This document shows, one piece after another, positions 1 to 64,000 of a stretch of 64,000 nt of DNA. The notes below the pieces were generated by a model. It ran no database searches. It was not told the DNA's origin and saw only the letters and a program-made list of their open reading frames with translations. Within the stretch, counting starts at the first letter, position 1. Every line of letters begins with the position of its first letter. The stretch comes from Psammoneis japonica. Lineage: Eukaryota. The stretch is from assembly GCA_008632985.1 (NCBI GenBank), contig QPGO01000279.1, positions 1-64,000 of the forward strand. The letters run 5' to 3'. The position numbers were made by a program, and so were the translations under genes.

Positions 1-668
1 GCCCCCGTCGTCGCGTGGAGTACAGCAAGACTCATGCTGTGTCTAGCGGCAATTGCCGGTCTGAAAAGCAGACAAGTGGACCATGTGCAAGCATTTCCAC
101 AGGCAGAACTGGAAGAACCAGTTTATGTGAGACTCCCAGAAGGTTGGGAGGTCAAAGATGAAAATGGGAATGCAATGCCAGATGTGGTGTGCAAACTCAA
201 AAAGAACCTGTGCGGCACGAAAACTGCTGCGCGAAACTGGTTTCAGAAACTGTCCAAAGGCCTAGAACACCGAGGATTCAAGAAATTAAAAATAGACCCA
301 GGTCTGTTCATCAGAAATGACTGCATCATCTGCTCACACACAGATGACTGTCTTGCATTCGCTCCAACAAATGACACCATCACGACGCTCATGCAAGAGC
401 TCAAACAAGACGAGTTCCAACTTACCGACGAAGGCGATGCATCCGCTTTCTTGGGCATTGACATCACTCAAACCGCAAACGGTGAGATGTCAATGACCCA
501 GACTGGCCTCATTGATTCCACATTGATGGACCTTGGCCTGCGGTCAACCAATGATGAACCATTGCAGAATGAGCCACATGCAAAGGCCACCCCAGCAGCA
601 CAAATGTTGCATCCTGATTCGAACGGTCAGGAGCGTCAAGAAACGTGGAACTGCCAATCAGTCATCGG
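1..668 (+). pseudogene. Ty1/Copia reverse transcriptase fragment (first part of a Copia element split by three insertions)
   Basis: APVVAWST..RQVDHVQAFPQAELEEPVYV..KLKKNLCGTK..HTDD..FLGIDI..WNCQSVIG are Copia RT motifs with Tyr>His/Cys decay. The reading frame resumes at 3403. Confidence 0.92.
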
Positions 669-804
669 CACCCCTGCGTCAGTGGCACTGTGGGATGTGG
701 TTGTGTGTGATGTGTGATGATGTCATCACATGCATTGAGAAGAGAACACTCGCACAAAGGCGGATGCACATGCATGCACAAGCAATCTCCTCAATCCCAT
801 GGCA

Positions 805-2590
805 CCCCTAAATCTCGAGCCGCCTCGAAGGGACCCCACCAATTGAGCACTTTTGGTGCTCTGCAGCGCCTCGAAAAAAGCACGCGTCCCAGCAACCTTG
901 CCATGATGCTTTCAGAATGTTCGTCCCCTCCCACTTCCGACGAAGAAGCGACTGACGGTGCTGATGTTGTTGACCCCACTGCAACAGGCAATGTTGTTGA
1001 AATTGCCGTCGTAAGCCTGTTGCTTCCGAAATTATGCCTCATTTACTGACACTCTGTTTTTTCAGCTCCACCGCCTGCCGAAGCTTCTGGCATGAATGAC
1101 AACGCCGCTTCTGCCTTTCCCGCATCTGCCACACCCGAAACGCTTCCTAACCCGACTGGTGCAAGAGGCAATGGTGTCGCTTTGTCTCTCATTGGCCCCA
1201 AACTGACGAAATTGTTTGGTGCCAACTAACACCATTTTTATGTTGCTGCGCAGCGCCCACCACTCATTCCATCACCAACACCAACGCAATGACCAATGTT
1301 CCGGCGGATGACACCCCCGGTGCCTTTCCCACTGTGCCCGGTCCATCAGGTGATGACACATGTGTCATGCATTGCTGTTGTGTACCAAAAATGCCAACAG
1401 CACTGTTGCACTGTCTCACGCCATTTTTACTCATGCTCCACAGTGCATGCCACTGCTTCTGTTGCAAGAGTGGTTCATTAGAAACAATGAGCTGAGGGGA
1501 GCAAAACAGAAAGACGGTCCCATGCACCAATGTTGGCAGGTGATGCATCATCTCCGTGAAGCGTTTCATGTGAGATGGATTCTCGTAGACCTCATCCAAA
1601 TGAAAGCCGGCAACAGAGCCATGGTTGTGCTGCAGGGAGGCTCTGTGCATTAATTTCCGGCACTGGTCGGAGCCAAGTGACAGCAGGGGGACTACGGTGA
1701 GGACAACACCGCGAATGCAAACTCCAGCAACATCTCAAACAAGCGATTTGCCACCACCTGTAGGTCGGACTAGCAGATGAGGTCTGGCAGAACGTTTGCG
1801 AGAAGACTCAATTAAGCTGGAGCCAACCGCGGTCTGCCAACCATGTGGATGCTTGCCAAAGACGTCGACAGATGCAGTGTCAAAAGTTTGGGAGGCACAG
1901 GTCGAAAATGGGTTGTGGCCCGCCATGGTGTAAGCAGTGGCATGCACTGTGGAGCATGAGTGAAAATGGCGTGAGACAGTGTAACAGCACTGTTGGCATT
2001 TTTGGCACACAACAGCAATGCATGACACATGTGTCATTGCCTGATGGACCGGGCGTAGTGGGAAAGGCACCGGGGGTGCCATCCGCCGTAATGTTGGTCA
2101 CAGCGTTGGCATTGGTGATAAAATCAGTGGTGGGCGCTGCGCAGCCACAGAAAAAATAAAGGTGTTAGTTGGCGCCAAATGATTTCGTCAGCACCAGGCC
2201 AACGAGAGACAAAGCAACATGATCACCTGTTGCACCAGTCGGGCAAGGAAAGGTTCCGGGCACGGCAGCCACGGGAAAGGCAGAAGCGGCGTTGTCATTC
2301 ATGCCAGAAGCTTCGGCAGGCGGTGGAGCTGAAAAAAACAGAGTGTCAGTAAACAAGGTGTTATTTCGGAAGCAACAGGGCTGCGATGGTAATTTCAACA
2401 ATGTCACCTGTTGCAGTGGGTTAAATGTCATCAGCACCATCGGTTGCTTCTTCATCAGAAGTGGGAGGGGACGAATGTTCTGAAAGCATCATGGTGAGGT
2501 TGTTGTGCCGCGTGCTTTTTTCGCGGTAAAGAGACGGCTGAAAATTGGTCAATTGGTGGGGTCCCTTCGAGGCGGCTCAAGATTTAGGGG
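805..2590. repeat. Long internal inverted repeat, arms about 805-1458 and 1932-2590, spacer about 470 bp
   Basis: CCCCTAAATCTCGAGCCGCCTCGAAGGGACCCCACC (805) pairs with the reverse complement ending at 2590. CAGTGCATGCCACTGCTT (1441-1458) pairs with 1932-1949. ORFs 1289+ and 1880- are near-identical. Confidence 0.92.
1459..1931 (-). pseudogene. RecQ-like SF2 helicase N-terminal fragment
   Basis: VFGKHPHGWQ..LLVRPTGGGKSLV* (motif I), then GVVLTVVPLLSLGSD (motif Ia) and TVFLFCSPQLI. Stop and frameshift; truncated. Confidence 0.75.
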
Positions 2591-2657
2591 AGAGCATGGT
2601 TCAGGATTTTCATTGACCACTCAGTGGTTGGTGATTGCAGACTTTTTCGTGTCGGTC

Positions 2658-2722
2658 CGGCAGTCGGGCAGTCGGGGGGTCGGGGGGTCGGGCAGTCGGG
2701 CAGTCGGGCAGCCGGGCAGTCC
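2658..2722. repeat. 8-bp minisatellite (GGGCAGTC/GGGGGGTC)n
   Basis: About 8 tandem units read directly. Confidence 0.85.
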
Positions 2723-3402
2723 GTCTGAATTTGAAAGTGTGTCCCTTGGATTTTGAAAGGGTGTGGGTTGTTTAGTGCAGATGAATTCTTTGGATTCGTA
2801 GAATGATCATTGAGGACATGAGAGGTTGTGGGGACATCCTAAAAAATCGATAAATTCCCTACGACGGGTGCGTGGCACGGTTTTTCGGGAGAGCTCGAAA
2901 GTTCTGAAAAATTGGAATTGCTGGCGTGGCATGTTCAAAAATGCACTCAGTTATGTGCAAAGATAGTTTGTCATGAATTCTACACAAAAAAGTCACATTG
3001 GGGAAAACATGTCGAACAACAAGTGACTTTGTGCGATGCGCTGTTATGGCGATAAATTGGAAAAAAAAGAGTGTCCGTGCACCTCGCTGCAGCCCCAAAA
3101 ATGGCATGAGACATCAAATGTGATGGTCATCCGCATCACCGGTGCGGTGGCCATGCCACTCAGCCACCACAATGCCGGCCCCGGCGGCAGGGCCCTGCGT
3201 ACGTACAGGCAACGGCACACATGCACCCACACCCACAAAGAAAGACAAGTGGTCAATGCTCCCCGCAGGCCTGGTTCCTGCAACCATTGGCATTTGTGTG
3301 CAAATGCAATTGTCTTTACATTTGTGCAAATGTAAAAATGCCATGACGTGAGCATGCATCACCATGACATCACCAACCATGCTCTCCACTGACGCAGGGG
3401 TG

Positions 3403-3449
3403 AGTCATCGGAAAGATGAGTTTCTTAGCTCAAGTGACTCTCCCAGACA
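3403..3449 (+). pseudogene. Copia RT continuation (VIGKMSFLAQVTLPD)
   Basis: In-frame bridge between WNCQSVIG (668) and DVVMAAHMCARFS (12706). Confidence 0.88.
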
Positions 3450-4129
3450 TCCATGACCAGAAAAACGTGGCCTGGCCAGACCATTTGTGGTTTTTCTGGT
3501 CGGTCTGGCCAGGCCATTTACGAACCTGCACCAGGCGTGTGCTGCTGAAACGCAAAATTTACGAATCGCAAATTAATTTATAAAAACAAACAGCTCGAAT
3601 TTTTTCATGATGAAAGCACGTGCGAGGTCTCTGAGTGCTTCATTTTTCACTTCAAATGAGCAAATGCCACTGTTTCGACAACCGAAGGTCTGCAAGTGAC
3701 ATGAAATAACAAACCCATCAGATCATTGTCATTATGAAGAGCTGTGTGACGTTTTGTTTGTGAGGAAAGGCGGTGTAATAATCCAAAAAGGTCATTTTTG
3801 TTGAAATCTTGCTATGCGTCGGCATGAGTTGCTGTCACGAGAAGGCAATTTCCTTTGAAAATAAGGATTTCTTGTCATTTCTCGTGCATCACATCTTTTC
3901 TTAATCGAAGTAGAAAGAATGCCTGCACCTTGAATTGCACCAGAGGATGTTGGCCGCGTCGCAAAGACGATCTTGGAGGGTGACAAGGGTCGTTTCTCGA
4001 CTTGCCGCGTGATGATTGTGCGGGGATTCGGAATTTGTCGCAAATTTTGTGATGTCGCAAATTTTTCGATTCGGCAGTGTGTGTGTAGACTCTACGTGAC
4101 ATTCTGAAGCGAACTCCACGATCGCGTGC

Positions 4130-5660
4130 GAAATGACGAGTTCACCATGACGGCTCCGTTCTTGCCCGCTGTAGCTGCACCTTCAACAATGGCTTGCATG
4201 AGAACAAAGGACTCTCCTTTCTGTTGTTTGGATGAATGCTTTTTTTATTTTGAGATGGAGGTGAGTGGTGTGATTGTTTCGAAGTGGAAAGAGCCACGAC
4301 TGCCAACGGTGTCTAAAAATCTGCCACTTGCGTTTCGTTTGTTTGCCATCATCTTGACTCCCACAACAGTTCTCGGGACTTTCTTCATGCTTGACGTCAT
4401 CTTGAGATCTTCCATGCATGCCATTCTGGATGCTTGAGTGATTTTGATGGAATCGCATGGACTTGTGGCATCTCAAGCACTTGTGTGAGCATTTTGCACT
4501 GAACACACTAAACACGTCTCGTCCATGCTCTTGCGAGTTGTCTCTTGTCACATTTGTTTCTTGCAATTGTAGATGGAAGTGGAGCAAGCACTTACATCTA
4601 AGAAACAAAGCAGTGAAAAATCCACACAAGCAATGGAGGCTGAGTTAAGTCGAGTTTCCTCCTTTCCAGTTCATTTTGTTGCTCTGTGGATCGGACGAGG
4701 GCGCCGAGCTGGAACTTCAAAAAGCATTTTTGTCTGCATGTCATTACCTTTGTCTTCGAATGATCTCCCAAGTTCACAAAGTACAAATCTTCACCTTTGT
4801 TTGCATGGCCGAAAAAGACACCCCCGCATCAGTCGCTGGTGCGAACTCACGTGGTGGCACGAGCTCACCGTGACGGCTCCGTTCTTGCCTGCTGTAGCTG
4901 CACCTTCAAGAACAGCTTGCATGAGAATAAAACACTCTCCTTTCTTTTGTTTGGATGAATGATGTTTGATTTTGAGACAAAGGTGAGTTGCACGATCGTT
5001 TTTAAGTGAAAAGAGCCATGACTGCCAACTGTGTGTAACAACCTGCTACTTGCGTTTCGTTTGTTTGCCATCATCTTGACTCCCATCACAGTCCTCGGGC
5101 TTTCTTTGCGCTCAACATTGTCTTGAGATCTTCCCTGCCTGCCATTGTGGGCACTTGACTGATTTTGATGGATTGCATGGACTTTTGGCATCTCAGCAGG
5201 AATGTGAGCATTTTGCTCCGACGCACCAAACACGTCTCCTCCATGCTCGTACCGCACAAGTTGTCTCTCACCCCAGCTGTTTCTTGTGATTGTAGACGGG
5301 AGGTGATTGAGCACCTGTGCCCAACAAATGTTGTCTTGAGTTGTTCCATGGATGGCTTTTGGTGCCTCAGCACTGTTGTGAGCATTTCGCACCGACGCAC
5401 AAGGAACGTCTCATCTGTGCTCGTACCATGCAAGTTGTCTCTCACCCTCCAGCTGTTTCTTGTGATTGCAGGTGGAAGGTGATCAAGTGCTCATGTCTAA
5501 GAAACAAACTGGTCTCGGTTGTTCACGTGAAGTCGAGTTTCTTCCCTTCGAGATGGTGTTGTTGCTCTGTGGATCGGACTGGGGCTTCGAGGTGGAATTT
5601 CACACAGCATGTTTGTCTGCATGTCACCTCCTTTGTCTTTGAAGCACCTCCCAAGTTCAC
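4130..5660. repeat. Diverged tandem duplication (about 725-bp period) of the transposase 3' end and 3' region
   Basis: TCACC(A/G)TGACGGCTCCGTTCTTGCC at about 4142 and 4865. Second unit has an extra internal duplication of about 180 bp. Confidence 0.8.
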
Positions 5661-7271
5661 AATGTAAAATTCGCCACCTTTGTCTGTGCCAGCGCAAACA
5701 TGCTCGTGGCACCTGATGCAGAACCAACGTGTGCATCTTCCACACACTGAACATGCATGCCGGCATTTTGCATCCTCATCAGCACTGGCGTCATCAATGA
5801 CATCTGGATTCACAAGGCGAATGGGCATCCCAGTGCATGTTTGCCGATGTTCTCTCACCTTTGCTTCTTCTGCTGAAAGCGCTCCACCTGAAGCTGCTGA
5901 TTCCTCGTAAATTCACTGCCGCTTTGCATCTCTGTGCGGGCTGGACCCAGTTGATGCTGCACCCATCGCAATTTCCTGAAATTGTGATGCATGGCGAGTT
6001 TTGGCGGCTTGCATGGATGGTGGCACTGACGTTGATTCACTTTGCTGCGAACTTTGCTGCGAACTCTCCAATGAGGATTGACTTGCGTCGATGCCCATTT
6101 GACAAAGCTTGATCCCGATCCTGACAATTGACTTTTTGAAGCTGCCTTCACGCTGATTTGCTGCTCTTCGATGCCCCTGGATTGTTCCGCCGCAGCTCTC
6201 TTTGATGGATTTCTTTGACGACAGATGTAAATGGAAACCAGTCGGAACATTTGATTGTGTTGGCACCAAGCGACCCACCAAGCTCCAGGACATCAAACAC
6301 AAGATCAAAGCTGGCACAGCCATGGTCAAAGTCACATTCAACGTTTGTAAGGCACCGTTGCTCGCTTCCGCCATCGTTGGGTGCAAAGGCATTTCTTAGC
6401 ATCCGCTTTGTGCTGGTTGCTGTGGTGTCGTTCTTTCCCTGAACACTGAAACCAATTGGGACACCGGTTGCCGTGTACACTGCTGTGTCAATCACAAAGC
6501 CTCTTGCATTGTCCCCAACATGTTGCACCGGCTTAGGCTCGTTAGCTTCGACTTGTCATGTGATGTGACAATGCACTTTGTCATCGTCAACAGTGACTTG
6601 CATCTTTTCTTTCATTCCCTCTACAAAAAGCTCAGCTGCAAGTTGGTTGAGGCGTTCCTCAAGCTTCCTCCAGAAAGACTTTCCAGCTCGTTCGCTGGAT
6701 CTCTGACTTTCATCTGCATGGTAGATTAGCTTCCAAAATAATGAATGCTCTTCTTCTTTGGTGAGCAATCTGGGAAACATTTTGCAATCACGCATGTCTT
6801 GAACTGGCATGTCAATTGCACAGGACAAGAAAAACGTTCCAAGACAGTGTTGGAAAATGCCAGCTTGTCCACAGAGGGCCTTGAATTCTTCCTCCAGAAG
6901 ACGAAAGAGGTGACTCCGTGCCCCCAAAAATGCTCTGTCACCATTTCGGAAGACAGTGGCCCAGGAGTTTCATCATCACCCTTTGAGCCAATACAAAGCC
7001 TTGCGCGAGCCTTAATGTGATCTATTTCTTTTTGCCCTTGCTCACACAAGGCTTCCCTGGATTTGTCCACAGCAATCGAAACCGCACTGTTGCCCCCATT
7101 GTTCCGCCACGTGCTGGCTTTCGGAGCTTGCTTTGGACGCCAGTTGGCTTCATCCAAAGCGTCACCACGGTGAAACATGCCATGAGCTGACATCTCACAG
7201 ACATCATTTGCATCATCATCACCATAATCTGGACAGAAGAAAGCCGCAGGGTTGTCAAAACAGAACGCCAT
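5523..7271 (-). pseudogene. piggyBac-like DDE/D transposase, frameshifted
   Basis: QVTVDDDKVH and CDFDHGC (probably DRGY). C-terminal Cys-rich domain CSVC..WFCIRCHEHVC..TCCVKFH. Confidence 0.65.
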
Positions 7272-7420
7272 TGTCGGTGTGATGTTTTGTGGATCGTCCA
7301 AAATGCAGAAAAGAGCACTCCGCACCGCTGCGTGGAGCCCAGCACACTTTCGTAACTGGTCTGGCCAGGCCAGTTACAAGAAATTTGGGGTTGTGAGCAT
7401 GCAAAAAATCTGGTCATGGT

Positions 7421-7587
7421 TGTCCACGAACACTTTCTAAAAATTGTGGGAAAAGCTGCGATTGACTGCAGCCACAGTGTTTGGGTTTCTGTCGCAGAAT
7501 TTCTTCGAGGTGTCAACAATCCCGGTCATTCGAATCTCCCGAATCTTGCAGCTGCTGACGCAATTATGACATAGAAGTTAAACTTCA
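7421..7587 (-). repeat. 3' LTR of the Gypsy element
   Basis: Near-identical to 12540-12705. PPT at 7588-7599. Confidence 0.9.
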
Positions 7588-7642
7588 CTCTTCCCTTCCG
7601 CGATTCATGCGAATGCTTTGAATCGCAATCCACTTGATCATG

Positions 7643-8524
7643 TCAAAGTCGATGCGGCAAAATGCGTCGAATGTTGATTCTTTCGAACATGTGAGGCGCT
7701 CTTTGTATGGTGACGTTTCCATTTACATGAACCTGTGTGACAGGAAAGGGACCAAAAGATCTTTCTTCCAATTTGGTGGGATCGTCTGTTTTGATCAAAA
7801 TTTGTTGTCGGACACGACAGTCGAAAAAGCGTCTTTTGAGGTTTTGTCGACGTAAGTTGTCATCAATCAACACTTGCCGATGATTCCGAATGGCAATTAA
7901 ATCTGCAATGAGAGGCAAATCAAGAAACATGTCTCTCTGGTGGATGAGGGCTCCTGGTGACATTCCCAAAACTCTTGAGGTGGCACATCGTAGACCATGC
8001 ATGGTTGTGGCCAATGCGTTGTCAACTGCACATTGAGCCTCTGTCATGTTGCAAGGAGGATGTCCCCTGACTGTGGCTCAAATGATGTTGCCAGCTGTTT
8101 GATGCATTCTTTCGCAAATGGCATTGGCTTGAGGATTTCCAGTGGTGGTTTCCACGTCTTTGATTCCAGCCCTCGCCAACAGAAGCTGAAATGGCTCACC
8201 AACAAATTCACCGCCCTTGTCATGAATGCAGCGGTTTGGTTTCGGATGTCTTGCCAACCAACAATTGGCAAACTTCATCTGCACATGATCTGAAGTCTTG
8301 TTGTCAATGCGAACTAATTCCACAAGATTAGAAACAGTGTCAATCGCCATCAACGCGTTAAATTCGACTTCTTGTTGTTGCACTTGTGCTTTCCAAGGAC
8401 CAATTAAATCAATGGCCACTTCATCCCACGGAACTAAAGGAGCTTCTCTTGGTGGCAAGTGACCACATCCAACTCCCCAAAGTTTGTTCCTTCTGCATAC
8501 ATCGCAATGACAATTTTCGACCAA
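7643..8524 (-). pseudogene. Gypsy integrase with C-terminal GPF module
   Basis: PWDEVAIDLIGPW..IHDKGGEF..NPQANAICERMH; GPFPVTQVHVNGNVTI..INIRRILP. In-frame stops. Confidence 0.92.
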
Positions 8525-11128
8525 TCAGCGCAACGACGGATGACAGCAATGCGTGCGAATCGTGCAACAGAGTTTCTGCATGCCACAATGTCCCAAAACT
8601 TGATGACACCACCTAATCACAGGTGCCAACAAAGCAGTTGGCAAAGCAATTTTCCAATCATTTTCTTGAGCGTTGATTTCAGGCCTCCAACAAATCAATG
8701 GAACTCCGCCGACGTGTCGAGTCGGAAATCGAAGCAGACTCCTCTGTCGCTCTTGACTCAACTCACAATCTTCAAACTGAAACCTTTGCATGTCAGGACA
8801 ATTCAAGGGGCATTGCATTTCTTCCAGACTTGGACAATTCAAGAAACAATCCACCAGTTCTTGATCTTGAATGGTGCAGAACAGAGTGTTTGGTTCCGGG
8901 CCCAAATTTTCCTCGAGCGACTCGTCTTCTGGAGCCACAGCAGCTGGAGGAACCGAAAAATCCACAACAGCACCTTTTGACTCCACTTTAGAAGAACTCT
9001 TCCCTTCCACGGTTTTCTCCATGGGAGGAAATCGTGAAAAGAAATCAGCTAGAATGTTCTCTTTGCCTTTAACACATTCAAACTTGGGTGCAAATTCCTC
9101 GAGAAAAAGTCGCCAGCGGAGCACTCGTTGTGCATTGAGTGTCTTGAAAGTCAAGTTCTTGTGATCTGTGTAGACTGTTGTTTCAGCTCCCAACAACATA
9201 GAGCGAAATTCATTGAAACAAAGAACTGCAGCAAGCATTTCTTTCTCCACAGTAGAACAATTCTTTTGAGCTGCGTTGAGTTTCCGAGACCAACATGCAA
9301 TCAGCTTGCCATTCTGCGTGATGACGGCACCAAGCTGACAGTCACTGGCATCTGTGTAAATCTGAAAAGGAAGATTATGGTCAGGACAAGCGAGCAACAC
9401 ATCACCCACCACAATGGCCCTAATCTCCTCAAAGGCTTTCTGACAAGCTGGAGTCCACTCAAAATGTTGTTTTCCCATCAAATCGGTTGATGGCGCCAAA
9501 ATGTGAGATCGTTGAGGCCACATGTCGCGACAACAAGTGACGGCCCCAATAAAAGATCTAAGTTGCGCATGGTTCTTGGGAGGAGTGAGCTTGAGCACAG
9601 CCTCTGCTTTCTTCTTCCAAGGCTCAACACCTTCTGGAGTCATCCAACATCCCAAAAAATCAGTTTCTTGAACAGCCCACTCGCACTTGAGCGGGTTCAC
9701 TTTCAAACCGTTTTGTTCCAAACGTTGCAATGCGGCACTCAACACTGCTGAATGCTCAGACCAAACCATTGAGAAGAGACCAACATCATCAACAAAACAA
9801 TCTGCACCAAGCTCATTCATCACTTCTTCAATGACTGCTTGAGCGACATCTGCCGCTGGTTTCAAACCCATCGCGAGCCGACAACATTGAAACTTGCCAC
9901 AAGGAGTGACAATGGCACACAGTTCCTTGGATTCTTCATCTAGCTCCAAAGTGCAATAGAACATAGACAGATCCAACTTGGTGAAGCACTTGCACCCTTT
10001 TCTCTTCTTGACAATGTCTTGTGTTCTTGGCAAAGGATAGATCAACCTCTTCAACGCTTTGTTGAGTGCACAAAAATTGGATGCCCATCGCACTCGTTGA
10101 TCCTTTTTAGGAATGACAAATGAAGGAGACGCCCCACAGGTGGGACCACATGGTCTCAGCACTTCTGTCTGAACCAAATGCTGAAGCTCTTTCTTGAAAA
10201 CCTCTTCATGAACCTTTGGAACTGAGTGCGGTCGAGCATGAACCGGAATCGTGTTAGGGTCGATTTCCAAATGAACCAATTTGTGTGGGTGTCGACCCAA
10301 TTTTCCATCAAACACTTTTGGGAACTTGGCTGGCACTTGTTGCAACTCCAGTTGTTGCTCTCTTGATGGATGTGTTTGCCTCTTAGCCACTTCTTCTGGA
10401 GATGCTGACTCACACTTGGCATCCAGAATTCGCGCAGCGAACGCATAGAACTCGACTGCATCAATTTCTTCTTCTTCGACTTCTGGACCTGCTAGAGCAA
10501 AATGAGCATTCTCTGCATTGTTCCAAAAGGCAAGCTCTTTCATGGATGTGGACTTGTCCAACCACTTGACTGTCCTTGATGAGAAATTTACATCAATTCC
10601 CGCCTTGGTCAAAAAATCCGATCCAAGAATCACGTCGTAACGACATGGTGTTTGAAACATCAGAGCTTTTTGGAAATCAACACTCCTTGATCTGTCAAAT
10701 TCAGGTGGTGTTGTTGTCTCCAAACCAACTGTTCTGCTGCTCTTCATTGGTCCTGCAGCTGCACCACATGCTGCTGTTTTCTTGAGCAGGCTTGGAGCAG
10801 CTCCACGCGCCAAACATCGTTCGTGAATAAGAGCAGTTGTGCTGCCTGAATCAAATGACACTCTCAATAAACGAGAAGAGTGAGCTCCGTTCATTTGTTT
10901 GCATACAAGCACTGATGCAGGCACCATGTTAGAATTCATGTTTTTTGTTTTGGGCACTGGCATGCCAGCATGGGGCAATCCTGTCGGCTCTTCTTGATTT
11001 TTCGCACTGTCGATTTCATGTGATAAATGTGCATCATGTAAAGATTCGTGTTCAATTGGTGCATTTACATCAATGGCAATGGCATCGTCAACTTCAAAGC
11101 TGACACCAGGACTGGAGCAACACTCCAA
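8525..11128 (-). pseudogene. Gypsy pol (protease-RT-RNase H)
   Basis: FDSGS, ILGSDFL, FTKLDL, CFVDD, FLGC, YTDASD, YTDHKNL. Only 6 Tyr in 867 aa. Confidence 0.95.
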
Positions 11129-11658
11129 ACTGGATCATAATCCAGGTCCTCTTAGATGTGGACCTCATCCGACATCCGTTCCTCCTGACGTCTCGTCAGG
11201 ACCTCCTGGCGGACCATAGCCTGCCACATCAAAAATGGTGCACATCTGCACCCCATTCTTGAGACTGAGTGTCAGTCGGAGGAGCTCGTCGAGCCGGATG
11301 AGCATTTGGTTCTTCTGAACCACTCTGCACCTGATTTTTGATTCGCACAAAAATTTTGAGGCGAATTCTGTGGACCGCATCCTCGGCCCATGCTGTTTTG
11401 GTTATGACCACGGCCATGTCCACCTTGACCGCGTCCAAAACTATTGTTGGGAGCACATCCACCATCGCCACGTCCACGTCCAGCGTGGTTGGCGTTCTGA
11501 GGACCATAAAATCGGCCTCCATAATTTCCTTGGCCTGCATGTGGGTTTCGACCTCGTCCACGACCAGCATCTCGGCCTGCACTTGGTGAACCTCGGCCAC
11601 CTCTCTGAAAATGAGGATTTGGATTGTAATTCGGGCTCTTGGGATTCTCCCCACAATT

Positions 11659-12453
11659 TCACCACAGATGAGGTGCTGCAGAATCCTTGTGTAACCAACA
11701 ATAAGAATCGGGACCAAATTTCTTCCTGTTCCCGGTAGATTCTGCATCTCCAGCCTTGCGCTTCTTAGAATCATCATCAGGCTTGACAGCACCTTTCTGA
11801 TCAGCGAATCCTTTCTCATTGGACATGTGTTGAATGACATTTTCCAAAGAATCGGCACTGACTTCCTTTCCAGCACGCACACAATTTGGCTTCCATGTCA
11901 TTGGCATGCCCGTGAACACAATGTTCTTGATTTGCTGCTCATTGAGCAAAGGTTCAGTTCCAGGTAGCTTGTTAGCGTAACGCGACATTTGAATCATCCT
12001 GTCAGCATGCTCGCGAGGAGAATCACCAAAAGGTTTAGAAGAATTTTTCAAAAATTCAAACATCGCATCACGCGCTTGATGATCGCAATGTCGCTGACAA
12101 AAGTGTGCAATTTCTGCGTCAAACCTGGCCATGGTCTGATCTGCTTCCGCGATGCCTGAAACCAAATTGCTCCACACGTCTTGAGCATTGTCTTCTAATG
12201 CTTCTTCAAAATGGGTGAATTTTTCAGGTCCTTCATCACAATCCAAATGCTCGGCACAGTTCTCAAAATGCTCTGCAGTGTAGAGTGAGCACTCGATGCC
12301 ATGCTTGCACGTGAACTGAGGGCACATTTTCTGTTTCTTAGTGCCACAGTCGTAGTTCTGCACGAGTTTCACTTTGTCCAAATCTCCGTGTTTGAAGGTT
12401 GGTTTGCATGCAAAGCACGGTGCTCTCAGTGAAGCTCTCACCAAATGCGACAT
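11659..12453 (-). pseudogene. Gypsy gag
   Basis: ORF after the 5' LTR and before the protease (KPFGDSPREH..MPMTW). Gly/Arg-rich tail beyond a stop. Confidence 0.8.
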
Positions 12454-12539
12454 TGCATTTAAGGTAAAGAATGCACAATAAAGAAAAGAGAAGGAAAGAA
12501 CAAGACACAGTGTGATCACAGTGAACGGTCTTGACAAGT

Positions 12540-12705
12540 TGTCCACGAATGCTTTCTAAAAATTATGGGAAAAGCTGCGATTGACTGCAGCCACAGTGTT
12601 TGGGTTTCTGTCACAGAATTTCTTCGAGGTGTCAACAATCCCGGTCATTCAAATCTCCCGAATCTTACAGCTGCTGACGTAATTATGACATAGAAGTTTG
12701 CTTCA
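12540..12705 (-). repeat. 5' LTR of the Gypsy element
   Basis: Near-identical to 7421-7587. Confidence 0.9.
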
Positions 12706-13405
12706 AGATGTTGTAATGGCAGCACACATGTGCGCTAGATTTTCGAATTGCCCAAAGGCATTGCACGAACGTGCTGTCAAACACATTGGATGTCACTTGT
12801 TGGCAACTTCAACAGACAGAATTAAGCTCTGGCCAAAAGGGAAATTCTCCCTGGATGCACATGTTGACAGCGACTTCGCGGGAATGTGGCACAGAAATTT
12901 TGCCCACCTCCACGATTCGCACCTCTCCCGATCGGGACACATCATCACATTTGCTGGCTGTCCCATCCATTGGAAGAGCAAATTACAAACCGAGATAGCT
13001 CTCTCCTCAACTGAGGCTGAACTTGTTGCACTATCACAGTGCTTACGCGAGCCATTGCCTGTGAGAACTGTGCCAGAAGAATTGTCCAAAACCATGGATT
13101 TTGAACTGGCAGATTCACACATTGAATCAGGTTCTCTGGAAACTCGTGTGTTGCCACACAAGCTTCCCCCGTCCACCGTACATGAAGACAATGCCGGCTG
13201 CATTGTCCTAGCCACATCTGATGAGCAACACAGAGCTAGAACCAAGCACATTAGCATCAAATGGATGCACTTTCGTGACCACATAAAACGTGGTTCTGTG
13301 AAGGTAGCAAAGGTTGATGCCAACTATAATTGGGCAGATTTGCTCACTAAACCTCTTGGACGAACCAAGTTCGAAGGTTTGAGGCGCATGATAATGGGTT
13401 GGTAA
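12706..13405 (+). pseudogene. Copia RT end and RNase H (third part of the split Copia)
   Basis: HVDSDFAG..SRSG..WKSKLQTEIALSSTEAE..HEDN..RTKHISIK..ADLLTKPL..MGW*. Confidence 0.93.
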
Positions 13406-13630
13406 CCCTATAAGCAGTTCAACACGGCTGCAGAATACGACGAAAACAGCATTTTTGACATGTGCAAATGGCACCATTGTTTAGCTTCTCCTCGAAGCAC
13501 GAGGGAGAGACAAACCCTAGACACACCCTAGACACTTTCTAGGGATGCTCTAGAGGCTTAGTAAAGACATTACTTCATCGGCTTAGCTTCTCTTACATTA
13601 CTTAACAGAGCCCTCGTCGACACGAGGGAG

Positions 13631-13835
13631 TGTCACGGTCAGCCGTACGACGTACAGACGGACAGACTGTACCTCGTAGAGAATGGCTCGTGCTGACTCA
13701 GTAGGATGATGTCGAAGATACCTCTGAAGTGACTGACGTGGATAGATCATAGACCGTAGAAGTAGCAAGCCTCTAAAGCTCACAACATCTTCACAAGACA
13801 ACATCCCGTCATCGAACAAGAGCTGCTGTCGACAG
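13631..13835 (+). repeat. Probable Copia 3' LTR, truncated on the right
   Basis: PPT-like GAGGGAG directly before TGTCACG. Right boundary is approximate. Confidence 0.6.
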
Positions 13836-13837
13836 TT

Positions 13838-15292
13838 GTGATGCTGCGAGAGCATCGTGACATCCTGTTGGGTCACAGGATCACGATTTGTGCAGATCAC
13901 AAGAATCTGACCTTTGCAAATTTCAAGTCAGACTGCGTGTGTTGTTGGCGGCTGATTGTTGAAGAGTTTGGTCCCATGATTCTTTACATGCTGGGAGCAA
14001 AAAATGTGCCCGCGGATTTCTTGTCCTGTGCCGCGACCACGACTGGCGACCCAGAGATGCCAGCTGCAGATCCAATGCTGGAAGAGTGTTTCGCCTTTGA
14101 ACATGACAACAACACTCACTGTCCCATCTTTTTTGACATGATCATTGAAGCACAGCAAGATGATGCTCTGTGCAGAAAAGCATTGCAACTCACTCGCACC
14201 AACCCGAGTTGGAAAGAATTGTCCGACTGCAGTTGCATGGTGCAGGATGGACACCTGCGCCTCGTCCTTTTTAAGGACAAGATTGTCATCCCTGCTGCTC
14301 TACAAGCACCTCCATTAAATTGGTGTCATGTCAATTTGTGCCATCCAAGCATCCAACGGATGATGGAAAAAACCCTCAGACAGTGCTGCCATTGGCAAGG
14401 TCTGACCCGAGATGTCAAGATCAAGACAGACCAATGCCAGACCTGCACAAGGTCCAAAGAGAACCACAGAGTGCATGGAAAAACACCTCTCAAGGACATG
14501 CAGGCCCTTGAGATCGACCCCTGGTTGCAGGTGGCAGTCGACACTGTCGGACCAATTACCTTTGCTGCTGGTGCCGGCATCAACCGACAAAGTTTGACGT
14601 TGACCGCCCTGATGATGGTGGATCTGGCTGCTCATTGTTTTGGCATGGAGCAGATCTCCACAGTTTCAGCTCTGGAAACAGCCAGAGCATTCAACCAAGC
14701 GTGGTTGTGTAAATTCCCGTGCCTGGTCTGTTGCACACACCACAACGGCACAGAATTTACAGGTGTTGAATTTCAAGAATTGCTGGTTTCCTGTGGAATT
14801 GAGTCTAAACCTGCGACAGTGCGGAACCCACAAGCGAATTCATTGCTTGAACAGACCCACAATGTTTTATGGAGCTGCACACGAGCTCAACAAGTCCATG
14901 ATCCCAACGCATTTAATCAACTGAATCCGTGGAATGCGATGACAGCCTCAGCAACTTGGGTGATAAACTCGACGGCACACACCATCATGCAAGCCTCTGC
15001 TGGCCAACTTGCTTTTGGACGCGACATGATCCTCCCCTTGCAATGCAACGTCCACTGGCCAACCATTTGTGCTTGCCGCCGACAACAAGCGCAAGCAGAT
15101 GATGCACGTGAGAACTCTCGGCGACTCGACCATGACTTCAAAGTGGGAGACCTTGTTTCGCTCCGAAACGACAACCCTCGTCGATCCAAACTCGCCTTAC
15201 GCCGACTTGGCCCACACGAGACACATGAAGTAAAATCCAATGGGACCGTCATCATCCAAAAAGGAAATTACCTTGAGACCATAAATGCATGA
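13838..15292 (+). pseudogene. Gypsy RNase H-integrase fragment
   Basis: CADHKNL, NVPADFLS, H..H..C..C zinc finger, PWLQVAVDTVGP, NGTEF, NPQANS, NGTVIIQK. 2 Tyr in 484 aa. Confidence 0.92.
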
Positions 15293-15339
15293 CATCTCGT
15301 TCCTTTCTCTCCCTGATGCGATTCATTGGAGGAGGCGCG

Positions 15340-15927
15340 TGTCACGTCATGCTCATGACCCGACACTTCATGATGTCACAAAGAACAATGAAGAACCATG
15401 GACAGAACCAATCCACATCTATGTGAACATGCATCAAGAGACACATGCATGCTGCATGAACCATTGTCCAACATCTTCCTCCTGAGTAAATCAAGAAGAC
15501 TCCCAAGCACACGCGGGACAGCTCACAAGCAAACGTGGAACAATTGACAGTAAAACGATCGGACATTTCTCAGCCGAACTTCAAGTTCCCTTTTAGCCAA
15601 TCCGATCCTCACAAGAAAATGGTCGAAACGATGAAGAGCGAATCGGATCTCTCGATTTTTCCTGTGATGCCTTCGGACATCACATGTGACCTCCTCAGAA
15701 GTCCCAAGACGTTCCCTTGCACGACACACACTTTTAAAGAAGAACCCAGGAACGTTCCTACATGACAAGAACAGAATTTCTTTGGAAAAGAAAGAATCAA
15801 AAGAACATTCCGCGGAATCGCCGCTCCAGAAATTCACTCCATAATTTTACACCTTTGTAGTCTCACTTTTCATGAATGACTCTTAAATTTACCACAATCA
15901 CCACAATGGGCCTTGTGCCACATGACA
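15340..15927 (+). repeat. 3' LTR of that Gypsy element
   Basis: Purine tract GGAGGAGG before TGTCACGT; ends ACATGACA (inverted termini). Confidence 0.7.
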
Positions 15928-16968
15928 AGTGGGTGGAATCGACAGGTGCAACGACTGGTGTCGAACGGAGCAAAAAACAAACCAGCGGTGCTAAATGTGG
16001 AAGTTGATCCACCACACTCGCATTCTTGCGTTCTCATGTGACAATGTGAGACCTTGACACTGCAACAGAAGCATCAATCAATCGAGTGCTCTTGCTTCTT
16101 CTTCAGAGTGCACAAGAGAGAAGAAATTGAAAGTGAGAAAATTGAAAAGCACATTTCGATATTTTGGGATTGTTTTGAATTGTAATGTTCACATTTAACT
16201 CACCTTGAACATTTGAAAGAGACAACATTCCAGCTGTCAGCAGCAATTCTACGTATTTTCTACTTACACCTCACACACATGCACACACCTGCACAGTCTA
16301 ACAGCCGTGCACACGTGCACAAGATAAAAAAAATTTCTATTTGACGGTCCGAACAGGGTCGCCCCGAAGCGCTTCTCAAAATGTCTTCAGATTGAACAAA
16401 GTAAAACATCTGCTGTTGGCAAAACAGAGTCACTGTGGGCAAAATAGATCACCGTCCTTGTTCTCGTGCAATGACAGCGGCACCACAACGCACAACAACA
16501 CCGAGCAACGCGAACGCCGTTCACTTGTCTGCCAGCTGGCATTTCCAGACAAGATCAAAGCTGTTGGACAACATTTGTGCACTGCATTCATGGGTCAAGT
16601 TGGGTTCCTTCTCATTGCTTGTTGTCGTGTCACTTTACAACGTCTTGACCCACGCCGTGTTTTTTGCTCTTTGTTGCTTCTGCTCGATCGCGCGCCACAC
16701 CACCGAACAGCTTTTCCTGCAGGGTATGGCTAGTTGCTCATCACATCGAACCCAAACGTGCGCGACCAACTAGCCCTACCCCGGCTAACTCATAATTGTG
16801 TAGAAGCAGTACTACGTTATACGGCCCAAAAAGAATAACACGGTGTTTCCCCGTGGACATTTATCGCTTACCGGAGGAAGTAAGTCTCTACTGTAGAGCT
16901 ACTCTACTAGAGTACGGTACGGTAGCTAGAGTAGTAGAGAGAGAGAGTTGAGGGCACTACCGTCGGTA

Positions 16969-17275
16969 CTACGAATTGCAAGACAATTGCGCGATTCACG
17001 TGCCCGAAGGGTGATTGTTGAAATTCGAGCTTCGCGCACGTAGAGCCTGTAGAAAATGTACCAGCCAGCCCGAAGCTCCGATTTGCGTAGATCACGTAGG
17101 AGAGTACCACAAGGTCATTTGATGAAATGACTGGGACGATTTAGACGACCAAAATGAAAATTTTGATACCACATCATACGTAGAAATGACATCTGCGCGA
17201 AGGGAGAATGTTGCTTCGGGCAACGATATTCCACCTTCGGGCACGTGAATCGCGCAATTGTCTTGCAATTTGTAG
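16969..17275. mobile_element. MITE with about 42-bp TIRs and TA TSD (Tc1/mariner-like)
   Basis: 16966-17010 versus reverse complement of 17234-17278: 44 of 45 match. Flanked by TA on both sides. Confidence 0.85.
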
Positions 17276-17526
17276 TACTGTACCGTACGGTAGAGGCCTA
17301 TGGCCTATGATATATGATATGATAAATGTCGACGGCGTTCGCATCGTTGCCACTCTGTTTTCGGTCCCTTTCCACCATGTCGGAATCGCATCTATTTCAC
17401 AACCGACGGAGAATATCGGAACCGCAGGTTTTGTCGATCATTGTTAGCTTTAACTACCTTCGTGACTTCGTACAGTAAAGGGGCCAAGACCACACGAGTG
17501 GTGCTTTAGAAGAAATTGCTCGACAC

Positions 17527-20397
17527 ATGGATTCGAACTTCTTTCGATGGCATTTTCAGAACAGGATGTTGGTGGCGCTTTTAGCGGTAATCCTCTTGTG
17601 GCTTACCAGTTGGCGAATGGTGTCGTTTGTTGTGTCATTTTCGATTAGTGCTCCGCCCTTTGAAGTCGCTGGCACCTGCCGCAACTCCGTAAAGATCTTG
17701 CTTGACGAGGAAGGAAGGAAATATTCGAACTGTGTCAGTGCTCAACTGCGTCAATGTCGATGGAACCTTCAACTTAGCGAAATGACTGGTCAGTTACGAG
17801 TGCACACCACCTCTGATGATAATAGAGCTATTTTGCGTGAGGCGAGAGAAGCTCAGACACAATGCGTATCTGCCGTGCGATCTATTGACGCTGCTCAGGT
17901 CTATGGTTCGAAGAGCGATTCGCCTACATCCCAGGGTGAAAGTGGTGTTTGCATGGACCATCAGCATGTCAGGAATTCAGTGCGCAGCGATGCTCAAGAC
18001 CTGCGCGTTGATGCACTTTCGGCGTTTTCAGACTACATCGCAATGAGCCAAAGAACAGTTCAGGAATTGTCGGAATTCTCAATTGCTCGTGTACGGTATG
18101 ATCATGAGTTTTTTGTGAAGAATGGGACGGGATCTATCAACCGTTATCTTGAAAGTTTAGAGATACCATCTTCAGACTTCCTACACCCTTTTCAGAAGCT
18201 GATTGCTGAGTCCGAGAACCTGGTTTCCTGTGTGTCTATTAGGAAGAACACTAATCACACGTGCCCATATTCTTCTGGAGCAAGGATCCTACTGCAGAGC
18301 TCCTTGGTTGAACCTCTTACCGAAGCTCTCGACTACCTTGCTACTAACATTGAAAGGTTTGGGGGGAGTATTGATTCCCTGGTTGACGAGCTGGACAAAC
18401 GCACCCGTATTCTTGAGGATATTTTGCGAGGTAAGAATTGCCCCAAATGATTGGAGTCACACGTCACACCACTTCTTCTTACGATACGGAGTATTTTCCA
18501 TTCAACCACGCAGGTGCGCACCTGATTGCTTACGAGGCGAACATTCCGCCCCAAGCTTTGCCGGATATTTTAACTCTTGATCTTTCTTTTCCGGCTTCGG
18601 ATTCGTATAAACCTACTCCGTTCGAGGTCAATCTCCAGTTTTCCGTAGCCTCTGTCGACGCCGTCTGGGAAAAGGTTTCCAATGCGCAGAGACGCTTTTC
18701 CGATGCTTTGTATCAAACGAGATCTCAGCTAATAGATAGCTTTGTGAATACAACGGACCGTGTTGTCGCAGACCTCAGGAGTGTTCTCAACCCACAGAAC
18801 TACAATCCTCCAGGATTCAGTGTCTCAACGGACTTTCGAGAGGGTGCAACCTCCGAGAGAGAGCGCCATGCTGTTAATAGTCAGGTGTAGAAAAAAGAGT
18901 CAAGCAGAATTTCTATTTTGCCCACTCTGTCTCACGTAATTGTTGCTCCGATCCCATCACAGAGAGTCGACGGGACTTTATCAATGATTAGGAATGAGAT
19001 CCTTTCTTCCACTCGGTTTGGCGGAAACTTCTTTGACACGGAAACGCAGTGGGACAACTTCGACCGGTCGTTACCAGGGCTGCCTAACCCGAACCATGTA
19101 ATGTCGCCTCGACCATCGCTGTTGACACCGCGGTGGCCTGTGTACAGTTTATCTACCGACACTCTTGCGAAGACGTTCCAGTTCATGATTGATAACTTCT
19201 TTCTATTTGAAGTGACATATCAAATTTGGTGGTCCGTTAAGTTCTTCTGCAAATATTGGCATGCGAGCGCCGTGGAGATCCCCACAGTCGACCGGAGAAG
19301 ATATGTTGGAGGGCAGAACCAGCCGCGAGCGTTCTGGTATATTCCCTACATTCGATGGGTGGTTGTTGTCGTGTTGTGCTCGATGGTCTCATCAATATAC
19401 TGGTCTTATCTCCGGGAAGAATACGTTGCTGGTTGCGTGCTTTCAAATGGTGGCACTTCCATTGCATCTGATTTCTTTGTTCAAATAGCGTACAACAGTG
19501 CTGTCAAGGAGGGGAATGATTTGTTGACTCGGAGTCTTGCGCAGCTGCAATCCGACAACAGTGACACTTGCTATGCCCTTTTCTCTGCTTCCTCTTTGTC
19601 CCTAAATGAAGATAAATTCGTTCTCGCGAACATCAAGAAATCGATTAATGATGCGGCGAGCAGGTTGGAACTTCTAGAGAATTGTCTTCACAGCAACAGA
19701 ACAATGGAAAAGCGACATTCTTGGAGCAAGGCCAGTTTCACGGAGTTCGACACCTTCGTGAGAGACAGGGGCTGGGAACGGCTTGGTAAGCACTTCTCGG
19801 ACTTGTACCAGAACGCTTATTCATCTGCTTGATCCTGACTCGTTTTCATCCGTTCTAGGGTCTGACCTTTGCCCGTCGGAAGTCAGAGACAGTCATTGGC
19901 AGCTCGTTGCCAACGTCTTTGATTGTGAGACTTTGCCTTTGTGCACGATCACATGTGGGAGTGGGACCAACGACAACAGAATAGGTTTGTTGGTGAAGGA
20001 GAGCGAGTGCATAATGGAATGGGCTGCAATACATTCTGTTTTTGTCAGGGTTTTTCTTGTCGCAATGATTTACACAGCACTTTGTGTATCCAGACATATG
20101 GTGATAAATGGGCTGAAGAAGGTTTTCTGGAATTATCTCCGTCCCAAGGAGGTTGAGTATCTTGTGACGAAGCAATTCAGAAGTGGAACACTTCAGTCTG
20201 GAAGGCATGACATCGAAATAGGTGAAATGGGCGCAGAATGCGAGATTCAACAGAGTGCCATGCGTCTCGAATGCTTCGGTTGGGAAAATCTTATGGTTGC
20301 AATGACGGTGACTGAAGCTTGGTTGTGCATTCTGCTGCTGGTCTCTGAAACTCAGCACTCCGACTTTCTCATGTGGCCATCACCATGGTTGAGCTAG
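17527..20397 (+). CDS. Host multi-pass membrane protein of unknown function, about 878 aa; exons 17527-18430, 18514-18884, 18963-19785, 19859-20397
   Basis: Four ORFs join in frame through short GT-AG introns of 83, 78 and 73 nt (total 2637 nt). Several hydrophobic segments. Normal Tyr, TpA and CpG content. Confidence 0.8.
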
Positions 20398-20461
20398 GGC
20401 AGCTAGGTTGATTAGAATTGTGTATGGCCACTTCCTCAAATTTGAAATTTTACATTGGCAT

Positions 20462-21560
20462 CTAATTAAGTTTCTTATCAGCAAGACTCAAAAAATGATT
20501 GTTGTCCACCCATTTAGAACAGCAGAATTCGAAGCCAAGACGGTACGCTGTGCTGGACATAAAACCGCTTGGACTGCCACGACTGTATCTCCAGTGCAAA
20601 TCGTACGTGGGGGAACAAACGGCACATCGATGGAAAGCTGAGAATCTGCTCTTTCCAGCGGTGCCTTTGCTGTGGTCTCTGGTAGATACAATTCTACGTA
20701 AGCGCCCGTAGGATTGTCCCGTGTGAGAGTGTGGTGGCATGCCAACCTCCTCGGGCACTTTGGGACGCTGGGCAGTTGCGCCAATGACAGAGAAACCAAA
20801 AGGCATCGGAGGGGATGCTCTGTTGTGTCTACGTTTGGGAGAGCGGCACTGCCATGGTGTCGTATCTCTTTGCATTTTCTTTCCCGATGTCAGCATGTTT
20901 TCTACGTTAAGTTCTACGCGATTCAGCAATTTCCAAGTCAGCCATTCCAGTGCAAATTTCAGGTGCAATTCTTCTTGTTTGGCTAGAATTTTGAGGTGAT
21001 GACCGTTTCAGGTTTGTCTTTTTGTTCTTTCACCAACGCACTTCCTTTGAGTTTTCTTCCCAACACACTGCAATCCATGATGGATGTTCTGTGGTGTTCC
21101 AAAGTGGGTCATCACAAGGCTTTCAAGCGGTTGGCATCTCCAAGTCTCGCTGTTGCTCCTCTTGCTCTTCGATTTTGCAGCTTCAGCACACAATTTCTGC
21201 ACAATTCTACGCATGACGGAAATTTCATCTGACATTTCCGATCATCATTTCCCTTTCTTTGTTGGGGTCCGTGTTGGACTTTCTTGGGCACTTTCATCCC
21301 AGGAATTTCTCTCACTTCTCTTCAAGCATGTCATCTTCGGAGACAGACACGTGTTTGGTTTTCTGCAGTGTTTGTTTTGGTTTCTCCCAAGTGGTGTGGT
21401 TGGGCTTGTCCATTCTTCGAGGCACAGCAACTGTGGTTGCCGTGTAACAAGCATCCGGTTGGTTGCCATTCTGACTTCAAACAAACAGCCTCTTTCTGAT
21501 GATGCATTGACGGCATTGCCTTCGGACGATGTGTTGATGGCATTGTCTTTCTGACAACGT
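20462..21560 (-). pseudogene. Possible degenerate ORF of unknown type, convergent with the host gene
   Basis: Successive same-frame ORFs (21245-21484, 21008-21235, 20462-20968) separated by TGA stops. No recognisable motif. Confidence 0.3.
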
Positions 21561-22599
21561 TTTAACAGTGTTTTGATTGTCCCTGCCGACCTTTGTGGGT
21601 GCTGGGGAATGTGGGTCTGCTGTGGTCGGTGTTGGTGTGGGCGGCAGCGAGGCAGCGGTAAAACAGAATTCCAGTTTTTTTTTGGTCTCTGGCAGATGTT
21701 TAGAGTGAACTAGAAACGCTCAAAGTTGAAGTGATGTGCATTTTACGCAGGCATTCACATGAAATGACGTGTGCACACACTCATGTGTGACATTTAGGAT
21801 GCACGTGATGGGGGGTCATTTCGTGCATTCAGAGACACCGTCAGTGGGAAATGGTGTGGCTCCCATGGGTGAAAGCGAACAAGACTGAAGTGCTCACTCG
21901 AAACAGAATGGGTCTATTTTGAGTTTTTGAAAACCAGCTGTGTCAAAAAATTGACTTTCTGATCGTTTTTCGCATTGGGTCCACCAACAGATCAAAAGAA
22001 AATGGTCGATTTTGGCATGCAAGGTGTGCTCAAAATTTTTAATTTGACCAATTTTGGGTTTAGAATGAGAGGTGGCAGGTGAAACAGTTTTACGTGCAGC
22101 CCAGCGCAGGCCCAGCACAAGGAGAGGATACCTTGTGGGCGGCTGAGCTCTTGGAGGAGTCACTGCGGTGTGCAGCAGAAGGCAGACAGACAGACAGATG
22201 ATGATGAGAGGCCGCGCCGCCCGCCCCAGTTTCCCTCATTGTGTTTGGTGGACTGCCGGTGATGATGGGGGATCAGTTGCGTTGACCCGATGTGGGCCAA
22301 CAATGCTGAAAACATCGTTTCCACCAATTGGCATGCCTTGCACAATCGCCCACAAGCTGCACATGGTGCCAGTTGATCCATGGATTGGCTTGACTGTCTT
22401 TAGAGCCTGTGAAACCATGACAAATCAGCCATCGTTCTTGGATCTGGAAATGTTCCGCAAGCCAAGCCGATTGTGCATGATGCCTGCACTGCTCTTGCTG
22501 CTCCTGAGTTGTCTTGTCAGAGTGCAAACAATGCAGTTCGGTGTTTTGTTTTGGCAGGCTGGGAATTTCCTGCCACCACAAATGCCCTCTTGGGGTGGT

Positions 22600-22945
22600 G
22601 CTGGATCTGGACAACATCCGCAAGCCAGTCAACCAGGATTGTAGTGCAATCCACCTTGTTTTGTCTGATCTGAACATCAGAGTGCGAGCATCCCATCAAT
22701 GTAGCCTGATGTTGTTTAAGTCTGCCACCCTGCAATTGTCAGGTCACTCTAAAAATTGGCCGATGCCCTCTTGGATCATGCTGGATCCGGATGATCTCCA
22801 CAAGCCAGTTGATCAGGATTGTCATCTCAATCCACCTTGTTTTGTCTGATCTCAATGTCAGAATGCGAGCATTCCATCAATGTGGCCTGACACTGTTTAG
22901 GTCCACTGCCCTGCAAATGTCAGGTTGCTCTAAAATGTCGGCCTT
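22600..22945. repeat. Diverged tandem repeat, 2 x about 180 bp
   Basis: CAATCCACCTTGTTTTGTCTGATCT at about 22647 and 22828. Confidence 0.8.
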
Positions 22946-23448
22946 TGTGTCATCCTTAATCATCTCTGTTGATGCTGCCCAATTAACGTGATTGGTGCTT
23001 GTTCTCTTTGCATGTCTACATCCTTGAATCCTTTTCATGTGACATCAGATGATGCCAATTGCCATGCTAAGACTGACAGAGATTTTCTGTTTTTTCTTTA
23101 TTCTGGCACTGTCATGCCGTTCTTTTTCACCACGGTGATGATCGTTTGATCATCAAAATTTTCCAAAACATTTGTTGACAAATCAACTCTGAATGTTCAC
23201 ATCGAGATCCGTTGGGATCTTTCTATCTTCTGTGCATTGTCCAAGCCCGCAAGGTTTTTATCTTGCTTTGTCTTGTGACATTCCCAAAGATCAACAAAAC
23301 AGCTTCCCCCGCCAAAAAATTCTCTAATTTTCTGATGTCCTCTCTCATGCATGCATTTGCACATCAAGTCAAGATTCAAGTCAAGTTTCAAGTTGTTTCA
23401 AGCTCACCTTCTGACTCTGGCCAGTCCCAACACCCACCTGGTTGCAAC

Positions 23449-26400
23449 ATGGTTCTAACCAGGCAGCAACAAATTGACGGCCTCGAGCACATTCTAGGCA
23501 CTGTTCTGAATCAAGCCACAGACAGTCCATTGCGCTCTGCCCTCAACATTGATGATTCTGGCTTGCATCAGGATCTCTTCACTTTTACTCCGACACAACT
23601 GGATGCCTTGGTTTGTGATGATGGCACCAATCAGATGCCCTTGCCACGTGGTTACAAAGCACAGATAGCTGTGCTGATTAGCATGTACATGGTAAAAGCG
23701 CACGGTGGCGCGGATGTTAGCAATGACTCTCAATTGATCACACAAGAGGAGTTCACCAACTATGGTCTTAGTCCTGAGCACGCAGCATCCCTTTCCATGG
23801 GTGCAGCTCCCTCTGCTCCCACTCCTGGCTCATTGCCACCCAAACCATGTGATCCCATGCGTGACTTTAAACGAGGAATCAAATGTGACCCTCTCACCTT
23901 CGAGACTCTCAAGTCTGACAAACAGAGGCACATGTGGCCCACCTCCATTGTCACACAGGCCTGCTCCCAGGACATCAACCGCATTCTTGATCTGACGTAC
24001 AAGCCCTCTACAGCTGAGGACAAGGCACTGTTCGACAAACAACAGAAACACATGTTCGCCACATTCGGACGCATCTTGCAGAACGACAAATGCAAGGCAC
24101 TTGTTCGTGAACATGTCGGCTCCTCTGATGCTCAAGCAGTGTGTTGTGACCTGTCCAAGTGCACACTTGCATCTGCTCGTGCATTCCTGGAGTCCTCAAC
24201 CCTTCTCACCTACCTCACCACTGCCCGCCTTGGTGATGGCACCTGGAAAGGATCCACTCATGCCTTCACACTTCACTGGCAAGACCAGCTTTGCAAGCAT
24301 GAAGCTCTTATTCTGGGTACGGACCACTTCTCTGCTGGCCAGAAATGCGTCATGCTTGAGAACACCGTTCATCCCATTGAAGAATTTCGTTCGGCAAAGA
24401 ATCAGGCCGATCAGTTTTGTGCACAGAATGACAGAGGCCTTTCTTACAAACAGTGCTGTGGGCTCCTGCTTTCTGCAGCAGCACAGTGCGACAGCACGTT
24501 CACCCCCAAGATGGCTCCTTGCACTCCGCACTATGCCATCTGTGAACATGACTTGGCCCCTGACGACCCTGATGACAGTGTGTTCTTTGACATCCACAGT
24601 GATGTTGATGTCATCCAAGCTCATGCTGCACAAACTCGTGGCAACTCCCTCACCAGGGAACAATGGTGTTGCATCCTGCCGGACCATCAGCGCATTTGGG
24701 ACACCTTGCCACAGTCCACCAAGGCCATCATCCTTGGCTCGCGCACCGCCCACACCGGCAACTGCCATGACTCAATGGCAGTCAATCTGCATGACCTCCA
24801 CATTGGCAGCAATGGCGATGTCAACTTGTCCGCCAACACTCACGATCTTGCGTTGGCCTCTGCACCATCCAACGCTGCAGCTGATGCAGCCGTTGCTGAC
24901 CCCATTCTGGCTCATCTCACCAGGCGCACACCTCTGCCACCCGGTGATCTGCAACGTCTCCCAGCACCTGAATGGCCTCCTTCCGCCTGTTCTGGAGAGA
25001 AACCCCCTGGATCTGTGTCTTCCGTCCGCTCTGACGAGAAGCCCAATGACACTGACATTGAGATCAACAGTCATAAATGCCATCGTGTCAATGACCACAA
25101 TGTCCTCTGCTCTGCCTTGACCCACAAATCGACCCACAAAGGCACCCTAGTGGATTGTGATGCAAACGGTGGCATTGCCGGTGATGATGTTTGTGTCATT
25201 GCTTGCACTGGTCACCAGGTTGACGTCCAAGGTGTCGACGATCACCAACTGGTCAACATTCCCATCATTGTCACTGCCGGTGGTGTCATCCACACACAAC
25301 GTGGCCCCGTCATCAACATTCTTCACCAGTCCGCCTGCACTGGAAAAGGCAAGACCATGCACTCTTGCGGTCAACTTGAGTGGCACAAGCATGACATCAA
25401 GGATCGGTCCATCAAGGTCCCCAATGGTCTGCAGTGCATCACCACCATTGATGGATGTGTCATCCCCATTGACATCAAAGGCGGCCTTCCGTACATCGCC
25501 ACACGTCGGTGCACTGATCCCGAGTGGGACACCTTGCCACATGTCGTCCTCACTGGTGATGACACTTGGGACCCATCTGTCCTTGACCACCAGTTCACCG
25601 ACAATGAGACGTGGCATGATGCCACATCTAACCTCCAGGCCAACCCAACCACCAACCCATTTGATGAGTTCAGCAACCGCCATGTCATCAACAACACCAT
25701 GCTTACGGACTCTGTCCTTGATGACCACCTGCTCCCGACATCCAATTTCTTCTACGAATGCCATGAGTGCGAGATCAATCCAAAAAAATCCCGACTTTGA
25801 ATCTCTGCACCCTCTTTTTGGCTTTCTCCTGAAGGACACTGTTTGCCGCACTTCTGATTGCACGACGCAATGCGCCCGCATGCCAGCCAGCATGCACTTG
25901 ACAAAGGCGCAAAAGTCACCCAACCTGGCTCTCAATGTCCACCGATGCAACAAACCCATTGCCACTGACACGGTGTGCTCTGATGCCCCCGCCATTGACT
26001 CCGGCTGCACCAGCGCCCAGCTCTTCATTGGCACTAAATCCATTGTCACCGACATGTGCAGAACCAAGACCGCCACGGAATTCATCAACATGCTTGAAAA
26101 CAACATTCATAATCGTGGTGCCCCATCCAAGCTCATCAGCCACTGTGCTCAAGTTGAGATTAGCAACAAGGTTCTCGGCATCCTCCATGCCCTCTTCATC
26201 TCTAGTTGGCAAAGTGAGCCTCACCAACATCATCAGAATTTTGCTGAACGTTGCTGCCAAACTGTGTGGACCATGGCCAACACCACAATGGATCGCTTTG
26301 GGTCTCCGGCTTACACCTGGCCACTCACCCTGTTGTGCGTGTGCTTCGTGCTCAACCACACGCCATCTGCCAAGCTCCACTGGTGCACCCCACCAAAGTG

Positions 26401-29276
26401 CTGTCTGGCTCTGCTCCCAACATCAGCCTGCTCTTCTGTCTTCAATGGTGGGAACCTGTGCACTGTCACCTGGATGATTCCGACTGGCTGTCCGAATCCC
26501 GCGAATTACGTGGTCGCTTCGTTGGCATTGCTGAACACGTGGGCCACCAAATGACGTTCAAGATTCTTTCTGATGACACTCAGAAGATTCTCTGCCCTTC
26601 CAATGTGCGTTCTGCCCATGACCCATCTGCTCCAAACCTGCATCTTGATCCTCCTGATAAGAAATCAGCTTAACCCGTCATTAAATCCTGCCATGACTCC
26701 AAGGATTTGCCGGATTCACCAGATGGGGAGGCAATCAGGATGCCCAAAATGCCGGTCTTTGACCCCGAGGACATCATTGGACGCACCTTCCTCATGAAGC
26801 CACAAGAGGATGGACAATGCCACAGAGCCCGCATTGTCAAAGCTGTTGAGGACCATGACTGGAAAATTGGAACAATCCTGAACTGGTCAAGTTCATTTGC
26901 TCCGTCAACAATGATGAGTGCGAGGAAGTCCTGGCCTGCAACAACATCATGCACCACTTGGAGCAAAACGATGAGGACACTAACCTCTGGAAGTTCCAAT
27001 GCATTGCATCGCAGGAAGGACCATTGCGACCCCATGATCCCTCTTGGAAAGGCTCAAGCTGCAACATCATGCTTGAATGGGAGAATGTGGAGATCACGTC
27101 AGAATCCCTTGCCATGATTGCCAAGGATGATCCCATCACCTGTGCCATCCATGCACGTGAGCACGGCCTCCTTGCAACCAAAGGATGGAGACGTTTCCGC
27201 AAGACAGCCCTGCGCCAGAAAAGAAGCTATTCCGCATGGCCAATCAAGCCAAGTTGTGCTCCTTTTGCACCGCACCACAATGCAAGTGCGGCTGTGAAGT
27301 GCCCTGGGACTACAAGCATGCCTTGGCCCTTGATGAGCACAATGGCAACCGCAAGTGGGGAGACACAACAGACCTCGAGATGACTCAGCTTGATGAGTAC
27401 GAAGTCTTCCATGACTGCTGACATTACAAGGATTCCAGTTCCCCGCCAGGACACAAGAAAGATCTGGGTGCATCTTGTCTGCAATGTCAAACATGACGGA
27501 CGGCACAAAGGAAGGCTTGTTGCTGATGGACACCTCACAGACGTGCCCGTCGACAGTGTCTGTTCCGGAGCAGTGTCTCTTTGCAGCCTGCCAATGATGA
27601 TCTTTCTAGCCAAACTCAACGAACTAGAGACTTGGGCTGCCAACATTGGGAATGCCCATCTCGAAGCTGTGACCAAGGAGAAACTGTGCATTGCAGCAGG
27701 CCCCGAATTCAGCAAGCTAGAAGGACACATCCTTGTCATCCACAAGGCCTTGCATGGACTCCGCAGCTCTGGCCTCAGATGGCATGAACATTTTGCCCAT
27801 TGCTTGCATGCCAAGGGTTTCTTCCCGTGTAGAGCTGAACCTGACATCTGGCTGCGTAGGAACGGCGACCACTGCGAATGCATGGCGGTGCATGTGGACA
27901 ACCCAGCCTTTGCCATGAAGGATCCCCAGGCTTTTGCAGACACTCTCATGGAGAAATGCAAGTTCAAGCTCAAGGGCACTGCACCATTGGAGTTCCATCT
28001 TGGTTGCGACTTCACCCGTGATCCAGATGGCCCCTTGTGCCTTGCTCCCCGCAAGTGCATTGAGTGCATGGTTGACAACTGCGTGCATCTCTTTGGGGAG
28101 AAGCCCCACTCTGACATGTGCTTTCACCCCTTTTGACAAGGGAGACCACCCTGAGCTTGATGCCTCCGAATCACTCAAACCGGAGGGCATCCACCATTTC
28201 CAATCCTTGATTGGTTCCCTGCAATGGGCCGCATTTCTTGGTCGCATTGACACTGCTGCGGCCATCATGTCCTTGTCTGGCTTCCATGCAGCACCCTGCC
28301 AAGGCCACCTAGACTGTGCCAATTGCATCTGCGGATTCCTCTCCAAGATGCATCGTAGTGCCCTCTGAGTGCACACCGAGGAGCCCGACTCTTTGGACCT
28401 TCCCAAGCCCATGCATGACTGGGCCCAGTCTGTGCATGGGGAGGTAGAAGAGCTGCTCCCGCAAAATGCACCTGAGCCACTTGGCAAGTTCATCACCACA
28501 ACACACTGTGCCGATGCAAACTTGTTCCATTGCATGCTCACTGGATGCTCTGTCACCGGCATCCTCCATTTCCTCAACAAGTTTCTGGCTGATTGGTTCT
28601 CTAAGAAACAAGCAACAGTTGAGACTGCCATGCATGGATCCAAGTTTGTCACTGCAAGGACATGCGTTCAGCAGATCATTGACCTGCGCATCACTTTACA
28701 TTGCCTTGGCATCCCCATTCGCAAAAACATGTTACATGTTCAGGGACAGCAAGTTGGTTGTGGACATTGCTGCCATCCCACACTCAAAGTTACACAAACA
28801 ACACACCGCCCTCTCGTTCCATCATGTGCGTGAGGCAATTCCTTCTGGTTTCCTGGAGTTTCATTTCATTGAAGGGTCCTGCAACCCGGCTGACATCCTC
28901 AGCCAGCATTGGGGTCACTCCCAAGTCTGGAACCTCCTTCATCCTCTAATGTTTTGGAACTTTGATCCCAAGGCTTTCAACCAATCTGACTTCGAATCCA
29001 TCACTGGTGACCCCTCAAGCAAACTGGGGAGTGACAGGATTTGAACAAGATTTTAGTTTGTGGCACACAATTATGTGTGCTCTTAGTTCCGCCTGCATTG
29101 CATGATGTAGTTTGCTTTCAAGCCACATGGCTCACAAGAACAATGACAGCAGTGCCGACATCATGACACCAGTCTTTTGGCTCCTGCAATGGTCTCTGCA
29201 CGGAGACTCATCTGCCATTTAGACAGCAGCAAGGAGTTGTTGTTTTCTTCCACCCAGTCATCTTTAATTTCTGTCA
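23449..29276 (+). mobile_element. CoDi-type Ty1/Copia element (gag-PR-INT-RT-RH plus 3' LTR); 5' LTR not recognised
   Basis: RDFKRGIK (gag), VDCDANGG (PR), WQSEPHQHHQNFAE (INT), KHDGRHK/KALHGLRSSG/HVDN (RT), WFSKKQATVET..NPADILS (RH). PPT AAACTGGGGAG. Confidence 0.93.
29032..29276 (+). repeat. 3' LTR (TGACAG..CTGTCA)
   Basis: Follows the PPT. Homologous to 39828-40074 in inverted orientation. Confidence 0.85.
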
Positions 29277-29279
29277 CTC

Positions 29280-30350
29280 CTCGTGAGAATCTGGGACATT
29301 TCATGGCTCCCATTGGCACTCAAAGGATGCAACTGATGAAACTGCAGAACAAGAGTGACTCAGTTGCATTGTTTTTGAGGTCATGTCCACTTGATAGGAC
29401 TGAAACCTGGTGACATCACCACGCATGTTACCTTTTCTCCATGATGCATGTTTTGGCTAAATTCCAATTTTCTTTCAAAAGAACTTCAGCAGGTCCAACA
29501 AAAGGCAATGAGGACAATGTTTGCAAAATGCAGATGCAATGGGAATGCCAAACGATTGATGCTTTACAGCCCGCAATCTCCAGGAGGAGGAGGCTTTTGA
29601 TCACTGGACATTGAACAAGGGATGTCTCAGATGCTGCAACTCTTAAAGCATTCAAAAGGAGTTGAATGGTTAAATCTTGGTAAAGACCAGCCACACAAAC
29701 TACTTCACATCGCAGTTGCATGGATCCAACTGAATTTAGGAACGGGAGATGGCTTTCCATGGGACGTGGAGACAACGTTGCCACACATGGAATCCTGCTG
29801 GTTTGCATCTGTCTGGGAATTTCTTCACAAGATTAATGGACGAGTGCAGCATGCCTCAGTGCTGGACAACATGGCAAGACCGTGCACAGCCTCTGGTGTG
29901 TGGCAGTGCAGCATTGCCAACACACACCTGGGAAGCACAACCACAGGAGGGCATGGCTTTGTGTCTTGGGCAATCTAGAAGGATGCTAAGAGAGCACCTG
30001 TGTGAAGCACTCCAACCTGTTGTCTGGCCCACAACAGTGGCGTGGTTCCACACGATGACATCACTCGTGCACAGCACATGATGGCATGATTCACACGATC
30101 CATGATGCGAACGCACGATCGATTGGTGCAATCCAAAATGCAAATAAATGGCCAATTTGGCAAGATTCCCCATTTGCACGATTCCATTTCTCTGCACATA
30201 AACTGGCTCATGATTTTCACATCGATGCAGTTGTAACACATCTGCATTTTTGTTGCCTGTTGCATGCATGGGGCACAACAATGTTACTCCCGCACAGTGT
30301 GCGAGGTTACGAAATCTACAAAAACGAATGCTGCGACATGTTGGTGGGAC
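29280..30350 (+). mobile_element. LINE ORF2 fragments (post-RT region)
   Basis: LLHIAVAWIQLNLGTG..LPHMESCWFASVWEFL. Similar to 50500-51080. Confidence 0.6.
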
Positions 30351-32440
30351 TAACAAACTCGAAAACCACCACGAAGAAGCATCTCAAGCCGCCGATTCCA
30401 TTTGCGCGGCCGGAGAAGAAGGAACCACAGCAGGGTGAGCACCAGACGTTCAAGCTGCATGACGACCCCACTGATGCTGACAGTCCAACACATGAGATGG
30501 GTCTGCCATGCTTTTCTGCGGGAACATGCAAGGAACTTCTCATTTTTATCTGCAACACCGAGCGTGTGCATCAAGGACAAAACATCACTGCGGGGCCAGA
30601 GAAGTGTGCACTCATGCACAGGCTTCTCGAGGGCAATGCCCTGACAACCTTTAATGAGGCCGCTGAAGAGCAAGCTTCTCAAACCAATGCTGCGCATGCC
30701 GCGTGCATGGCGAAGCTAAAGGAAAGCATCTTCCCTCATGGGGTGGCGCCATTGCAGAAACGTCATCTGCAACGCTTCATGCACAAGCCCACTGAGGTTT
30801 CTGCTTGTGACTGTGTCGCGAGGGCTGTTGAAATTAATGACTGTGTCTCTCAGTTTCCACCCATGATGCAGGGAGGAGAAACACCAGAGTCATTACCCAA
30901 TGATGAACTCTGTGACTTGTTCGAGTGTGGTGTGCTGAATGCGTGGCAGAAGATCATGACTCTACAGAATTTTGACCCGTTGGCTCATGCTGTGTCCGAG
31001 TTTGTACAATTCTGTGAGCGGATCAAGCAGGTCGAGTCTGCCGAAGGTAACCAGGACCAACACACTAAGGTTCCATGCAAGCGGGGCCGTAGAACGGACA
31101 ATCCTGAGTCATTGATCATGATTCAGAAGAACACCCAGAAGTCGTGCATGCTCCATGGGACTGACTGTGGACATCACACTGACGATTACCGTGCACTCAA
31201 GCACCACGTGAAATGTGTCAAGACCAGCCATGCCAATGGTGGAGGCGGCAAGCCCAATCAAAAACCCAAGCCCTGTAGAAGACATTCATGCTGTCATTGG
31301 AACGAAGGTAGAAGAATTCTTTGCCAATGCTCAGAAAAAGCGCAAGGCATGTGAGGAAGAGCTTGATCACTGCAGTGACCTCAACTTAAGCGATTCCAAG
31401 AACTCGGATGCCTGAGAAGGGGGCCGACACGACACTGGCAGTTTTAATGCATTAGATGAATGCACAAATGAACAACTGACATGCCATTGTACACGTGTTG
31501 TAGGCCAATCACGTAAACGAGTTAAAAAGACTCACCTCACACCAATCTTGTTTGTAGCTGTGAATGCCAAGCATGGCAAAGGCAAAACTCAGACCATTGA
31601 GGCACTGCTGGACAGTGGTCCCAGCAGCACTCTACTAGACAAGCAATGCTGCAAGCATTTGCCAAGCCGTTCAATGGCTGAGACAAACTGGACTACGGCA
31701 GCAGGCTCGTTCAGTGTGGTCAGTGATTGCACCGTTAAATTTAAGTTGCCAGAACTCTCAGAAACTGCGGAACTTATGCACACGGTCCATGCACACAACG
31801 GAAAGTTGGGCAAGTGCGACATGATTGTTGGATGAGACATTCTGGAGACACAAGGCATGAGAGTGGCCAACAGTCAATGGAGAAGCACCAATGTGGCACG
31901 TAGATGCTACGGTGGAAACCTCCTTCTTTCTTCAAGATCTAGAAGCCTTAACTTCGGAAACCGACCAGATTCACGCATTTTGGATGCCAAGTGTGCGCCG
32001 GCATGCCTCAAGGATATAATTCGAGGGGCAATGAGATTTTCTGTTGTACAACAGGACAACCTTTTGGCATTGTTGAAATGCCATGAATCCCAATTTGATG
32101 GGACATTGGGAGAATGGAAAGGAGAACCCCACCATGTCCAACTTAAGGAGGATGTAGAACCATGCCACGCTCATCCGCACAAAGCACCTTGTGCGTGCGA
32201 AGCTACCCTGCGTAAAGAAGTAGAGCACCTTGCACATGCAGGTGTTCTCAAACGCGTTGACCGATCCCAATGGGCAGCTCCATCATTTATCATGCCGCAG
32301 AAAGACCCAACCATGCGGTTTGTCAATGATTTGAGAGAGCTGAACAAACGGATCAAGCGATCACCTTATCCGATCCCTCATGTCCAAGATGTGCTGCTAA
32401 AGCTCGAAGGCTTTATGTGGGCTGCATCACTGCATCTTAA

Positions 32441-32977
32441 GGTAATCGCAGAACCGCGTGAGAGATGACAAGACGATTCGACTTTATGAATTTTTTTTGC
32501 ACTGGAAACTTCGTGCGTGCTACATGCATCATCGCTAAAAATCGGCGACATGACGATGGTGCGTTGTCGTAACGACAGCGATGACAACGACGTGTCCTCG
32601 ACTATTTGGGCATTATGGACATTTAGTTCATTAAGTTTAAGAACGCATTCAGTCATGAAAGTCCCTGGGAGAAGCCTTCGTTCAAAAGCAAAATGTCGTG
32701 CAAATGCCGAGCTCAATTTTTCGACCATCGTTTGATGCATTCGATTATGGAACGATTAAGAGTTCGTCCGGGGGACTTTCTTGATGTACACGTGTTCTTA
32801 AGAGCATTGTTGACACAGTCATTAAGTGCCAACAGCGAAGTCTTTCTCTAGAGGAGCGTCGCAAACGTGTCATCGTCATCGTCGGCATTGAACGGCAACT
32901 TGTTGCGCAAATCGCGAAAACAGCACGGACCGTCATCTTCCGACAATGAGCTGCTGCGCGCGACTCCTGCGCATGCC
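32441..32977. mobile_element. 537-bp non-autonomous element with TTAA TSD and GG..CC ends (Kolobok-like)
   Basis: TTAA at 32437-32440 and 32978-32981. Splits RT motif SL(D)LN|MG. Imperfect TIR GGTAATCGCAG / GGCATGCGCAG. Confidence 0.8.
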
Positions 32978-34700
32978 TTAACATGGGATGTTGTCATGTT
33001 CGTTTGGATGCTGACAGCAAAAAGCTGTGTATGCTCATCTTCCTGTGGGGCAAGCATGAGATGCAAGCATTGCCCATGGGGTTGTGCAACTCACCAGACA
33101 TCTTCCAAGAACGCATGTCAGGCTTATTTGAAGATCTGTTGTTCGTTCGAATGCACTTAGATGACCTTCTTGTTGTGACGAAAGGCACCTGTAAAGATCA
33201 CCTCAAGAAACTTGAAGAAGCACTGTTGACGGTCCAGAAAGCAGGACTAAAAGTTAACGCAACTAAGTCGCACTTCTGTCAAACCCAATTAGAACACTTG
33301 GGTTATCTCGTCAACCATGACGGCACACGGCCAATGCCTAAAAAAGTCAACGCCATTAAACGTATCGCGAAGCCTACAAATGAGCACAACCTGCGCTCAT
33401 TTATGGGTGCAGTAAACTGCTGCCGTGGATTAGACGTTCTGAAGCCTTGGCTCCACTAGCATGACTCGTTAGCAAGACTGTTAAGGGAGTGGACGTCCGT
33501 TGAAGACGAGGCGTTTGAAACCGTTAAACGAATGGCATCGGATGATGTCTTGTCAACACATCGTGATTTTAACAAACCCTTTGAGACACATGCCAATGCC
33601 TCTAAACATCAAATGGGAGCAGTTGTGTCCCAGGATGACAAACCAATCGCATTCTCCTTTGCCTTCCAAATCCAATCCGGATGTGCAGGACACTCCATTG
33701 AGTTGTCCCTTGCATGAAGCTTTCAATGCAGACATGCTAGACGCCGCACCTCTGCCTGTTAGCTTCAAGCGCATCCAAAAAGAACAGCAACATGACAAGC
33801 GTTTGCTGTCGCGAGCTGAGGACTCGTCTGACCACTCCATTTGCACGCATCGTGGGGGAGGGTCATCACGACAGTTAACATGTCAGCACTCTACTAGACA
33901 AGCAATGCTGCAAGCGTTTGCCAAGCCGTTCAATGGCTGAGACAAACTGGACTACGGCAGCAGGCTCGTTCAGTGTGGTCAGCGATTGCACCGTTAAATT
34001 TAAGTTGCCAGAACTGTCAGAAACTGCGGAACTTATGCACAGGGTCCACGCACACAATGGAAAGTTGGGCAAGTGCAACATGATTGTTGGATGAGACATT
34101 CTGGAGACACAAGGCATGAGAGTGGCCAACAGTCAATGGAGAAGCACCAATGTGGCACGTAGATGCTACGGCGGAAACCTCCTTCTTTCTTCAAGATCTA
34201 GAAGCCTTGGCTTCGGAAACCGACCGGATTTCACGCATTTTGGATGCCAAGTGCATGCCGGCATGCCTCAAGGATATAATTCGAGGGGCAATGAGATTTT
34301 CTGTTGTACAACAGGACAACCTTTTGGCATTGTTGAAATGCCATGAATCCCAATTTGATGGGACATTGGGAGAATGGAAAGGAGAACCCCACCATGTCCA
34401 ACTTAAGGAGGATGTAGAACCATGCCACGCTCATCCGCACAAAGCACCTTGTGCGTGCGAAGCTACCCTGCGTAAAGAAGTAGAGCACCTTGCACATGCA
34501 GGTGTTCTCAAACGCGTTGACCGATCCCAATGGGCAGCTCCATCATTTATCATGCCGCAGAAAGACCCAACCATGCGGTTTGTCAATGATTTGAGAGAGC
34601 TGAACAAACGGATCAAGCGATCACCTTATCCGATCCCTCATGTCCAAGATGTGCTGCTAAAGCTCGAAGGCTTTATGTGGGCTGCATCACTGCATCTTAA

Positions 34701-35237
34701 GGTAATCGCAGAACCGCGTGAGAGATGACAAGACGATTCGACTTTATGAATTTTTTTTGCACTGGAAACTTCGTGCGTGCTACATGCATCATCGCTAAAA
34801 ATCGGCGACATGACGATGGTGTGTTGTCGTAACGACAGCGATGACAACGACGTGTCCTCGACTATTTGGGCATCATGGACATTTAGTTCATTAAGTTTAA
34901 GAACGCATTCAGTCATGAAAGTCCCCGGGAGAAGCCTTCATTCAAAAGCAAAATGTCGTGCAAATGCCGAGCTCAATTTTTCGACCATCGTTTGATGCAT
35001 TCGATTATGGAACGATTAAGAGTTCGTCCGGGGGACTTTCTTGACGTACACATGTTCTTAAGAGCATTGTTGACACAGTCATTAAGTGCCAACAGCGAAG
35101 TCTTTCTCTAGAGGAGCGTCGCAAACGTGTCATCGTCATCGTCGGCATTGAATGGCAACTTGTTGCGCAAATCGCGAAAATAGCACGGACCGTCATCTTC
35201 CGACAACGAGCTGCTGCGCGCGACTCCTGCGCATGCC
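34701..35237. mobile_element. Second copy of the TTAA element (product of the tandem duplication)
   Basis: Same site and sequence as 32441-32977. Confidence 0.8.
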
Positions 35238-36274
35238 TTAACATGGGACATTGTCATATTCGTTTGGATGCTGACAGCAAAAAGCTGTGTATGCTCATCT
35301 TCCTGTGGGGCAAGCATGAGATGCAAGCATTGCCCATGGGGTTGTGCAACTCACCAGACATCTTCCAAGAACGCATGTCAGGCTTATTTGAAGATCTGTT
35401 GTTCATTCGAACGCGCTTAGATGACCTTCTTGTTGTGACGAAAGGCACCTGTAAAGATCACCTCAAGAAACTTGAAGAAGCACTGTTGACGGTCCAGAAA
35501 GCAGGACTAAAAGTTAACGCAACTAAGTCGCACTTCTGTCAAACCCAATTAGAACACTTGGGTTGTCTCGTCAACCATGACGGCACACGGCCAATGCCTA
35601 AAAAAGTCAACGCCATTAAACGCATCGCAAAGCCCACAAATGAGCACGACCTGCGCTCATTTGTGGGTGCAGTAAACTGCTGCTGTGGATTGGACATTCT
35701 GAAGTCTTGGCTCCACTAGCATGACTCGTTAGCGAGACTGTTAAGGGAGTGGACGTCCATTGAAGACGAGGCGTTTGAAACCGTTAAACGAATGGCATCG
35801 GATGATGTCTTGTCAACACATCGTGATTTTAACAAACCCTTTGAGACACATGCCAATGCCTCTAAACATCAAATGGGAGCAGTTGTGTCCCAGGATGATA
35901 AACCAATCGCATTCTCCTTTGCCTTCCAAATCCAATCCGGATGTGCAGGACACTCCATTGAGTTGTCCCTCACATGAAGCTTTCAATGCAGACATGCTAG
36001 ACGCCGCACCTCTGCCTGTTAGCTTCAAGCGCATCCAAAAAGAGCAGCAACATGACAAGCGTTTGCTGTCGTGAGCTGAGGACTCATCTGACCACTCCAT
36101 TTGCACGCATCGTGGGGGAGGGTCATCACGACAGTTAACATGTCATAGGACAAAATTGCAGCACCAAAGTCATTGCAGGTTCTGTTGACTGAATGGCACC
36201 ACAAGACACTGTGTCATCCAGGTGAGACACGTTCAGAAACATCTGTTGCCCAGCACTTCTGCTGGCCTGGTGTG

Positions 36275-38900
36275 AATTAGTTTCTTCTCTCGGTGAAGGG
36301 CCTCCCACTTGTTGTCCTTGTGTGATTCAACAAGGCATGCCGTGACAGCACTACACTCATCAGCAAAACCAGGGTCATCTGCCTTCAGTTGAGCAATCGA
36401 TGGGTCAATCGCATTGGTCGTCTGTGGTGGAATCAACGGGTGAGTAAAACATTTGCCATTGATGAGTTGACCATGCATCAGAACATCCTGACTCTTCCAT
36501 TGACAATGTTTTGCAGTGAATTGGCAAGTGCCAAGGTCATGGAACTTTTGGATGCACTCGGTGACGCAATCTTTTTGTTGACAAGGGTGGAGTGGAGAGC
36601 AGGGTGGTGGTGAGTCCGCATGCGGCCAAAACCCTCCTCAGTTTCTGCTGGGACATGCAGACAACCAATGCCATGGGGAACAGCCTTGGAACCCACAGCA
36701 GGAGCCATGTCCAGAGGACAAGGGAAATCATCAGAAAATTCCCGACAGGAGTGGATGAGGTCACGTTCTCCCATGCACGAAATGGAAGCACCAGCATCAA
36801 GTTGTGTGCAGCATTCGGATTTCTCAAAGTGCACTGCATTGACCTTGAAAGTGCCAAAATCGCAGTCGGAGGGGACTGGATGAGAGTCATGAAGAGACTC
36901 ACGCATGGTTGTGCACACTGCATTGATCCATGCAGTGTCATTGGTTCTGGAGTCACTGCACTCAATCGGAAAAGGGTCGTGATCATCTGCATTTACCCTC
37001 CCCTGATCCATGTCAGGAGATGCATTGTCCACATCGGGAGGAGCAGGAGTGTCCAAACAGTCATCATCAGGGACATGAGAGACATCAATTTCTTGATGAT
37101 TCAAAACGTCTTGAGAAGGAGAAAGAGGTTTGTGGTGGATGATGATGAGACTGGCAGCCCCTCTTTCACAATCGTCCCACCATCATCCACAAGCACTTGG
37201 CAAGGAGAAAAGGGGTGGCATCATAGATCCGAGATTAGCTGCGACGGCCCGATTGCAAATCTGGAGCAGGATTGGTGGAACCCTTGTCATTGGTTCTACC
37301 TGGCAACAGACCTTGTTTGTCCAGGAATGCGTTGTTGTGCATTGTTGCTTCCCTGTGGAGGAACTGACAAAAACCGGATGTGGAAGCCCTTGAGGCAAGG
37401 ATTGTTGTGGAGGACAGGACAGTCATCAAAAAGATGTTCATCACCACAGACAACACAATCCTTCGATGTGACCACACTTGGTGTTGCCTTGATCTTGAAA
37501 ACCGTAGCTGAGCAGGTGTGGTGCAGGAAACGGTCATCATCATTTGGGGGGACATCCAAGTCTGCAAGATCCGCACAAAGACTGTCACAGGTCTTTTCGT
37601 GTGGGATGGTGTTATCAGGAGGTGCATTGGAAGTATCCGCAGTCCGTGGATCAACCACATCAGCGGGTGGTGCAGAATTGTCCGCATCAAGCACATTGAC
37701 GGGTGCACTCAATCGGTGCTGCTGCTCATCATCCCAACGACAAGGGTTGGAATGCGGGCGATGGGATGTGCAAGGTTTGGGAATCGGAGACTGTGTGGGA
37801 CTGTCAGCTTGACTCAGAAAAGTTGTGAGCATCTCGACGATTTGCTCATCCGTGTGTTGTTGTTTCTTGGATTTTGATTTCCATTCCTCCCTGGTGACAC
37901 GGGACAGGAAAGCCACATGCTTCGTGTTGTTGATGAACACAGTCATCTCACATTCATCATCAAGAGAAGAGTCGGTGTCAAAGACACATGCACGCATCTG
38001 CATGAAGTCCTTTACGTGCAGATGATGCGCAGTCAAATCAAGGTCACCTTGCTTGGGACAGCTGTCAACCAGCATTGGGGCTTCATCATGGAAGGCAGGG
38101 TGGATCTCGAGTGAGATCTTCTTGAGGGCCTTGTGGCCATTGCCGCAACAACTAGCCACAATTTTGTGACACTTGCTTCCCTCAGGAAACATGTCAGATC
38201 GTGACAAGATCTTGTGGACAACATTCTGTGCTTGTTTGCAATGGACATGCATGCGTTGCGGTGGGTCGTCATCAGGATCGTTGCCAATGGTAAAGCCACG
38301 GTCACCACTGTGGTCGAGCCTGAAACACCATAAAGGGTGCATGTAGCAGTGCCCGAGTCATGGCAATGTCGCATGAATTGAGTGCACCATGCACGGATGC
38401 CTTGGGGAGAGTCTTTGAGGCATAAGTTTGGTTCACGGAGCAGCATTTTGTGGTCAGGTGTTGATGACATCACAAAAAGTGTTCTGTCAGCGAGCACCAG
38501 TCATTCAGCACAGTCAATGTGGCACATGTTTCCATGGTTGTGTTGTACAAGCGTGGTGGATGGCACATTCTTTCCAGCTTCCTTGCGGTCATGTCGTTCG
38601 TGAACATCGGACAGAAGGGTGGCTGGGTTGAAGAGGCATTTTGATGCAATGGACGTTGCAGTGCCTGCTGCAGGTGTACCTGATGGCTTGCCAGCACTGG
38701 AGTTGAGAGTTCCAATGGCTTTTACTGAGTCTTCAAGTTTGACCATCGTCGGAGCTGCCACAGCAGACGAGGTGGTCGATGTTGCAGCAGGGTTGAATGT
38801 TAACAGTGTCAAAGCAAATTCAGTCCAATCCAAAAAGTTTCCTTTCATGTCAGGAGCAAGGTGGATATGAGCTGTCGTGATGGTTGTGACGACTCTCACG
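36275..38900 (-). pseudogene. Copia-type gag-protease fragment of another family
   Basis: Zinc knuckle CVVCGDEHLFDDC; protease QLDAGASISC..HGIG..HHPAL..TLV. LTR-like non-coding sequence upstream (about 38940-39600). Confidence 0.65.
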
Positions 38901-39827
38901 TGTCCACGCGATGTAGACTTCGCGATCGCTCTATGAAGGGTTAAGGGTGTAAGACGTGTTTCACCCAGTTCAGTTGGAGTGAAGACCTTGAGAGCAGCTT
39001 TATTGATGACATCTCGAACTGCTTGTTCATTTGTAGGGTCTTGGGTAAAGGGTACGATGCTCTTCTAAATGACATGCTGCTCACGAAAAACGTCGAGAAA
39101 ATCAGACTTGGGGGACAGTGTATCCTGTGTCGTCAAAAAAATCGTCTAGAGCAGTTCAAGGATCGTGTCAGAATAAAGGTTGTTCAGGTTAGTGCTGACA
39201 TGTTTGTGCTGAGGATGATCTTGAAGGTAGAACTGCATTTCACCGAGAGTGGGCATGACACTCGGTTTCATCAGCATTTCGCTCATGGTGCAAGGCGGGA
39301 AAAAATCCTGGTCGTGCACGCGCAGAATCGTAGGATGTTTCTATGACAGAAAAATTTTGTCAAAGTTGAGCTCAAAAAGTTGTCGGACCAAAAATGGCGG
39401 TGCCGGCTTGTTGCAGCTCACAAAATGATCGAATGAAGAAAGAATCAACAGCACAGAGAAATTGTGACCAGCGCAAGGCCACAACCTGTCAGAGCACCAA
39501 AAGGATGGAGGTAAAAATGGGTCAAAGACTCCTTAAAGACCAGGACAGTGATGCAACACGTGCACCAGTAATCAAGAATGAGAGGATCTTGGATGGAGAT
39601 CCATGAGGCTATCTAAAAAGGGTCTGTCCAGAAATCGTACAGTGCAGTCTGTCCGCATGCCATCATCTGGCAGACTGACAGAGATTCATGATGAGCTTGG
39701 CTGCCTGTGCACTTGGTGCTCAAGCCCTCCACAGCACACAAGGAACCTCTTGTCAACCCCACTGGTCACACATTTGGAAGCCCAACTGCCACAAGTCAAC
39801 CAAATGGCCGATCCAGCCCAGTCACTG

Positions 39828-42800
39828 TGACAGAAATTGAAGATGACTGGGTGGAAGAAAAACAATAACTCCTTACTGCTGTCTAAATGGCAGATGAGTC
39901 TCCGTGCAGAGACCATCACAGGAGCCGAGAGACTGGTGTTGTTGACATCGCAACTGCTGTCATTATTCTTCTGAGCCGAGTGGCTCGAAAGCAAACTACA
40001 TCGCGCGGTGCACGCGGAACTAAGAGCACACATAATTATGTGTGATAAACTAAAATCTTGTTCAAATCCTGTCACTCCCCAGTTTGCTTGAGGGGTCAGC
40101 AGCAATAGATTCGAGGTCAGATTGGTTGAAAGCCTTGGGATCGAAGTTCTAAGTCATTAGAGGACGAAGGAGGTTCCAGACTTGGGAGTAACCCCAATGC
40201 TTGCTGAGGATGTCAGCTGGGTTGCAGGAGCCTTCAATGAAATGAAACTCTAGGAAACCGGAGGCAATCGCCTCACGTACACGATGGAACAAGAGGACAG
40301 TGAGTCGCTTGTGTAACTTGGAGTGTGGGATGGCAGCACTATCCACAACCAACTTGTTGTCCCCGAACATGCAACATGTTTCACGAATGGGGATGCCAAG
40401 GCAATGTAGGGTGATGCGCAGATCAATGATCTGCTCAACGCACGTCCTTGCGGCAACAAACTTGGATCCACACATGGCAGTCTCGACTGTTGCTTGCTTC
40501 ATAGAGAACCAATCAGCCAGAAACTTATTGAGGAAATGGAGGATGCCGGTGACAGAGCATCCAGTGAGCATGCAATGGAACAAGTTCGCATCAACGCAGT
40601 GTGTCGTGGTGACAAACTTGCCCAGTGGCTCAGGCGCATCTTGCGGGAGCAGCTCTTCTGCCTCCCCATACACAGACTGGGCCCAGTCATGTGCGGGCTT
40701 GGGAAGGTCTGAACAGTCGGGCTCCTCGGTGTGCACTCAGAGGGCACCATGACACATCTTGGAGAGGAATCCGCAGATGCATTTGGCATGGTCTAGGTGG
40801 CCTTGGCAGGGCGCTGCACGGAAGCTAGACAGGGACATGACAGCTGCAGCAATGTCAATGCAACCAAGAGATGTAGCCCATTGCAGGGAACCAATCAAGG
40901 ATTGGAATTGGTGGATGCCCTCCAGTTTGAGTAATTCGGAGGTGTCGAGCTCAGGGTGGTCTCCCTTGTCAAGGGGTGAAAGCACATCAGTGCAGTGCTT
41001 CTCCCAAAAGAGGCGCATGCAGTTGTCAACCATGTGCTCAACGCACTTGCAAGGAGCAAGACACAGGGTGCCATCTGGATCACAGGTGAAGTTGCAACCA
41101 AGATGGAACTCCAATGGTCCAGTGCCCTTGAACTTAACTTGCATTTCTCCATGAGAGTGTCTGCGAAAGCTTGTGGGTCCTTTCATGGCAAAGACCAGGT
41201 CGTCCACATACACTGCCACGTGTTTGCAGTGGTCACCATTCCTACGCAGCCAGATGTTGGGTTTGGCTTTGCACAGGAAGAAACCCTTGGCATGCAAGCA
41301 ATTGGCAAAGCATTCATGCCATCTGAGGCCGGAGCTGCGGAGTCCGTACAAGGCCTTGTGGATGACAAGGATGTGTCCTTCTAGTTCACCAAATTCGGGG
41401 CCTGCCATGATGTGCAGTTTCTCCTTGGTCGCAGCTTTGAGACAGGCATTCCCAATGTCAGTGGCCCAAGTCTCTAGCTTGTTGAGTTCAGCTGGGAAGA
41501 TCAACATTCGCAGGCCACAAAGAGACACTGCTCCGGAATGGACACTGTCGATGGGTACGTCTGTGAGGTGTCCATCGGCAACAAGCCTTGCTTTGTGCCG
41601 TCCATCATGTTTGATGTCGTAGACAAGATGCACTGGGATCTTCTTGTGTCCTGATGGAGCGCTGGAATCCTTGCAATGTCTGCAGTCATGGAAAACCTCG
41701 TGCTCACCAAGCCGAGTCATCTCGAGGTCTGTTGCATCTCCCCACTTGCGGTTGCCATTGCACTCATTGAGGGCCAAGGCATGCTTGTAGTTCCAAGGTA
41801 CTTCATGCCCATGCTTGCATTGTGGCACAGCACGAAAGGAGCGTAACTTGGCTTGATTGGCCATGCAGAATAGCTTCTTCTGATGCAGGGCTATCTTGGG
41901 GAAACGTCTCCATCCTTTGGTTTCAAAGAGGCGGTGCTCACGTGCACAGATGGCACAGGTGACGGGATTGTCCTTGGCAATGATGGCAAGGGGTTCGGAC
42001 ATGATCTCCCCATTCTCCCATTCAAGTGTGACATTGTAGCTTGAGCCATTCCAAGAGGGATCATGGGGTCGCAATGGTCCTTCATGCGATGCAATGTGTC
42101 AGAACTTCCAGAGGGTGGTGTCCTTGTTTTCTTGCTCGATGTGGTGCATGATGTCGTTCCAGGCCAGGACTTCCTCATATTCATCATTGTTGATGGAGCA
42201 AATGAACTTGACCAGTTCAGGATTGTCTCCAATTTTCCAGTCATGGTCCTCAATGGCTTTGACAATGCGGGCTCTGTGGTGTTGTCCGTCCTCTTGTGGC
42301 TTCATGAGGAAGGTGAGTCCGATGATGTCCTCAGGGTCAAAGACCGGCATTTTGGGCATCTTGATCACCTCCCCATCTGGTGAATCTGGCCAACACTTGG
42401 AGTCGTGGCGGGATTTAATGACGGGTTCAGCTGATTTCTCATCAGGAGGGTCAAGACGCAGGTTTGGGGTGGACAGGTCATGGGCGGAACGCAAGTTGGA
42501 GCGACAGAGAATCTTCTGAGTGTCATCAGATGGGACCTTGAATGTCATCTGATGGCCCACATGTTTGGCAATGCCAATGAAGCGACTGCATAACTCATGG
42601 GATTCGGACGGCCAGTCGGAATCATCGAGGTGGCAGCACATGGGTTCCCACCATTGAAAAGGAAGGAGCGGGCTGATGTCTGGGGTAGAGCCAGACAGCA
42701 CCTCTGTGGGAGCACACCAGTGAAGCTTGGCAGATGCCGTGTGGTTGAGCACAAAGTGCACGCACATCAGGGTGAGCAGCCATGTGCAAGCCAGAGACCT

Positions 42801-45215
42801 GAAGCAATCCATGATGGTGTTGGCCATGGTCTTCACAGTTTGGCAGCAATGTTCAGCAAAATTCTGATGCTGTTGGTGAGGCTTGCTTTGCCAACTAGAG
42901 ATGAAGAGGGCACGAAGGATGCCAAGAACCTTGTTGCTGATTTCAACTTGAGCAAGGTTGCTGATGAGCTTGGATGGGGCACCATGATTACAAATGTTGT
43001 CTTCGAGCATGTTGACAAATTCCTTGTTGGTTTTGGTTCCGCACACGTCCATGACAAGGGATTCTGTGCTGCAGCAAACAGTGTCCTTCAGAAGAAAGCC
43101 AAAATGAGGGCAGAGTGACTCAAAATCTGGGTCCTTGGGATTGATCTCGCACTCGTGGCATTTGTAGAAAAAATCAGAGGTTGGGAGCAGGCGGTCATCA
43201 AGGATGGAGTCTGTGAGCATGGCATTGTTGACGACATGGCGGTGGCAATGGTTGCCAAACTCATCAAAGAGGTTGGCAGTGGGTCGTCTTGGAGGTCAGA
43301 CATGGCATCATGCCACGTCTCATCATTGGTGAACTGGTGGTTGAGGACAGATGGGTCCCAAGTGTCATCACCAGTGAGGACAACATGTGGCAAGGTGTCC
43401 CATTCAGCATCAGTGTGCAGACATGTGGTGATGTACGGAAGGCCGCCTTTGATGTCAATGGGGATGATGTGTCCATCAATGGTGGTGATGCACTGCAGAC
43501 CATTGGGGACCTTGATGGACCAATCGTTGACGTCATGCTTGCACCACTCAAGTTGACTGCAAGAGTGTGTGGTCTTGCCCTTCCCAGTGCAGGTGCACTG
43601 GTGAAGAATGGCGATGATGGGTCTGCGTTGCATGTGGATGACACCGCTGGCTGTGACAATGGGAATGTTGACAAGTTGATGGTCGTCGATGCCTTGTACG
43701 TCAACCTGGTAACCAGTGCGGGCAATGACATGAACGTCATCACCGGCAACACCACTGTTTGTGCCATGATCCACAAGAGCACCCTTTCAAGTCAAGGTGT
43801 GGTTTGAGGCAGAGTGGATGACATTGTGATTGTTGACACGATGGTGTTTGTGACCCTTGATCTCAATGACAGTGTCGGCATTGCAGAAAGACACAGATTG
43901 GTTGGGTTTCTCGTCAAAGTGGACAGAATTTGCAGATCCGGGGCATCTTGCCAGAGGGGGTGGAAGGAGGCTGTTCAGGTGCCAGCAGACATTGCAAGTC
44001 ACCAGGTGGCAAGGGTTTGCACCTGGTGAGATGAGCCAGGATGGGGTTAGCACCAGCTGAGTTGGCTGCAGCATCGGGTGGTTCAGGGGCCAACATAAGA
44101 TCATGGGTGTTGGCTGACAAGTTGACTTTGCCAATGCTGTCAAGATGGAGGTCGTGCAGGTTGACTGTCATCAAGTCATGACAGTTGCCAGCATGGGCAG
44201 TGCATGAGCCAAGGATGATGACCTTGGTGGACTGAGGCAAGGTGTCCCAGATGTGCTGGTGGTCAGGCGGAATGCAACGCCATTGTTCCCTGGTGAGGGA
44301 GGTGCCACGAGTCTGTGCAGCACAGGCTTAAATGATGGCAATGTTGCTGTTGATGTCAAAGAACATGTCATCATCAGGGTCATTGGGAGCCAGGTCATGT
44401 TTGTAGATGGCGCTGCATGGAGTGCGTGGAGCCGTCTTGGGGGTGAACACACTGTTGTGCTGTGCCGCTGCAGAAAGCAGGAGCCCACAGTGCTGTTTGC
44501 ACGAAAGGCCTCTACCATTCTGTGTGCAAAATTGATTGGCTTGATTCTTTACTGAACGAAGTTCTTCAACAGGATGAATGGCATTCTCAAGCATGACATG
44601 TTTCTGGCCAGCAAAGAAGTGGTCTGCGCTTGGAACAAGAGCCTTGTGCTTGCAAAGCTGGACCTGCCAGTGAAGTGTGAAGGCATGGGTGGATCCTTTC
44701 CAGGTGCCATCGCCAAGGCCAGCAGTGGTGAGACATGTGAGAAGGGTCGAGGACTCCAGGGATGTGTGAGCAGATGCAAGGGCGCACTTGGACAGGTCAC
44801 GATACACTGCTTGAGCATCAGAGGAGCCAACATGTTCATGAACAAGTGCCTTGCCTTTGTCATTCTGCAAGATGCATTCGAATGCAGCGAACATGTGCTT
44901 TTGTTGTTCATCAAACAGGGCCTTGTCCTCAGCTGTAGAGGGCTTGTACATTGGATCGAGAATGCAGTCGACATCCTGGGAGCGGGCCTGTGCGACAACA
45001 GAGGTGTGTCACGTGTGCCACTGTTTGTCTGACTTGAGAATCATGAAGGTGAGTGGACCACATTTGATTCCTCATTTAAAGTCATGCACGGGGTCACGTG
45101 GTTTTGGTGGCAATGAGCCAGGAGTGGGAGCAGATGGCACTGTGCCCATGGAGAGGGATGCCACATGCTCAGGACTAAGATGACAGTCAGTGAACTCCTC
45201 AAGTGTGAACAAGTG
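39828..45215 (-). mobile_element. Second CoDi-type Copia copy, 5'-truncated in gag; 3' LTR 39828-40074
   Basis: Colinear homology with 23750-29276. Retains YVDD, KALYG, VYDIKHDG. Deletion in the INT N-terminus. Confidence 0.93.
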
Positions 45216-45499
45216 GGGGTCTGTCTCTGTGTTGATGTCAAATTGATGCTCACTCTACATTGACATGACACAAGATGCAAACACCACCCAATCAACTCAA
45301 GATGATGCCCCAAATTAGCGCCAAATGTGACTCAACTTCCATGCAGAGATTCACCTGAGAATCCCGTGCAAAATTCAGCTGCATGTTTGCAGGCATGTCA
45401 AAAACACAAAAACCCCCTTTCTTCATTTAACTGACATGCAAATCCTAAAAATTGTGCATGGCATTCAAAAACAAAATTTTCTTGGGTCACTCAGCACTC

Positions 45500-48400
45500 A
45501 ATCCTGGGCCACTCACTTGTTGTTCATCACTTTGTCACTTGCTGTCATTGTCCTTGTGTTGATGCTTTGCTGGCTTCTCTAGGAGATCTTCATTGTGTCC
45601 ATTTTGCCAGCCAATCCTGGGAACCATTGTGTCTGAGAGGCTTCCCACTCTTCCTTCAGATTGCAATCCATGCATTTGTTTGCAAATTCTTCCATGATTG
45701 GATGCAACTTCTTCTCTCAACAGCGGACCAAGGCTTTTGGCAGAAACAGGCCCAAGATGCCACACAAGGTCTGCATGGCCCAAGCCAGTCAAGTGGCGCA
45801 CAAGCACCAACTTGATGTTGATGGTGTGTGCAACAGTGTCACTCCAGTGTCCAGCAGGAAGAGTCTTGGGCTCCAATGTTGTGATGTGTCCTTTCTCACA
45901 TCTGCATGAAATGGAGCACAGCAAACTGACTTCAGCAGCAGTGCAATTCTGCGCAAAATGGCATTGAACCCACCTGCATGTTTTCAACACCAGGATCTTC
46001 ATGGAACTTCCAACTGCCATGGCATTTCTTTCCATTGCCAACAGCAGCCAAACTCCAAACTGTGACAATGATGCCATCATGGCTGATGATGTCCTTGTTG
46101 GTCAAACCTCCCTTGAGCTTTCTTCCAAGCCAAAAGAGCGACCGTGCAAAGAGATCCTCACTCTTCATTTTGACATCTGTGGTCCAGAGGTGTCATGTGA
46201 GCCCATGATCCTTGTTGCGGCTCACCTTCAAGTTTTGCAGCAAATCTTGTTCACACACCACACAAGGATGTGAGAATCCCTGGTGACCACAACAACCAGA
46301 TTGCCAATGTCAATGTTGCTCAATGGGCATCCTCTCTTCAACATGACTGTCACTTCATGATCTCCAAGACTCACAGTGGTGAAAAATGTCTCAATGCCAA
46401 TTGCTTGTGTCACCTCATCCTTGCCAAAGTCCCACTTTGAGAAATCCACTTGTGCCCCCATGTTCAGAGCATTTTGGATTCAAACAAAATGGGCATGAAA
46501 CATCACTCCTGGAACAAATTGGTGATCGACACAGCAAATCTGGCTCACTGCATTGCCACTGCTTCTAAACATGCTCTGGTCGACAAATCCACCAAAATGT
46601 TTGTAGATGATCCAGGCAAATTCAAAACTAAGACAACACAGTTTTGGTTGGTGCCCACTTTGATTCGTGCTGACAACAATCAAATTGCACCCCCAATCAG
46701 GACAGTGTCTTACACCATTGAAGTTCAACAAGAAGATCAACACAAGGCAGTCAAAACTTTGCTGTGTGCATTCAACAAGTGGCCAAGACTTGTTGTGTGT
46801 CCCCCCCCCAGCATTTTATGATGCCGCAAAAATCCAGGCCCATCGCAACCAAGATTCTTTTGCAGTTCCGCTGTTGCACATTTCCCCCAACATGTTGTTT
46901 CATTTCAAGAACAACATCAAGGCCATTGGGAGTGTGAGCACAATTTTCCCTTCCAGTTCCACCACAGGTTGATGCAACATCCTTGTCAATCATGTTGATT
47001 TCAAAACAGCTTGGGTTGCAATCTCCACCACATGTGTGGTGAATCGCACCCCAACTCTCCCTGAAAAATCCCACCTGAATCTTTCCTTCCCAGATCCCCC
47101 AAGTCTCTGGTGCATTCAAGGAGCAGTCCAATGCCAGCAAATCCATCATGTCTGCTTGTGTCTGCAGTCTTGAATCCTTGACTTTCTCAGACATTTGTCC
47201 TTTGACTGACACACTCCAGCCTCCAGTTCCATTCATCCTCATCCGCAGACATCTTCAGTGGGGATTGATCACAACTTGAATGGCCCTCCGGGTTGAGGTG
47301 CTGCCCACGGCTCTCCGGTCCCCCCATGTCTTCACTCGAGCATCTTCTTTCATGCCATCAGCATTTGGACACACAGGACACCCTGGCATCCCTTCTTCCC
47401 AATGCTTGCACACTCAAGTGACCCAATCTTCTGCCAGCTCATCTCTCACCTCCACACAGATGGCAGAAGTGCAGAAGTCCATGTCCCAAATGCAAACAAG
47501 GATGGATCAAGCCTTGGAGGAGCTCTGGAAACAACATTCCCAGGAACTGGAGGCTTTGCACACCATGTTCTCTTAACAACATGCTCAAGACATGGAGAAC
47601 TTGCAGTCTCAGTGCTCTCAACAACTGTCAGGCATGAAAGAGAAAATGAGTCAGATTGTCCAATTGCCACAAGTGAGTCAACAACCTTTGTTTTTCATGA
47701 GAAAATGTCCCAACAACATGGAAACGCCCAGCCATTTGGTTGACCAGAGGAACAAGGATGTGGATTTTTAAAATGGGGTGACTTTGCCACCTCCACCCCC
47801 TCAAACCATCAGGTGCCTCCCCAACATCTCTTTGTCCACCAACGCTTCTCTTGCCCCTGCACATGTCTTTTGCTGAGTGTCCCACTGCAGAAGCTTTTCC
47901 TTCTGATCCAACCCCATTCCTTTGCATTGCTCCAAGCCCCAGTCTTCTTTTTGGAGGAGCGTGGCCCATTGTGAGCAATTTTTGTTTGTCAATGACACTT
48001 CTGTGCAAGCTTGGCAGTCCATTCTAGATGGCAGACATTGCAGTCTGTCAGCTGAACACCGCATTGCCTTTTCTCACCAATGAAAAATCGATTCAGTGAG
48101 AGACATTCTTCAACCAAAGTTAGTTTGCCACATGAGATTGTCAGTTTGCCATGCCAATGGTTGCAAATTTGACAAGCAAGGTGGAGATGTTTTTGAATGC
48201 TGTCAGATTGCCAATGAAATTCAGGCTGATGCAGCAGGTGTTTCTGAGGTCTGTTTGGATGCCACACAACATGATGTGTTGTCTGTGTGCAGGTGAACTG
48301 TTCACAATTTGATCAGTCAAGGCCATGCCACCTTTTCATGCAGCTCTGCACCTTTTGCTGCTTGCCACAAGCCCGGAGGCACAGCTCTTTTGTCTGGCAA

Positions 48401-51400
48401 CTCCATTTCCACCAGATGTTGTGGTCAAGAATTCAATCCATGACATGCAGGCTTCTTTGAAACCACAAGTGATGACACTCACTTGGAATCCATTGGTCCA
48501 ATGCTTGACAGCCAAGATGTTTTATCCGGGTCACAAGCCCTCCTTGATCTTGACACTTCTGATCACGAGTTGGCCAAGAAGCTTGACAGGGATCTTTTGC
48601 AGTTCTCCTTGGCAGCTGCTAAGAAGTGCGGGTTGCACCTTGAACCTGAGTGTTCCTCCATTAAACTTGCTCAACTTCAATGCAGAGTTTGTGTCCCAAG
48701 TCATGTCATCTCCATGATGCGCACCTGGATTGATCACATCAGCCATGTTCAAAACATGAGAAGCAAGACAGACAGTGCCTTTGCCATTCCAGAAACCTTT
48801 GAGGAGTGTCAGGCAGCCCTTCATGAAGCTCAGGCTGAATGTCAACAAGTGGCAGTAGCCAGTGCAGTGCACAGAGAATGTGACATGGCAGTGAAGATTG
48901 CAGCATTGGATCTGGAAGGCACTGAGGCCTCCAAACACAAGGCTGTGATCCTGCAAAACATTTAGAAGGCAGAAGAAATAAAATAATCAAAAAAATAATT
49001 TGATCAAAGCCGACAGCAATGTGAGAGTCAACAGTGTTCAAGCACCATGGAATCCAGCTGCCAATCCTAAAGAGTGCGGCAATTGGGTGACTGTTGATGC
49101 CCCACATGATGTTGCTGCTGCCCTTGGACTTTACAACTAGAAGCATTTTGGACAGGCTCAAGGTGCCCCTCCCACAGTCCCCCCCATCAGTGGATCTGGG
49201 GTGTGTTGGCAACACCATTTTTGCAGACCCAATCCTCAAAGGCAAGTGTGACACAACCCAACTCGACAAAGCAACTTCCCATTTTATTCACCATCTTAAG
49301 TGTTGATCCCCTGTGTCAGTTTCCTTTTTCCTCAATGAAGTAAAGCTGGTGGGAAAGATCAAATCTTGGAAAGAGTCTGCATCTGCTTCCATCAAGTCGG
49401 GGCTGCACTTGGGCCATTGGAAGGCCACGCACATGCAGACAAGGTTTGACCTGTTGAATTTTGCTCTTTGTTGGAGATGTTCTTGCAACTGCTGGAAAGA
49501 CATCATCAATGTCATGACATTGAAAGAGGCTGGAAACAATGAGATTCACCTGTTGCATGTCATGTGTACAAAGCCAACTTTCAACTAATTTCCAGCATCA
49601 CATGGCAATCATTGGTGCAGAATGTGGAGCAACGTAAGTTGCACAACCCTTGTGTGTGTGGCACCTGCCCATTCTTGAATGCAAATGCTCTGGTTTATCT
49701 TGAGGAATTGATGCTTGAAATCAGGAGTGGGGTTCCCAGGAAGACTGCCATTGACAGCAATGATGATTGCACCTCATGCTGCAATTGCAACATTCTGGCC
49801 TTAACTGCCATTGAGAGCTGCAGTCATGGAATGCCAAAGGAGGTCACCCAGACCACTGTCACCACCCTGCATCAGGTGCGACATTGGTTGAAAACTGCAA
49901 TTGGACTGTCCCTGACATCATGCTTGCACTCCGCTGAATTTCCCATTTATGGCACTGGACAGGGCAGTGGAAATTCACCCTTTTGTTGGAATCAAATTTG
50001 CAATGGCCTTTCTCATGTCTTTGACAAACATGCCCACAGCACGTTTTTTGAGTTCCCAAACTGCTCTGTGTCACTGCCAATCTACAACCAAGGATGTGTG
50101 GACAACATTTCAAACAAGCAAACCACTTCACCGCCCCCCCTCAACCTTCTGTGTTGGAAGTTGACCTCAAAATGCAGGAGGACAACCAGTTGTGGTGTGA
50201 CCTCCTTGGTGCAGTGGGTGACAAACTTGAACCACCAAAATGGCTGAAAATGTGTCAATTGCAACATTGTCAATGCATGCATGGAGATGAGGATCACCAT
50301 TGTTGGTAAAACACTGGTGGCCTGCAACTCAGCCATTGGCCCATTCCTTGCATGAGATTGTTGGACATTGCAAGGCTCTGGCGGGCACCCAGAAGACTCA
50401 TTGCAAGGTGCTCAAGCAGAAGAGTGATGATGTTGCATTGTTCTTTGGTTGTGTCCTCTTGATCATCATGAAGCACCTGTGCCCATTGTTTCATGTGTTG
50501 GTTGTCGTCTGTGACTTGCACTCTTCCAAGTGCACGTTTTGCCCCCAAAGAGCTGATTGAGGTGCAGCAAAAAGCCATGAGAGAATTGTTTTTGCAAAAT
50601 ACGGATGCAATTGGAACACCAAAAGGGATGTTCTCTTTGGTCCTCACACACTTGGTGGTGGAGGATGCAGGTCATTAAATGTTGAATGTTGGTTGTCATC
50701 TGTGACTTGCACTCTTCCAAGTGCACATTTCACCCCAAAAGAGCTGCTTGAGATGCAGCAAAAAGCCACGAGAATTGTTCTTGCAAAATGTGGATGCAAT
50801 TGGAACACCAAAAGGGATGTCCTCTTTGGTCCTTACACACTTGGTGGTGGAGGATGCAGGTCATTAGATGTCAAACAGGGTGTCAGTCAAGTGCTTCGAT
50901 TTCTCACTCACTGGCATGGCAAATTGGTCATCCTCAAGCTTTGTCTTGCATTGCAGTGTCTTGGATTCAGTTCCATCTTGGCACAGGCATCAGTTTCTTG
51001 AAGGACGTTCACTCCAAGCTGCCTCACTCTGAGCCCAAGTGGTTTGTGTCCCTTTGAGCATTTTCATCTGAAGTGAACCCATGGTTTGATTTGGAGGAAG
51101 CTGGTGTGCGTCCTCCACAATGTGACAACGATCAACACATCATGGACATGGCATTGGAATCTGGGATTTTCTCAGAGAGATTTGATGGGTGAATTGTTGC
51201 CAATTGCACCTCAATGTCCTTGCCATTTCTAACATCACATTGCCAGATGGTTGTTTTCTTGATTGACACAAATTTCTAGGCCAGCAATCACTCCTGAGCA
51301 ACCAATCTACTTTGAACCCAGCAGAACAGGCTCTCCCATCTACTTGAGCTTGGAAACAATGGCAGTGAGCCTGCAAGCTGTCACACAGCAGTGACACTTT

Positions 51401-53308
51401 AGAGTTGAGAGGTCTTTTGGGTTCTTGGGTGGTTCCAGCTGCCAACAATTGCATGGAGTTCCCTGCACATTGCGAATCACATGAAAAGCATTTGTGCATT
51501 GGGTCACCGGAAGGATTTCACATGTTTCCTTTGACCCACGGCACACCCCTGCTGACATTGGTCTTCTGGAAGTGGTCACTGACATGTCTCCATCAGCTTT
51601 TCCAGTTGTGGTTGAAGCTGTCCAGGATGGAAAATGGTGCATTTGCTCTGAGGGCACCTCAGTCGAACTCTCTCCTGCAGCCCCCCTGCCCTCAGATTTC
51701 CAGCAATGGCTGATGTCTCCACCAACATGGGAATCTTTGCTGTTTGCTGACATCTTTTTACATGCATCGACATTTGAAATGGCACAGCGTTTGAAGTTTT
51801 TTTGGGTTGAGGCAGCAAGTGATGGTTTGGTCATTGGTTTTGCAGCTGCATTCCGATGGACGCTCACCATTGATGGCTTGATTTTGGTCAATTGTGCCGG
51901 CCCTGCATTTGGGTTTTGTTCTTCTTCACACCACATGGAAGCATGCAATGTGCTCTCCCTTCCTCAATTTGTGCTCAGGGTCTTAGAACATTGCCAGACT
52001 GCTCTCCCTCAGGCATGGACTTACATTGTGACAATTCTGCCATCATCCAAAATGTTGCAAATCTCCAGGCACCTTTTCCCATCTCTGAGGAGGACAGCCC
52101 TTCTCTGAAGCTCATCTTTGCTGCCACCATAGACACCATGTCGCTAACACAGCATCAGCTGATTGGGACACCTTGAATGAAATCTTCCATTCAGTCATGT
52201 CCCTTGCCAAATCTTCACCCACAGAGGCACTGTGCACTCAGGTCAACATGCACTGGATCAAGGGACACCAGGATGACCACATCCCCTGTGAATCATTGTC
52301 TCTTCCAGCACAAATGACTGTCAGAGTGGATTGAATTGCAGGCCAACAACATCAATGGAGATTTTCTGGCAGCACTTCGGTGGCTCCTTGGATGCCACAA
52401 TGTTCTGTGAACCTTGTGGCTGACAGTTCTTCCGTGAGTTCTAAATTCAAGTCTTTTCTGACATGAAGCTTCAAGCCCATCCCTTGTCCTGAGTGTAAAA
52501 GAAAAATCTGGATGGTCTGACAAGGTGCTCCACTCCATTGACAGGCCTGTCCACTCCAAACTCTTGTCTTGGAACATCTGCAAGAAAGTCATCACTGTCA
52601 AGTTCATTCAAGTCCTTTTGCCTGCCAACAAGACAGTCCACTGGTGCAATCCTGTCAGGCTGGATGTGTCTCCTCCCATGTGTGATTTCTTGCTGCTGGT
52701 GTTAGAATCTTGGTTCCATGAAGACCTGGTTTGTGCCAATCAGCTTCATCATAAAGCACTGGAAATTTTTTACTCTCAAGAGCAGATTTGTTGGCAGCAC
52801 CTGTTCAATGGTCATTTCTCTTCTCATTCAAAAAAGGCGCACCTCAAGCATTTGATGATGGTTGCACATTTAGACCCTGACAAGTCCAGAGTGGAGTGGG
52901 CGGCCACAGTTGGCACTTGTGTTTGGTGCCAATGCCAGGAATTGTGGGATCTGCGTGACACTGCAATTCATTGGTGTGATTCAGAAACCAGCAAATCAGT
53001 GCAATGTCATGATGTGGAAGCAGAAGTGAAGGCCATCTGCTCAAGGTCTGGTGGCTGCTTGGCAAAGGATTGTGCAGAACCCTTTGATTTCGTTGACAAG
53101 CACTCAACTCATTCTGTGCACAGGCTCTGCAACTGGTTGGCGATTGTGAGACCTGTGTTCAAATCAAGCATTGGAGATGCAAAATGGCTGATTGCCACAT
53201 GCCCCTGCCACACTTTAGTGTGCTGGGGTGTGTGGGTTAGCTTGTTGCCAGATTTGCAGGGCAGAAGTGCAGCAGAACCTTAAAAATGGATTCTGGGTTT
53301 TGTTTTGA
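45500..53308 (+). mobile_element. Highly decayed LINE with APE-RT-RNase H (Ambal-like)
   Basis: APE start at 48130 (HANG..ADAAGVSE..D); RT IYGTGQGSGNSP and GCVDN; RNase H ASDG..GP..SSHHME..WIKGHQD; C-terminal QEQICWQHLFNGHFS. Left boundary approximate. Confidence 0.8.
50497..50880 (+). repeat. Tandem duplication, 2 x about 190 bp, inside the LINE
   Basis: TCTGTGACTTGCACTCTTCCAAGTGCAC at about 50508 and 50699. Confidence 0.85.
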
Positions 53309-55167
53309 CTTCAATGGACACACAGTCTTTCCCATGGCACCACTTCTGCACACTTGGGAGGCAAATGTCCACATTTCTTTTGTTTCTTTTTAAGTTTCTG
53401 GTGCATCTCACATTTTGACACACATTTTTGCATGTTTTCGTGCAAAGGAAGACCACACCACAAGTGTTGTGAGATTGTCTCTTCAGCTCCATTCATGCAG
53501 GCTGCAGAAGGTGCACGTGGCGCCAATCTCTCACCACTTTTTGTTGTGTCTTCAGTGCAACATTTTTGTCCTTGTGACATGCAAGCATCCAGTCTCACTC
53601 ACCTCCACAAAATGTTTTTGTGTGACATGTTGCATCCAACAATTTGGAGAGAACATCTTTGTCCTGTTTGTGTTCAGTGTTAAGAACTTTGCGCATTGAT
53701 GGAAAAACATTGTTGCAAGATTTAGGTGAAACTTCAATTGCTGGTTCTTCATTGCTGGGGTTTTCCACAGGTTCCATTTTCTTCACAGTAAATTGGCTGA
53801 TGGCATCTGCAACTGCATTTGCCTTGCCCTTGAGGCAAATTGTTTTGGGACTGCATTCTTCTGTTGTCAGTTGCCAATGCATGACTTTGTCCATTGTGAA
53901 GCTCTTGTGGGTGAGATTCTTGTGATCCATCTGAGTGCAAATCTGTTGGCCAAACAGAACATTCCAGAATTCCTTGGGTGCTTCCATTGTGGACAGAAGT
54001 TCTTTTCCATTGCAGTGCAGCACGTCTGCACTCCATTTAAGTTGCAACTTTAGAAGGCAACAGGTCCATCATTCTGCATTGTCACTGCTCCCAGTTGAGA
54101 ATCACTTGCATCAGTGTGTGCCTCAAAGGGAATGTCACGATTCGGGTGTGGTGGTGATGCATCTTTCAATGTGATTCACTTCACATTTTTGAAGGCTTTT
54201 TGTTCTGTGCTTGTCCATTGCCACTTGGTCTCAGGTGAGGTGAGTTTGACCAAAGGAGCAAGAACACAAGAGATCATTGAGGCCACACATCTCAATGACA
54301 ATTTATCACACCAATGAAATGCCACAAACTTTTCTGTGAGTTGCAGGTGTTGCAATTGCTTGAATCACTTCCACTTTCCCAGGCATTGGTCTGATGCCAT
54401 TTCCTGTGATGTGAAAGCCAGACAATCTGCCTCTGGCTTTGCAAAAATGACTTTCCAGCATTGGCCTTCAATCCAGTTTGTTTGATCTTTGACGTCACCT
54501 TTTGTCAGGCACAGTGTGTCATCAACACAAGTCCTGACAAACTCCAATCACATGCTCCTGAAAAACATCCAGAGCTCCACAGATTCCCATTGGGAGTTTG
54601 CAGCACTCACATTTGCCCCACGGCATCACGACAATGCACAAATGACATGCATGTGGTGTCAATTCAACATGGCAGTGTCCCATGTTCAAATCCAGTGAGG
54701 TTCCATGCATGAAGCCTTCTAGTTTCTGCAGCATGTCTTGAAATTTTGGGAAAGGACATGGAGGGCATGTCAACCATTCATCAAGCTCATGGAAGTTGGA
54801 CAGGAACCAAAGCCTGCCATTTTTTTGGGGCTGAACAAAGGGTGGAGCTGCCCATTCAGAGTGGTTTATTTTTCTTAACTCAATGCTCTTAACTTGCACA
54901 GTCTTTCAACTTCCTTTCAAGCAGTCACCTCTGAGCTTGCGGAATGGGAAATGGTTTCATGTGATGTGGTTTTGCACCAGATTTCACTGCAAAATCAACC
55001 GGTTTTCTGGTCCACTTGCCTGCAGAACTGCTGTGAAAAAAGGTTCAAATCTTTTTAGGAAGAAGTTAACTTGCTTCTGCTCTTCTGGGGTTTTAGACAA
55101 GTTGCCGCAGCTGTCACATTGTCAAGGTTGGCAACATGATGATCACTGTCAAGGATTTTGTTGATCT

Positions 55168-55559
55168 TGTCACATCAAGTGCAGTGGGCATCCCTGCCGT
55201 AGCCGCCGATGATGCTGCTTTCCTGCGTCTGTAGGCTGTCCGTAGCGACGCTGATCCCGCAGAAGCGCGCACCAGGAAACGCGACTCTCAGCATGAGACC
55301 CACGAAGGGCTACGGGAGATCCATACGACTGAGACCGGCGCGACTGGCCATCGCGTACGTGACTCACCTTGTATGAAGGGACTGCGTAGGATGTATGTAC
55401 GCAGTACCGAGTATGATTGGTTCCGCGCAGGGACTGAAGACGCGGCACTGTATGTCTTACTGTCGCGCGTACACATGCAGTCTTATAATTTACGCAACAC
55501 ACGAATTATCAACCCTCTTTACGACTTAGTGCTTAGACCCTATTTTTGCATAGGGCACA
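55168..55559. mobile_element. Solo-LTR-like insertion with unmutated composition
   Basis: TG..CA ends. Interrupts Gypsy pol between PR and RT. Rich in TpA and CpG. No clean TSD. Confidence 0.6.
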
Positions 55560-55842
55560 AGACTGTTTGTGGCATGCGGTTTCTCAATGTGATTGGCTGT
55601 CAGCGTGAACACTTCAGTGTTAAAGAGTGCATCAACATTGTTCATGGGTGTGGGGGCATTCTCCCATTTGATTTTTTCATTTGCAAAGTCCAACAACATG
55701 ATTCCAAGACTGCTCATTGAGTCATGTCCCATGATCACATCATGTTGACTTGAAGAAGCAGTGCTGTCATCTGCTTGTGCTGTCTTCTCAACCCTTTTGT
55801 GTTTGTCTAATTCAGGCAATGAGAACTGCATTGTACAGTGAC

Positions 55843-56872
55843 ACAATTCTGCCTTGGTTTCACGGCCACAACCCCTGCTTGTTTTTCTACGTGAGCCCTG
55901 GTGCTGATGTCACCTTTTTCAGGTGGTGTGATGATGACTCTTGCCTGCCCTTTCTGAGTGCATTTTTTATTGACATGCCTTTGTTCGGTCATCACAAGCA
56001 ATCTCACGTATTTGAAAGCAACTGGCATCAACCTCTTTTGGTTGGTGTGCTTGTCATTCTTGTTGGCAATTTTTTCCTTGGTTGCAATTTTTTCTATGCA
56101 AGTTTCAGCACACAAATTCCATGTGTTCCAAAAGTCATTTCCAGATGGCCGACTGGCCAAACTACAAACTGTTCTCTGTCCATGCCTCTCAAGTGTCAAT
56201 GACTCCCCTTCCATCTGTTGCCAATCTGAGTTCTCTGCTTTATGTGGTGGACAATCTTCTGTCATTGATGCTCCCAGAAGTCTGCATTTGAGATCAACTC
56301 AGCATGATTTGGCCATTCTTCTATTTGCTGACAATTCTGCACAAGTTTCAGTGCAAATTCTACATCTCTTGAAAGTGGTTTCAGATGATCCACTTGCCAA
56401 TCCATGGATTGTTTTCTGTTCACACCTCTCAGGTCTTAATGACTCCTTTTGTCCACTGCCAATTTAAGTTCTCTGCTTCATGTGGTGAACAATCTTTTGT
56501 CAATGCCACCTGCAGAACTTGAACTCAAGACTTCAGCATGGGTTGACCAGTTTTTCCTGTCCCTTTGCTCTCTCTTTGGTTGCACCCATTCAAGATTGCT
56601 TGTTTCATCCTTGCAACCAGATCCTGTCCCAAGCAGATGTCCTGATGGCAGCATTGAGTGCTTCAAATTTGATGTCTGGTTTTGTGGGTCCTGTTTTTGC
56701 TGCTGCCAGCTATTTCTGGTGGGCACAACAGACTTGTGGTGTCATTTTTGGCTGATTGCAACACATTCCTGCTGCACTTTATCAATGCACTGGGGGTGCA
56801 AGTTAGCTTGTTGCCAAAGTTGCAGGGTGGAAGTGCAGCAGCACTTTTAAATGCAGAATTTTGGTTTTGTTT
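55843..56872. mobile_element. About 1-kb insertion flanked by 16-bp direct repeats (possible 5'-truncated non-LTR element)
   Basis: TGCATTGTACAGTGAC (55827-55842) / TGCATTGTGCAGTGAC (56873-56888). Right end resembles 53185-53308. Confidence 0.65.
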
Positions 56873-57851
56873 TGCATTGTGCAGTGACTGTCAGTCATGA
56901 AGAGTTTGCCCTTGGTTTCCCAAGTTTGGGTGGCGGATTTCTTCATTCTCAATTTCTGCATGAATTTGTGCAAAATCATGGTTGACAATGTTCCACTGTC
57001 AAGAAGAATGCACAAGGGCTCATTTTTCTCCTTTCCCAAAGAAGCATTCATGTGAGCAACAACTGTTGGACTGGTGTGTGAGTTGCTTTGGCATTTTTTC
57101 TGGGCTTCCTGACACCTGGTGACATGCACAAGACTCCTCTGCAGGAGCAAGTCATTCTTCAGAATTGCTGCACAATGTTTTTTCAAACTGACAATTTTCC
57201 TTGCTGAGTGAATCAGAATTGTGTTTCTTGGGCTTGTTCTTGTGTTTGGAATTCTTCACATTGGGACTTGTGGTGAGTGACATGTTGATTTCCTGAGTGA
57301 TGATGGCATTCAATTCTTCTTTTGGAGGGGTGTTTTTAGTGTTGCGATGTGACCACATGCGACTGCCATTTGAACAATGCCTTTTCATGTCATGCTCAAC
57401 ATTCTTCCAACATTCCTTGGCTAAAAGCAGCACTTGTCCATATTGTGAGTGGACTTTTTGCAACAATTGCACCACTCATTGGACTCGGAACATTTGGCAC
57501 CAGATTGGCGATCACCTTGCGGGGTCGACTGATGGCTCCTGCAGCAGGGCATGAGGTTGCACATGATGTCACAAAGAGCTCATCCTCATCCAAACTCTGC
57601 AAGGCTCAAAAGGAGGGCAGCAATTGAAATCATCATTGACCCCCTGTGTCCAGGTGGCAATTTCCCAGATCTTCATGGTCTTTGGTTTCTTCAAATCACA
57701 TTGCAGGTGTCGTTTCTGGTTGCAAAGTAATTTCTTGGGGAAGACATGAGTGGTGAGGTGTTGCGGGCATTTTTCGAAGGCTCTTTCATCACATTTGGAC
57801 TCCAGGTTTGCTGCCTTGTTCTCAAAAACTTGAAGAGCATCTCCCTGCAAC

Positions 57852-58995
57852 CTCAGTTTGGTTTCACCATGTAATTTCTCAAAATTCCCTGGGATTAACT
57901 TACCACCTTTTACCCTGTTTTTCCACGGGAAGGGTGAATTCCCGGGGAATCGCCACGAATTGCCAATCTTGTCTACACATGCTAAATGCATGAATAAAAA
58001 ACATTGGCAATTCCCCGTGCTTCCCCTCTCATGCATTTCTGCGAATTCTACATGCCGGCATGTGCAGAACCACACACCATCAACCGACCGCAACAAAAAT
58101 GGTCAACACACCATGGAGCATTCGCATCCCATTTATGATGGCTCTTGTCAAACAACAATGAGACCAGTCAATCCAGTGAGTGAGATTATGATCAACAGTG
58201 TAAAATAAAAAATGAACAGAACTGTGACAGATGATGTTGAGCAGACAACTGGAGCATTGATCCAAAAGAGTGATTCTAAATTATCCACTTCATTCTGCAC
58301 ATAAGATGTGTCAATTGGAAGAACAAACATGGCCATTCACTCCGCCATGTTTTCATCAGCAACACATGGTTCTGCTTTTGCCTTGGACTTTACCACAAAT
58401 GCTGCATGGCTTGCATTTGTGACCTGTTGTTGTGCAGCTGCAAATGCAAACTGTGAGGCATCTAGAGTGAAGGCTAAGGCAAAAGCAGAACCTCACAAGG
58501 CCAATAAAAATTGTGGGGGATTGTGTGGTCATGCTTGTTCTTTCCTTTGACCCATCTCATTTGCAGAACACAGTGTGTCATGTGTTCCTTCTTGTGTGGC
58601 ATGGTCACAAATGCAAACCACAAGGGCTCTAGAGCAAAGGATGAGGCAAAAATAGAACCGCACATGAGCAACATTGACATGGCTGATTTAACGGTAAAGT
58701 TTGTTCTTTCCTTGCTCTGCCACAAGAAGCTGCTTTTGTGTCGATGCACTGGTCATTGTCGTCATCTTGCATCATGTCGCGTCGGTTGTCAGGGGGATAA
58801 AAGCACAACCACCTGACTGTAATTACCGCACATTACCACATTCCATTTGTTTTGTGTTCCCCTCCCCTGAGCCCTTTCAGGCATTCTTTCCCACAAAATT
58901 ACCCTCATTTCCCGGGTTTTCCCCAAACGGGCAAGGTGACTCCCCCTCACCCTGGCCATTTTGGGGAATCCCCAAAAGGGCAAAACCAAACTAAG
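57852..58995. mobile_element. Non-autonomous TIR element with 8-bp TSD (hAT-like)
   Basis: TSD CCTGCAAC (57844-57851 / 58996-59003). 13-bp TIR CT(C/T)AGTTTGGTTT. Removing it restores gag VLLQGDAL. Confidence 0.85.
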
Positions 58996-59699
58996 CCTGC
59001 AACAACACATGCACAATTTGGCACTTGTCAGCTTGGCTCTGTTTTGCATTCTGTCCAACCTGAAGTTTGGCAAAGGTCTTCAAAAATTTGATGAACTTGG
59101 GAACTCCTTGCTTGTTGTGACACTTGATGTTGATCATGCAAGTGCAACTTTTTCATCTCCAGGGTCAAAACACTGCTCCATGTTGAGACACTAGCTTGGC
59201 TTGAGTGCTTTTGGCTTGGAAATCAATTCCAATGGAACAGGACCAATTTTCTCCTGCTTGACGCAGATCTGGGCATCCATCACTTGGGGTGAAAGCTTCA
59301 TTCTTGTGGTTTTACCTTCTGTGGAGTGCATGCACAATGCACTCCTGTGCTTGAAGAAGGAGTGCAAATGAAAGCAGAACAAATCACAAAAAGTGAAAAT
59401 TGTGAGATTGGGCTTCTTTGCTCTCTGCAATTTTGAGATTCTCCAAAGGTGTTCTCAACAGCCTGAAGCTTTGGCACTGCTTCTACAGACTGAAGGCCTT
59501 TTGGAGAATCTGATCATGACAACAGATTATCCGGATGCAATCAACATTGACGCCTCACATGTCAACATCATCTGTTGATGGCACCTGTGCAATTTTCAAC
59601 ATTGGATCAACTCTGTGTGATTGATCCATCCTTTGTGTGCATCCACAACTGTGACACGATTGACACATGGCACAACATGTGTGACTGTGAACAAGCACA

Positions 59700-62600
59700 T
59701 GACAATGCATGCTGCAGACCATCTCAGAAAGCTTGAGAAAACATTCACATGGCTCGAGCAAGCGGGATTGAAGGTTAACACCAAAAAGTCATTTTTTGCC
59801 AAGCCAGAGGCAAATTGTCTGGGTTTTCACATCACTCAAAATTGCATCAGACCAAAACCTGAGAAAGTGGAGGCGATTCAAGCAATTGCAATGCCTGCCA
59901 CTCACTGGGAATTGTTGTGTTTCATTGGCATTGTCAATTGTTGTGGAGACATGTGATCCAATGCCTTTGGCCAAACTCACCTCATTTAAGGTTAAGTGGC
60001 AATGGACAAGCACAGAACAAAAAGCCTCCAAAAATGTGAAGTGGATCATGTCAAAAGATGTGTCACTGTCACACCCAAATTTCAACATTCCCTTTGTGAT
60101 CCATGCTGACACAAGCAATTCTCTGCCAGGAACAGTCACAATGCAGAGAACAGCAGACCTGTTGCCTTCTACAGCCACAAGTTAAATGGAGCACAGACGT
60201 GCCACACTGCAATGGAAAAAGAATTTGTGTCCACAGTGGAGACACTTGAGGAATTCCAGAATGTGCTGTTTGGCCAACAGATTAACATGCACATGGATCA
60301 CAAGAATTTCACCCAAGAGAACTTCACAATGGAGAGACTCATGCATTGGCAACCAACAACAGAAGAATGCAGCTCCAAAACAATTTACCTCAAGGGCAAA
60401 GTGCATGTTGTTGCAGACACGATCAGCCCAATCACTGTGAAGAAAAGAGAACCTGTGGAAAACCTCAGCAATGAAGAACCAGCTGACAAAAGTTGCACCT
60501 GAACCCCATGACAATGTCTTTCCATTAACACAAAAAGTTCTCGACACTAAACACAAACAGGATGAAGACATTTTCCCCAAATTGTTGGACGCAACATGTC
60601 ATGCCAAAACTTTTTGTTGAGGCAAGCAAAACCAGATGCTCATCTGTCACAAGGATGAAATCATTGCACCAAAGACATCACAATGAGTGGTGACAGATTG
60701 CCACCATTTGCACCTTCTGCACCATGGCATAAATGGAACTGAAGAGACAATCTCACAACACTTGTGGTGGTCCATCTCATGTGAAGATGTGCAAAGATGT
60801 GTTGAAATGTGAGACATGCCAGAAATTTAAAAACAAACAAAAGAAATGTGGGCATTTGCCTCCTGAGTTCACAGAACCAGTGCCATGGGAAAGACCACAC
60901 ATGGATCTTGTTGGAACATGCAAGATGCATCGGAAGGACAAAAAGAAACCCCCAGCTCTGAAATGTCTGACAATGACAGATCCAGCAACAGCACAGTTTG
61001 AAGCAGCAGAAACTCCAAACATGGAATCCATGACCATTGCTAGATTGTTAGAGAGAATGTGGTTCTTGAGCAGATGTCCTTGGCCATTGTTGGTCACTTG
61101 TGATTGTGGAAGTGAATTTGTTGGATGTCAATCTCTAGAACTGTGGTTCACGATTGTTGTGGCATTAAATGCAAGCCCACAACCATGCAAAATCCACAAG
61201 CAAATGCCACAATTGAGCACATGCATCAAGTGCTGGGCAACATGCTGCATGCATTTGATTTACAAAATGCACCCCTGGATGCTCAGAGTCCTTTTGAGGG
61301 AATGCTGTCAGCAGCAGCCTTTGCACAGTGTGTTTGACATGTCATGCCACTGTGCAAGCTGCACCAGAAGAATTGGTCTTTAAAATGCTAGAGACATTGC
61401 CAACTGGAAGTTTGTTCAGAAACAAACACAAGATGTTTTAAATGCAAACAATGCCAGAGAGAATGCATGGTGCACTCCATGCACGTGCAGAGTGGGAGAA
61501 AAGATCTTGCTAGAAAAAGACTCTAAAAAATTAGAATGGCCTTGTGCTGGGCCATGCATCATGACAACTGCACACACTCAATGGCAAAGTGCAGATCAAA
61601 TGTGGTGATCTCATGCATTGACACTGTCAACATCTCCAACAAATGATTCCATTTGACGAATGACTCCAATGTGCAATTGGGAAGGGGAGTGCAGCATGCA
61701 TTGTCAAGTGGGTGAAATTGTGCATGTTCACAATTGCACAATGTTGTGTGTCAATCGCACCACAATCATGGATGCATGCAAAGATCAAAAAACCAGATCT
61801 AAATTTAAAGTGCCATCACTCCTCTGCCAGCCAGTCTGACCTGGCTGACCCACAGCCCCAGTGCACAGTTAAGTGTGGCAGGAGCTTGTGCGGCATTAGC
61901 CAGAATGGGCATCACCAGAAGGTGACACCCCACCAAGACAACTGAAAAAGAATGATTCACAAGAGGGATTTATTGCGCGCTTGCTGATGACAGCCACAGA
62001 AGGCACACCACAACTGCAACAGACAATTGCATTCAGATGGGTTTTTAAAACAGTCAACAAAAGGAGCCTTGAAGGCAAGACAAGCAGGTCATTGGAGAAA
62101 ATGTTTGTTGCACACAGAAGCAGCACTGAGTCTTGCACAGAAAAGCGGATGGCAGCAGCAAACCAACGACAATCAAATGGCACCACAGGATGACTTGTGT
62201 TCTTGCTGAAAAGGGCTGAAACAGAAGCAGCACATTCACCTCATAGAGTGAAGTGCTTGATTGCATGGCAGAGAAAAAAGTGGGGTTGAAGACCGATTGG
62301 CAAGGACAAAAGTAGTCTGGATGAGTGACACGTAGATGGTCAGTGGTGTCACATTGACACAATGCCAGATCTTGCGCAGAACAGCCGATGAGAGCAGCAA
62401 ATGGATGACAATCAAATGACTCTGAAGGATGACTGACATTCTTGCTGAAAAGGAGAAGCAGCACTTTCACCACAAAGAGTGAAGGACTTGATTGCATGGC
62501 AAGGAAAAGAAGTGGCATTGAAAACCAATTTGCAAGGATAAAAACAGTCTGGGGAAGTCACATGCAGATCATCAGCAGCATCTGCACATCCTGGCAGAAT

Positions 62601-63141
62601 TTGCACTAGAACCTGTGCAGAAAATTTTCTGAGACAACAGAAAATTACGAGAAACAACAACCAGCACACTGGCCAACAGGCCGTGACAGTCATCATTTTC
62701 CACTGATGAACATTGCTCATCATGTTGTAATGAGGATGTGCCATTGGTGAACAAGGACAGCATGGGCTTGTTGGAGCCAAATCAACACAAGAAGGTGCGC
62801 AGCAACCTGTGTACAAGCTGAGGGCATGCAGCTGATGTCGAAAAAGTGTGTGCAAAGATCAGATGGATCACACAGAAAAAATTGATCGGATGTCTAAAAT
62901 TACAAAAACACCATGGATGGACAATGTTGACACACAAGATGTCAATGTCGATTGCATCGGGACAATCTGTTGTCACGTTTAGATCACACGAAAGGCCTTT
63001 GCTCTGTAGAAGCAGTGCAAATGCTTCAGGCCATTGAGAACTCTTTTGGTAAATGGCAAAATCACAGTGTAAAATCTGATCTTATAATTTCCACTTTTAG
63101 TGATTTGTTCTACTTTCATTTGCACTCATTCTTCAAGCACA
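59700..63141 (+). mobile_element. Decayed Gypsy 3' half (RT end, RH, INT) plus long 3' LTR (about 61690-63141); same family as 53310-59690
   Basis: GLKVNTKKS, HADTS, DHKNF, PWERPHMDLVG, NPQANA. PPT GGGAAGGGGAG. 62840-63141 matches 59346-59660 inverted. LTR has internal repeats of about 240 bp. Confidence 0.85.
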
Positions 63142-63249
63142 GTGCAAAAGGTCAATTGACATTGCAAAACAAAACTTTTTTAACTCTCATGACTTGTTTT
63201 TCTGATGTGGCAGCTGTCTCCACTGTTGCCTGCAATCTTTCAAGCTTTT

Positions 63250-63670
63250 GATTTTTTCCCCTCATGCAACGTGCATCTTATCTTGTGAAGCAGCAGGGAC
63301 AGTGTGTTCATGTGACCGTGTTTCTGCCTCAGTGCGGCTTCTGGGGACCAGCCCTTCCTCTGCATTGGTCACACTCAGTGTTGCGCACATTTTAATCTTT
63401 TTTTCTCATGCAACATGCATCTTGTCTTGTGAAGCACCAGTGACAGCATGCTCAAGTGTTTCTGCCACAGTGTGGCTTCTGGTGACCAGCCCTTTCCCTG
63501 CATTGGTCACACTCAGTGTTGCGCACATTTTAATCTTTTTTTCTCATGCAACATGCATCTTGTCTTGTGAAGCACCAGTGACAGCATGCTCAAGTGTTTC
63601 TGCCACAGTGTGGCTTCTGGTGACCAGCCCTTTCCCTGCATTGGTCACACTCAGTGCTGTGCACAGAAAT
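63250..63670. repeat. Tandem repeat, about 3 x 138 bp
   Basis: TTTTCTCATGCAACATGCATCTTGTC at 63401 and 63539. Diverged first unit. Confidence 0.9.
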
Positions 63671-64000
63671 TTTGCATGTGTGACATCCTCCTGCAGATTT
63701 CCTGTGCACAGCCATTTGCAAGCTTAACATGGGCCGACAGAGTTGCACTTTCTCACAGGGCAATTTTTCATCCAGATGCATGACTGGCAACATGCGATGA
63801 TTCACCAAAGGTTTTGGCTGCATTTTTTTTTGGTTGGCTGTGGGGAAGAATGGTGAGTTGTTGACAAACAAGATGATGCAGTGCAAGACCAACATTTGAA
63901 CCACAGCCAAACACTCCCCAGGAGCTGCCGCAACCTTGGCCATTGCATGTGCCAACGTGATGTTCATCAGTGGGGAAAACAAATTGTTTGATGTTCCCAA

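Follow-up and report, generated by a model that had tools for sequence, protein, structure and literature searches.

Transposable elements (TEs) in the window, the 64,000-nt stretch of DNA analysed here, are strongly depleted of TpA and rich in TpG and CpA, and the cause is very probably a targeted process that converts TpA to TpG or CpA in these elements at the DNA level. The changes run in one direction, are specific to TpA, prefer a pyrimidine 3' of the changed adenine, affect both strands alike and occur after duplication of the DNA, while the neighbouring host gene is spared. To judge from the available text of a 2026 preprint (Mettrop et al., bioRxiv 10.64898/2026.01.13.699255), this signature has been reported once, in Bigelowiella natans; the window carries it in far more extreme form, on LTR retrotransposons. 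The statement in a sequence-only reading of this DNA that no eukaryotic system with such a signature had been described is thereby outdated, as the preprint reports exactly the same one.

Over the whole window, 1003 TpA were counted against 4330 expected (observed/expected, O/E, 0.23), and the O/E values of CpG, TpG and CpA were 0.51, 1.59 and 1.61. Per 2-kb bin, TpA O/E lay between 0.05 and 0.43 in 30 of 32 bins; the two bins with the host gene (16001-20000) gave 0.62 and 0.55, with CpG O/E of about 1.0. The 58 1-kb windows within TEs showed a median TpA O/E of 0.165 (range 0.03-0.58) and CpG O/E between 0.06 and 1.11. With 0.56 for the gene, the one gene available for comparison, the view of the sequence-only reading that the TEs are TpA-poor and TG/CA-rich beside a normal host gene holds. 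The TEs and associated repeats are as follows.

1..15300, unstranded: left TpA-depleted TE block, TpA O/E 0.15-0.41 per 2-kb bin
1-717, plus strand: copia reverse-transcriptase fragment, catalytic box HTDD (RVT_2 match)
7419..12698, minus strand: gypsy LTR retrotransposon with LTRs at 7419-7579 and 12538-12698 (Pfam RVT_1 and RNase H)
7646-11029, minus strand: pol of this gypsy element, colinear with a 1142-aa homologue in a single tblastn HSP (64% identity)
11659-12546, minus strand: gag-like ORF of the same element
13772..15307, plus strand: gypsy RNase H-integrase fragment of a separate element, ORF 13838-15292 (Integrase_H2C2 match, tblastn)
23449..29277, plus strand: copia element A, catalytic box HVDN (tblastn against a 1859-aa copia homologue; RVT_2 at 27390-28136)
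31625-33885 and 33884-36145, plus strand: tandem duplication of a 2.26-kb retroelement fragment (RVT_1 fragment at 32983-33459)
39827..45221, minus strand: copia element B, YVDD retained (RVT_2 match)
44000..64000, unstranded: most decayed block, TpA O/E 0.05-0.28 and CpG O/E 0.11-0.44 per 2-kb bin
53790-55020, minus strand, and 59717-61286, plus strand: gypsy relics in the most decayed block (tblastn)
50496-50871 and 63261-63665: short tandem repeats in the most decayed block

A public DNA run contained short contigs identical to TE stretches (for example 8468-8644, 22837-23098, 23135-23344 and 26234-26424), at single-copy depth and with no other letters. These exact matches show that the TG/CA states are present in reads, which answers a check on raw reads suggested earlier, with the qualification that the run may be the window's own source sample and thus the source of the assembly. 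In related gypsy loci from metagenomes, TpA O/E was 0.45-1.00 in 78 of 78 (median 0.72), which implies that the depletion is not native to the TE lineage; the relatives of the TEs are diatom-like. The TpA depletion of the TEs in the window is thus confirmed as real.

The unmutated reference consists of one host gene, about 4.5 kb, with a short repeat next to it.

16500..21000, plus strand: unmutated island with an expressed host gene (RNA-like contigs over 17366-20486)
18429-18511 and 19785-19857, plus strand: host-gene introns of 83 and 73 nt with GT..AG joints
16966..17278, unstranded: MITE-like element of 313 bp whose terminal inverted repeats are 45 bp long (arms 16966-17010 and 17278-17234, 97.8% identity)

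Within the island TpA O/E was 0.45-0.95 in eight of nine 500-bp bins and 0.30 in the bin at 19501. The single-copy stretch 17259-20572, spanned by a DNA contig of depth 32 with no other letters, had O/E values of 0.56 for TpA, 0.93 for CpG, 1.16 for TpG and 1.19 for CpA, and TpA O/E in the promoter DNA was 1.19. Unique DNA, proposed as a further check, is thus represented by one stretch, promoter and two short introns, without TpA depletion. The gene consists of long exons with few introns between them and belongs to no known family, Pfam and homologue searches having returned no match. Mutated DNA ends at a sharp edge close to the repeat boundary. The MITE-like element likewise showed no TpA depletion (TpA O/E 0.68, CpG 1.42), and the summed contig depth of its bin, a crude measure, was about 4800 compared to 32 for single-copy DNA. 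As an element at apparently high depth keeps its TpA, repetition alone does not define the target; the description of the hypermutation as repeat-restricted therefore applies to the depleted TEs and the spared single-copy gene, but not to this short repeat.

Loss of TpA left a clear trace in the encoded proteins. Among 234 tyrosines of homologues, 27 were kept in the window, 82 had become Cys and 51 His. This pattern recurred in the individual elements, with 4 of 19 conserved tyrosine columns kept in the gypsy element 7419..12698 (12 Cys, 2 His, 1 Phe), 6 of 53 homologue tyrosines in copia element A (20 Cys, 11 His), 12 of 65 in copia element B (21 Cys, 16 His) and 1 of 25 in the gypsy relics of the 44000..64000 block. 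We reproduced the low tyrosine counts noted earlier for the 867-aa pol (6 residues, 0.69%) and the 484-aa RH-INT ORF (2 residues, 0.41%, with 5.36% Cys); 120 homologues of the former contain 2.56-5.08%, 240 of 240 pol homologues at least 2.56%, and the host ORFs of 308 and 305 aa have 7 and 13 tyrosines, respectively. The motif changes FLGY>FLGC, VTYYRD>VTCCRD, DASDYQ>DASDCQ, KNYST>KNCST, LAPLTDL>LAPSTDL and RIQD>RTQD were all recovered upon alignment to the homologue consensus. Among the reported variants of the YxDD box, HTDD, HLDD and HVDN were present, but CVDD was not found in a non-exhaustive search; FVDD and RLDD occurred as well, and YVDD was retained once. Since loss of TpA also removes TAA and TAG, long ORFs survive in all frames.

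Conserved pol residues served as reference for polarising the changes (1942 conserved positions in three elements, yielding 357 unambiguous single-step changes). TpA was destroyed by 101 of them (A>G after T in 62 cases, T>C before A in 39) and created by a single one (a G>A after T; no C>T before A was seen); 121 were of the CpG type (G>A after C in 78 cases, C>T before G in 43), and the remainder comprised 39 other transitions and 96 transversions. The 62 A>G changes after T stand among 80 polarised A>G changes in total. At codon position 2, A>G had affected 47 of the 100 sites preceded by T compared to 16 of the 521 preceded by C, A or G (p = 5e-29; odds ratio 28), so that in this consensus-polarised comparison, which had been proposed as a decisive one, the change is 28-fold likelier after T than at other NpA. 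Concordantly, T>C at codon position 1 was seen at 22 of 100 sites before A and at 3 of 171 elsewhere (3/89, 0/58 and 0/24).

Comparison of repeat copies placed these changes in time. The two LTRs of the gypsy element 7419..12698 are 95.7% identical, and all seven mismatched positions fall within YpR dinucleotides: three are TA<>TG/CA, all in TAY contexts, two are CG<>CA and two lie within one TG<>CA. The tandem duplicate 31625..36145 (97.9% identity), which is young and mutated only in part, differs at 47 positions, 10 of the type TA<>TG/CA, 26 CG<>TG/CA, 6 TG<>CA and 5 other, the latter being the only mismatches outside YpR steps among about 1870 other positions. Both copies retain 58 TA and 101 CG sites, so that 10 of 68 TA and 26 of 127 CG sites differ. 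Over ten repeat pairs, YpR-to-YpR exchanges made up 750 of 1296 mismatched positions. The LTR pair and the tandem duplicate show that the changes arise in DNA, after duplication. Copia elements A and B form one family (86% identical over 5.36 kb), and a simple two-copy model, whose estimate is biased low by rate differences between sites, gave their common ancestor about 104 TA in 5.36 kb (O/E about 0.3); if the model is right, the copies received some of the depletion from that ancestor instead of gaining all of it in place.

Both strands were equally affected, with 27 TA/TG and 25 TA/CA differences in the copia pair, and no strand-coordinated runs of changes were found. On the edited strand, 51 of 84 lost TAs were followed by a pyrimidine compared to 50 of 190 strand views of kept TAs (odds ratio 4.3, p = 9e-8). 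Tetranucleotide O/E values in the TEs were 0.073 for RTAY, 0.197 for YTAY, 0.226 for RTAR and 0.322 for YTAR; the corresponding values in the 78 relatives were 0.86, 1.01, 0.52 and 0.57. Moreover, a purine preceded the codon in 37 of 51 Tyr>His compared to 34 of 82 Tyr>Cys changes (p = 6e-4). The preferred target is 5'-TAY-3' with the A changed, which equals the T of 5'-RTA-3' on the other strand. Altogether, polarised spectra, copy differences and strand symmetry sustain the earlier claim of TpA>TpG/CpA conversion on both strands, unlike 5mC deamination and the reverse of RIP.

We propose that a host process works on chromosomal TE copies already in place, where it turns A:T into G:C at TpA on either strand, giving TG or CA, and spares the neighbouring single-copy gene. 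CpG decay from cytosine methylation proceeds beside it, and jointly the two push all YpR steps to TG/CA. The likeliest chemistry is enzymatic deamination of the adenine to hypoxanthine, read as G, within silenced TE chromatin, and a TadA/ADAT-type or other zinc deaminase is the candidate agent; that such a targeted process and adenine-deaminase chemistry hold jointly we rate a little short of an even chance. In substrates of tRNA A34 deaminases, as far as we know, U33 always precedes the target A, and the natural site of bacterial TadA is UACG, so that both contexts would fit T-A-Y; most eukaryotic ADAT2/3 substrates, however, have a purine 3' of A34, where the changes seen here favour a pyrimidine. 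The process would be of the same kind as the TpA hypermutation of integrated viruses in B. natans, and its effect would be RIP-like, mobile DNA being inactivated irreversibly. Regarding the earlier idea of genome defence through A>G at TpA, the data support the process, whereas the defence role and adenine as the damaged base, together with the enzyme and the choice of targets, are what we infer from its pattern.

As A>G on one strand is T>C on the other, thymine chemistry would fit the sequence equally well, and T>C at RTA describes the symmetric signature as well as A>G at TAY does. A TET/JBP-type dioxygenase might mark the T of TpA in silenced TEs as 5hmU, further oxidised or glycosylated, and T>C at 5'-RTA-3' could follow if a 5-formyluracil-type by-product paired with G or if repair were faulty. 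5-Formyluracil is mutagenic. According to the available text of PMC11572971, dinoflagellates, in the related SAR supergroup, possess such a TE-targeted modification: 5hmU is made by a TET/JBP homologue, is enriched on TEs and silences them, and, as earlier work had found, replaces T preferentially in TA and TC. This known system resembles ours in its TE enrichment and its preference for T in TpA, but there 5hmU is an epigenetic mark, and T>C hypermutation of dinoflagellate TEs is not reported in that text (PMC11572971). Furthermore, the TC preference predicts changes at TpC, yet T>C before C accounted for only 2 of 357 polarised changes and TpC is unaffected here. We consider both the dioxygenase mark and the thymine route to T>C unlikely.

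Deamination of 5mC at CpG is present in parallel to the TpA process and accounts for the CpG part only. CpG O/E fell to a minimum of 0.11 per 2-kb bin, and TpA and CpG depletion correlated across the 58 TE windows (Spearman 0.60, p = 7e-7). Several elements with TpA O/E of 0.15-0.18 retained CpG O/E of 0.6-0.73, indicating that the loss of TpA can far outpace that of CpG. Diatom TEs are methylated via DNMT5a, as described in PMC9998398; such 5mC-driven decay of TEs has its counterpart in the 121 CpG-type changes among 357, but it cannot remove TpA, and TpA loss exceeds CpG loss in several elements. The correlation, and the presence of both change types in young duplicates, would also suit error-prone repair in methylated heterochromatin, in which non-canonical mismatch repair would be drawn to the T:G mismatches that deaminated 5mC leaves behind, and a Pol eta-like Y-family polymerase would wrongly place G opposite T in WA motifs. 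The WA hotspot of Pol eta is known from somatic hypermutation. However, WA mutagenesis predicts A>G at AA as well as at TA, whereas A>G at codon position 2 was found at 10 of 173 sites after A compared to 47 of 100 after T, with a window-wide AA O/E of 1.15. The elements that are poor in TpA at CpG O/E of 0.6-0.73 also argue against it, as does B. natans, where changes occur exclusively at TpA and the available text reports no CpG component (bioRxiv 10.64898/2026.01.13.699255). Both the repair pathway and its polymerase appear improbable, clearly more so than altered thymine.

An origin before integration, through ADAR-like editing of retroelement RNA or reverse-transcriptase errors later fixed by retrotransposition, is scarcely credible. 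Retroelements have an RNA stage, and the modelled copia ancestor was already TpA-poor, but the two LTRs of a single element have diverged by such changes, as have tandem duplicates that arose at the DNA level, and the strands are equal (27 versus 25), where sense-RNA editing should leave A>G on a single strand. The 3' base favoured by ADAR is G, and the enzyme is, to our knowledge, confined to animals; lost TAs were followed by G in 11 of 84 cases and by a pyrimidine in 51, so that ADAR-type hyperediting failed on the 3' base as well as on strand and timing. The 5' U favoured by ADAR, as cited in bioRxiv 10.64898/2026.01.13.699255, would agree with TpA. Just as far-fetched is an artefact of sequencing or assembly, or a native composition of the TE lineage with no mutational process of the host, since, even though the sole DNA run containing the stretch is possibly the sample behind the window, TE stretches recur letter for letter in independent read contigs of single-copy depth, 78 of 78 related loci have TpA O/E of at least 0.45 and 240 of 240 pol homologues at least 2.56% Tyr, conserved Tyr changed to Cys or His, copies differ at exactly such sites, and the contig also carries a host gene of normal composition.

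The targeted TpA conversion of TEs shares with RIP of ascomycete fungi the dinucleotide-specific transition hypermutation of repeated or mobile chromosomal DNA, the sparing of unique genes, coding sequence full of missense changes and a sharp edge by the repeat boundary. RIP itself was rejected, since it changes C>T at CpA and creates TpA, whereas here 101 TpA losses stand against 1 gain (among the 357 changes, one G>A after T and no C>T before A); RIP also makes stop codons, while the process here removes TAA and TAG. RIP depends on RID and on the sexual cycle, and its targets are duplications longer than a threshold length. The sparing of the 313-bp high-depth element gives at most a hint toward a similar length threshold. 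Diatoms encode a RID-related DNMT4 of unknown function, according to PMC9998398.

Editing by ADAR (on RNA) and APOBEC (on cDNA) in animals is likewise a deamination of bases by the host, with hypermutated genomic copies of retroelements as the outcome, but it acts before integration and on one strand, in contrast to the post-duplication changes on both strands with a 3' pyrimidine described here. APOBEC yields C>T or G>A. We know of no targeting to repeats by the amphioxus enzyme BjADAT2. This ADAT2-type enzyme, the one for which editing of DNA adenine has been demonstrated, is capable of deaminating adenine, and also cytosine, in DNA, although its contexts in E. coli, GAA for adenine and TCG for cytosine, differ from the TA context here (as given in PMC10354150), which speaks against the deaminase chemistry.

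The closest counterpart is the TpA>TpG/CpA hypermutation of integrated viruses in B. natans. According to the preprint, mutation-accumulation lines had 231 mutations in two integrated viral regions, of which 230 were A>G or T>C, the GC-biased mutations all lay on TpA, RT and DDE domains were enriched among TpA-poor coding sequences, and an ADAT2 homologue was proposed as agent (bioRxiv 10.64898/2026.01.13.699255). Hypermutation of this type would be expected to yield de novo events in real time at about 1000 times the background rate, for which the tandem duplicate, with 10 of 68 TA sites differing compared to 5 mismatches at about 1870 other positions, is the nearest proxy in the window. Both systems show A:T>G:C transitions at TpA, here almost only there, with TpG or CpA as product depending on the strand, and long-term low TpA with high CpA and TpG limited to foreign or mobile DNA, which in the window is judged by one control gene, the MITE-like repeat also being spared. 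They differ in that B. natans is a chlorarachniophyte (Rhizaria), whereas the TEs here have diatom-like relatives and the gene has long exons with few introns; depletion is mild there (rho TpA 0.45 in the giant-virus insert) compared to a TE median of 0.165; the main targets are giant-virus and virophage inserts there and high-copy LTR retrotransposons here; and the direct mutation-accumulation evidence of the preprint contrasts with the sequence of one window (bioRxiv 10.64898/2026.01.13.699255). Because its main text has no word on trinucleotide context, flanking bases or diatoms, the TAY rule and the coupling to CpG decay are additions of the present analysis. We tentatively suggest, as a possibility rather less probable than adenine deamination itself, that a conserved, enzyme-driven editing system acts at 5'-TAY-3' (on A or T) in silenced mobile DNA as a RIP-like defence of opposite polarity, in at least two SAR branches, a diatom-like stramenopile and the rhizarian Bigelowiella. 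If so, the agent behind it would be without natural precedent as a deaminase or thymine modifier that hypermutates chromosomal double-stranded DNA at A:T pairs, and the present genome, with the signature saturated on hundreds of TE copies, would be where comparative genomics could find it.

Transposon sequence makes up nearly all of the 64-kb window, in which the following features were recognized.

Transposable elements (TEs) and host gene in the window
1-717: copia reverse transcriptase (RT) fragment
7419-12698, minus strand: gypsy LTR retrotransposon with LTRs of 161 nt
13772-15307, plus strand: second gypsy element, an RNase H-integrase fragment
~17.4-20.5 kb: host gene, the only one in the window
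23449-29277, plus strand, and 39827-45221, minus strand: two copies of a copia family, 86% identity over 5.36 kb
31625-36145: tandem duplication (2.26 kb) of a retroelement fragment
~44 kb to the window end: strongly decayed block with gypsy relics

In a public DNA run a contig of depth 32 spans 17259-20572 with zero differences, and the depths of this run's contigs, summed over TE stretches, range from hundreds to ~18,000, indicating that the TE families are highly repeated. Contigs of a second run (X2) are spliced across two introns of the host gene (83 and 73 nt, both GT..AG), which is therefore expressed. This run is RNA-like, as judged by its spliced joints, and covers, apart from the MITE-like element just upstream, only the host gene; absent cover of the TEs was not taken as evidence. 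After removal of the two read-supported introns, an in-frame stop remains between two long ORFs of the spliced host mRNA (18884-18960, after ...NSQV), which may point to an additional intron, to an alternative isoform or to the presence of two genes. Searches with the host gene returned no Pfam family and no usable Atlas hit, its 304-aa ORF had no homologue among proteins of 167-532 aa, and no tRNA genes were found in the window. The closest relatives of the 867-aa gypsy pol product are proteins from marine and other metagenomes, together with a transcript of the diatom Pseudictyota dubia (P0083, 56% identity). These relatives, along with the long exons and few, short introns of the host gene, suggest a diatom-like alga. 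The top copia matches, P0146 and P0147 on megabase contigs, were rejected as close relatives since their scores were inflated by two tandem matches each, at 46-47% identity.

Across the window the observed/expected ratios (O/E) are 0.23 for TA (1003 occurrences compared to 4330 expected), 0.51 for CG, 1.59 for TG and 1.61 for CA. TA O/E ranges from 0.05 to 0.43 in 30 of 32 2-kb bins, and the remaining two, which contain the host gene, are at 0.62 and 0.55, with CG at ~1. The sequence-only reading had described TpA-poor TEs next to a normal host gene, and the difference is indeed striking: median TA O/E is 0.165 (0.03-0.58) in the 58 1-kb TE windows, where median CG O/E is 0.505, versus 0.56 in the single-copy stretch (CG 0.93, TG 1.16, CA 1.19). 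At 500-bp resolution the normal island extends over ~16.5-21.0 kb; the promoter-side DNA at 16780-17340 has a TA O/E of 1.19, and the ratio falls to 0.06 within at most ~430 bp past the end of the single-copy contig. TA O/E is 0.45-1.00 (median 0.72) in every one of 78 related gypsy loci retrieved from metagenomes, so TpA depletion is not inherent to the TE lineage. RIP leaks into flanking unique DNA. At the 3' end of the host gene (19501-20500), at most ~1 kb from the TE boundary, TA O/E of 0.30 and 0.45 and CG O/E of 0.82 and 0.53 are below those of the rest of the gene in a very small sample, and the process seen in the TEs may likewise leak there.

The direction of change was determined by polarising three best elements against residues conserved among homologues (1942 positions). 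Among the 357 changes assignable to one unambiguous single-base step were 62 A>G after T, 39 T>C before A, 78 G>A after C, 43 C>T before G, 39 other transitions and 96 transversions; changes creating TpA were confined to one G>A after T and no C>T before A. Rates were normalised by opportunity, using sites at codon position 2 for A>G and at codon position 1 for T>C. In a comparison fixed beforehand as a refutation test, A>G was far commoner at TpA than at other NpA, affecting 47 of 100 position-2 sites after T, but 2/120 after C, 10/173 after A and 4/228 after G (odds ratio 28, p 5e-29). T>C at position 1 was found at 22 of 100 sites before A versus 3/89, 0/58 and 0/24 elsewhere. These polarised, opportunity-normalised spectra support the TpA-directed process in TE DNA that had been proposed from inspection; the role in genome defence proposed along with it is putative.

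The encoded proteins carry the same trace, and the protein-level details quoted in the sequence-only reading, the scarcity of tyrosine and altered YxDD boxes among them, proved correct. Pol contains 0.69% Tyr and 4.84% Cys versus 2.56-5.08% and 0.82-2.77%, respectively, in 120 homologues, and four further TE ORFs contain 0.41-1.16% Tyr versus 3.03-5.26% in 120 copia homologues. Considering the 339 gypsy pol columns in which 70% or more of 60 homologues share the residue, the 19 conserved Tyr columns are kept in 4 cases and changed to Cys in 12, His in 2 and Phe in 1, whereas other residue types are 62-100% kept. In six TE segments taken together, the positions opposite 234 homologue tyrosines hold Tyr in 27 cases, Cys in 82, His in 51, Phe in 21, Trp in 11 and another residue in 42; Tyr retention is thus 12%, versus 34-72% for all other residues. 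The former YxDD box reads FVDD, HLDD/RLDD, HVDN or HTDD, with YVDD retained in one copy. FVDD, at the RT active site of the gypsy element (7646-11029, minus strand), derives from a TAT>TTT transversion, by which the TA is gone and the aromatic residue kept; such Tyr to Phe replacements could represent selection on still-active lineages under TpA-hostile mutation. In the tandem copies the box reads MHLDD at 33xxx and TRLDD at 35xxx; one copy moved from His to Arg, an A>G after C outside the usual context.

The edited strand was deduced from sites at which a TA retained in one copy faces TG or CA in the other. A pyrimidine lies 3' of the changed A in 51 of 84 such events, whereas conserved TAs, viewed from either strand, have one in 50 of 190 cases (odds ratio 4.3, p 9e-8); the base at -2 had no comparable effect in the same copy-pair events. 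Moreover, the TE O/E is 0.073 for RTAY, 0.197 for YTAY, 0.226 for RTAR and 0.322 for YTAR, compared to 0.86, 1.01, 0.52 and 0.57, respectively, in the 78 relatives, and ATAT persists in the TEs at 2% of the relatives' density, TTAA at 56%. The motif can thus be written as 5'-TAY-3' if the A is the changed base or, equivalently, as 5'-RTA-3' if it is the T. This accounts for the excess of Tyr>Cys over Tyr>His: TAY is itself favoured on the sense strand, whereas Tyr>His needs a purine before the codon; this purine is present in 37/51 Tyr>His versus 34/82 Tyr>Cys (p 6e-4). TAY provides a sharper target, which any candidate enzyme must reproduce.

The LTRs of one element are identical at insertion. 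In the gypsy element 7419-12698, the one pair on which the LTR comparison rests, all 7 mismatched positions are in YpR steps (3 TA<>TG/CA, 2 CG<>CA, one TG<>CA among them), and three TAs are conserved in both LTRs. No LTR pairs were detected for either copia element, even with 7-base words. The two halves of the tandem duplication (97.9% identity) differ at 47 positions, comprising 10 TA<>TG/CA, 26 CG<>TG/CA, 6 in TG<>CA and 5 other. Differences thus affect 10 of the 68 TA sites and 26 of the 127 CG sites, but 5 of the remaining ~1870 positions, which puts the mutability of TpA close to that of methylated CpG and tens of times above that of other DNA. Ten repeat pairs yielded 1296 mismatched positions, of which 89 are TA<>TG/CA, 243 CG<>TG/CA, 410 TG<>CA, 8 TA<>CG and 546 other; the many TG<>CA double differences are as expected if two copies resolved an ancestral TA or CG independently. 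When family copies in the DNA run were aligned to the window, 557 of 629 variant places were transitions. The copia pair is balanced between strands (27 TA/TG versus 25 TA/CA differences) and its differences are interleaved, with no strand-coordinated bursts (19 and 12 runs versus 17.5 and 10.4 expected). Between its copies (23725-29277 versus 45221-39827), 25 TA are kept and 52 are TA versus TG/CA; a simple two-copy model would give the ancestor ~104 TA in 5.36 kb (O/E ~0.3, biased low by rate differences between sites), and under this model part of the copia depletion may predate the two copies.

CpG>TpG/CpA steps account for 121 of the 357 polarised changes, and TE windows poor in CG tend to be poor in TA as well (Spearman 0.60). 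The two losses are nevertheless partly uncoupled: the bins at 4-10 kb have a TA O/E of 0.15-0.18 and a CG O/E of 0.60-0.73, while both are very low at 44-64 kb. Cytosine methylation of diatom TEs is reported as established (PMC9998398); it accounts for the CpG part only.

Within the window, TE DNA, and only TE DNA, has undergone a DNA-level, TAY-specific, strand-symmetric A:T>G:C process. As the candidate agent we tentatively favour, at slightly less than even confidence, a deaminase that would be drawn to silenced TE chromatin and convert adenine to hypoxanthine, of which A>G is exactly the outcome. In favour of this chemistry, tRNA A34 deaminases, as far as is known, always meet a U before their target, and the bacterial TadA site is UACG. 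ADAT2 is described as able to deaminate adenine in DNA, but the adenine context given for BjADAT2 in DNA is GAA, which speaks against the deaminase explanation (PMC10354150). The main rival holds that the thymine is modified and that an oxidised product mispairing with G gives T>C at RTA. A dinoflagellate TET/JBP enzyme is described to deposit 5hmU in TEs, and older work reported that this base prefers TA and TC (PMC11572971); here, however, TpC is not affected (2/357 changes), and we regard this explanation as unlikely. Still less probable is error-prone repair at WA motifs, which predicts AA>AG, a change that is rare at 10/173 sites. GC-biased gene conversion among repeats was rejected: it is not TpA-specific, whereas here AA, AT and TT show no depletion and A>G seldom occurs outside TpA. 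RNA editing before integration or RT error is contradicted by the differences between LTRs and between tandem duplicates and by the strand symmetry, leaving it a very small chance. That the TG/CA states are an artefact is just as hard to credit, since four read contigs of the DNA run (177, 262, 210 and 191 nt, depths of 33-51, i.e. single-copy) match TE stretches exactly with 0 other letters, although this run may be the window's own assembly sample and thus not independent; furthermore, the host gene is normal on the same contig, the copies differ from each other at exactly the TpA/YpR sites, and noisy base calls would hardly leave frames open for up to 867 codons.

A 313-bp MITE-like element with 45-bp terminal inverted repeats lies just upstream of the host gene (16966-17278) and is covered by RNA-like contigs. 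It keeps its TAs (TA O/E 0.68, CG 1.42), and the summed read-contig depth of its bin is ~4800 compared to 32 for single-copy DNA, apparently ~150x by a crude depth measure. As this high-depth element retains TpA, repetition alone seems insufficient to define a target; length, methylation or chromatin state may matter, and short or euchromatic repeats may escape the process.

On both strands the TE parts (1-15300 and 20600-64000) contain 633 TAA, 420 TAG and 2854 TGA triplets, and the host stretch 59, 57 and 128, respectively. Because TAA and TAG have been erased, long reading frames stay open in every phase of dead elements; 71 ORFs of 150 aa or more, mostly spurious, are spread over all six frames, and gene finders will over-call such TE regions. 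Among the 150 best library representatives for pol, P0275, P0297 and P0308 contain 0-0.46% Tyr and, in the conserved Tyr columns altered in pol, likewise have Cys or His, e.g. DASDCQ. P0275, P0297 (with P0416 and P0417) and P0308 represent gypsy families other than that of the window (39-55% identity), and the three lie on NCBI/ENA contigs of up to 123 kb. These Tyr-free sequences place the same signature in other public records, of P. japonica or another organism, and call for caution in annotation, as Tyr-free, Cys/His-rich 'proteins' enter public databases (3/150 best representatives).

To our knowledge, the established genome-defence mutators (RIP, APOBEC, 5mC decay) all act on cytosine, and hypermutation directed at the A:T pairs of mobile DNA has hardly been explored. 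If the agent were a natural DNA adenine deaminase, it would be of interest to base-editing research. The sequence-only reading knew of no described system with this signature, a claim superseded by the preprint of Mettrop et al. (bioRxiv 10.64898/2026.01.13.699255), which reports TpA-specific hypermutation in the chlorarachniophyte Bigelowiella natans. According to this preprint, 231 of 302 nuclear single-nucleotide mutations in mutation-accumulation lines fell in integrated giant-virus and virophage regions, at ~1000x the background rate; A>G or T>C made up 230 of these 231, and all such GC-biased mutations are stated by the authors to lie on TpA. They further describe 124 clusters of 1-kb windows that are TpA-poor and CpA+TpG-rich, an enrichment of RT and DDE domains in TpA-poor coding sequences, and an ADAT2 homologue as the proposed agent. 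A text search of the preprint's main text found no mention of trinucleotide context or diatoms, and the literature searched, which excluded subscription journals, yielded no second report of the TpA>TpG/CpA signature. By the preprint's joint cut-offs, 44 of 64 1-kb windows of the present stretch qualify. The two systems share the TpA signature, but its long-term trace is weak in B. natans and saturated in this window, and the targets are giant-virus and virophage inserts there and ordinary LTR retrotransposons here. Compared to B. natans, the present case is thus more extreme, affects retrotransposons, adds a refined motif and apparently belongs to a different lineage, given the diatom-like TE relatives, the kilobase exons of the host gene and a saturated depletion that extends over 64 kb and families of hundreds of copies. 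A saturated signature in an apparently different algal lineage suggests that the process is powerful and widespread and not peculiar to one strain.

Follow-up and report, generated by a model that had tools for sequence, protein, structure and literature searches.

Loss of TpA dinucleotides in a tandemly duplicated fragment of a dead gypsy-like retrotransposon

Introduction

Retrotransposon copies that differ by transitions at particular dinucleotides raise the question of when those changes arose: before integration, in RNA or cDNA, or afterwards, in chromosomal DNA. ADAR hyperediting and APOBEC cDNA editing work on RNA or cDNA before an element integrates, and their mark falls on one strand. 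RIP turns C into T, chiefly at CpA, and thereby creates TpA; a tandem duplicate is its typical substrate. A hypermutation confined to TpA has been measured directly in Bigelowiella natans by means of mutation-accumulation lines: of 231 mutations recorded in two integrated viral regions, 230 were A>G or T>C, and all 230 fell on TpA. The targets were inserts of a giant virus and of a virophage, with transposons put forward only as possible targets (Mettrop et al., bioRxiv 10.64898/2026.01.13.699255). The preprint further describes a long-term signature of TpA depletion with an excess of CpA and TpG, and an enrichment of reverse-transcriptase Pfams among TpA-depleted coding sequences (bioRxiv 10.64898/2026.01.13.699255). 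A process of this kind would be expected to be episodic, active only in certain lineages or periods, and to act solely on foreign or integrated DNA, the spectrum elsewhere being ordinary.

The window analyzed here, a stretch of 64 kb, carries a 2.26-kb tandem duplicate within a gypsy-like element, and this duplicate offers an internal before-and-after comparison that points to change on chromosomal DNA. The reading we favor, with a probability of roughly 0.72, is that a piece of an already dead gypsy-like element was duplicated in chromosomal DNA at a microhomology, and that the two copies then diverged through DNA-level processes acting at CpG and at TpA.

Anatomy of the tandem duplicate

Self-BLAST aligned positions 31625-33885 with 33884-36145 in head-to-tail orientation; the alignment spans 2262 columns, is 97.878% identical and contains 47 mismatches and a single gap. 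The repeat finder returned a spacing of 2259/2260, likewise bearing out the 2.26-kb tandem duplicate described in a first-pass annotation of this DNA. Tandem Repeats Finder reported no match in the window because its longest period is 500, shorter than the unit. Unit 1 (31625..33885, forward strand) holds the protease from just past its DSG motif, the RT (RVT_1 E = 2e-11, aligning with RT relatives) and a partial RNase H; unit 2 (33884..36145, forward strand; RVT_1 E = 7.4e-10) is 97.9% identical to it and has an extra T at 34229, which brings the differences to 47 substitutions and one indel. Direct comparison of the boundary sequences placed the junction at 33884..33885, a 2-bp microhomology (CA) common to the end and the start of the unit, and intact relatives run without a break across both outer boundaries of the duplicate. 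A reading of unit 2's right boundary as a deletion junction was rejected when relaxed tblastn found that boundary to be continuous in relatives, with the deletion lying inside each unit.

The duplicate sits in a gypsy-like fragment (29651..36319, forward strand) whose family is high-copy in the sequencing run, with a summed contig depth of 715-11381 vs ~31 for perfectly matching flank contigs; contig depth falls past 36319. The order of domains fits Ty3/gypsy pol: the DSG protease motif and the RT align with relatives, RVT_1 matches, and one relative, P0123, aligns with the beginning of RNase H as well as with the zinc-finger region of the integrase. Assigned from these pol domains, the duplicated element is a Ty3/gypsy-like LTR retrotransposon. 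What is left of the N-terminal zinc-finger region of the integrase (36146..36319, forward strand) begins directly where unit 2 ends, the arrangement also found in intact relatives, with P0123 residues 610-708 aligning over 35976-36265.

Several lesions are common to both units. The RNase H core is deleted at 33655..33715 in unit 1 and 35915-35975 in unit 2 (forward strand), where ~118 residues of P0123 (492-609) are reduced to ~61 nt in tblastn searches with P0123 and P0140; the integrase core is absent from the element altogether. A 558-bp insertion (32441..32998, forward strand) splits the RT motif between SLDL and NMGYYH in unit 1, as indicated by protein alignment, by its absence from relatives' DNA and by one family contig that joins 32440 to 32999; its counterpart in unit 2 (34701..35258, forward strand) lies in register. 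This insertion has a terminal inverted repeat and CTTAA at its flanks and, occupying the same site in both units, is therefore older than the duplication. Additionally, the units have seven in-frame stop codons in common. The first-pass annotation had the units arising in place, and with their 2-bp microhomology junction they do look like an in-place duplication of already dead DNA.

The gypsy-like fragment is flanked by an inverted pair of copia-like (RVT_2) elements that are 81-87% identical, one at 23734..29277 on the forward strand and the other at 39827..45212 on the reverse strand. An Rfam search of the whole window gave no match, and protein searches with the window's elements recovered no named close relative; the nearest Atlas clusters link the copia protein loosely to diatoms and the gypsy protein loosely to oomycetes, fungi and animals.

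Substitution spectrum between the units

Transitions account for 45 of the 47 substitutions. By context, 26 are CpG/TpG-type transitions, 10 are TpA/CpA-type transitions and 6 fall in three TG-vs-CA double sites, the remainder being 3 other transitions and 2 transversions. A CpG or a TpA is thus present in one unit at 36 of the 47 substitutions (26 CpG-type, 10 TpA-type), so that the first-pass description of most differences as lying at CpG or TpA is accurate even before the 6 in double sites are considered. One double site was polarized to TA; TpA-type events come to between 10 and 12 in all, and changes from CpG to TpG/CpA to between 26 and 28 of the 47 differences, the latter a pattern usual for methylated repeats undergoing 5-methylcytosine deamination.

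Enrichment at TpA, on which the first-pass annotation had made its reading depend, persists after normalization for the number of sites: unpolarized, C/T differences occupy 10 of 524 sites before A vs 3 of 1111 before C or T (Fisher p = 0.0011). Counted as T>C, they fall at 10 of 130 TpA sites vs 3 of 656 TpC and TpT sites (p = 2e-6); counted in reverse, as C>T, at 10 of 394 CpA sites vs 3 of 455 CpC and CpT sites (p = 0.046).

The differences are also evenly divided between the strands, with 5 A/G vs 5 T/C at TpA and 13:13 at CpG. This symmetry bears on the possibility that the duplicate was already present in a progenitor and that its copies were altered before integration, by ADAR-like A-to-I editing of RNA or by deamination of cDNA. 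Such an origin would be in keeping with a deaminase-type signature in retroelement copies and with the preference of ADAR-type enzymes for U before the edited A (bioRxiv 10.64898/2026.01.13.699255), and an element elsewhere in the window (8528-11134) is one-sided at conserved Tyr columns (14 Cys vs 2 His), as sense-strand editing would give. However, sense-RNA editing alone gives no symmetry of the kind seen between the units, whose differences are moreover probably later than a DNA-level duplication, and the replacements older than the duplication are likewise symmetric (6 Cys, 5 His). An element that lacks the RNase H core and carries the RT insertion and the seven common stops would be mobile only with help in trans, and among those read-data joints that are listed, a minority of the rows, none reproduces the junction of the duplicate. 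Editing in the course of retrotransposition is consequently improbable, in line with the first-pass argument against RNA editing followed by reverse transcription.

Direction of change at TpA

Relatives of the RT polarize five TpA-type sites, all five from TA to TG or CA, with the change in unit 2 at three of them and in unit 1 at the other two. At 32989/32990 unit 1 now has TGT and unit 2 has CAT in place of an ancestral Tyr codon (TAT); at 33305 Tyr is ancestral, and at 32998 and 33403 A is the likelier first codon base. The best of these relatives reach identities of 50-61% for protein and 66-70% for DNA and were used at the codon level only, the unit sites beyond these five being synonymous or unalignable to them.

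The same direction emerges from conserved protein columns. Across two further elements elsewhere in the window, Cys or His now occupies 28 of 42 conserved Tyr columns, whereas 0 of 33 conserved His or Cys columns have turned to Tyr; in the units, 11 of 18 conserved Tyr columns carry replacements by Cys or His common to both (the 6 Cys and 5 His mentioned above), and a single Tyr survives, in unit 1. Among the 40 best-supported of 968 read differences, 10 sites are CpA or TpG in the window and TpA in family contigs, in all contigs at 3 of them and in over half of the depth at 4 more, and one site has the reverse pattern, with TpA in the window.

TpA is scarce across the window, with an observed/expected ratio of 0.23 overall and 0.40-0.42 in the units vs a median of 0.81 in 54 related metagenome loci (0.82 when only the 50 without TpA depletion are counted). 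The ratio is lowest, at 0.15, in the oldest repeats, it is as low as 0.19 in the low-copy stretch 36320-39826, and it is at or below 0.43 in 56 of 64 one-kb windows. The window consists of transposon relics throughout; with no normally composed host DNA in it, a targeted process and a genome-wide bias both fit these values.

Change in the opposite direction would be expected if a RIP-like process, or methylation-driven C-to-T change at CpA/TpG, had been set off by the duplication and had created TpA. The tandem duplicate is a classic substrate for RIP, the window resembles RIP-affected DNA in having context-specific transitions on both strands of repeated or foreign DNA that wreck transposon genes, and the unpolarized counts permit the reverse (p = 0.046, as given above). 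Yet all five polarized sites and the asymmetry between Tyr and His/Cys columns run counter to it, and TpA is depleted where RIP would enrich it, most of all in the oldest repeats. Unlike in fungal RIP, TpA is destroyed here, and since the low-copy stretch is as depleted as the repeats, duplication need not be the trigger. This alternative is close to refuted. In older repeat pairs the per-site rate at CpA is not above that at CpC/CpT; together with a reverse-read p of only 0.046, this means that the direction rests on outgroups and composition rather than on the unit counts. As judged from these comparisons, the TpA-type change is one that runs away from TpA.

Distribution of differences along the units

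The first-pass annotation had listed five TpA-type pairs lying within about 130 bp of each other and including both A>G and T>C: 33305 A / 35565 G (TAT to TGT, LGY to LGC), 33363 T / 35623 C, 33375 T / 35635 C, 33403 A / 35663 G and 33432 A / 35692 G, all on the forward strand. The unit alignment reproduces every one exactly, with TpA in unit 1 and TpG or CpA in unit 2 and a spread of 128 bp (33305..33432, corresponding to 35565-35692). The further proposal that these sites reflect local, clustered bursts is not supported. Finding five of the ten TpA differences within 130 bp has a nominal p of 0.016, which rises to 0.045 when an identical tract described below is left out and to 0.13 after allowing free choice of cluster size; the bin that contains the cluster is the richest in TpA bases (24/136), and the derived states form no runs along the units (22 runs over 37 sites, p = 0.90).

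The tract in question (31997..32561 on the forward strand, 34257-34821 in unit 2) is identical between the units and constitutes the largest gap between differences, 566 bp with 89 CpG/TpA bases and 0 differences (p = 0.0015). It was probably homogenized by gene conversion, and the evolution of the units has thus not been independent throughout.

That conversion appears to act on the units raises the prospect that the differences themselves, chiefly those in a patch at 33305-33445, were imported by ectopic conversion from family copies differing at the same hot sites. Within its 141 bp the patch holds ten differences; nine of these are assignable, and at eight of the nine the derived state is in unit 2. 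Import of this kind is nonetheless very unlikely, given the lack of any overall runs of derived states and the rarity of transversions (0/10 in the patch and 2/47 in the units vs 22% against family contigs).

Read data and assembly

Our read comparison drew on short contigs from one sequencing run containing this DNA. The possibility to be weighed here is an artefact, in which haplotypes or paralogous loci were stitched in tandem by the assembler, or in which short-read polishing within a high-copy family generated the differences. The family depth, in the thousands vs ~31, makes such errors conceivable, only 0.54 of sampled words of 30800-37000 are present in the run, and at many repeat sites every contig from the run differs in letter from the window, so that assembly or polishing errors within the high-copy family may have occurred. 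Against an artefact, the window is without N throughout, the 2-bp microhomology at the junction is clean, and relatives run on unbroken across the outer boundaries. Transversions make up 2 of the 47 differences between units vs 209 of 957 listed places of change (22%) between the window copy and family contigs, and this low share implies that paralogue mixing is not the main source of the differences. We regard an artefact as unlikely. Among the 40 best-supported of the 968 read differences, none coincides with the 47 unit differences, and among the contig pieces listed none extends across the duplication junction, a result that favors neither a real duplicate nor an artefact.

Several joints in the read data that appear to go back along the sequence were considered as rearrangements of the locus and rejected; modulo the 2260-bp period they are colinear matches or deletions in other copies.

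A proposed course of events

In the reading we favor, a 2.26-kb internal piece of a disabled Ty3/gypsy-like element would have been copied head to tail at the 2-bp microhomology, and two context-specific processes operating on DNA would then have driven the copies apart. The first, CpG to TpG/CpA, is presumably ordinary decay by deamination of methylated cytosine, which would imply cytosine methylation in the host. The second converts TpA to TpG or CpA, equivalent to A to G wherever A follows T on either strand; its most likely basis, by analogy with the hypothesis put forward in the B. natans preprint, would be a polynucleotide adenine deaminase that turns adenine in DNA into hypoxanthine. 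The bulk of the TpA loss in the element probably preceded the duplication. Since then, as estimated from the counts, change may have amounted to ~4% per TpA base per copy vs ~0.1% outside CpG and TpA.

We infer that the change happened in place, on chromosomal DNA after insertion. This would hold even if the units were in truth two haplotypes of a single insertion, since the divergence of alleles likewise takes place on chromosomal DNA.

As a side observation, TpA before the duplication was down to about half of the relatives' level while CpG stood at 0.87-0.90, a hint of episodic action.

Relation to known systems

In a full-text literature search, one preprint alone described TpA>TpG/CpA hypermutation, the other matches concerning RIP, ADAR and APOBEC. 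The process is already in print (bioRxiv 10.64898/2026.01.13.699255), and what the window adds is its targets: the text of the preprint does not use the word "retrotransposon", whereas the targets here are LTR retrotransposons, with the same TpA signature found across two superfamilies. As in B. natans, part of the differences between the units are A>G or T>C changes of TpA, with TpG or CpA as the product depending on the strand. Unlike the direct measurements in mutation-accumulation lines, the evidence in the window is comparative, and the window is depleted over nearly all of its 64 kb with CpG decay alongside, a further departure from the B. natans system.

A broader and more tentative proposal, to which we give somewhat less than even odds, is that the host of the window is not B. 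natans and that TpA editing is a widespread genome defence of protists, RIP-like but opposite in direction, that strips at least four fifths of the TpA from retrotransposons and remains active on dead copies. If the host does belong to a different lineage, the TpA process is not peculiar to a single species.

The loss of TpA also has consequences for annotation. It removes TAA and TAG stops, such that dead elements retain long open frames that gene finders call genes, and it replaces Tyr by Cys or His, so that these proteins seem less similar in identity to their relatives. Finally, 4 of the 54 related environmental contigs display the same TpA depletion signature, which hints at a wider reach of TpA editing.

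Anatomy of the duplicated segment

Two head-to-tail copies, unit 1 at 31625-33885 and unit 2 at 33884-36145, lie within a dead Ty3/gypsy-like element fragment (about 29651-36319, + strand), and in a self-BLAST comparison they are 97.878% identical, with 47 mismatches and one gap. The first-pass annotation had described an in-place duplicate whose copies differ mostly at TpA and CpG, and that observation is real: an alignment listing every difference between the units holds these 47 substitutions and the single gap, and the five position pairs it had named (33305/35565, 33363/35623, 33375/35635, 33403/35663 and 33432/35692) are all exact. Each unit extends from just past the protease DSG motif through the reverse transcriptase (RT) and into RNase H. 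Both boundaries are unbroken in relatives; on the left, LLDSGPS/STLLD (boundary at the slash) aligns to the related protein P0125, and on the right, residues 610-708 of a second relative, P0123, align over 35976-36265, reaching the integrase zinc-finger region. At the junction, two bases (CA) are common to the unit's end and start.

Both units share a 558-bp insertion that interrupts the RT motif SLDL/NMGYYH (32441-32998 in unit 1, 34701-35258 in unit 2), an RNase H core that lacks about 118 residues, and seven in-frame stops; the stretch was therefore already dead when duplicated, a sign that the duplication took place in situ at the DNA level, or at a minimum that the element was unable to move unaided. 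The insertion is absent from the DNA of intact relatives, whose alignments skip over it, and one of the family contigs (short contigs from one sequencing run, aligned to the window) connects 32440 to 32999 with 17 other letters in between. The insertion carries terminal inverted repeats that are imperfect (79% complementary over 19 nt), and CTTAA flanks it left and right; by its sequence it resembles a small DNA transposon whose target duplication is of the TTAA type. It has a CpG ratio of 1.54, and run depth suggests that it is repeated in its own right.

Spectrum and direction of change

Among the 47 substitutions, 26 are CpG/TpG-type and 10 are TpA/CpA-type transitions, six more make up three dinucleotides where TG in one unit faces CA in the other, three are other transitions (31951, 33445, 33784), and two are transversions (31757, 31783). 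Import from paralogues is not the main source of these differences, because transversions make up only 2 of 47 changes between units vs 209 of the 957 listed places of change between the window copy and the family contigs. Normalised per site with both strands counted, C/T differences occur at 10 of 524 sites before A and at 3 of 1111 before C or T (unpolarised p = 0.0011), so that the refuting condition named in the first-pass annotation, no TpA enrichment once site number is taken into account, is not borne out. Its strength depends on the direction of change: read as T>C, the differences affect 10 of 130 TpA sites vs 3 of 656 (p = 2e-6), and taken the other way, as C>T at CpA, 10 of 394 vs 3 of 455 (p = 0.046).

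The unit counts alone do not fix the direction, and across the window's older repeat pairs CpA sites change at a rate (0.03-0.06 per site) no higher than CpC/CpT. Direction is settled by outgroups, here RT relatives at 40-60% identity aligned to the units. At 32989/32990 the Tyr of the relatives is replaced by Cys (TGT) in unit 1 and by His (CAT) in unit 2, and the same TpA was therefore struck independently in both units; at 33305, where relatives also have Tyr, TAT persists in unit 1 and reads TGT in unit 2. At two sites that follow a T and where relatives mostly have Ile, GTT in unit 1 stands against ATT in unit 2 (32998), and ATG in unit 1 against GTG in unit 2 (33403). All five polarised TpA changes, two in unit 1 and three in unit 2, run from TA to TG/CA. 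The CpG-type sites at 31657, 31818, 33145, 33152, 33424 and 31994-31996 (from CGCG) polarise as expected, and 33155 is ambiguous.

Wider column comparisons yield the same direction. Tyr survives in both units at none of 18 conserved Tyr columns, 11 of which carry replacements common to both units (6 Cys, 5 His), with one Cys/His, one Tyr/Cys and one His/Arg split. One relative, P0136, was excluded from the Tyr-column consensus because it has the same pattern, its Tyr being replaced by Cys or His. In two other elements of the window, Cys or His now stands at 28 of 42 columns with conserved Tyr, and Tyr at none of 33 with conserved His or Cys; Phe is kept at 36 of 42 columns and Asn at 18 of 20. 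Among the best-supported 40 of 968 read differences, 10 sites are CpA/TpG in the window and TpA in family contigs (in all contigs at 3, in over half the depth at 4 more), and one shows the reverse. Composition agrees with the TA to TG/CA direction, the observed/expected TpA ratio being 0.23 overall, falling to 0.15 in the oldest part of the window and standing at 0.40-0.42 in the units, and the median being 0.81 in 54 metagenome loci encoding relatives of the RT (0.82 in the 50 non-depleted).

Change at the DNA or RNA stage

On the coding strand, the TpA-type unit differences divide into 5 A/G and 5 T/C, and the CpG-type into 13 and 13. The 5:5 split argues against editing of the sense RNA, which would yield one kind only; together with the 13:13 split and the anatomy of the duplicate, it supports the earlier argument, drawn from the presence of both A>G and T>C, against RNA editing followed by reverse transcription. 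From these few events and an as yet unconfirmed assembly, it is reasonable to place the changes on chromosomal DNA after insertion. This reading stands even if the units are two haplotypes of one insertion, and fails only if each unit is an insertion of its own or if the element moved once more after the duplication.

Another element differs in balance. The 869-aa gypsy pol frame at 8528-11134 (- strand) is still open despite replacement of 16 of 22 conserved Tyr columns, and the replacements split as 14 Cys vs 2 His, compared with 6:6 in a copia copy and 6:5 in the units; this lopsidedness could reflect a strand bias or RNA-stage editing of that element. It is flanked by a 161-bp direct repeat (7419-7579 and 12538-12698, 95.7% identical) that may be its LTR pair, although a search beside the pair found no target-site duplication. 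The seven differences of the repeat comprise two CpG-type, three TpA-type and two at a CA/TG double site.

Clustering, gene conversion and timing

The "local, clustered bursts" proposed in the first-pass annotation are not supported. Five of the 10 TpA differences lie within 128 bp (p = 0.016, sampling among TpA bases), but p rises to 0.045 without the identical tract and to 0.13 after correction for a freely chosen cluster size; the cluster's bin is also the richest in TpA bases (24 of 136), and derived states (15 in unit 1, 22 in unit 2) form no runs (p = 0.90). A 566-bp stretch with zero differences between units despite 89 CpG/TpA bases (p = 0.0015) is best explained by gene conversion between them. 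Before duplication, about half of the element's TpA was gone while its CpG ratio was still 0.87-0.90, a hint of episodic action; per site, TpA and CpG have changed at similar rates after the duplication.

Relation to a known process

A TpA hypermutation process is no longer new. In Bigelowiella natans mutation-accumulation lines, according to the preprint text available, two integrated viral regions received 231 of the 302 nuclear mutations, 230 of these 231 were A>G or T>C, all such changes were at TpA dinucleotides, and only some lines were affected; TpA depletion with CpA+TpG excess was also reported elsewhere, among others in sequences that encode reverse-transcriptase domains, and an ADAT2-like adenine deaminase was proposed (bioRxiv 10.64898/2026.01.13.699255). 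The word 'retrotransposon' is absent from that available text, and further full-text literature matches on such a process comprised RIP, ADAR and APOBEC work only. To this the window contributes LTR retrotransposons that bear the signature, together with CpG decay; in 64 kb free of ordinary host DNA, a process aimed at transposons and one that affects the whole genome would look alike. By the cut-offs in the available preprint text (10.64898/2026.01.13.699255), 56 of 64 one-kb windows are TpA-depleted, and 44 of 64 are also CpA/TpG-enriched (mean of TG and CA ratios). Four of the 54 environmental contigs with RT relatives (L018, L019, L040, L048) have TpA at 0.04-0.22 and CpA+TpG at 1.41-1.64, so that environmental DNA bears this signature as well.

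Content of the window

The window is a graveyard of nested eukaryote retrotransposons, with Pfam matches at several places to RVT_2 (copia-type) and to RVT_1 with RNase H and integrase zinc-finger domains (gypsy-type); the 64 kb hold no ordinary host DNA and no RNA genes by Rfam. Searches with proteins of the window brought up no close relative bearing a name, and the Atlas offers loose leads at most. In self-comparison, the gypsy-like fragment lies between inverted copia-like copies at 23734-29277 (+) and 45212-39827 (-), the right one 81-87% identical to the left. Its family is high-copy, with summed contig depth of 715-11381 vs about 31 for flank contigs (perfect match; one sequencing run). 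Between the inverted copia copies, 142 and 146 transitions sit next to another difference, mostly TG vs CA, as expected from independent hits on one CpG or TpA in both copies.

The stretch at 36320-39826 is low-copy (depth 36-185) yet as depleted as the repeats (TpA ratio 0.19), so that present copy number is no predictor of TpA depletion. The least depleted kilobases, 13000-14000 and 16000-21000 (ratios 0.48-0.66), may be younger or different DNA; the ORFs there at 17479-18447, 18891-19829 and 19762-20394 have no Pfam match. Surviving TpA varies with its neighbours, the density relative to intact relatives being 0.06 for ATAT, 0.09 for ATAC/GTAT, 0.38 for CTAG and 0.39 for TTAA, figures that are rough because the baseline is other elements; the A in TAT seems most exposed. 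Finally, long stop-free frames (e.g. 873, 374, 467 and 319 aa) lie over one another in more than one frame and on either strand at 23179-26554 and elsewhere, as expected because TAA and TAG disappear along with TpA, and gene prediction there would call too many genes.

Follow-up and report, generated by a model that had tools for sequence, protein, structure and literature searches.

Known hypermutation and editing systems

The closest described process is the TpA hypermutation of Bigelowiella natans, in which two viral insertions are reported to have gained 231 de novo mutations, 230 of them A>G or T>C, all at TpA, with some lines showing de novo rates of ~1e-7 to 1e-6 per site and generation, and for which an ADAT2-like deaminase has been proposed (Mettrop et al., bioRxiv 10.64898/2026.01.13.699255). 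The stretch of DNA that we analysed (the window) comprises 64,000 nucleotides of Psammoneis japonica (contig QPGO01000279.1, positions 1 to 64,000) and shows the same conversion of TpA to TpG or CpA on both strands: the changes are A>G or T>C at TpA, the loss of TpA is clustered and coupled to an excess of CpA and TpG, and a single-copy stretch is spared (the high-copy 16501-17258, with its normal TA, being an exception to the rule that repeats are hit). In B. natans, too, as far as the available text goes, it is foreign or selfish DNA that is affected, in sharply bounded domains, and reverse-transcriptase and DDE domains are enriched among the TpA-depleted genes. However, the targets measured there, two viral insertions present in single copy, are mildly depleted (Rho TpA 0.45), whereas in the window high-copy LTR retrotransposons are near saturation, with observed/expected (o/e) ratios of 0.09-0.3 over ~60 kb. 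The words trinucleotide, tetranucleotide, flanking, context and CpG have 0 occurrences in the available main text of the preprint, which holds no analysis of flanking bases or of CpG; our literature search on natural DNA-adenine hypermutation returned nothing beyond this 2026 preprint, whose available part stops at the dinucleotide. What is new relative to the B. natans account is a preference for a pyrimidine at +1, together with a co-located decay of CpG.

Repeat-induced changes of the RIP type, known from Neurospora and other fungi, are likewise repeat-directed, in-place and dinucleotide-specific transitions that wreck the reading frames of transposons, but their chemistry and direction are opposite, as RIP makes TpA from CpA. 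In the window TpA/ApT is 0.16-0.22 and (CpA+TpG)/(ApC+GpT) is 1.72-1.91, on the far side of the RIP thresholds of at least 0.89 and at most 1.03 quoted in a study of Rhizoctonia (PMC7884421).

TadA and ADAT2-ADAT3 share with this locus the U or T that precedes the edited A. Their tRNA substrate presents U33-A34, and TAT is not known among natural ADAT substrates, since no A34 tRNA with U35 is known. One such enzyme, BjADAT2, edits DNA in E. coli, but its reported DNA contexts, GAA when A is edited and TCG when C is, differ from TAY (PMC10354150). ADAR hyper-editing of repeat-derived dsRNA also yields A>G clusters in repeats with a 5' U preference, as described in the available part of the B. 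natans preprint (10.64898/2026.01.13.699255). ADAR is an RNA enzyme, however, whereas here the changes are fixed in both DNA strands, with a 17- to 50-fold preference for a 5' T and with a 3' pyrimidine. The 5' preference of ADAR is loose, A being accepted too. Fungal sexual-stage A-to-I editing (Fusarium, Neurospora) resembles the present changes in its T (U) at -1 and in having preferences from -2 to +4, as far as the available text states (PMC10041177). It differs in acting on mRNA, not DNA. The +1 preference of this fungal editing is for a purine.

TA survival in repeats and single-copy DNA

The comparison of surviving TA contexts rests on the following stretches.

45000..64000, no strand assigned: remnants of Gypsy-type retrotransposons, old and degraded, in which the loss of TA and CG is close to saturation
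55195..55560, no strand assigned: unmutated island in the saturated region, with sharp edges and most of the region's RTAY
17259..20572, no strand assigned: single-copy control, nearly normal in TA (o/e 0.56) and in CG (0.93)

Over 45000-64000 the o/e ratios are 0.09-0.19 for TA, 0.16-0.28 for CG and 1.6-2.0 for CA/TG; weak Pfam matches (reverse transcriptase, RNase H, integrase) lie at 53598-54068 (-), 59621-60499 (+) and 60733-61380 (+), and Gypsy homologues match by tblastn over 53-55 kb (-) and 59-61.6 kb (+). The 204 TA dinucleotides left there (o/e 0.146) are far from evenly spread over their contexts. With expected shares taken from an N-YR-N baseline, YTAR accounts for 94 (46% vs 23.9% expected, binomial p = 4.8e-12; TTAA 38, TTAG 23, CTAA 20, CTAG 13), RTAY for 15 (7% vs 25.1%, p = 1.2e-10; GTAC 7, GTAT 5, ATAC 2, ATAT 1) and the mixed contexts for 95 (51.1% expected, p = 0.21), and uniform depletion across the 16 NTAN tetramers is rejected (G = 91.9, df 15, p = 4.5e-13; G = 99.5 on the alternative, mononucleotide baseline). 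The impression in an earlier note that survivors are mainly YTAR thus holds as a plurality over the whole of 45000-64000 and, for the 10 kb closest to saturation alone, as a majority (45000-54999; YTAR 41/72, RTAY 2/72), and the scarcity that it reported for GTAC, ATAC and GTAT agrees with the RTAY count. The control is without such a bias: YTAR and RTAY number 26 and 40 of 130 TA (chi2 41.6, p = 9e-10 against 45000-64000), the uniform NTAN model is not rejected (p = 0.43), and the ranking is flat or slightly opposite (ATAT fraction 0.224, TTAA 0.068).

The survivors of 45-64 kb are fitted by a multiplicative per-strand model with relative survival of 1 for TAA, 0.73 for TAG, 0.46 for TAC and 0.30 for TAT (residual p = 0.48). 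The remaining repeats of the window go in the same direction (YTAR 236 and RTAY 71 of 669 TA), but at 1-45 kb only TAT stands out (TAG 0.94, TAC 0.75, TAT 0.37): a model in which T alone matters is better there than a purine/pyrimidine model (G 135.5 vs 94.3), and a significant misfit remains (p = 0.0015), which comes from an excess of ATAA/TTAT and of GTAG. At the +2 position the best survivors are TAAA and TAGA. No special depletion of TACG was seen, its TA/(TA+TG) of 0.236 being the highest of the TACN set, a ratio that is confounded by CpG loss in its denominator. The asymmetry of the products NTGN and NCAN was uninformative, since NCAA exceeds NTGA in every context, the control included.

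Within the saturated region, 55201-55600 holds 23 TA and 33 CG, as compared with 0-4 per 200 bases in its surroundings, and the 55000-55999 bin contributes 10 of the 15 RTAY of 45000-64000, so that heterogeneity in age does affect the counts; with that bin left out, YTAR, RTAY and mixed contexts number 87, 5 and 80 of 172. Scans with Rfam and for tRNA genes found no match in the whole window or in the 55.1-55.7 kb island.

Over the repeats of the window TA o/e is 0.21 and that of TG+CA is 1.62, an excess of which CpG decay supplies part, and 55 of 64 1-kb bins have a TA o/e of 0.43 or less. Copy number was gauged for 16200-36199 as depth, that is, contigs of one sequencing run matched at 80% likeness. 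The TA-depleted parts (o/e 0.1-0.3) have a depth of 600-80000, as against 32 in the spared 3.3 kb (o/e 0.56), where the control is covered by one identical contig of 3313 bases; the single-copy stretch is spared by the TA mutation. The exception, 16501-17258, is high-copy yet normal in TA, and repeated DNA is thus not always mutated DNA. The 2560 variant places in 16200-36199 (A>G 473, T>C 595, G>A 482, C>T 543, transversions 467) carry no context information. An open reading frame inside the control (18891-19829) returned no match in a homologue search.

Polarised changes in codons and duplicates

Changes in the repeats were polarised on conserved tyrosine codons and on duplicated units, in the following features.

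8528..11134, minus strand: Gypsy pol reading frame (RVT_1, RT_RNaseH; Pfam), used for codon polarisation
7419..7579, plus strand: left copy of a 161-163 bp direct repeat that flanks the Gypsy body (partner 12538-12698)
12538..12698, plus strand: right copy of the same direct repeat
13766..15289, plus strand: second Gypsy fragment (RNase H, integrase zinc-binding domain; Pfam), which gave conserved-Tyr codons
23725..29277, plus strand: Copia copy 2, of a high-copy family, 81-87% identical to copy 1 by self-BLAST and used in the Tyr-codon test
39827..45221, minus strand: Copia copy 1, with RVT_2 at 40740-42098 (Pfam, self-BLAST), used in the Tyr-codon test
31625..33885, plus strand: tandem duplicate unit A, a fragment of Gypsy with RVT_1 that shares 97.9% identity with unit B
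33884..36145, plus strand: tandem duplicate unit B

Tyrosine is encoded by TAY, and the outgroup consisted of 240 non-hypermutated Gypsy and Copia homologues with normal Tyr content (minimum 2.6-3.0%). Against 120 homologues, the Gypsy pol frame has 0.7% Tyr vs 3.6% and 4.8% Cys vs 1.8%, and of its 22 conserved Tyr only 4 are kept, 12 being Cys and 3 His. Copia relatives were matched in a protein search with 42102-43295, and the depth of Copia copy 2 is 5000-18000 vs 32 in single-copy DNA. Over the window, the 175 conserved Tyr codons now read Tyr in 21 cases, Cys (TGY) in 75, His (CAY) in 44, Arg in 1 and other residues in 34. Tyr is the least retained residue (21/170), and among conserved NAY codons A>G at the second position affects 72/170 TAY (42%) as compared with 1/117 CAY, 3/119 AAY and 5/260 GAY (1-2.5%), a 17- to 50-fold requirement for the 5' T. 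Among the retained Tyr codons 9/21 have A at +2, a trend that agrees with the survivor counts in numbers too small to count.

The change to His, in which the A on the opposite strand is mutated, depends on the base preceding the codon: the His share is 17/32 after A, 19/47 after G, 6/35 after C and 2/26 after T, that is, by the 3' neighbour of the opposite-strand A, 0.53 for TAT, 0.40 for TAC, 0.17 for TAG and 0.08 for TAA. Purine and pyrimidine differ at p = 4.2e-5 (Fisher), and at p = 1.3e-4 when concordant states of the two Copia copies are counted once; taken separately, the families give p = 2.5e-4 (Gypsy) and p = 0.029 (Copia; p = 0.07 with concordant states counted once). Expressed as His:Cys ratios, the relative rates are 1.13 for TAT, 0.86 for TAC, 0.26 for TAG and 0.13 for TAA. 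After a purine (RTAY) Cys:His is 37:36, so that sense A>G and sense T>C are about equal and the sense-strand-only pattern of ADAR-type editing is not found; after a pyrimidine it is 38:8 (p = 9e-6). The test thus shows, as the survivor counts are unable to do, that it is the base 3' of the mutated A that matters rather than the base at -2, and the context derived from outgroup-polarised A>G events, which the earlier note had called for, has the order T at least equal to C, then G, then A at +1. At 42 paired conserved-Tyr codons the two Copia copies frequently differ in state (His/Cys 11, Tyr/His 4, Cys/Tyr 5), and the hits are therefore independent.

The young tandem duplicate diverged at TA after the duplication, and mutation thus happens in place. 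Of the 47 mismatches between units A and B, 45 are transitions, with 9 TA and 25 CpG events against a background at A- and G-preceded purines of 1/584 and 1/486; divergence is 7% at TA-strand sites, 11% at CpG sites and 0.2% in the background. In the flanking direct repeat, each of the 7 positions that differ belongs to a TA or a CG dinucleotide, and its 3 TA events are TAT, TAC and TAC on the mutated strand. Post-duplication divergence at TA sites in the duplicate and the direct repeat is ~35x background. The clean post-duplication events of the duplicate fall in TAT 5/17, TAC 1/19, TAG 2/32 and TAA 1/57 (TAT vs the rest 4/108, p = 0.002; Y 6/36 vs R 3/89, p = 0.017), with TAC not above TAG. 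The order at +1 accordingly differs among data sets, the repeats at 1-45 kb and the tandem duplicate being without a clear gap between TAC and TAG. The earlier note's remark that the preference is not absolute is confirmed, as 3/9 TA events of the duplicate are in TAR on the mutated strand.

A polarised test on 11 repeat pairs (TAA 23/236, TAG 18/165, TAC 35/125, TAT 29/78; p = 7e-10) is confounded and was not counted as support, because the TA/TG mismatch rate of the Copia pair (0.055) equals that of background purine mismatches (0.042-0.056), and background G>A that makes new TA would inflate the apparently mutated share in contexts with few survivors. The direction test on pairs is weak (R/Y 26 vs 12, p = 0.034; four ranks 30 vs 20, p = 0.20); of the ATAA/TTAT pair events, 11/14 agree with the +1 model.

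Candidate mechanisms and their meaning

Observed in the window are a requirement for a 5' T, a direction of change from TA to TG or CA, a pyrimidine preference at +1, symmetry of the two strands, action in place and the sparing of a single-copy stretch, and the TAY target preference proposed in the earlier note is borne out by three mutually independent lines, namely survivors, Tyr codons and the tandem duplicate. The whole is probably best explained by in-place, TpA-specific A:T>G:C mutation of the window's repeats with a +1 pyrimidine preference, brought about by a DNA adenine deaminase aimed at silenced repeats. Gypsy and Copia LTR retrotransposons and their debris would be changed in the chromosome almost only at TpA (TA to TG or CA), on both strands equally, at a rate that would be set by the base 3' of the mutated A (T at least equal to C, then G, then A; a pyrimidine ~4-8x a purine), with a weaker effect at +2, where A may be protective. 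YTAR, and above all TTAA, survives longest because it is a slow context on both strands, and RTAY, above all ATAT, is lost first because it is a fast one on both. The agent would be a nucleic-acid adenine deaminase that acts on DNA, producing inosine that is read as G, and we infer that the process is of the same kind as that in B. natans; the co-located CpG decay would be a second, separate process, through loss of methylated C.

Alternatively, one could envision that the surviving TA reflect no target preference at all but ancestral composition, young insertions, or new TA arising from background mutation in A/T-rich contexts. The single island that supplies two-thirds of the RTAY, the A-rich look of the best survivors (TAAA and TAGA could reflect A-rich tracts) and the pair-based signal, which is partly a background artefact, would all suit such a reading, but the bias is stronger without the island bin (RTAY 5/172), the single-copy control ranks the contexts oppositely, and the Tyr test, which is free of survivor composition, arrives at one order for Gypsy and Copia, which are unrelated transposon families; we consider this explanation very improbable. 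A mirror-image dependence, in which the rate is set not by the +1 base but by a purine at -2 (the 3' A of R-T-A being the mutated one), makes identical predictions for NTAN survival, so that survivor counts cannot separate the two, and the residual excess of TTAT/ATAA at 1-45 kb hints at slight protection by T at -2. It predicts more His than Cys after a pyrimidine, however, and is refuted as the main effect by the opposite ratio observed there; most ATAA/TTAT pair events likewise follow the +1 model. We therefore give a mirror-image rule almost no credence, although -2 may make a minor contribution to the rate.

Of the remaining explanations, editing of RNA or cDNA during retrotransposition, with ADAR- or APOBEC-like timing, would have new copies arriving already mutated. 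Retroelements are indeed the main targets, and separate editing of each insertion would also yield the independent patterns of the Copia copies, but editing of RNA or of a single cDNA strand would give one kind of change at RTAY Tyr codons and not the two in equal number, the DNA-level tandem duplicate and the flanking direct repeat diverged at TA afterwards, and in B. natans it is resident, silent viral DNA that is reported to be mutated where it lies. The 3' neighbour preference of ADAR, with G favoured and U disfavoured, is in addition the opposite of the one observed. Editing of sense RNA only is ruled out by the context dependence of the His share together with the Cys:His balance, and the wider retrotransposition model appears highly unlikely. 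Directed attack on thymine is a different matter: the T of R-T-A would be modified or oxidised (e.g., to 5-hydroxymethyl- or 5-formyluracil by a JBP/TET-type dioxygenase) and would mispair with G, giving T>C, with the relevant context being the purine 5' of T rather than the pyrimidine 3' of A. Oxidised thymine can mispair with G, and as every A>G is at the same time a T>C of the opposite strand, the survivor, Tyr-codon and NAY tests are all symmetric to this re-reading; nothing in the sequence speaks against it, and the sole published TpA account, in its available part, prefers adenine deamination by argument alone. We regard thymine chemistry as unlikely. Because it would give an identical pattern, however, the earlier note's suggestion that the TAY bias is an enzymatic fingerprint of a TadA-like activity with UAC(G) as its target is not established; a T does precede the mutated A, but the C (then G) expected on its 3' side is not seen, as in each of the data sets TAT is hit no less readily than TAC (His share 0.53 vs 0.40) and TACG is not specially depleted.

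Adenine deamination in the repeats remains the preferred reading. Natural adenine hypermutation of DNA is almost undescribed, and the +1 motif is a new detail of it. The motif amounts to a specification of the enzyme, since candidates must reproduce on DNA an order of TAT at least equal to TAC, then TAG, then TAA, which argues against an ADAR-like preference and is no simple mirror of the tRNA substrate of TadA; the TAY signature could help to find the causal agent. The loss of RTAY, the retention of TTAA and the change of Tyr to Cys or His in transposon proteins offer a sharper detector for other genomes. Caution is necessary in annotating such DNA, as the loss of TA takes the stop codons TAA and TAG with it and inflates the number of spurious reading frames, whichever strand is read. 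The known targets are widened past integrated viruses to saturation on LTR retrotransposons, beside CpG decay, and base-editing work would have an interest in a natural DNA adenine deaminase whose context is defined. A bolder proposal, which we hold tentatively and with slightly more doubt than belief, is that of a repeat-directed defence by DNA adenine deamination, a "reverse RIP" specific for T-A-pyrimidine, about as fast as methyl-CpG decay and active in domains of CpG methylation, of which the TAY signature would be the fingerprint of a natural DNA adenine deaminase. If this is true, transposons would be driven towards a composition with CA/TG as the sole pyrimidine-purine step that is still common.

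Surviving TA in the transposon debris

The window is eukaryotic and consists almost entirely of transposon debris, in which the following pieces were recognised:

8528–11134, minus strand: Gypsy pol frame
13766–15289, plus strand: Gypsy pol frame
40740–42098, minus strand: Copia RVT_2
1–714, plus strand: Copia RVT_2
31.6–36.1 kb: RVT_1 fragments, within the tandem duplicate
53–55 kb, minus strand: degraded Gypsy piece
59.6–61.6 kb, plus strand: degraded Gypsy piece

Most 4-kb blocks have a TA observed/expected ratio (o/e) of 0.09–0.31, the exceptions being 16–20 kb (0.58) and 32–36 kb, the tandem duplicate (0.42); CA and TG o/e rise to 1.4–2.0 in 4-kb blocks of the window, and CG o/e falls to 0.16–0.28 in 44–64 kb. 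TA loss also strips TAA and TAG stops, leaving 251 stop-to-stop frames of at least 90 residues in the 64 kb, many overlapping across both strands (e.g., 23179–25797(+), 873 residues without a family); such spurious open frames are a trap for gene prediction.

In the old Gypsy-type debris at 45000–64000, 204 TA dinucleotides remain. Compared with shares expected from the N-YR-N baseline, YTAR was in excess (94 observed: TTAA 38, TTAG 23, CTAA 20, CTAG 13; 23.9% expected; p = 4.8e-12), RTAY was deficient (15 observed: GTAC 7, GTAT 5, ATAC 2, ATAT 1; 25.1% expected; p = 1.2e-10), and mixed NTAN tetramers numbered 95 (51.1% expected; p = 0.21). Uniform depletion across the 16 tetramers is thus rejected (G = 91.9, df 15, p = 4.5e-13), and the survivor observation is real, although the earlier note's wording that surviving TA is mostly YTAR holds as an excess (94/204), YTAR exceeding half only in the 10 kb of heaviest saturation (45000–54999, 41/72). 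Ten of the 15 RTAY sites sit in bin 55000–55999, home to an unmutated island at about 55195–55560. Among pyrimidine-purine steps, the TA fraction ranges from 0.003 (AYRT) to 0.103 (TYRA), a ranking that is inverted in the single-copy stretch at 17259–20572 (AYRT 0.224, TYRA 0.068); the CG fraction is nearly independent of context (0.033–0.067).

A multiplicative per-strand model, with survival as the product of a factor for the base 3' of the top A and one for the base 3' of the bottom A, fitted 45–64 kb (TAA 1, TAG 0.73, TAC 0.46, TAT 0.30; residual p = 0.48), a two-class purine/pyrimidine version accounting for 68 of 92 G units. The single-copy control was flat under the NTAN survival test (p = 0.43). 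In the remaining repeats TAT (0.37) was far more distinct than TAC (0.75), and the model misfitted (p = 0.0015) through a surplus of ATAA/TTAT and GTAG. Across all repeats there was a weaker +2 effect in which A is protective (relative survival C 0.56, G 0.72, T 0.57; LRT G = 105.5, p = 1e-22); recently arisen A-rich tracts could be one source of both this protection and the surplus.

Context and strand at conserved tyrosine codons

Survivor counts are blind to the difference between a pyrimidine at +1 (3' of the mutated A) and a purine at −2 (before the T of TA), because both predict equal NTAN survival and differ only in the strand mutated. The decisive test uses codons polarised by outgroup, with homologues of Gypsy pol (120) and of the Copia polyprotein (120), all of normal Tyr content (minimum 2.6–3.0%). 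A codon counted as ancestral TAY if Tyr was present in 60% or more of its homologues, with 20 or more of these compared, and states common to tandem copies were entered once. The 175 ancestral Tyr codons are now Tyr in 21 cases, Cys (TGY) in 75, His (CAY) in 44, Arg in 1 and other in 34. Cys records a mutated sense-strand A, where +1 is always a pyrimidine; His records an opposite-strand A, where +1 is the complement of the base before the codon.

His share by the base preceding the codon
Preceding A, opposite-strand context TAT: 17/32 (0.53)
Preceding G, opposite-strand context TAC: 19/47 (0.40)
Preceding C, opposite-strand context TAG: 6/35 (0.17)
Preceding T, opposite-strand context TAA: 2/26 (0.08)

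These shares support the TAY target preference proposed earlier (purine vs pyrimidine before the codon, Fisher p = 4.2e-5; Gypsy only 2.5e-4, Copia only 0.029; with concordant Copia states entered once, Copia p = 0.07, total p = 1.3e-4). All but 6 of the 21 retained Tyr codons are preceded by a pyrimidine. Relative rates from His:Cys ratios (TAT 1.13, TAC 0.86, TAG 0.26, TAA 0.13) indicate that a graded series, T >= C > G > A for the +1 base of the mutated strand, describes the preference better. Were the rate set by the purine at −2 rather than by the +1 base, the opposite of what is seen after pyrimidines would be predicted, where Cys:His is 38:8 (p = 9e-6). After purines the ratio is 37:36: the two strands are struck equally often, and neither sense-RNA editing nor editing of a single cDNA strand can be the only source. 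Of 42 Tyr codons paired between the two Copia copies (both states Tyr, Cys or His), 20 disagree, 11 of them with His facing Cys; the hits were therefore independent.

A T 5' of the A is needed: at position 2 of NAY codons, A>G occurred in 72/170 TAY, 1/117 CAY, 3/119 AAY and 5/260 GAY. Double hits (CGY) are rare (1/141), which fits a strict requirement, since the first hit destroys the TA of the other strand. Tyr is the least retained residue of the transposon proteins (12%), followed by Arg (43%; 106/247), as the decay of CpG within CGN codons would predict.

Repeat pairs, spared DNA and CpG decay

Self-BLAST yielded the Copia pair (81–87% identity), the tandem duplicate (97.9%) and smaller pairs, with 82–96% of mismatches being transitions. 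Adjacent CA/TG doublets are frequent (122 in the Copia pair), each being one ancestral TA or CG with a different outcome per copy; by our rough estimate from CpG class counts, about 75 of the 122 are expected from CpG decay, and we estimate the rest to be TA sites at which one copy was struck on one strand and the second copy on the other. An all-pairs polarised test (p = 7e-10) was withdrawn: Copia-pair TA/TG mismatches (0.055) equal background purine mismatches (0.042–0.056), so TA newly made by background favours the hypothesis in that test. The tandem duplicate is clean (background mismatches 1/584 and 1/486), and its post-duplication TA events (TAT 5/17, TAC 1/19, TAG 2/32, TAA 1/57; TAT vs rest p = 0.002, Y vs R p = 0.017) support the preference and bear out that it is not absolute. 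In a 161–163 bp direct repeat either side of a Gypsy body, all 7 differing positions lie within TA or CG, with 3 TA events (TAT, TAC, TAC).

Contig depths were taken from run X1, which probably also underlies the assembly, and hence are not independent: 17259–20572 is a single identical contig of 3313 bases at depth 32, and transposons reach 600–80000. Over this spared stretch TA o/e is 0.56 and CG o/e 0.93, versus 0.21 and 0.49 in repeats. Its open frames, a series at 17479–20394(+), matched no Pfam family, and that at 18891–19829 had no homologue among 5.8 billion proteins; Atlas leads for the series were weak and fungal (score 0.89). Adjoining it, 16501–17258 (TA o/e 0.83–0.96, CG 1.07–1.37, contig depth in thousands) is high-copy yet unmutated, an exception to the rule that repeats are hit; a 45-base inverted repeat lies at 16966–17010 and 17234–17278. 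The stretch 28873–29539 (depth 80862 vs 32 single-copy, at face value ~2500 copies) is likely to be the Copia family's LTR. The island at 55195–55560 (~350 bases) has normal TA (23) and CG (33), counted over 55201–55600, with sharp edges and 0–4 TA per 200 bases around it; it matched nothing in Rfam, has no repeat partner elsewhere in the window, and may be either a recent insertion or a protected element.

TA and CG depletion are correlated (Spearman 0.68, p = 5e-10; 64 one-kb bins), and in the young tandem duplicate divergence has reached 7% at TA-strand sites and 11% at CpG sites (background 0.2%). CpG decay lacks a 5'-T bias and is therefore taken as a second process. Within the duplicate (31625–36145), CpG>CpA changes after duplication, in small numbers, fell on 13/72 CGT, 4/64 CGA, 5/54 CGC and 3/35 CGG CpG-bearing sites, the CGT excess corresponding to ACG on the deaminated strand.

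Relation to known systems

A TadA-like enzyme is one possible source of the TAY bias. The loop of the TadA substrate is UACG, and we know of no A34 that has U35 after it; ADAR prefers G on the 3' side. RIP is a functional analogue opposite in direction (RIP indices here 0.16–0.22 and 1.7–1.9). T at −1 is described as preferred in fungal mRNA editing (PMC10041177), and BjADAT2 is described as acting on DNA in E. coli at GAA and TCG contexts (PMC10354150). Our literature search for TpA>TpG/CpA hypermutation found one account, a 2026 B. natans preprint (Mettrop et al., bioRxiv 10.64898/2026.01.13.699255), which describes a dinucleotide rule with integrated viruses targeted locally, transposon domains enriched among TpA-depleted genes and ADAT2 as a candidate, its main text being without flanking-base or CpG analysis. 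We conclude that the process here belongs with hypermutation of the B. natans type. New in detail are the longer sequence motif, the fact that LTR retrotransposons are hit to saturation, and the CpG decay that goes with it.
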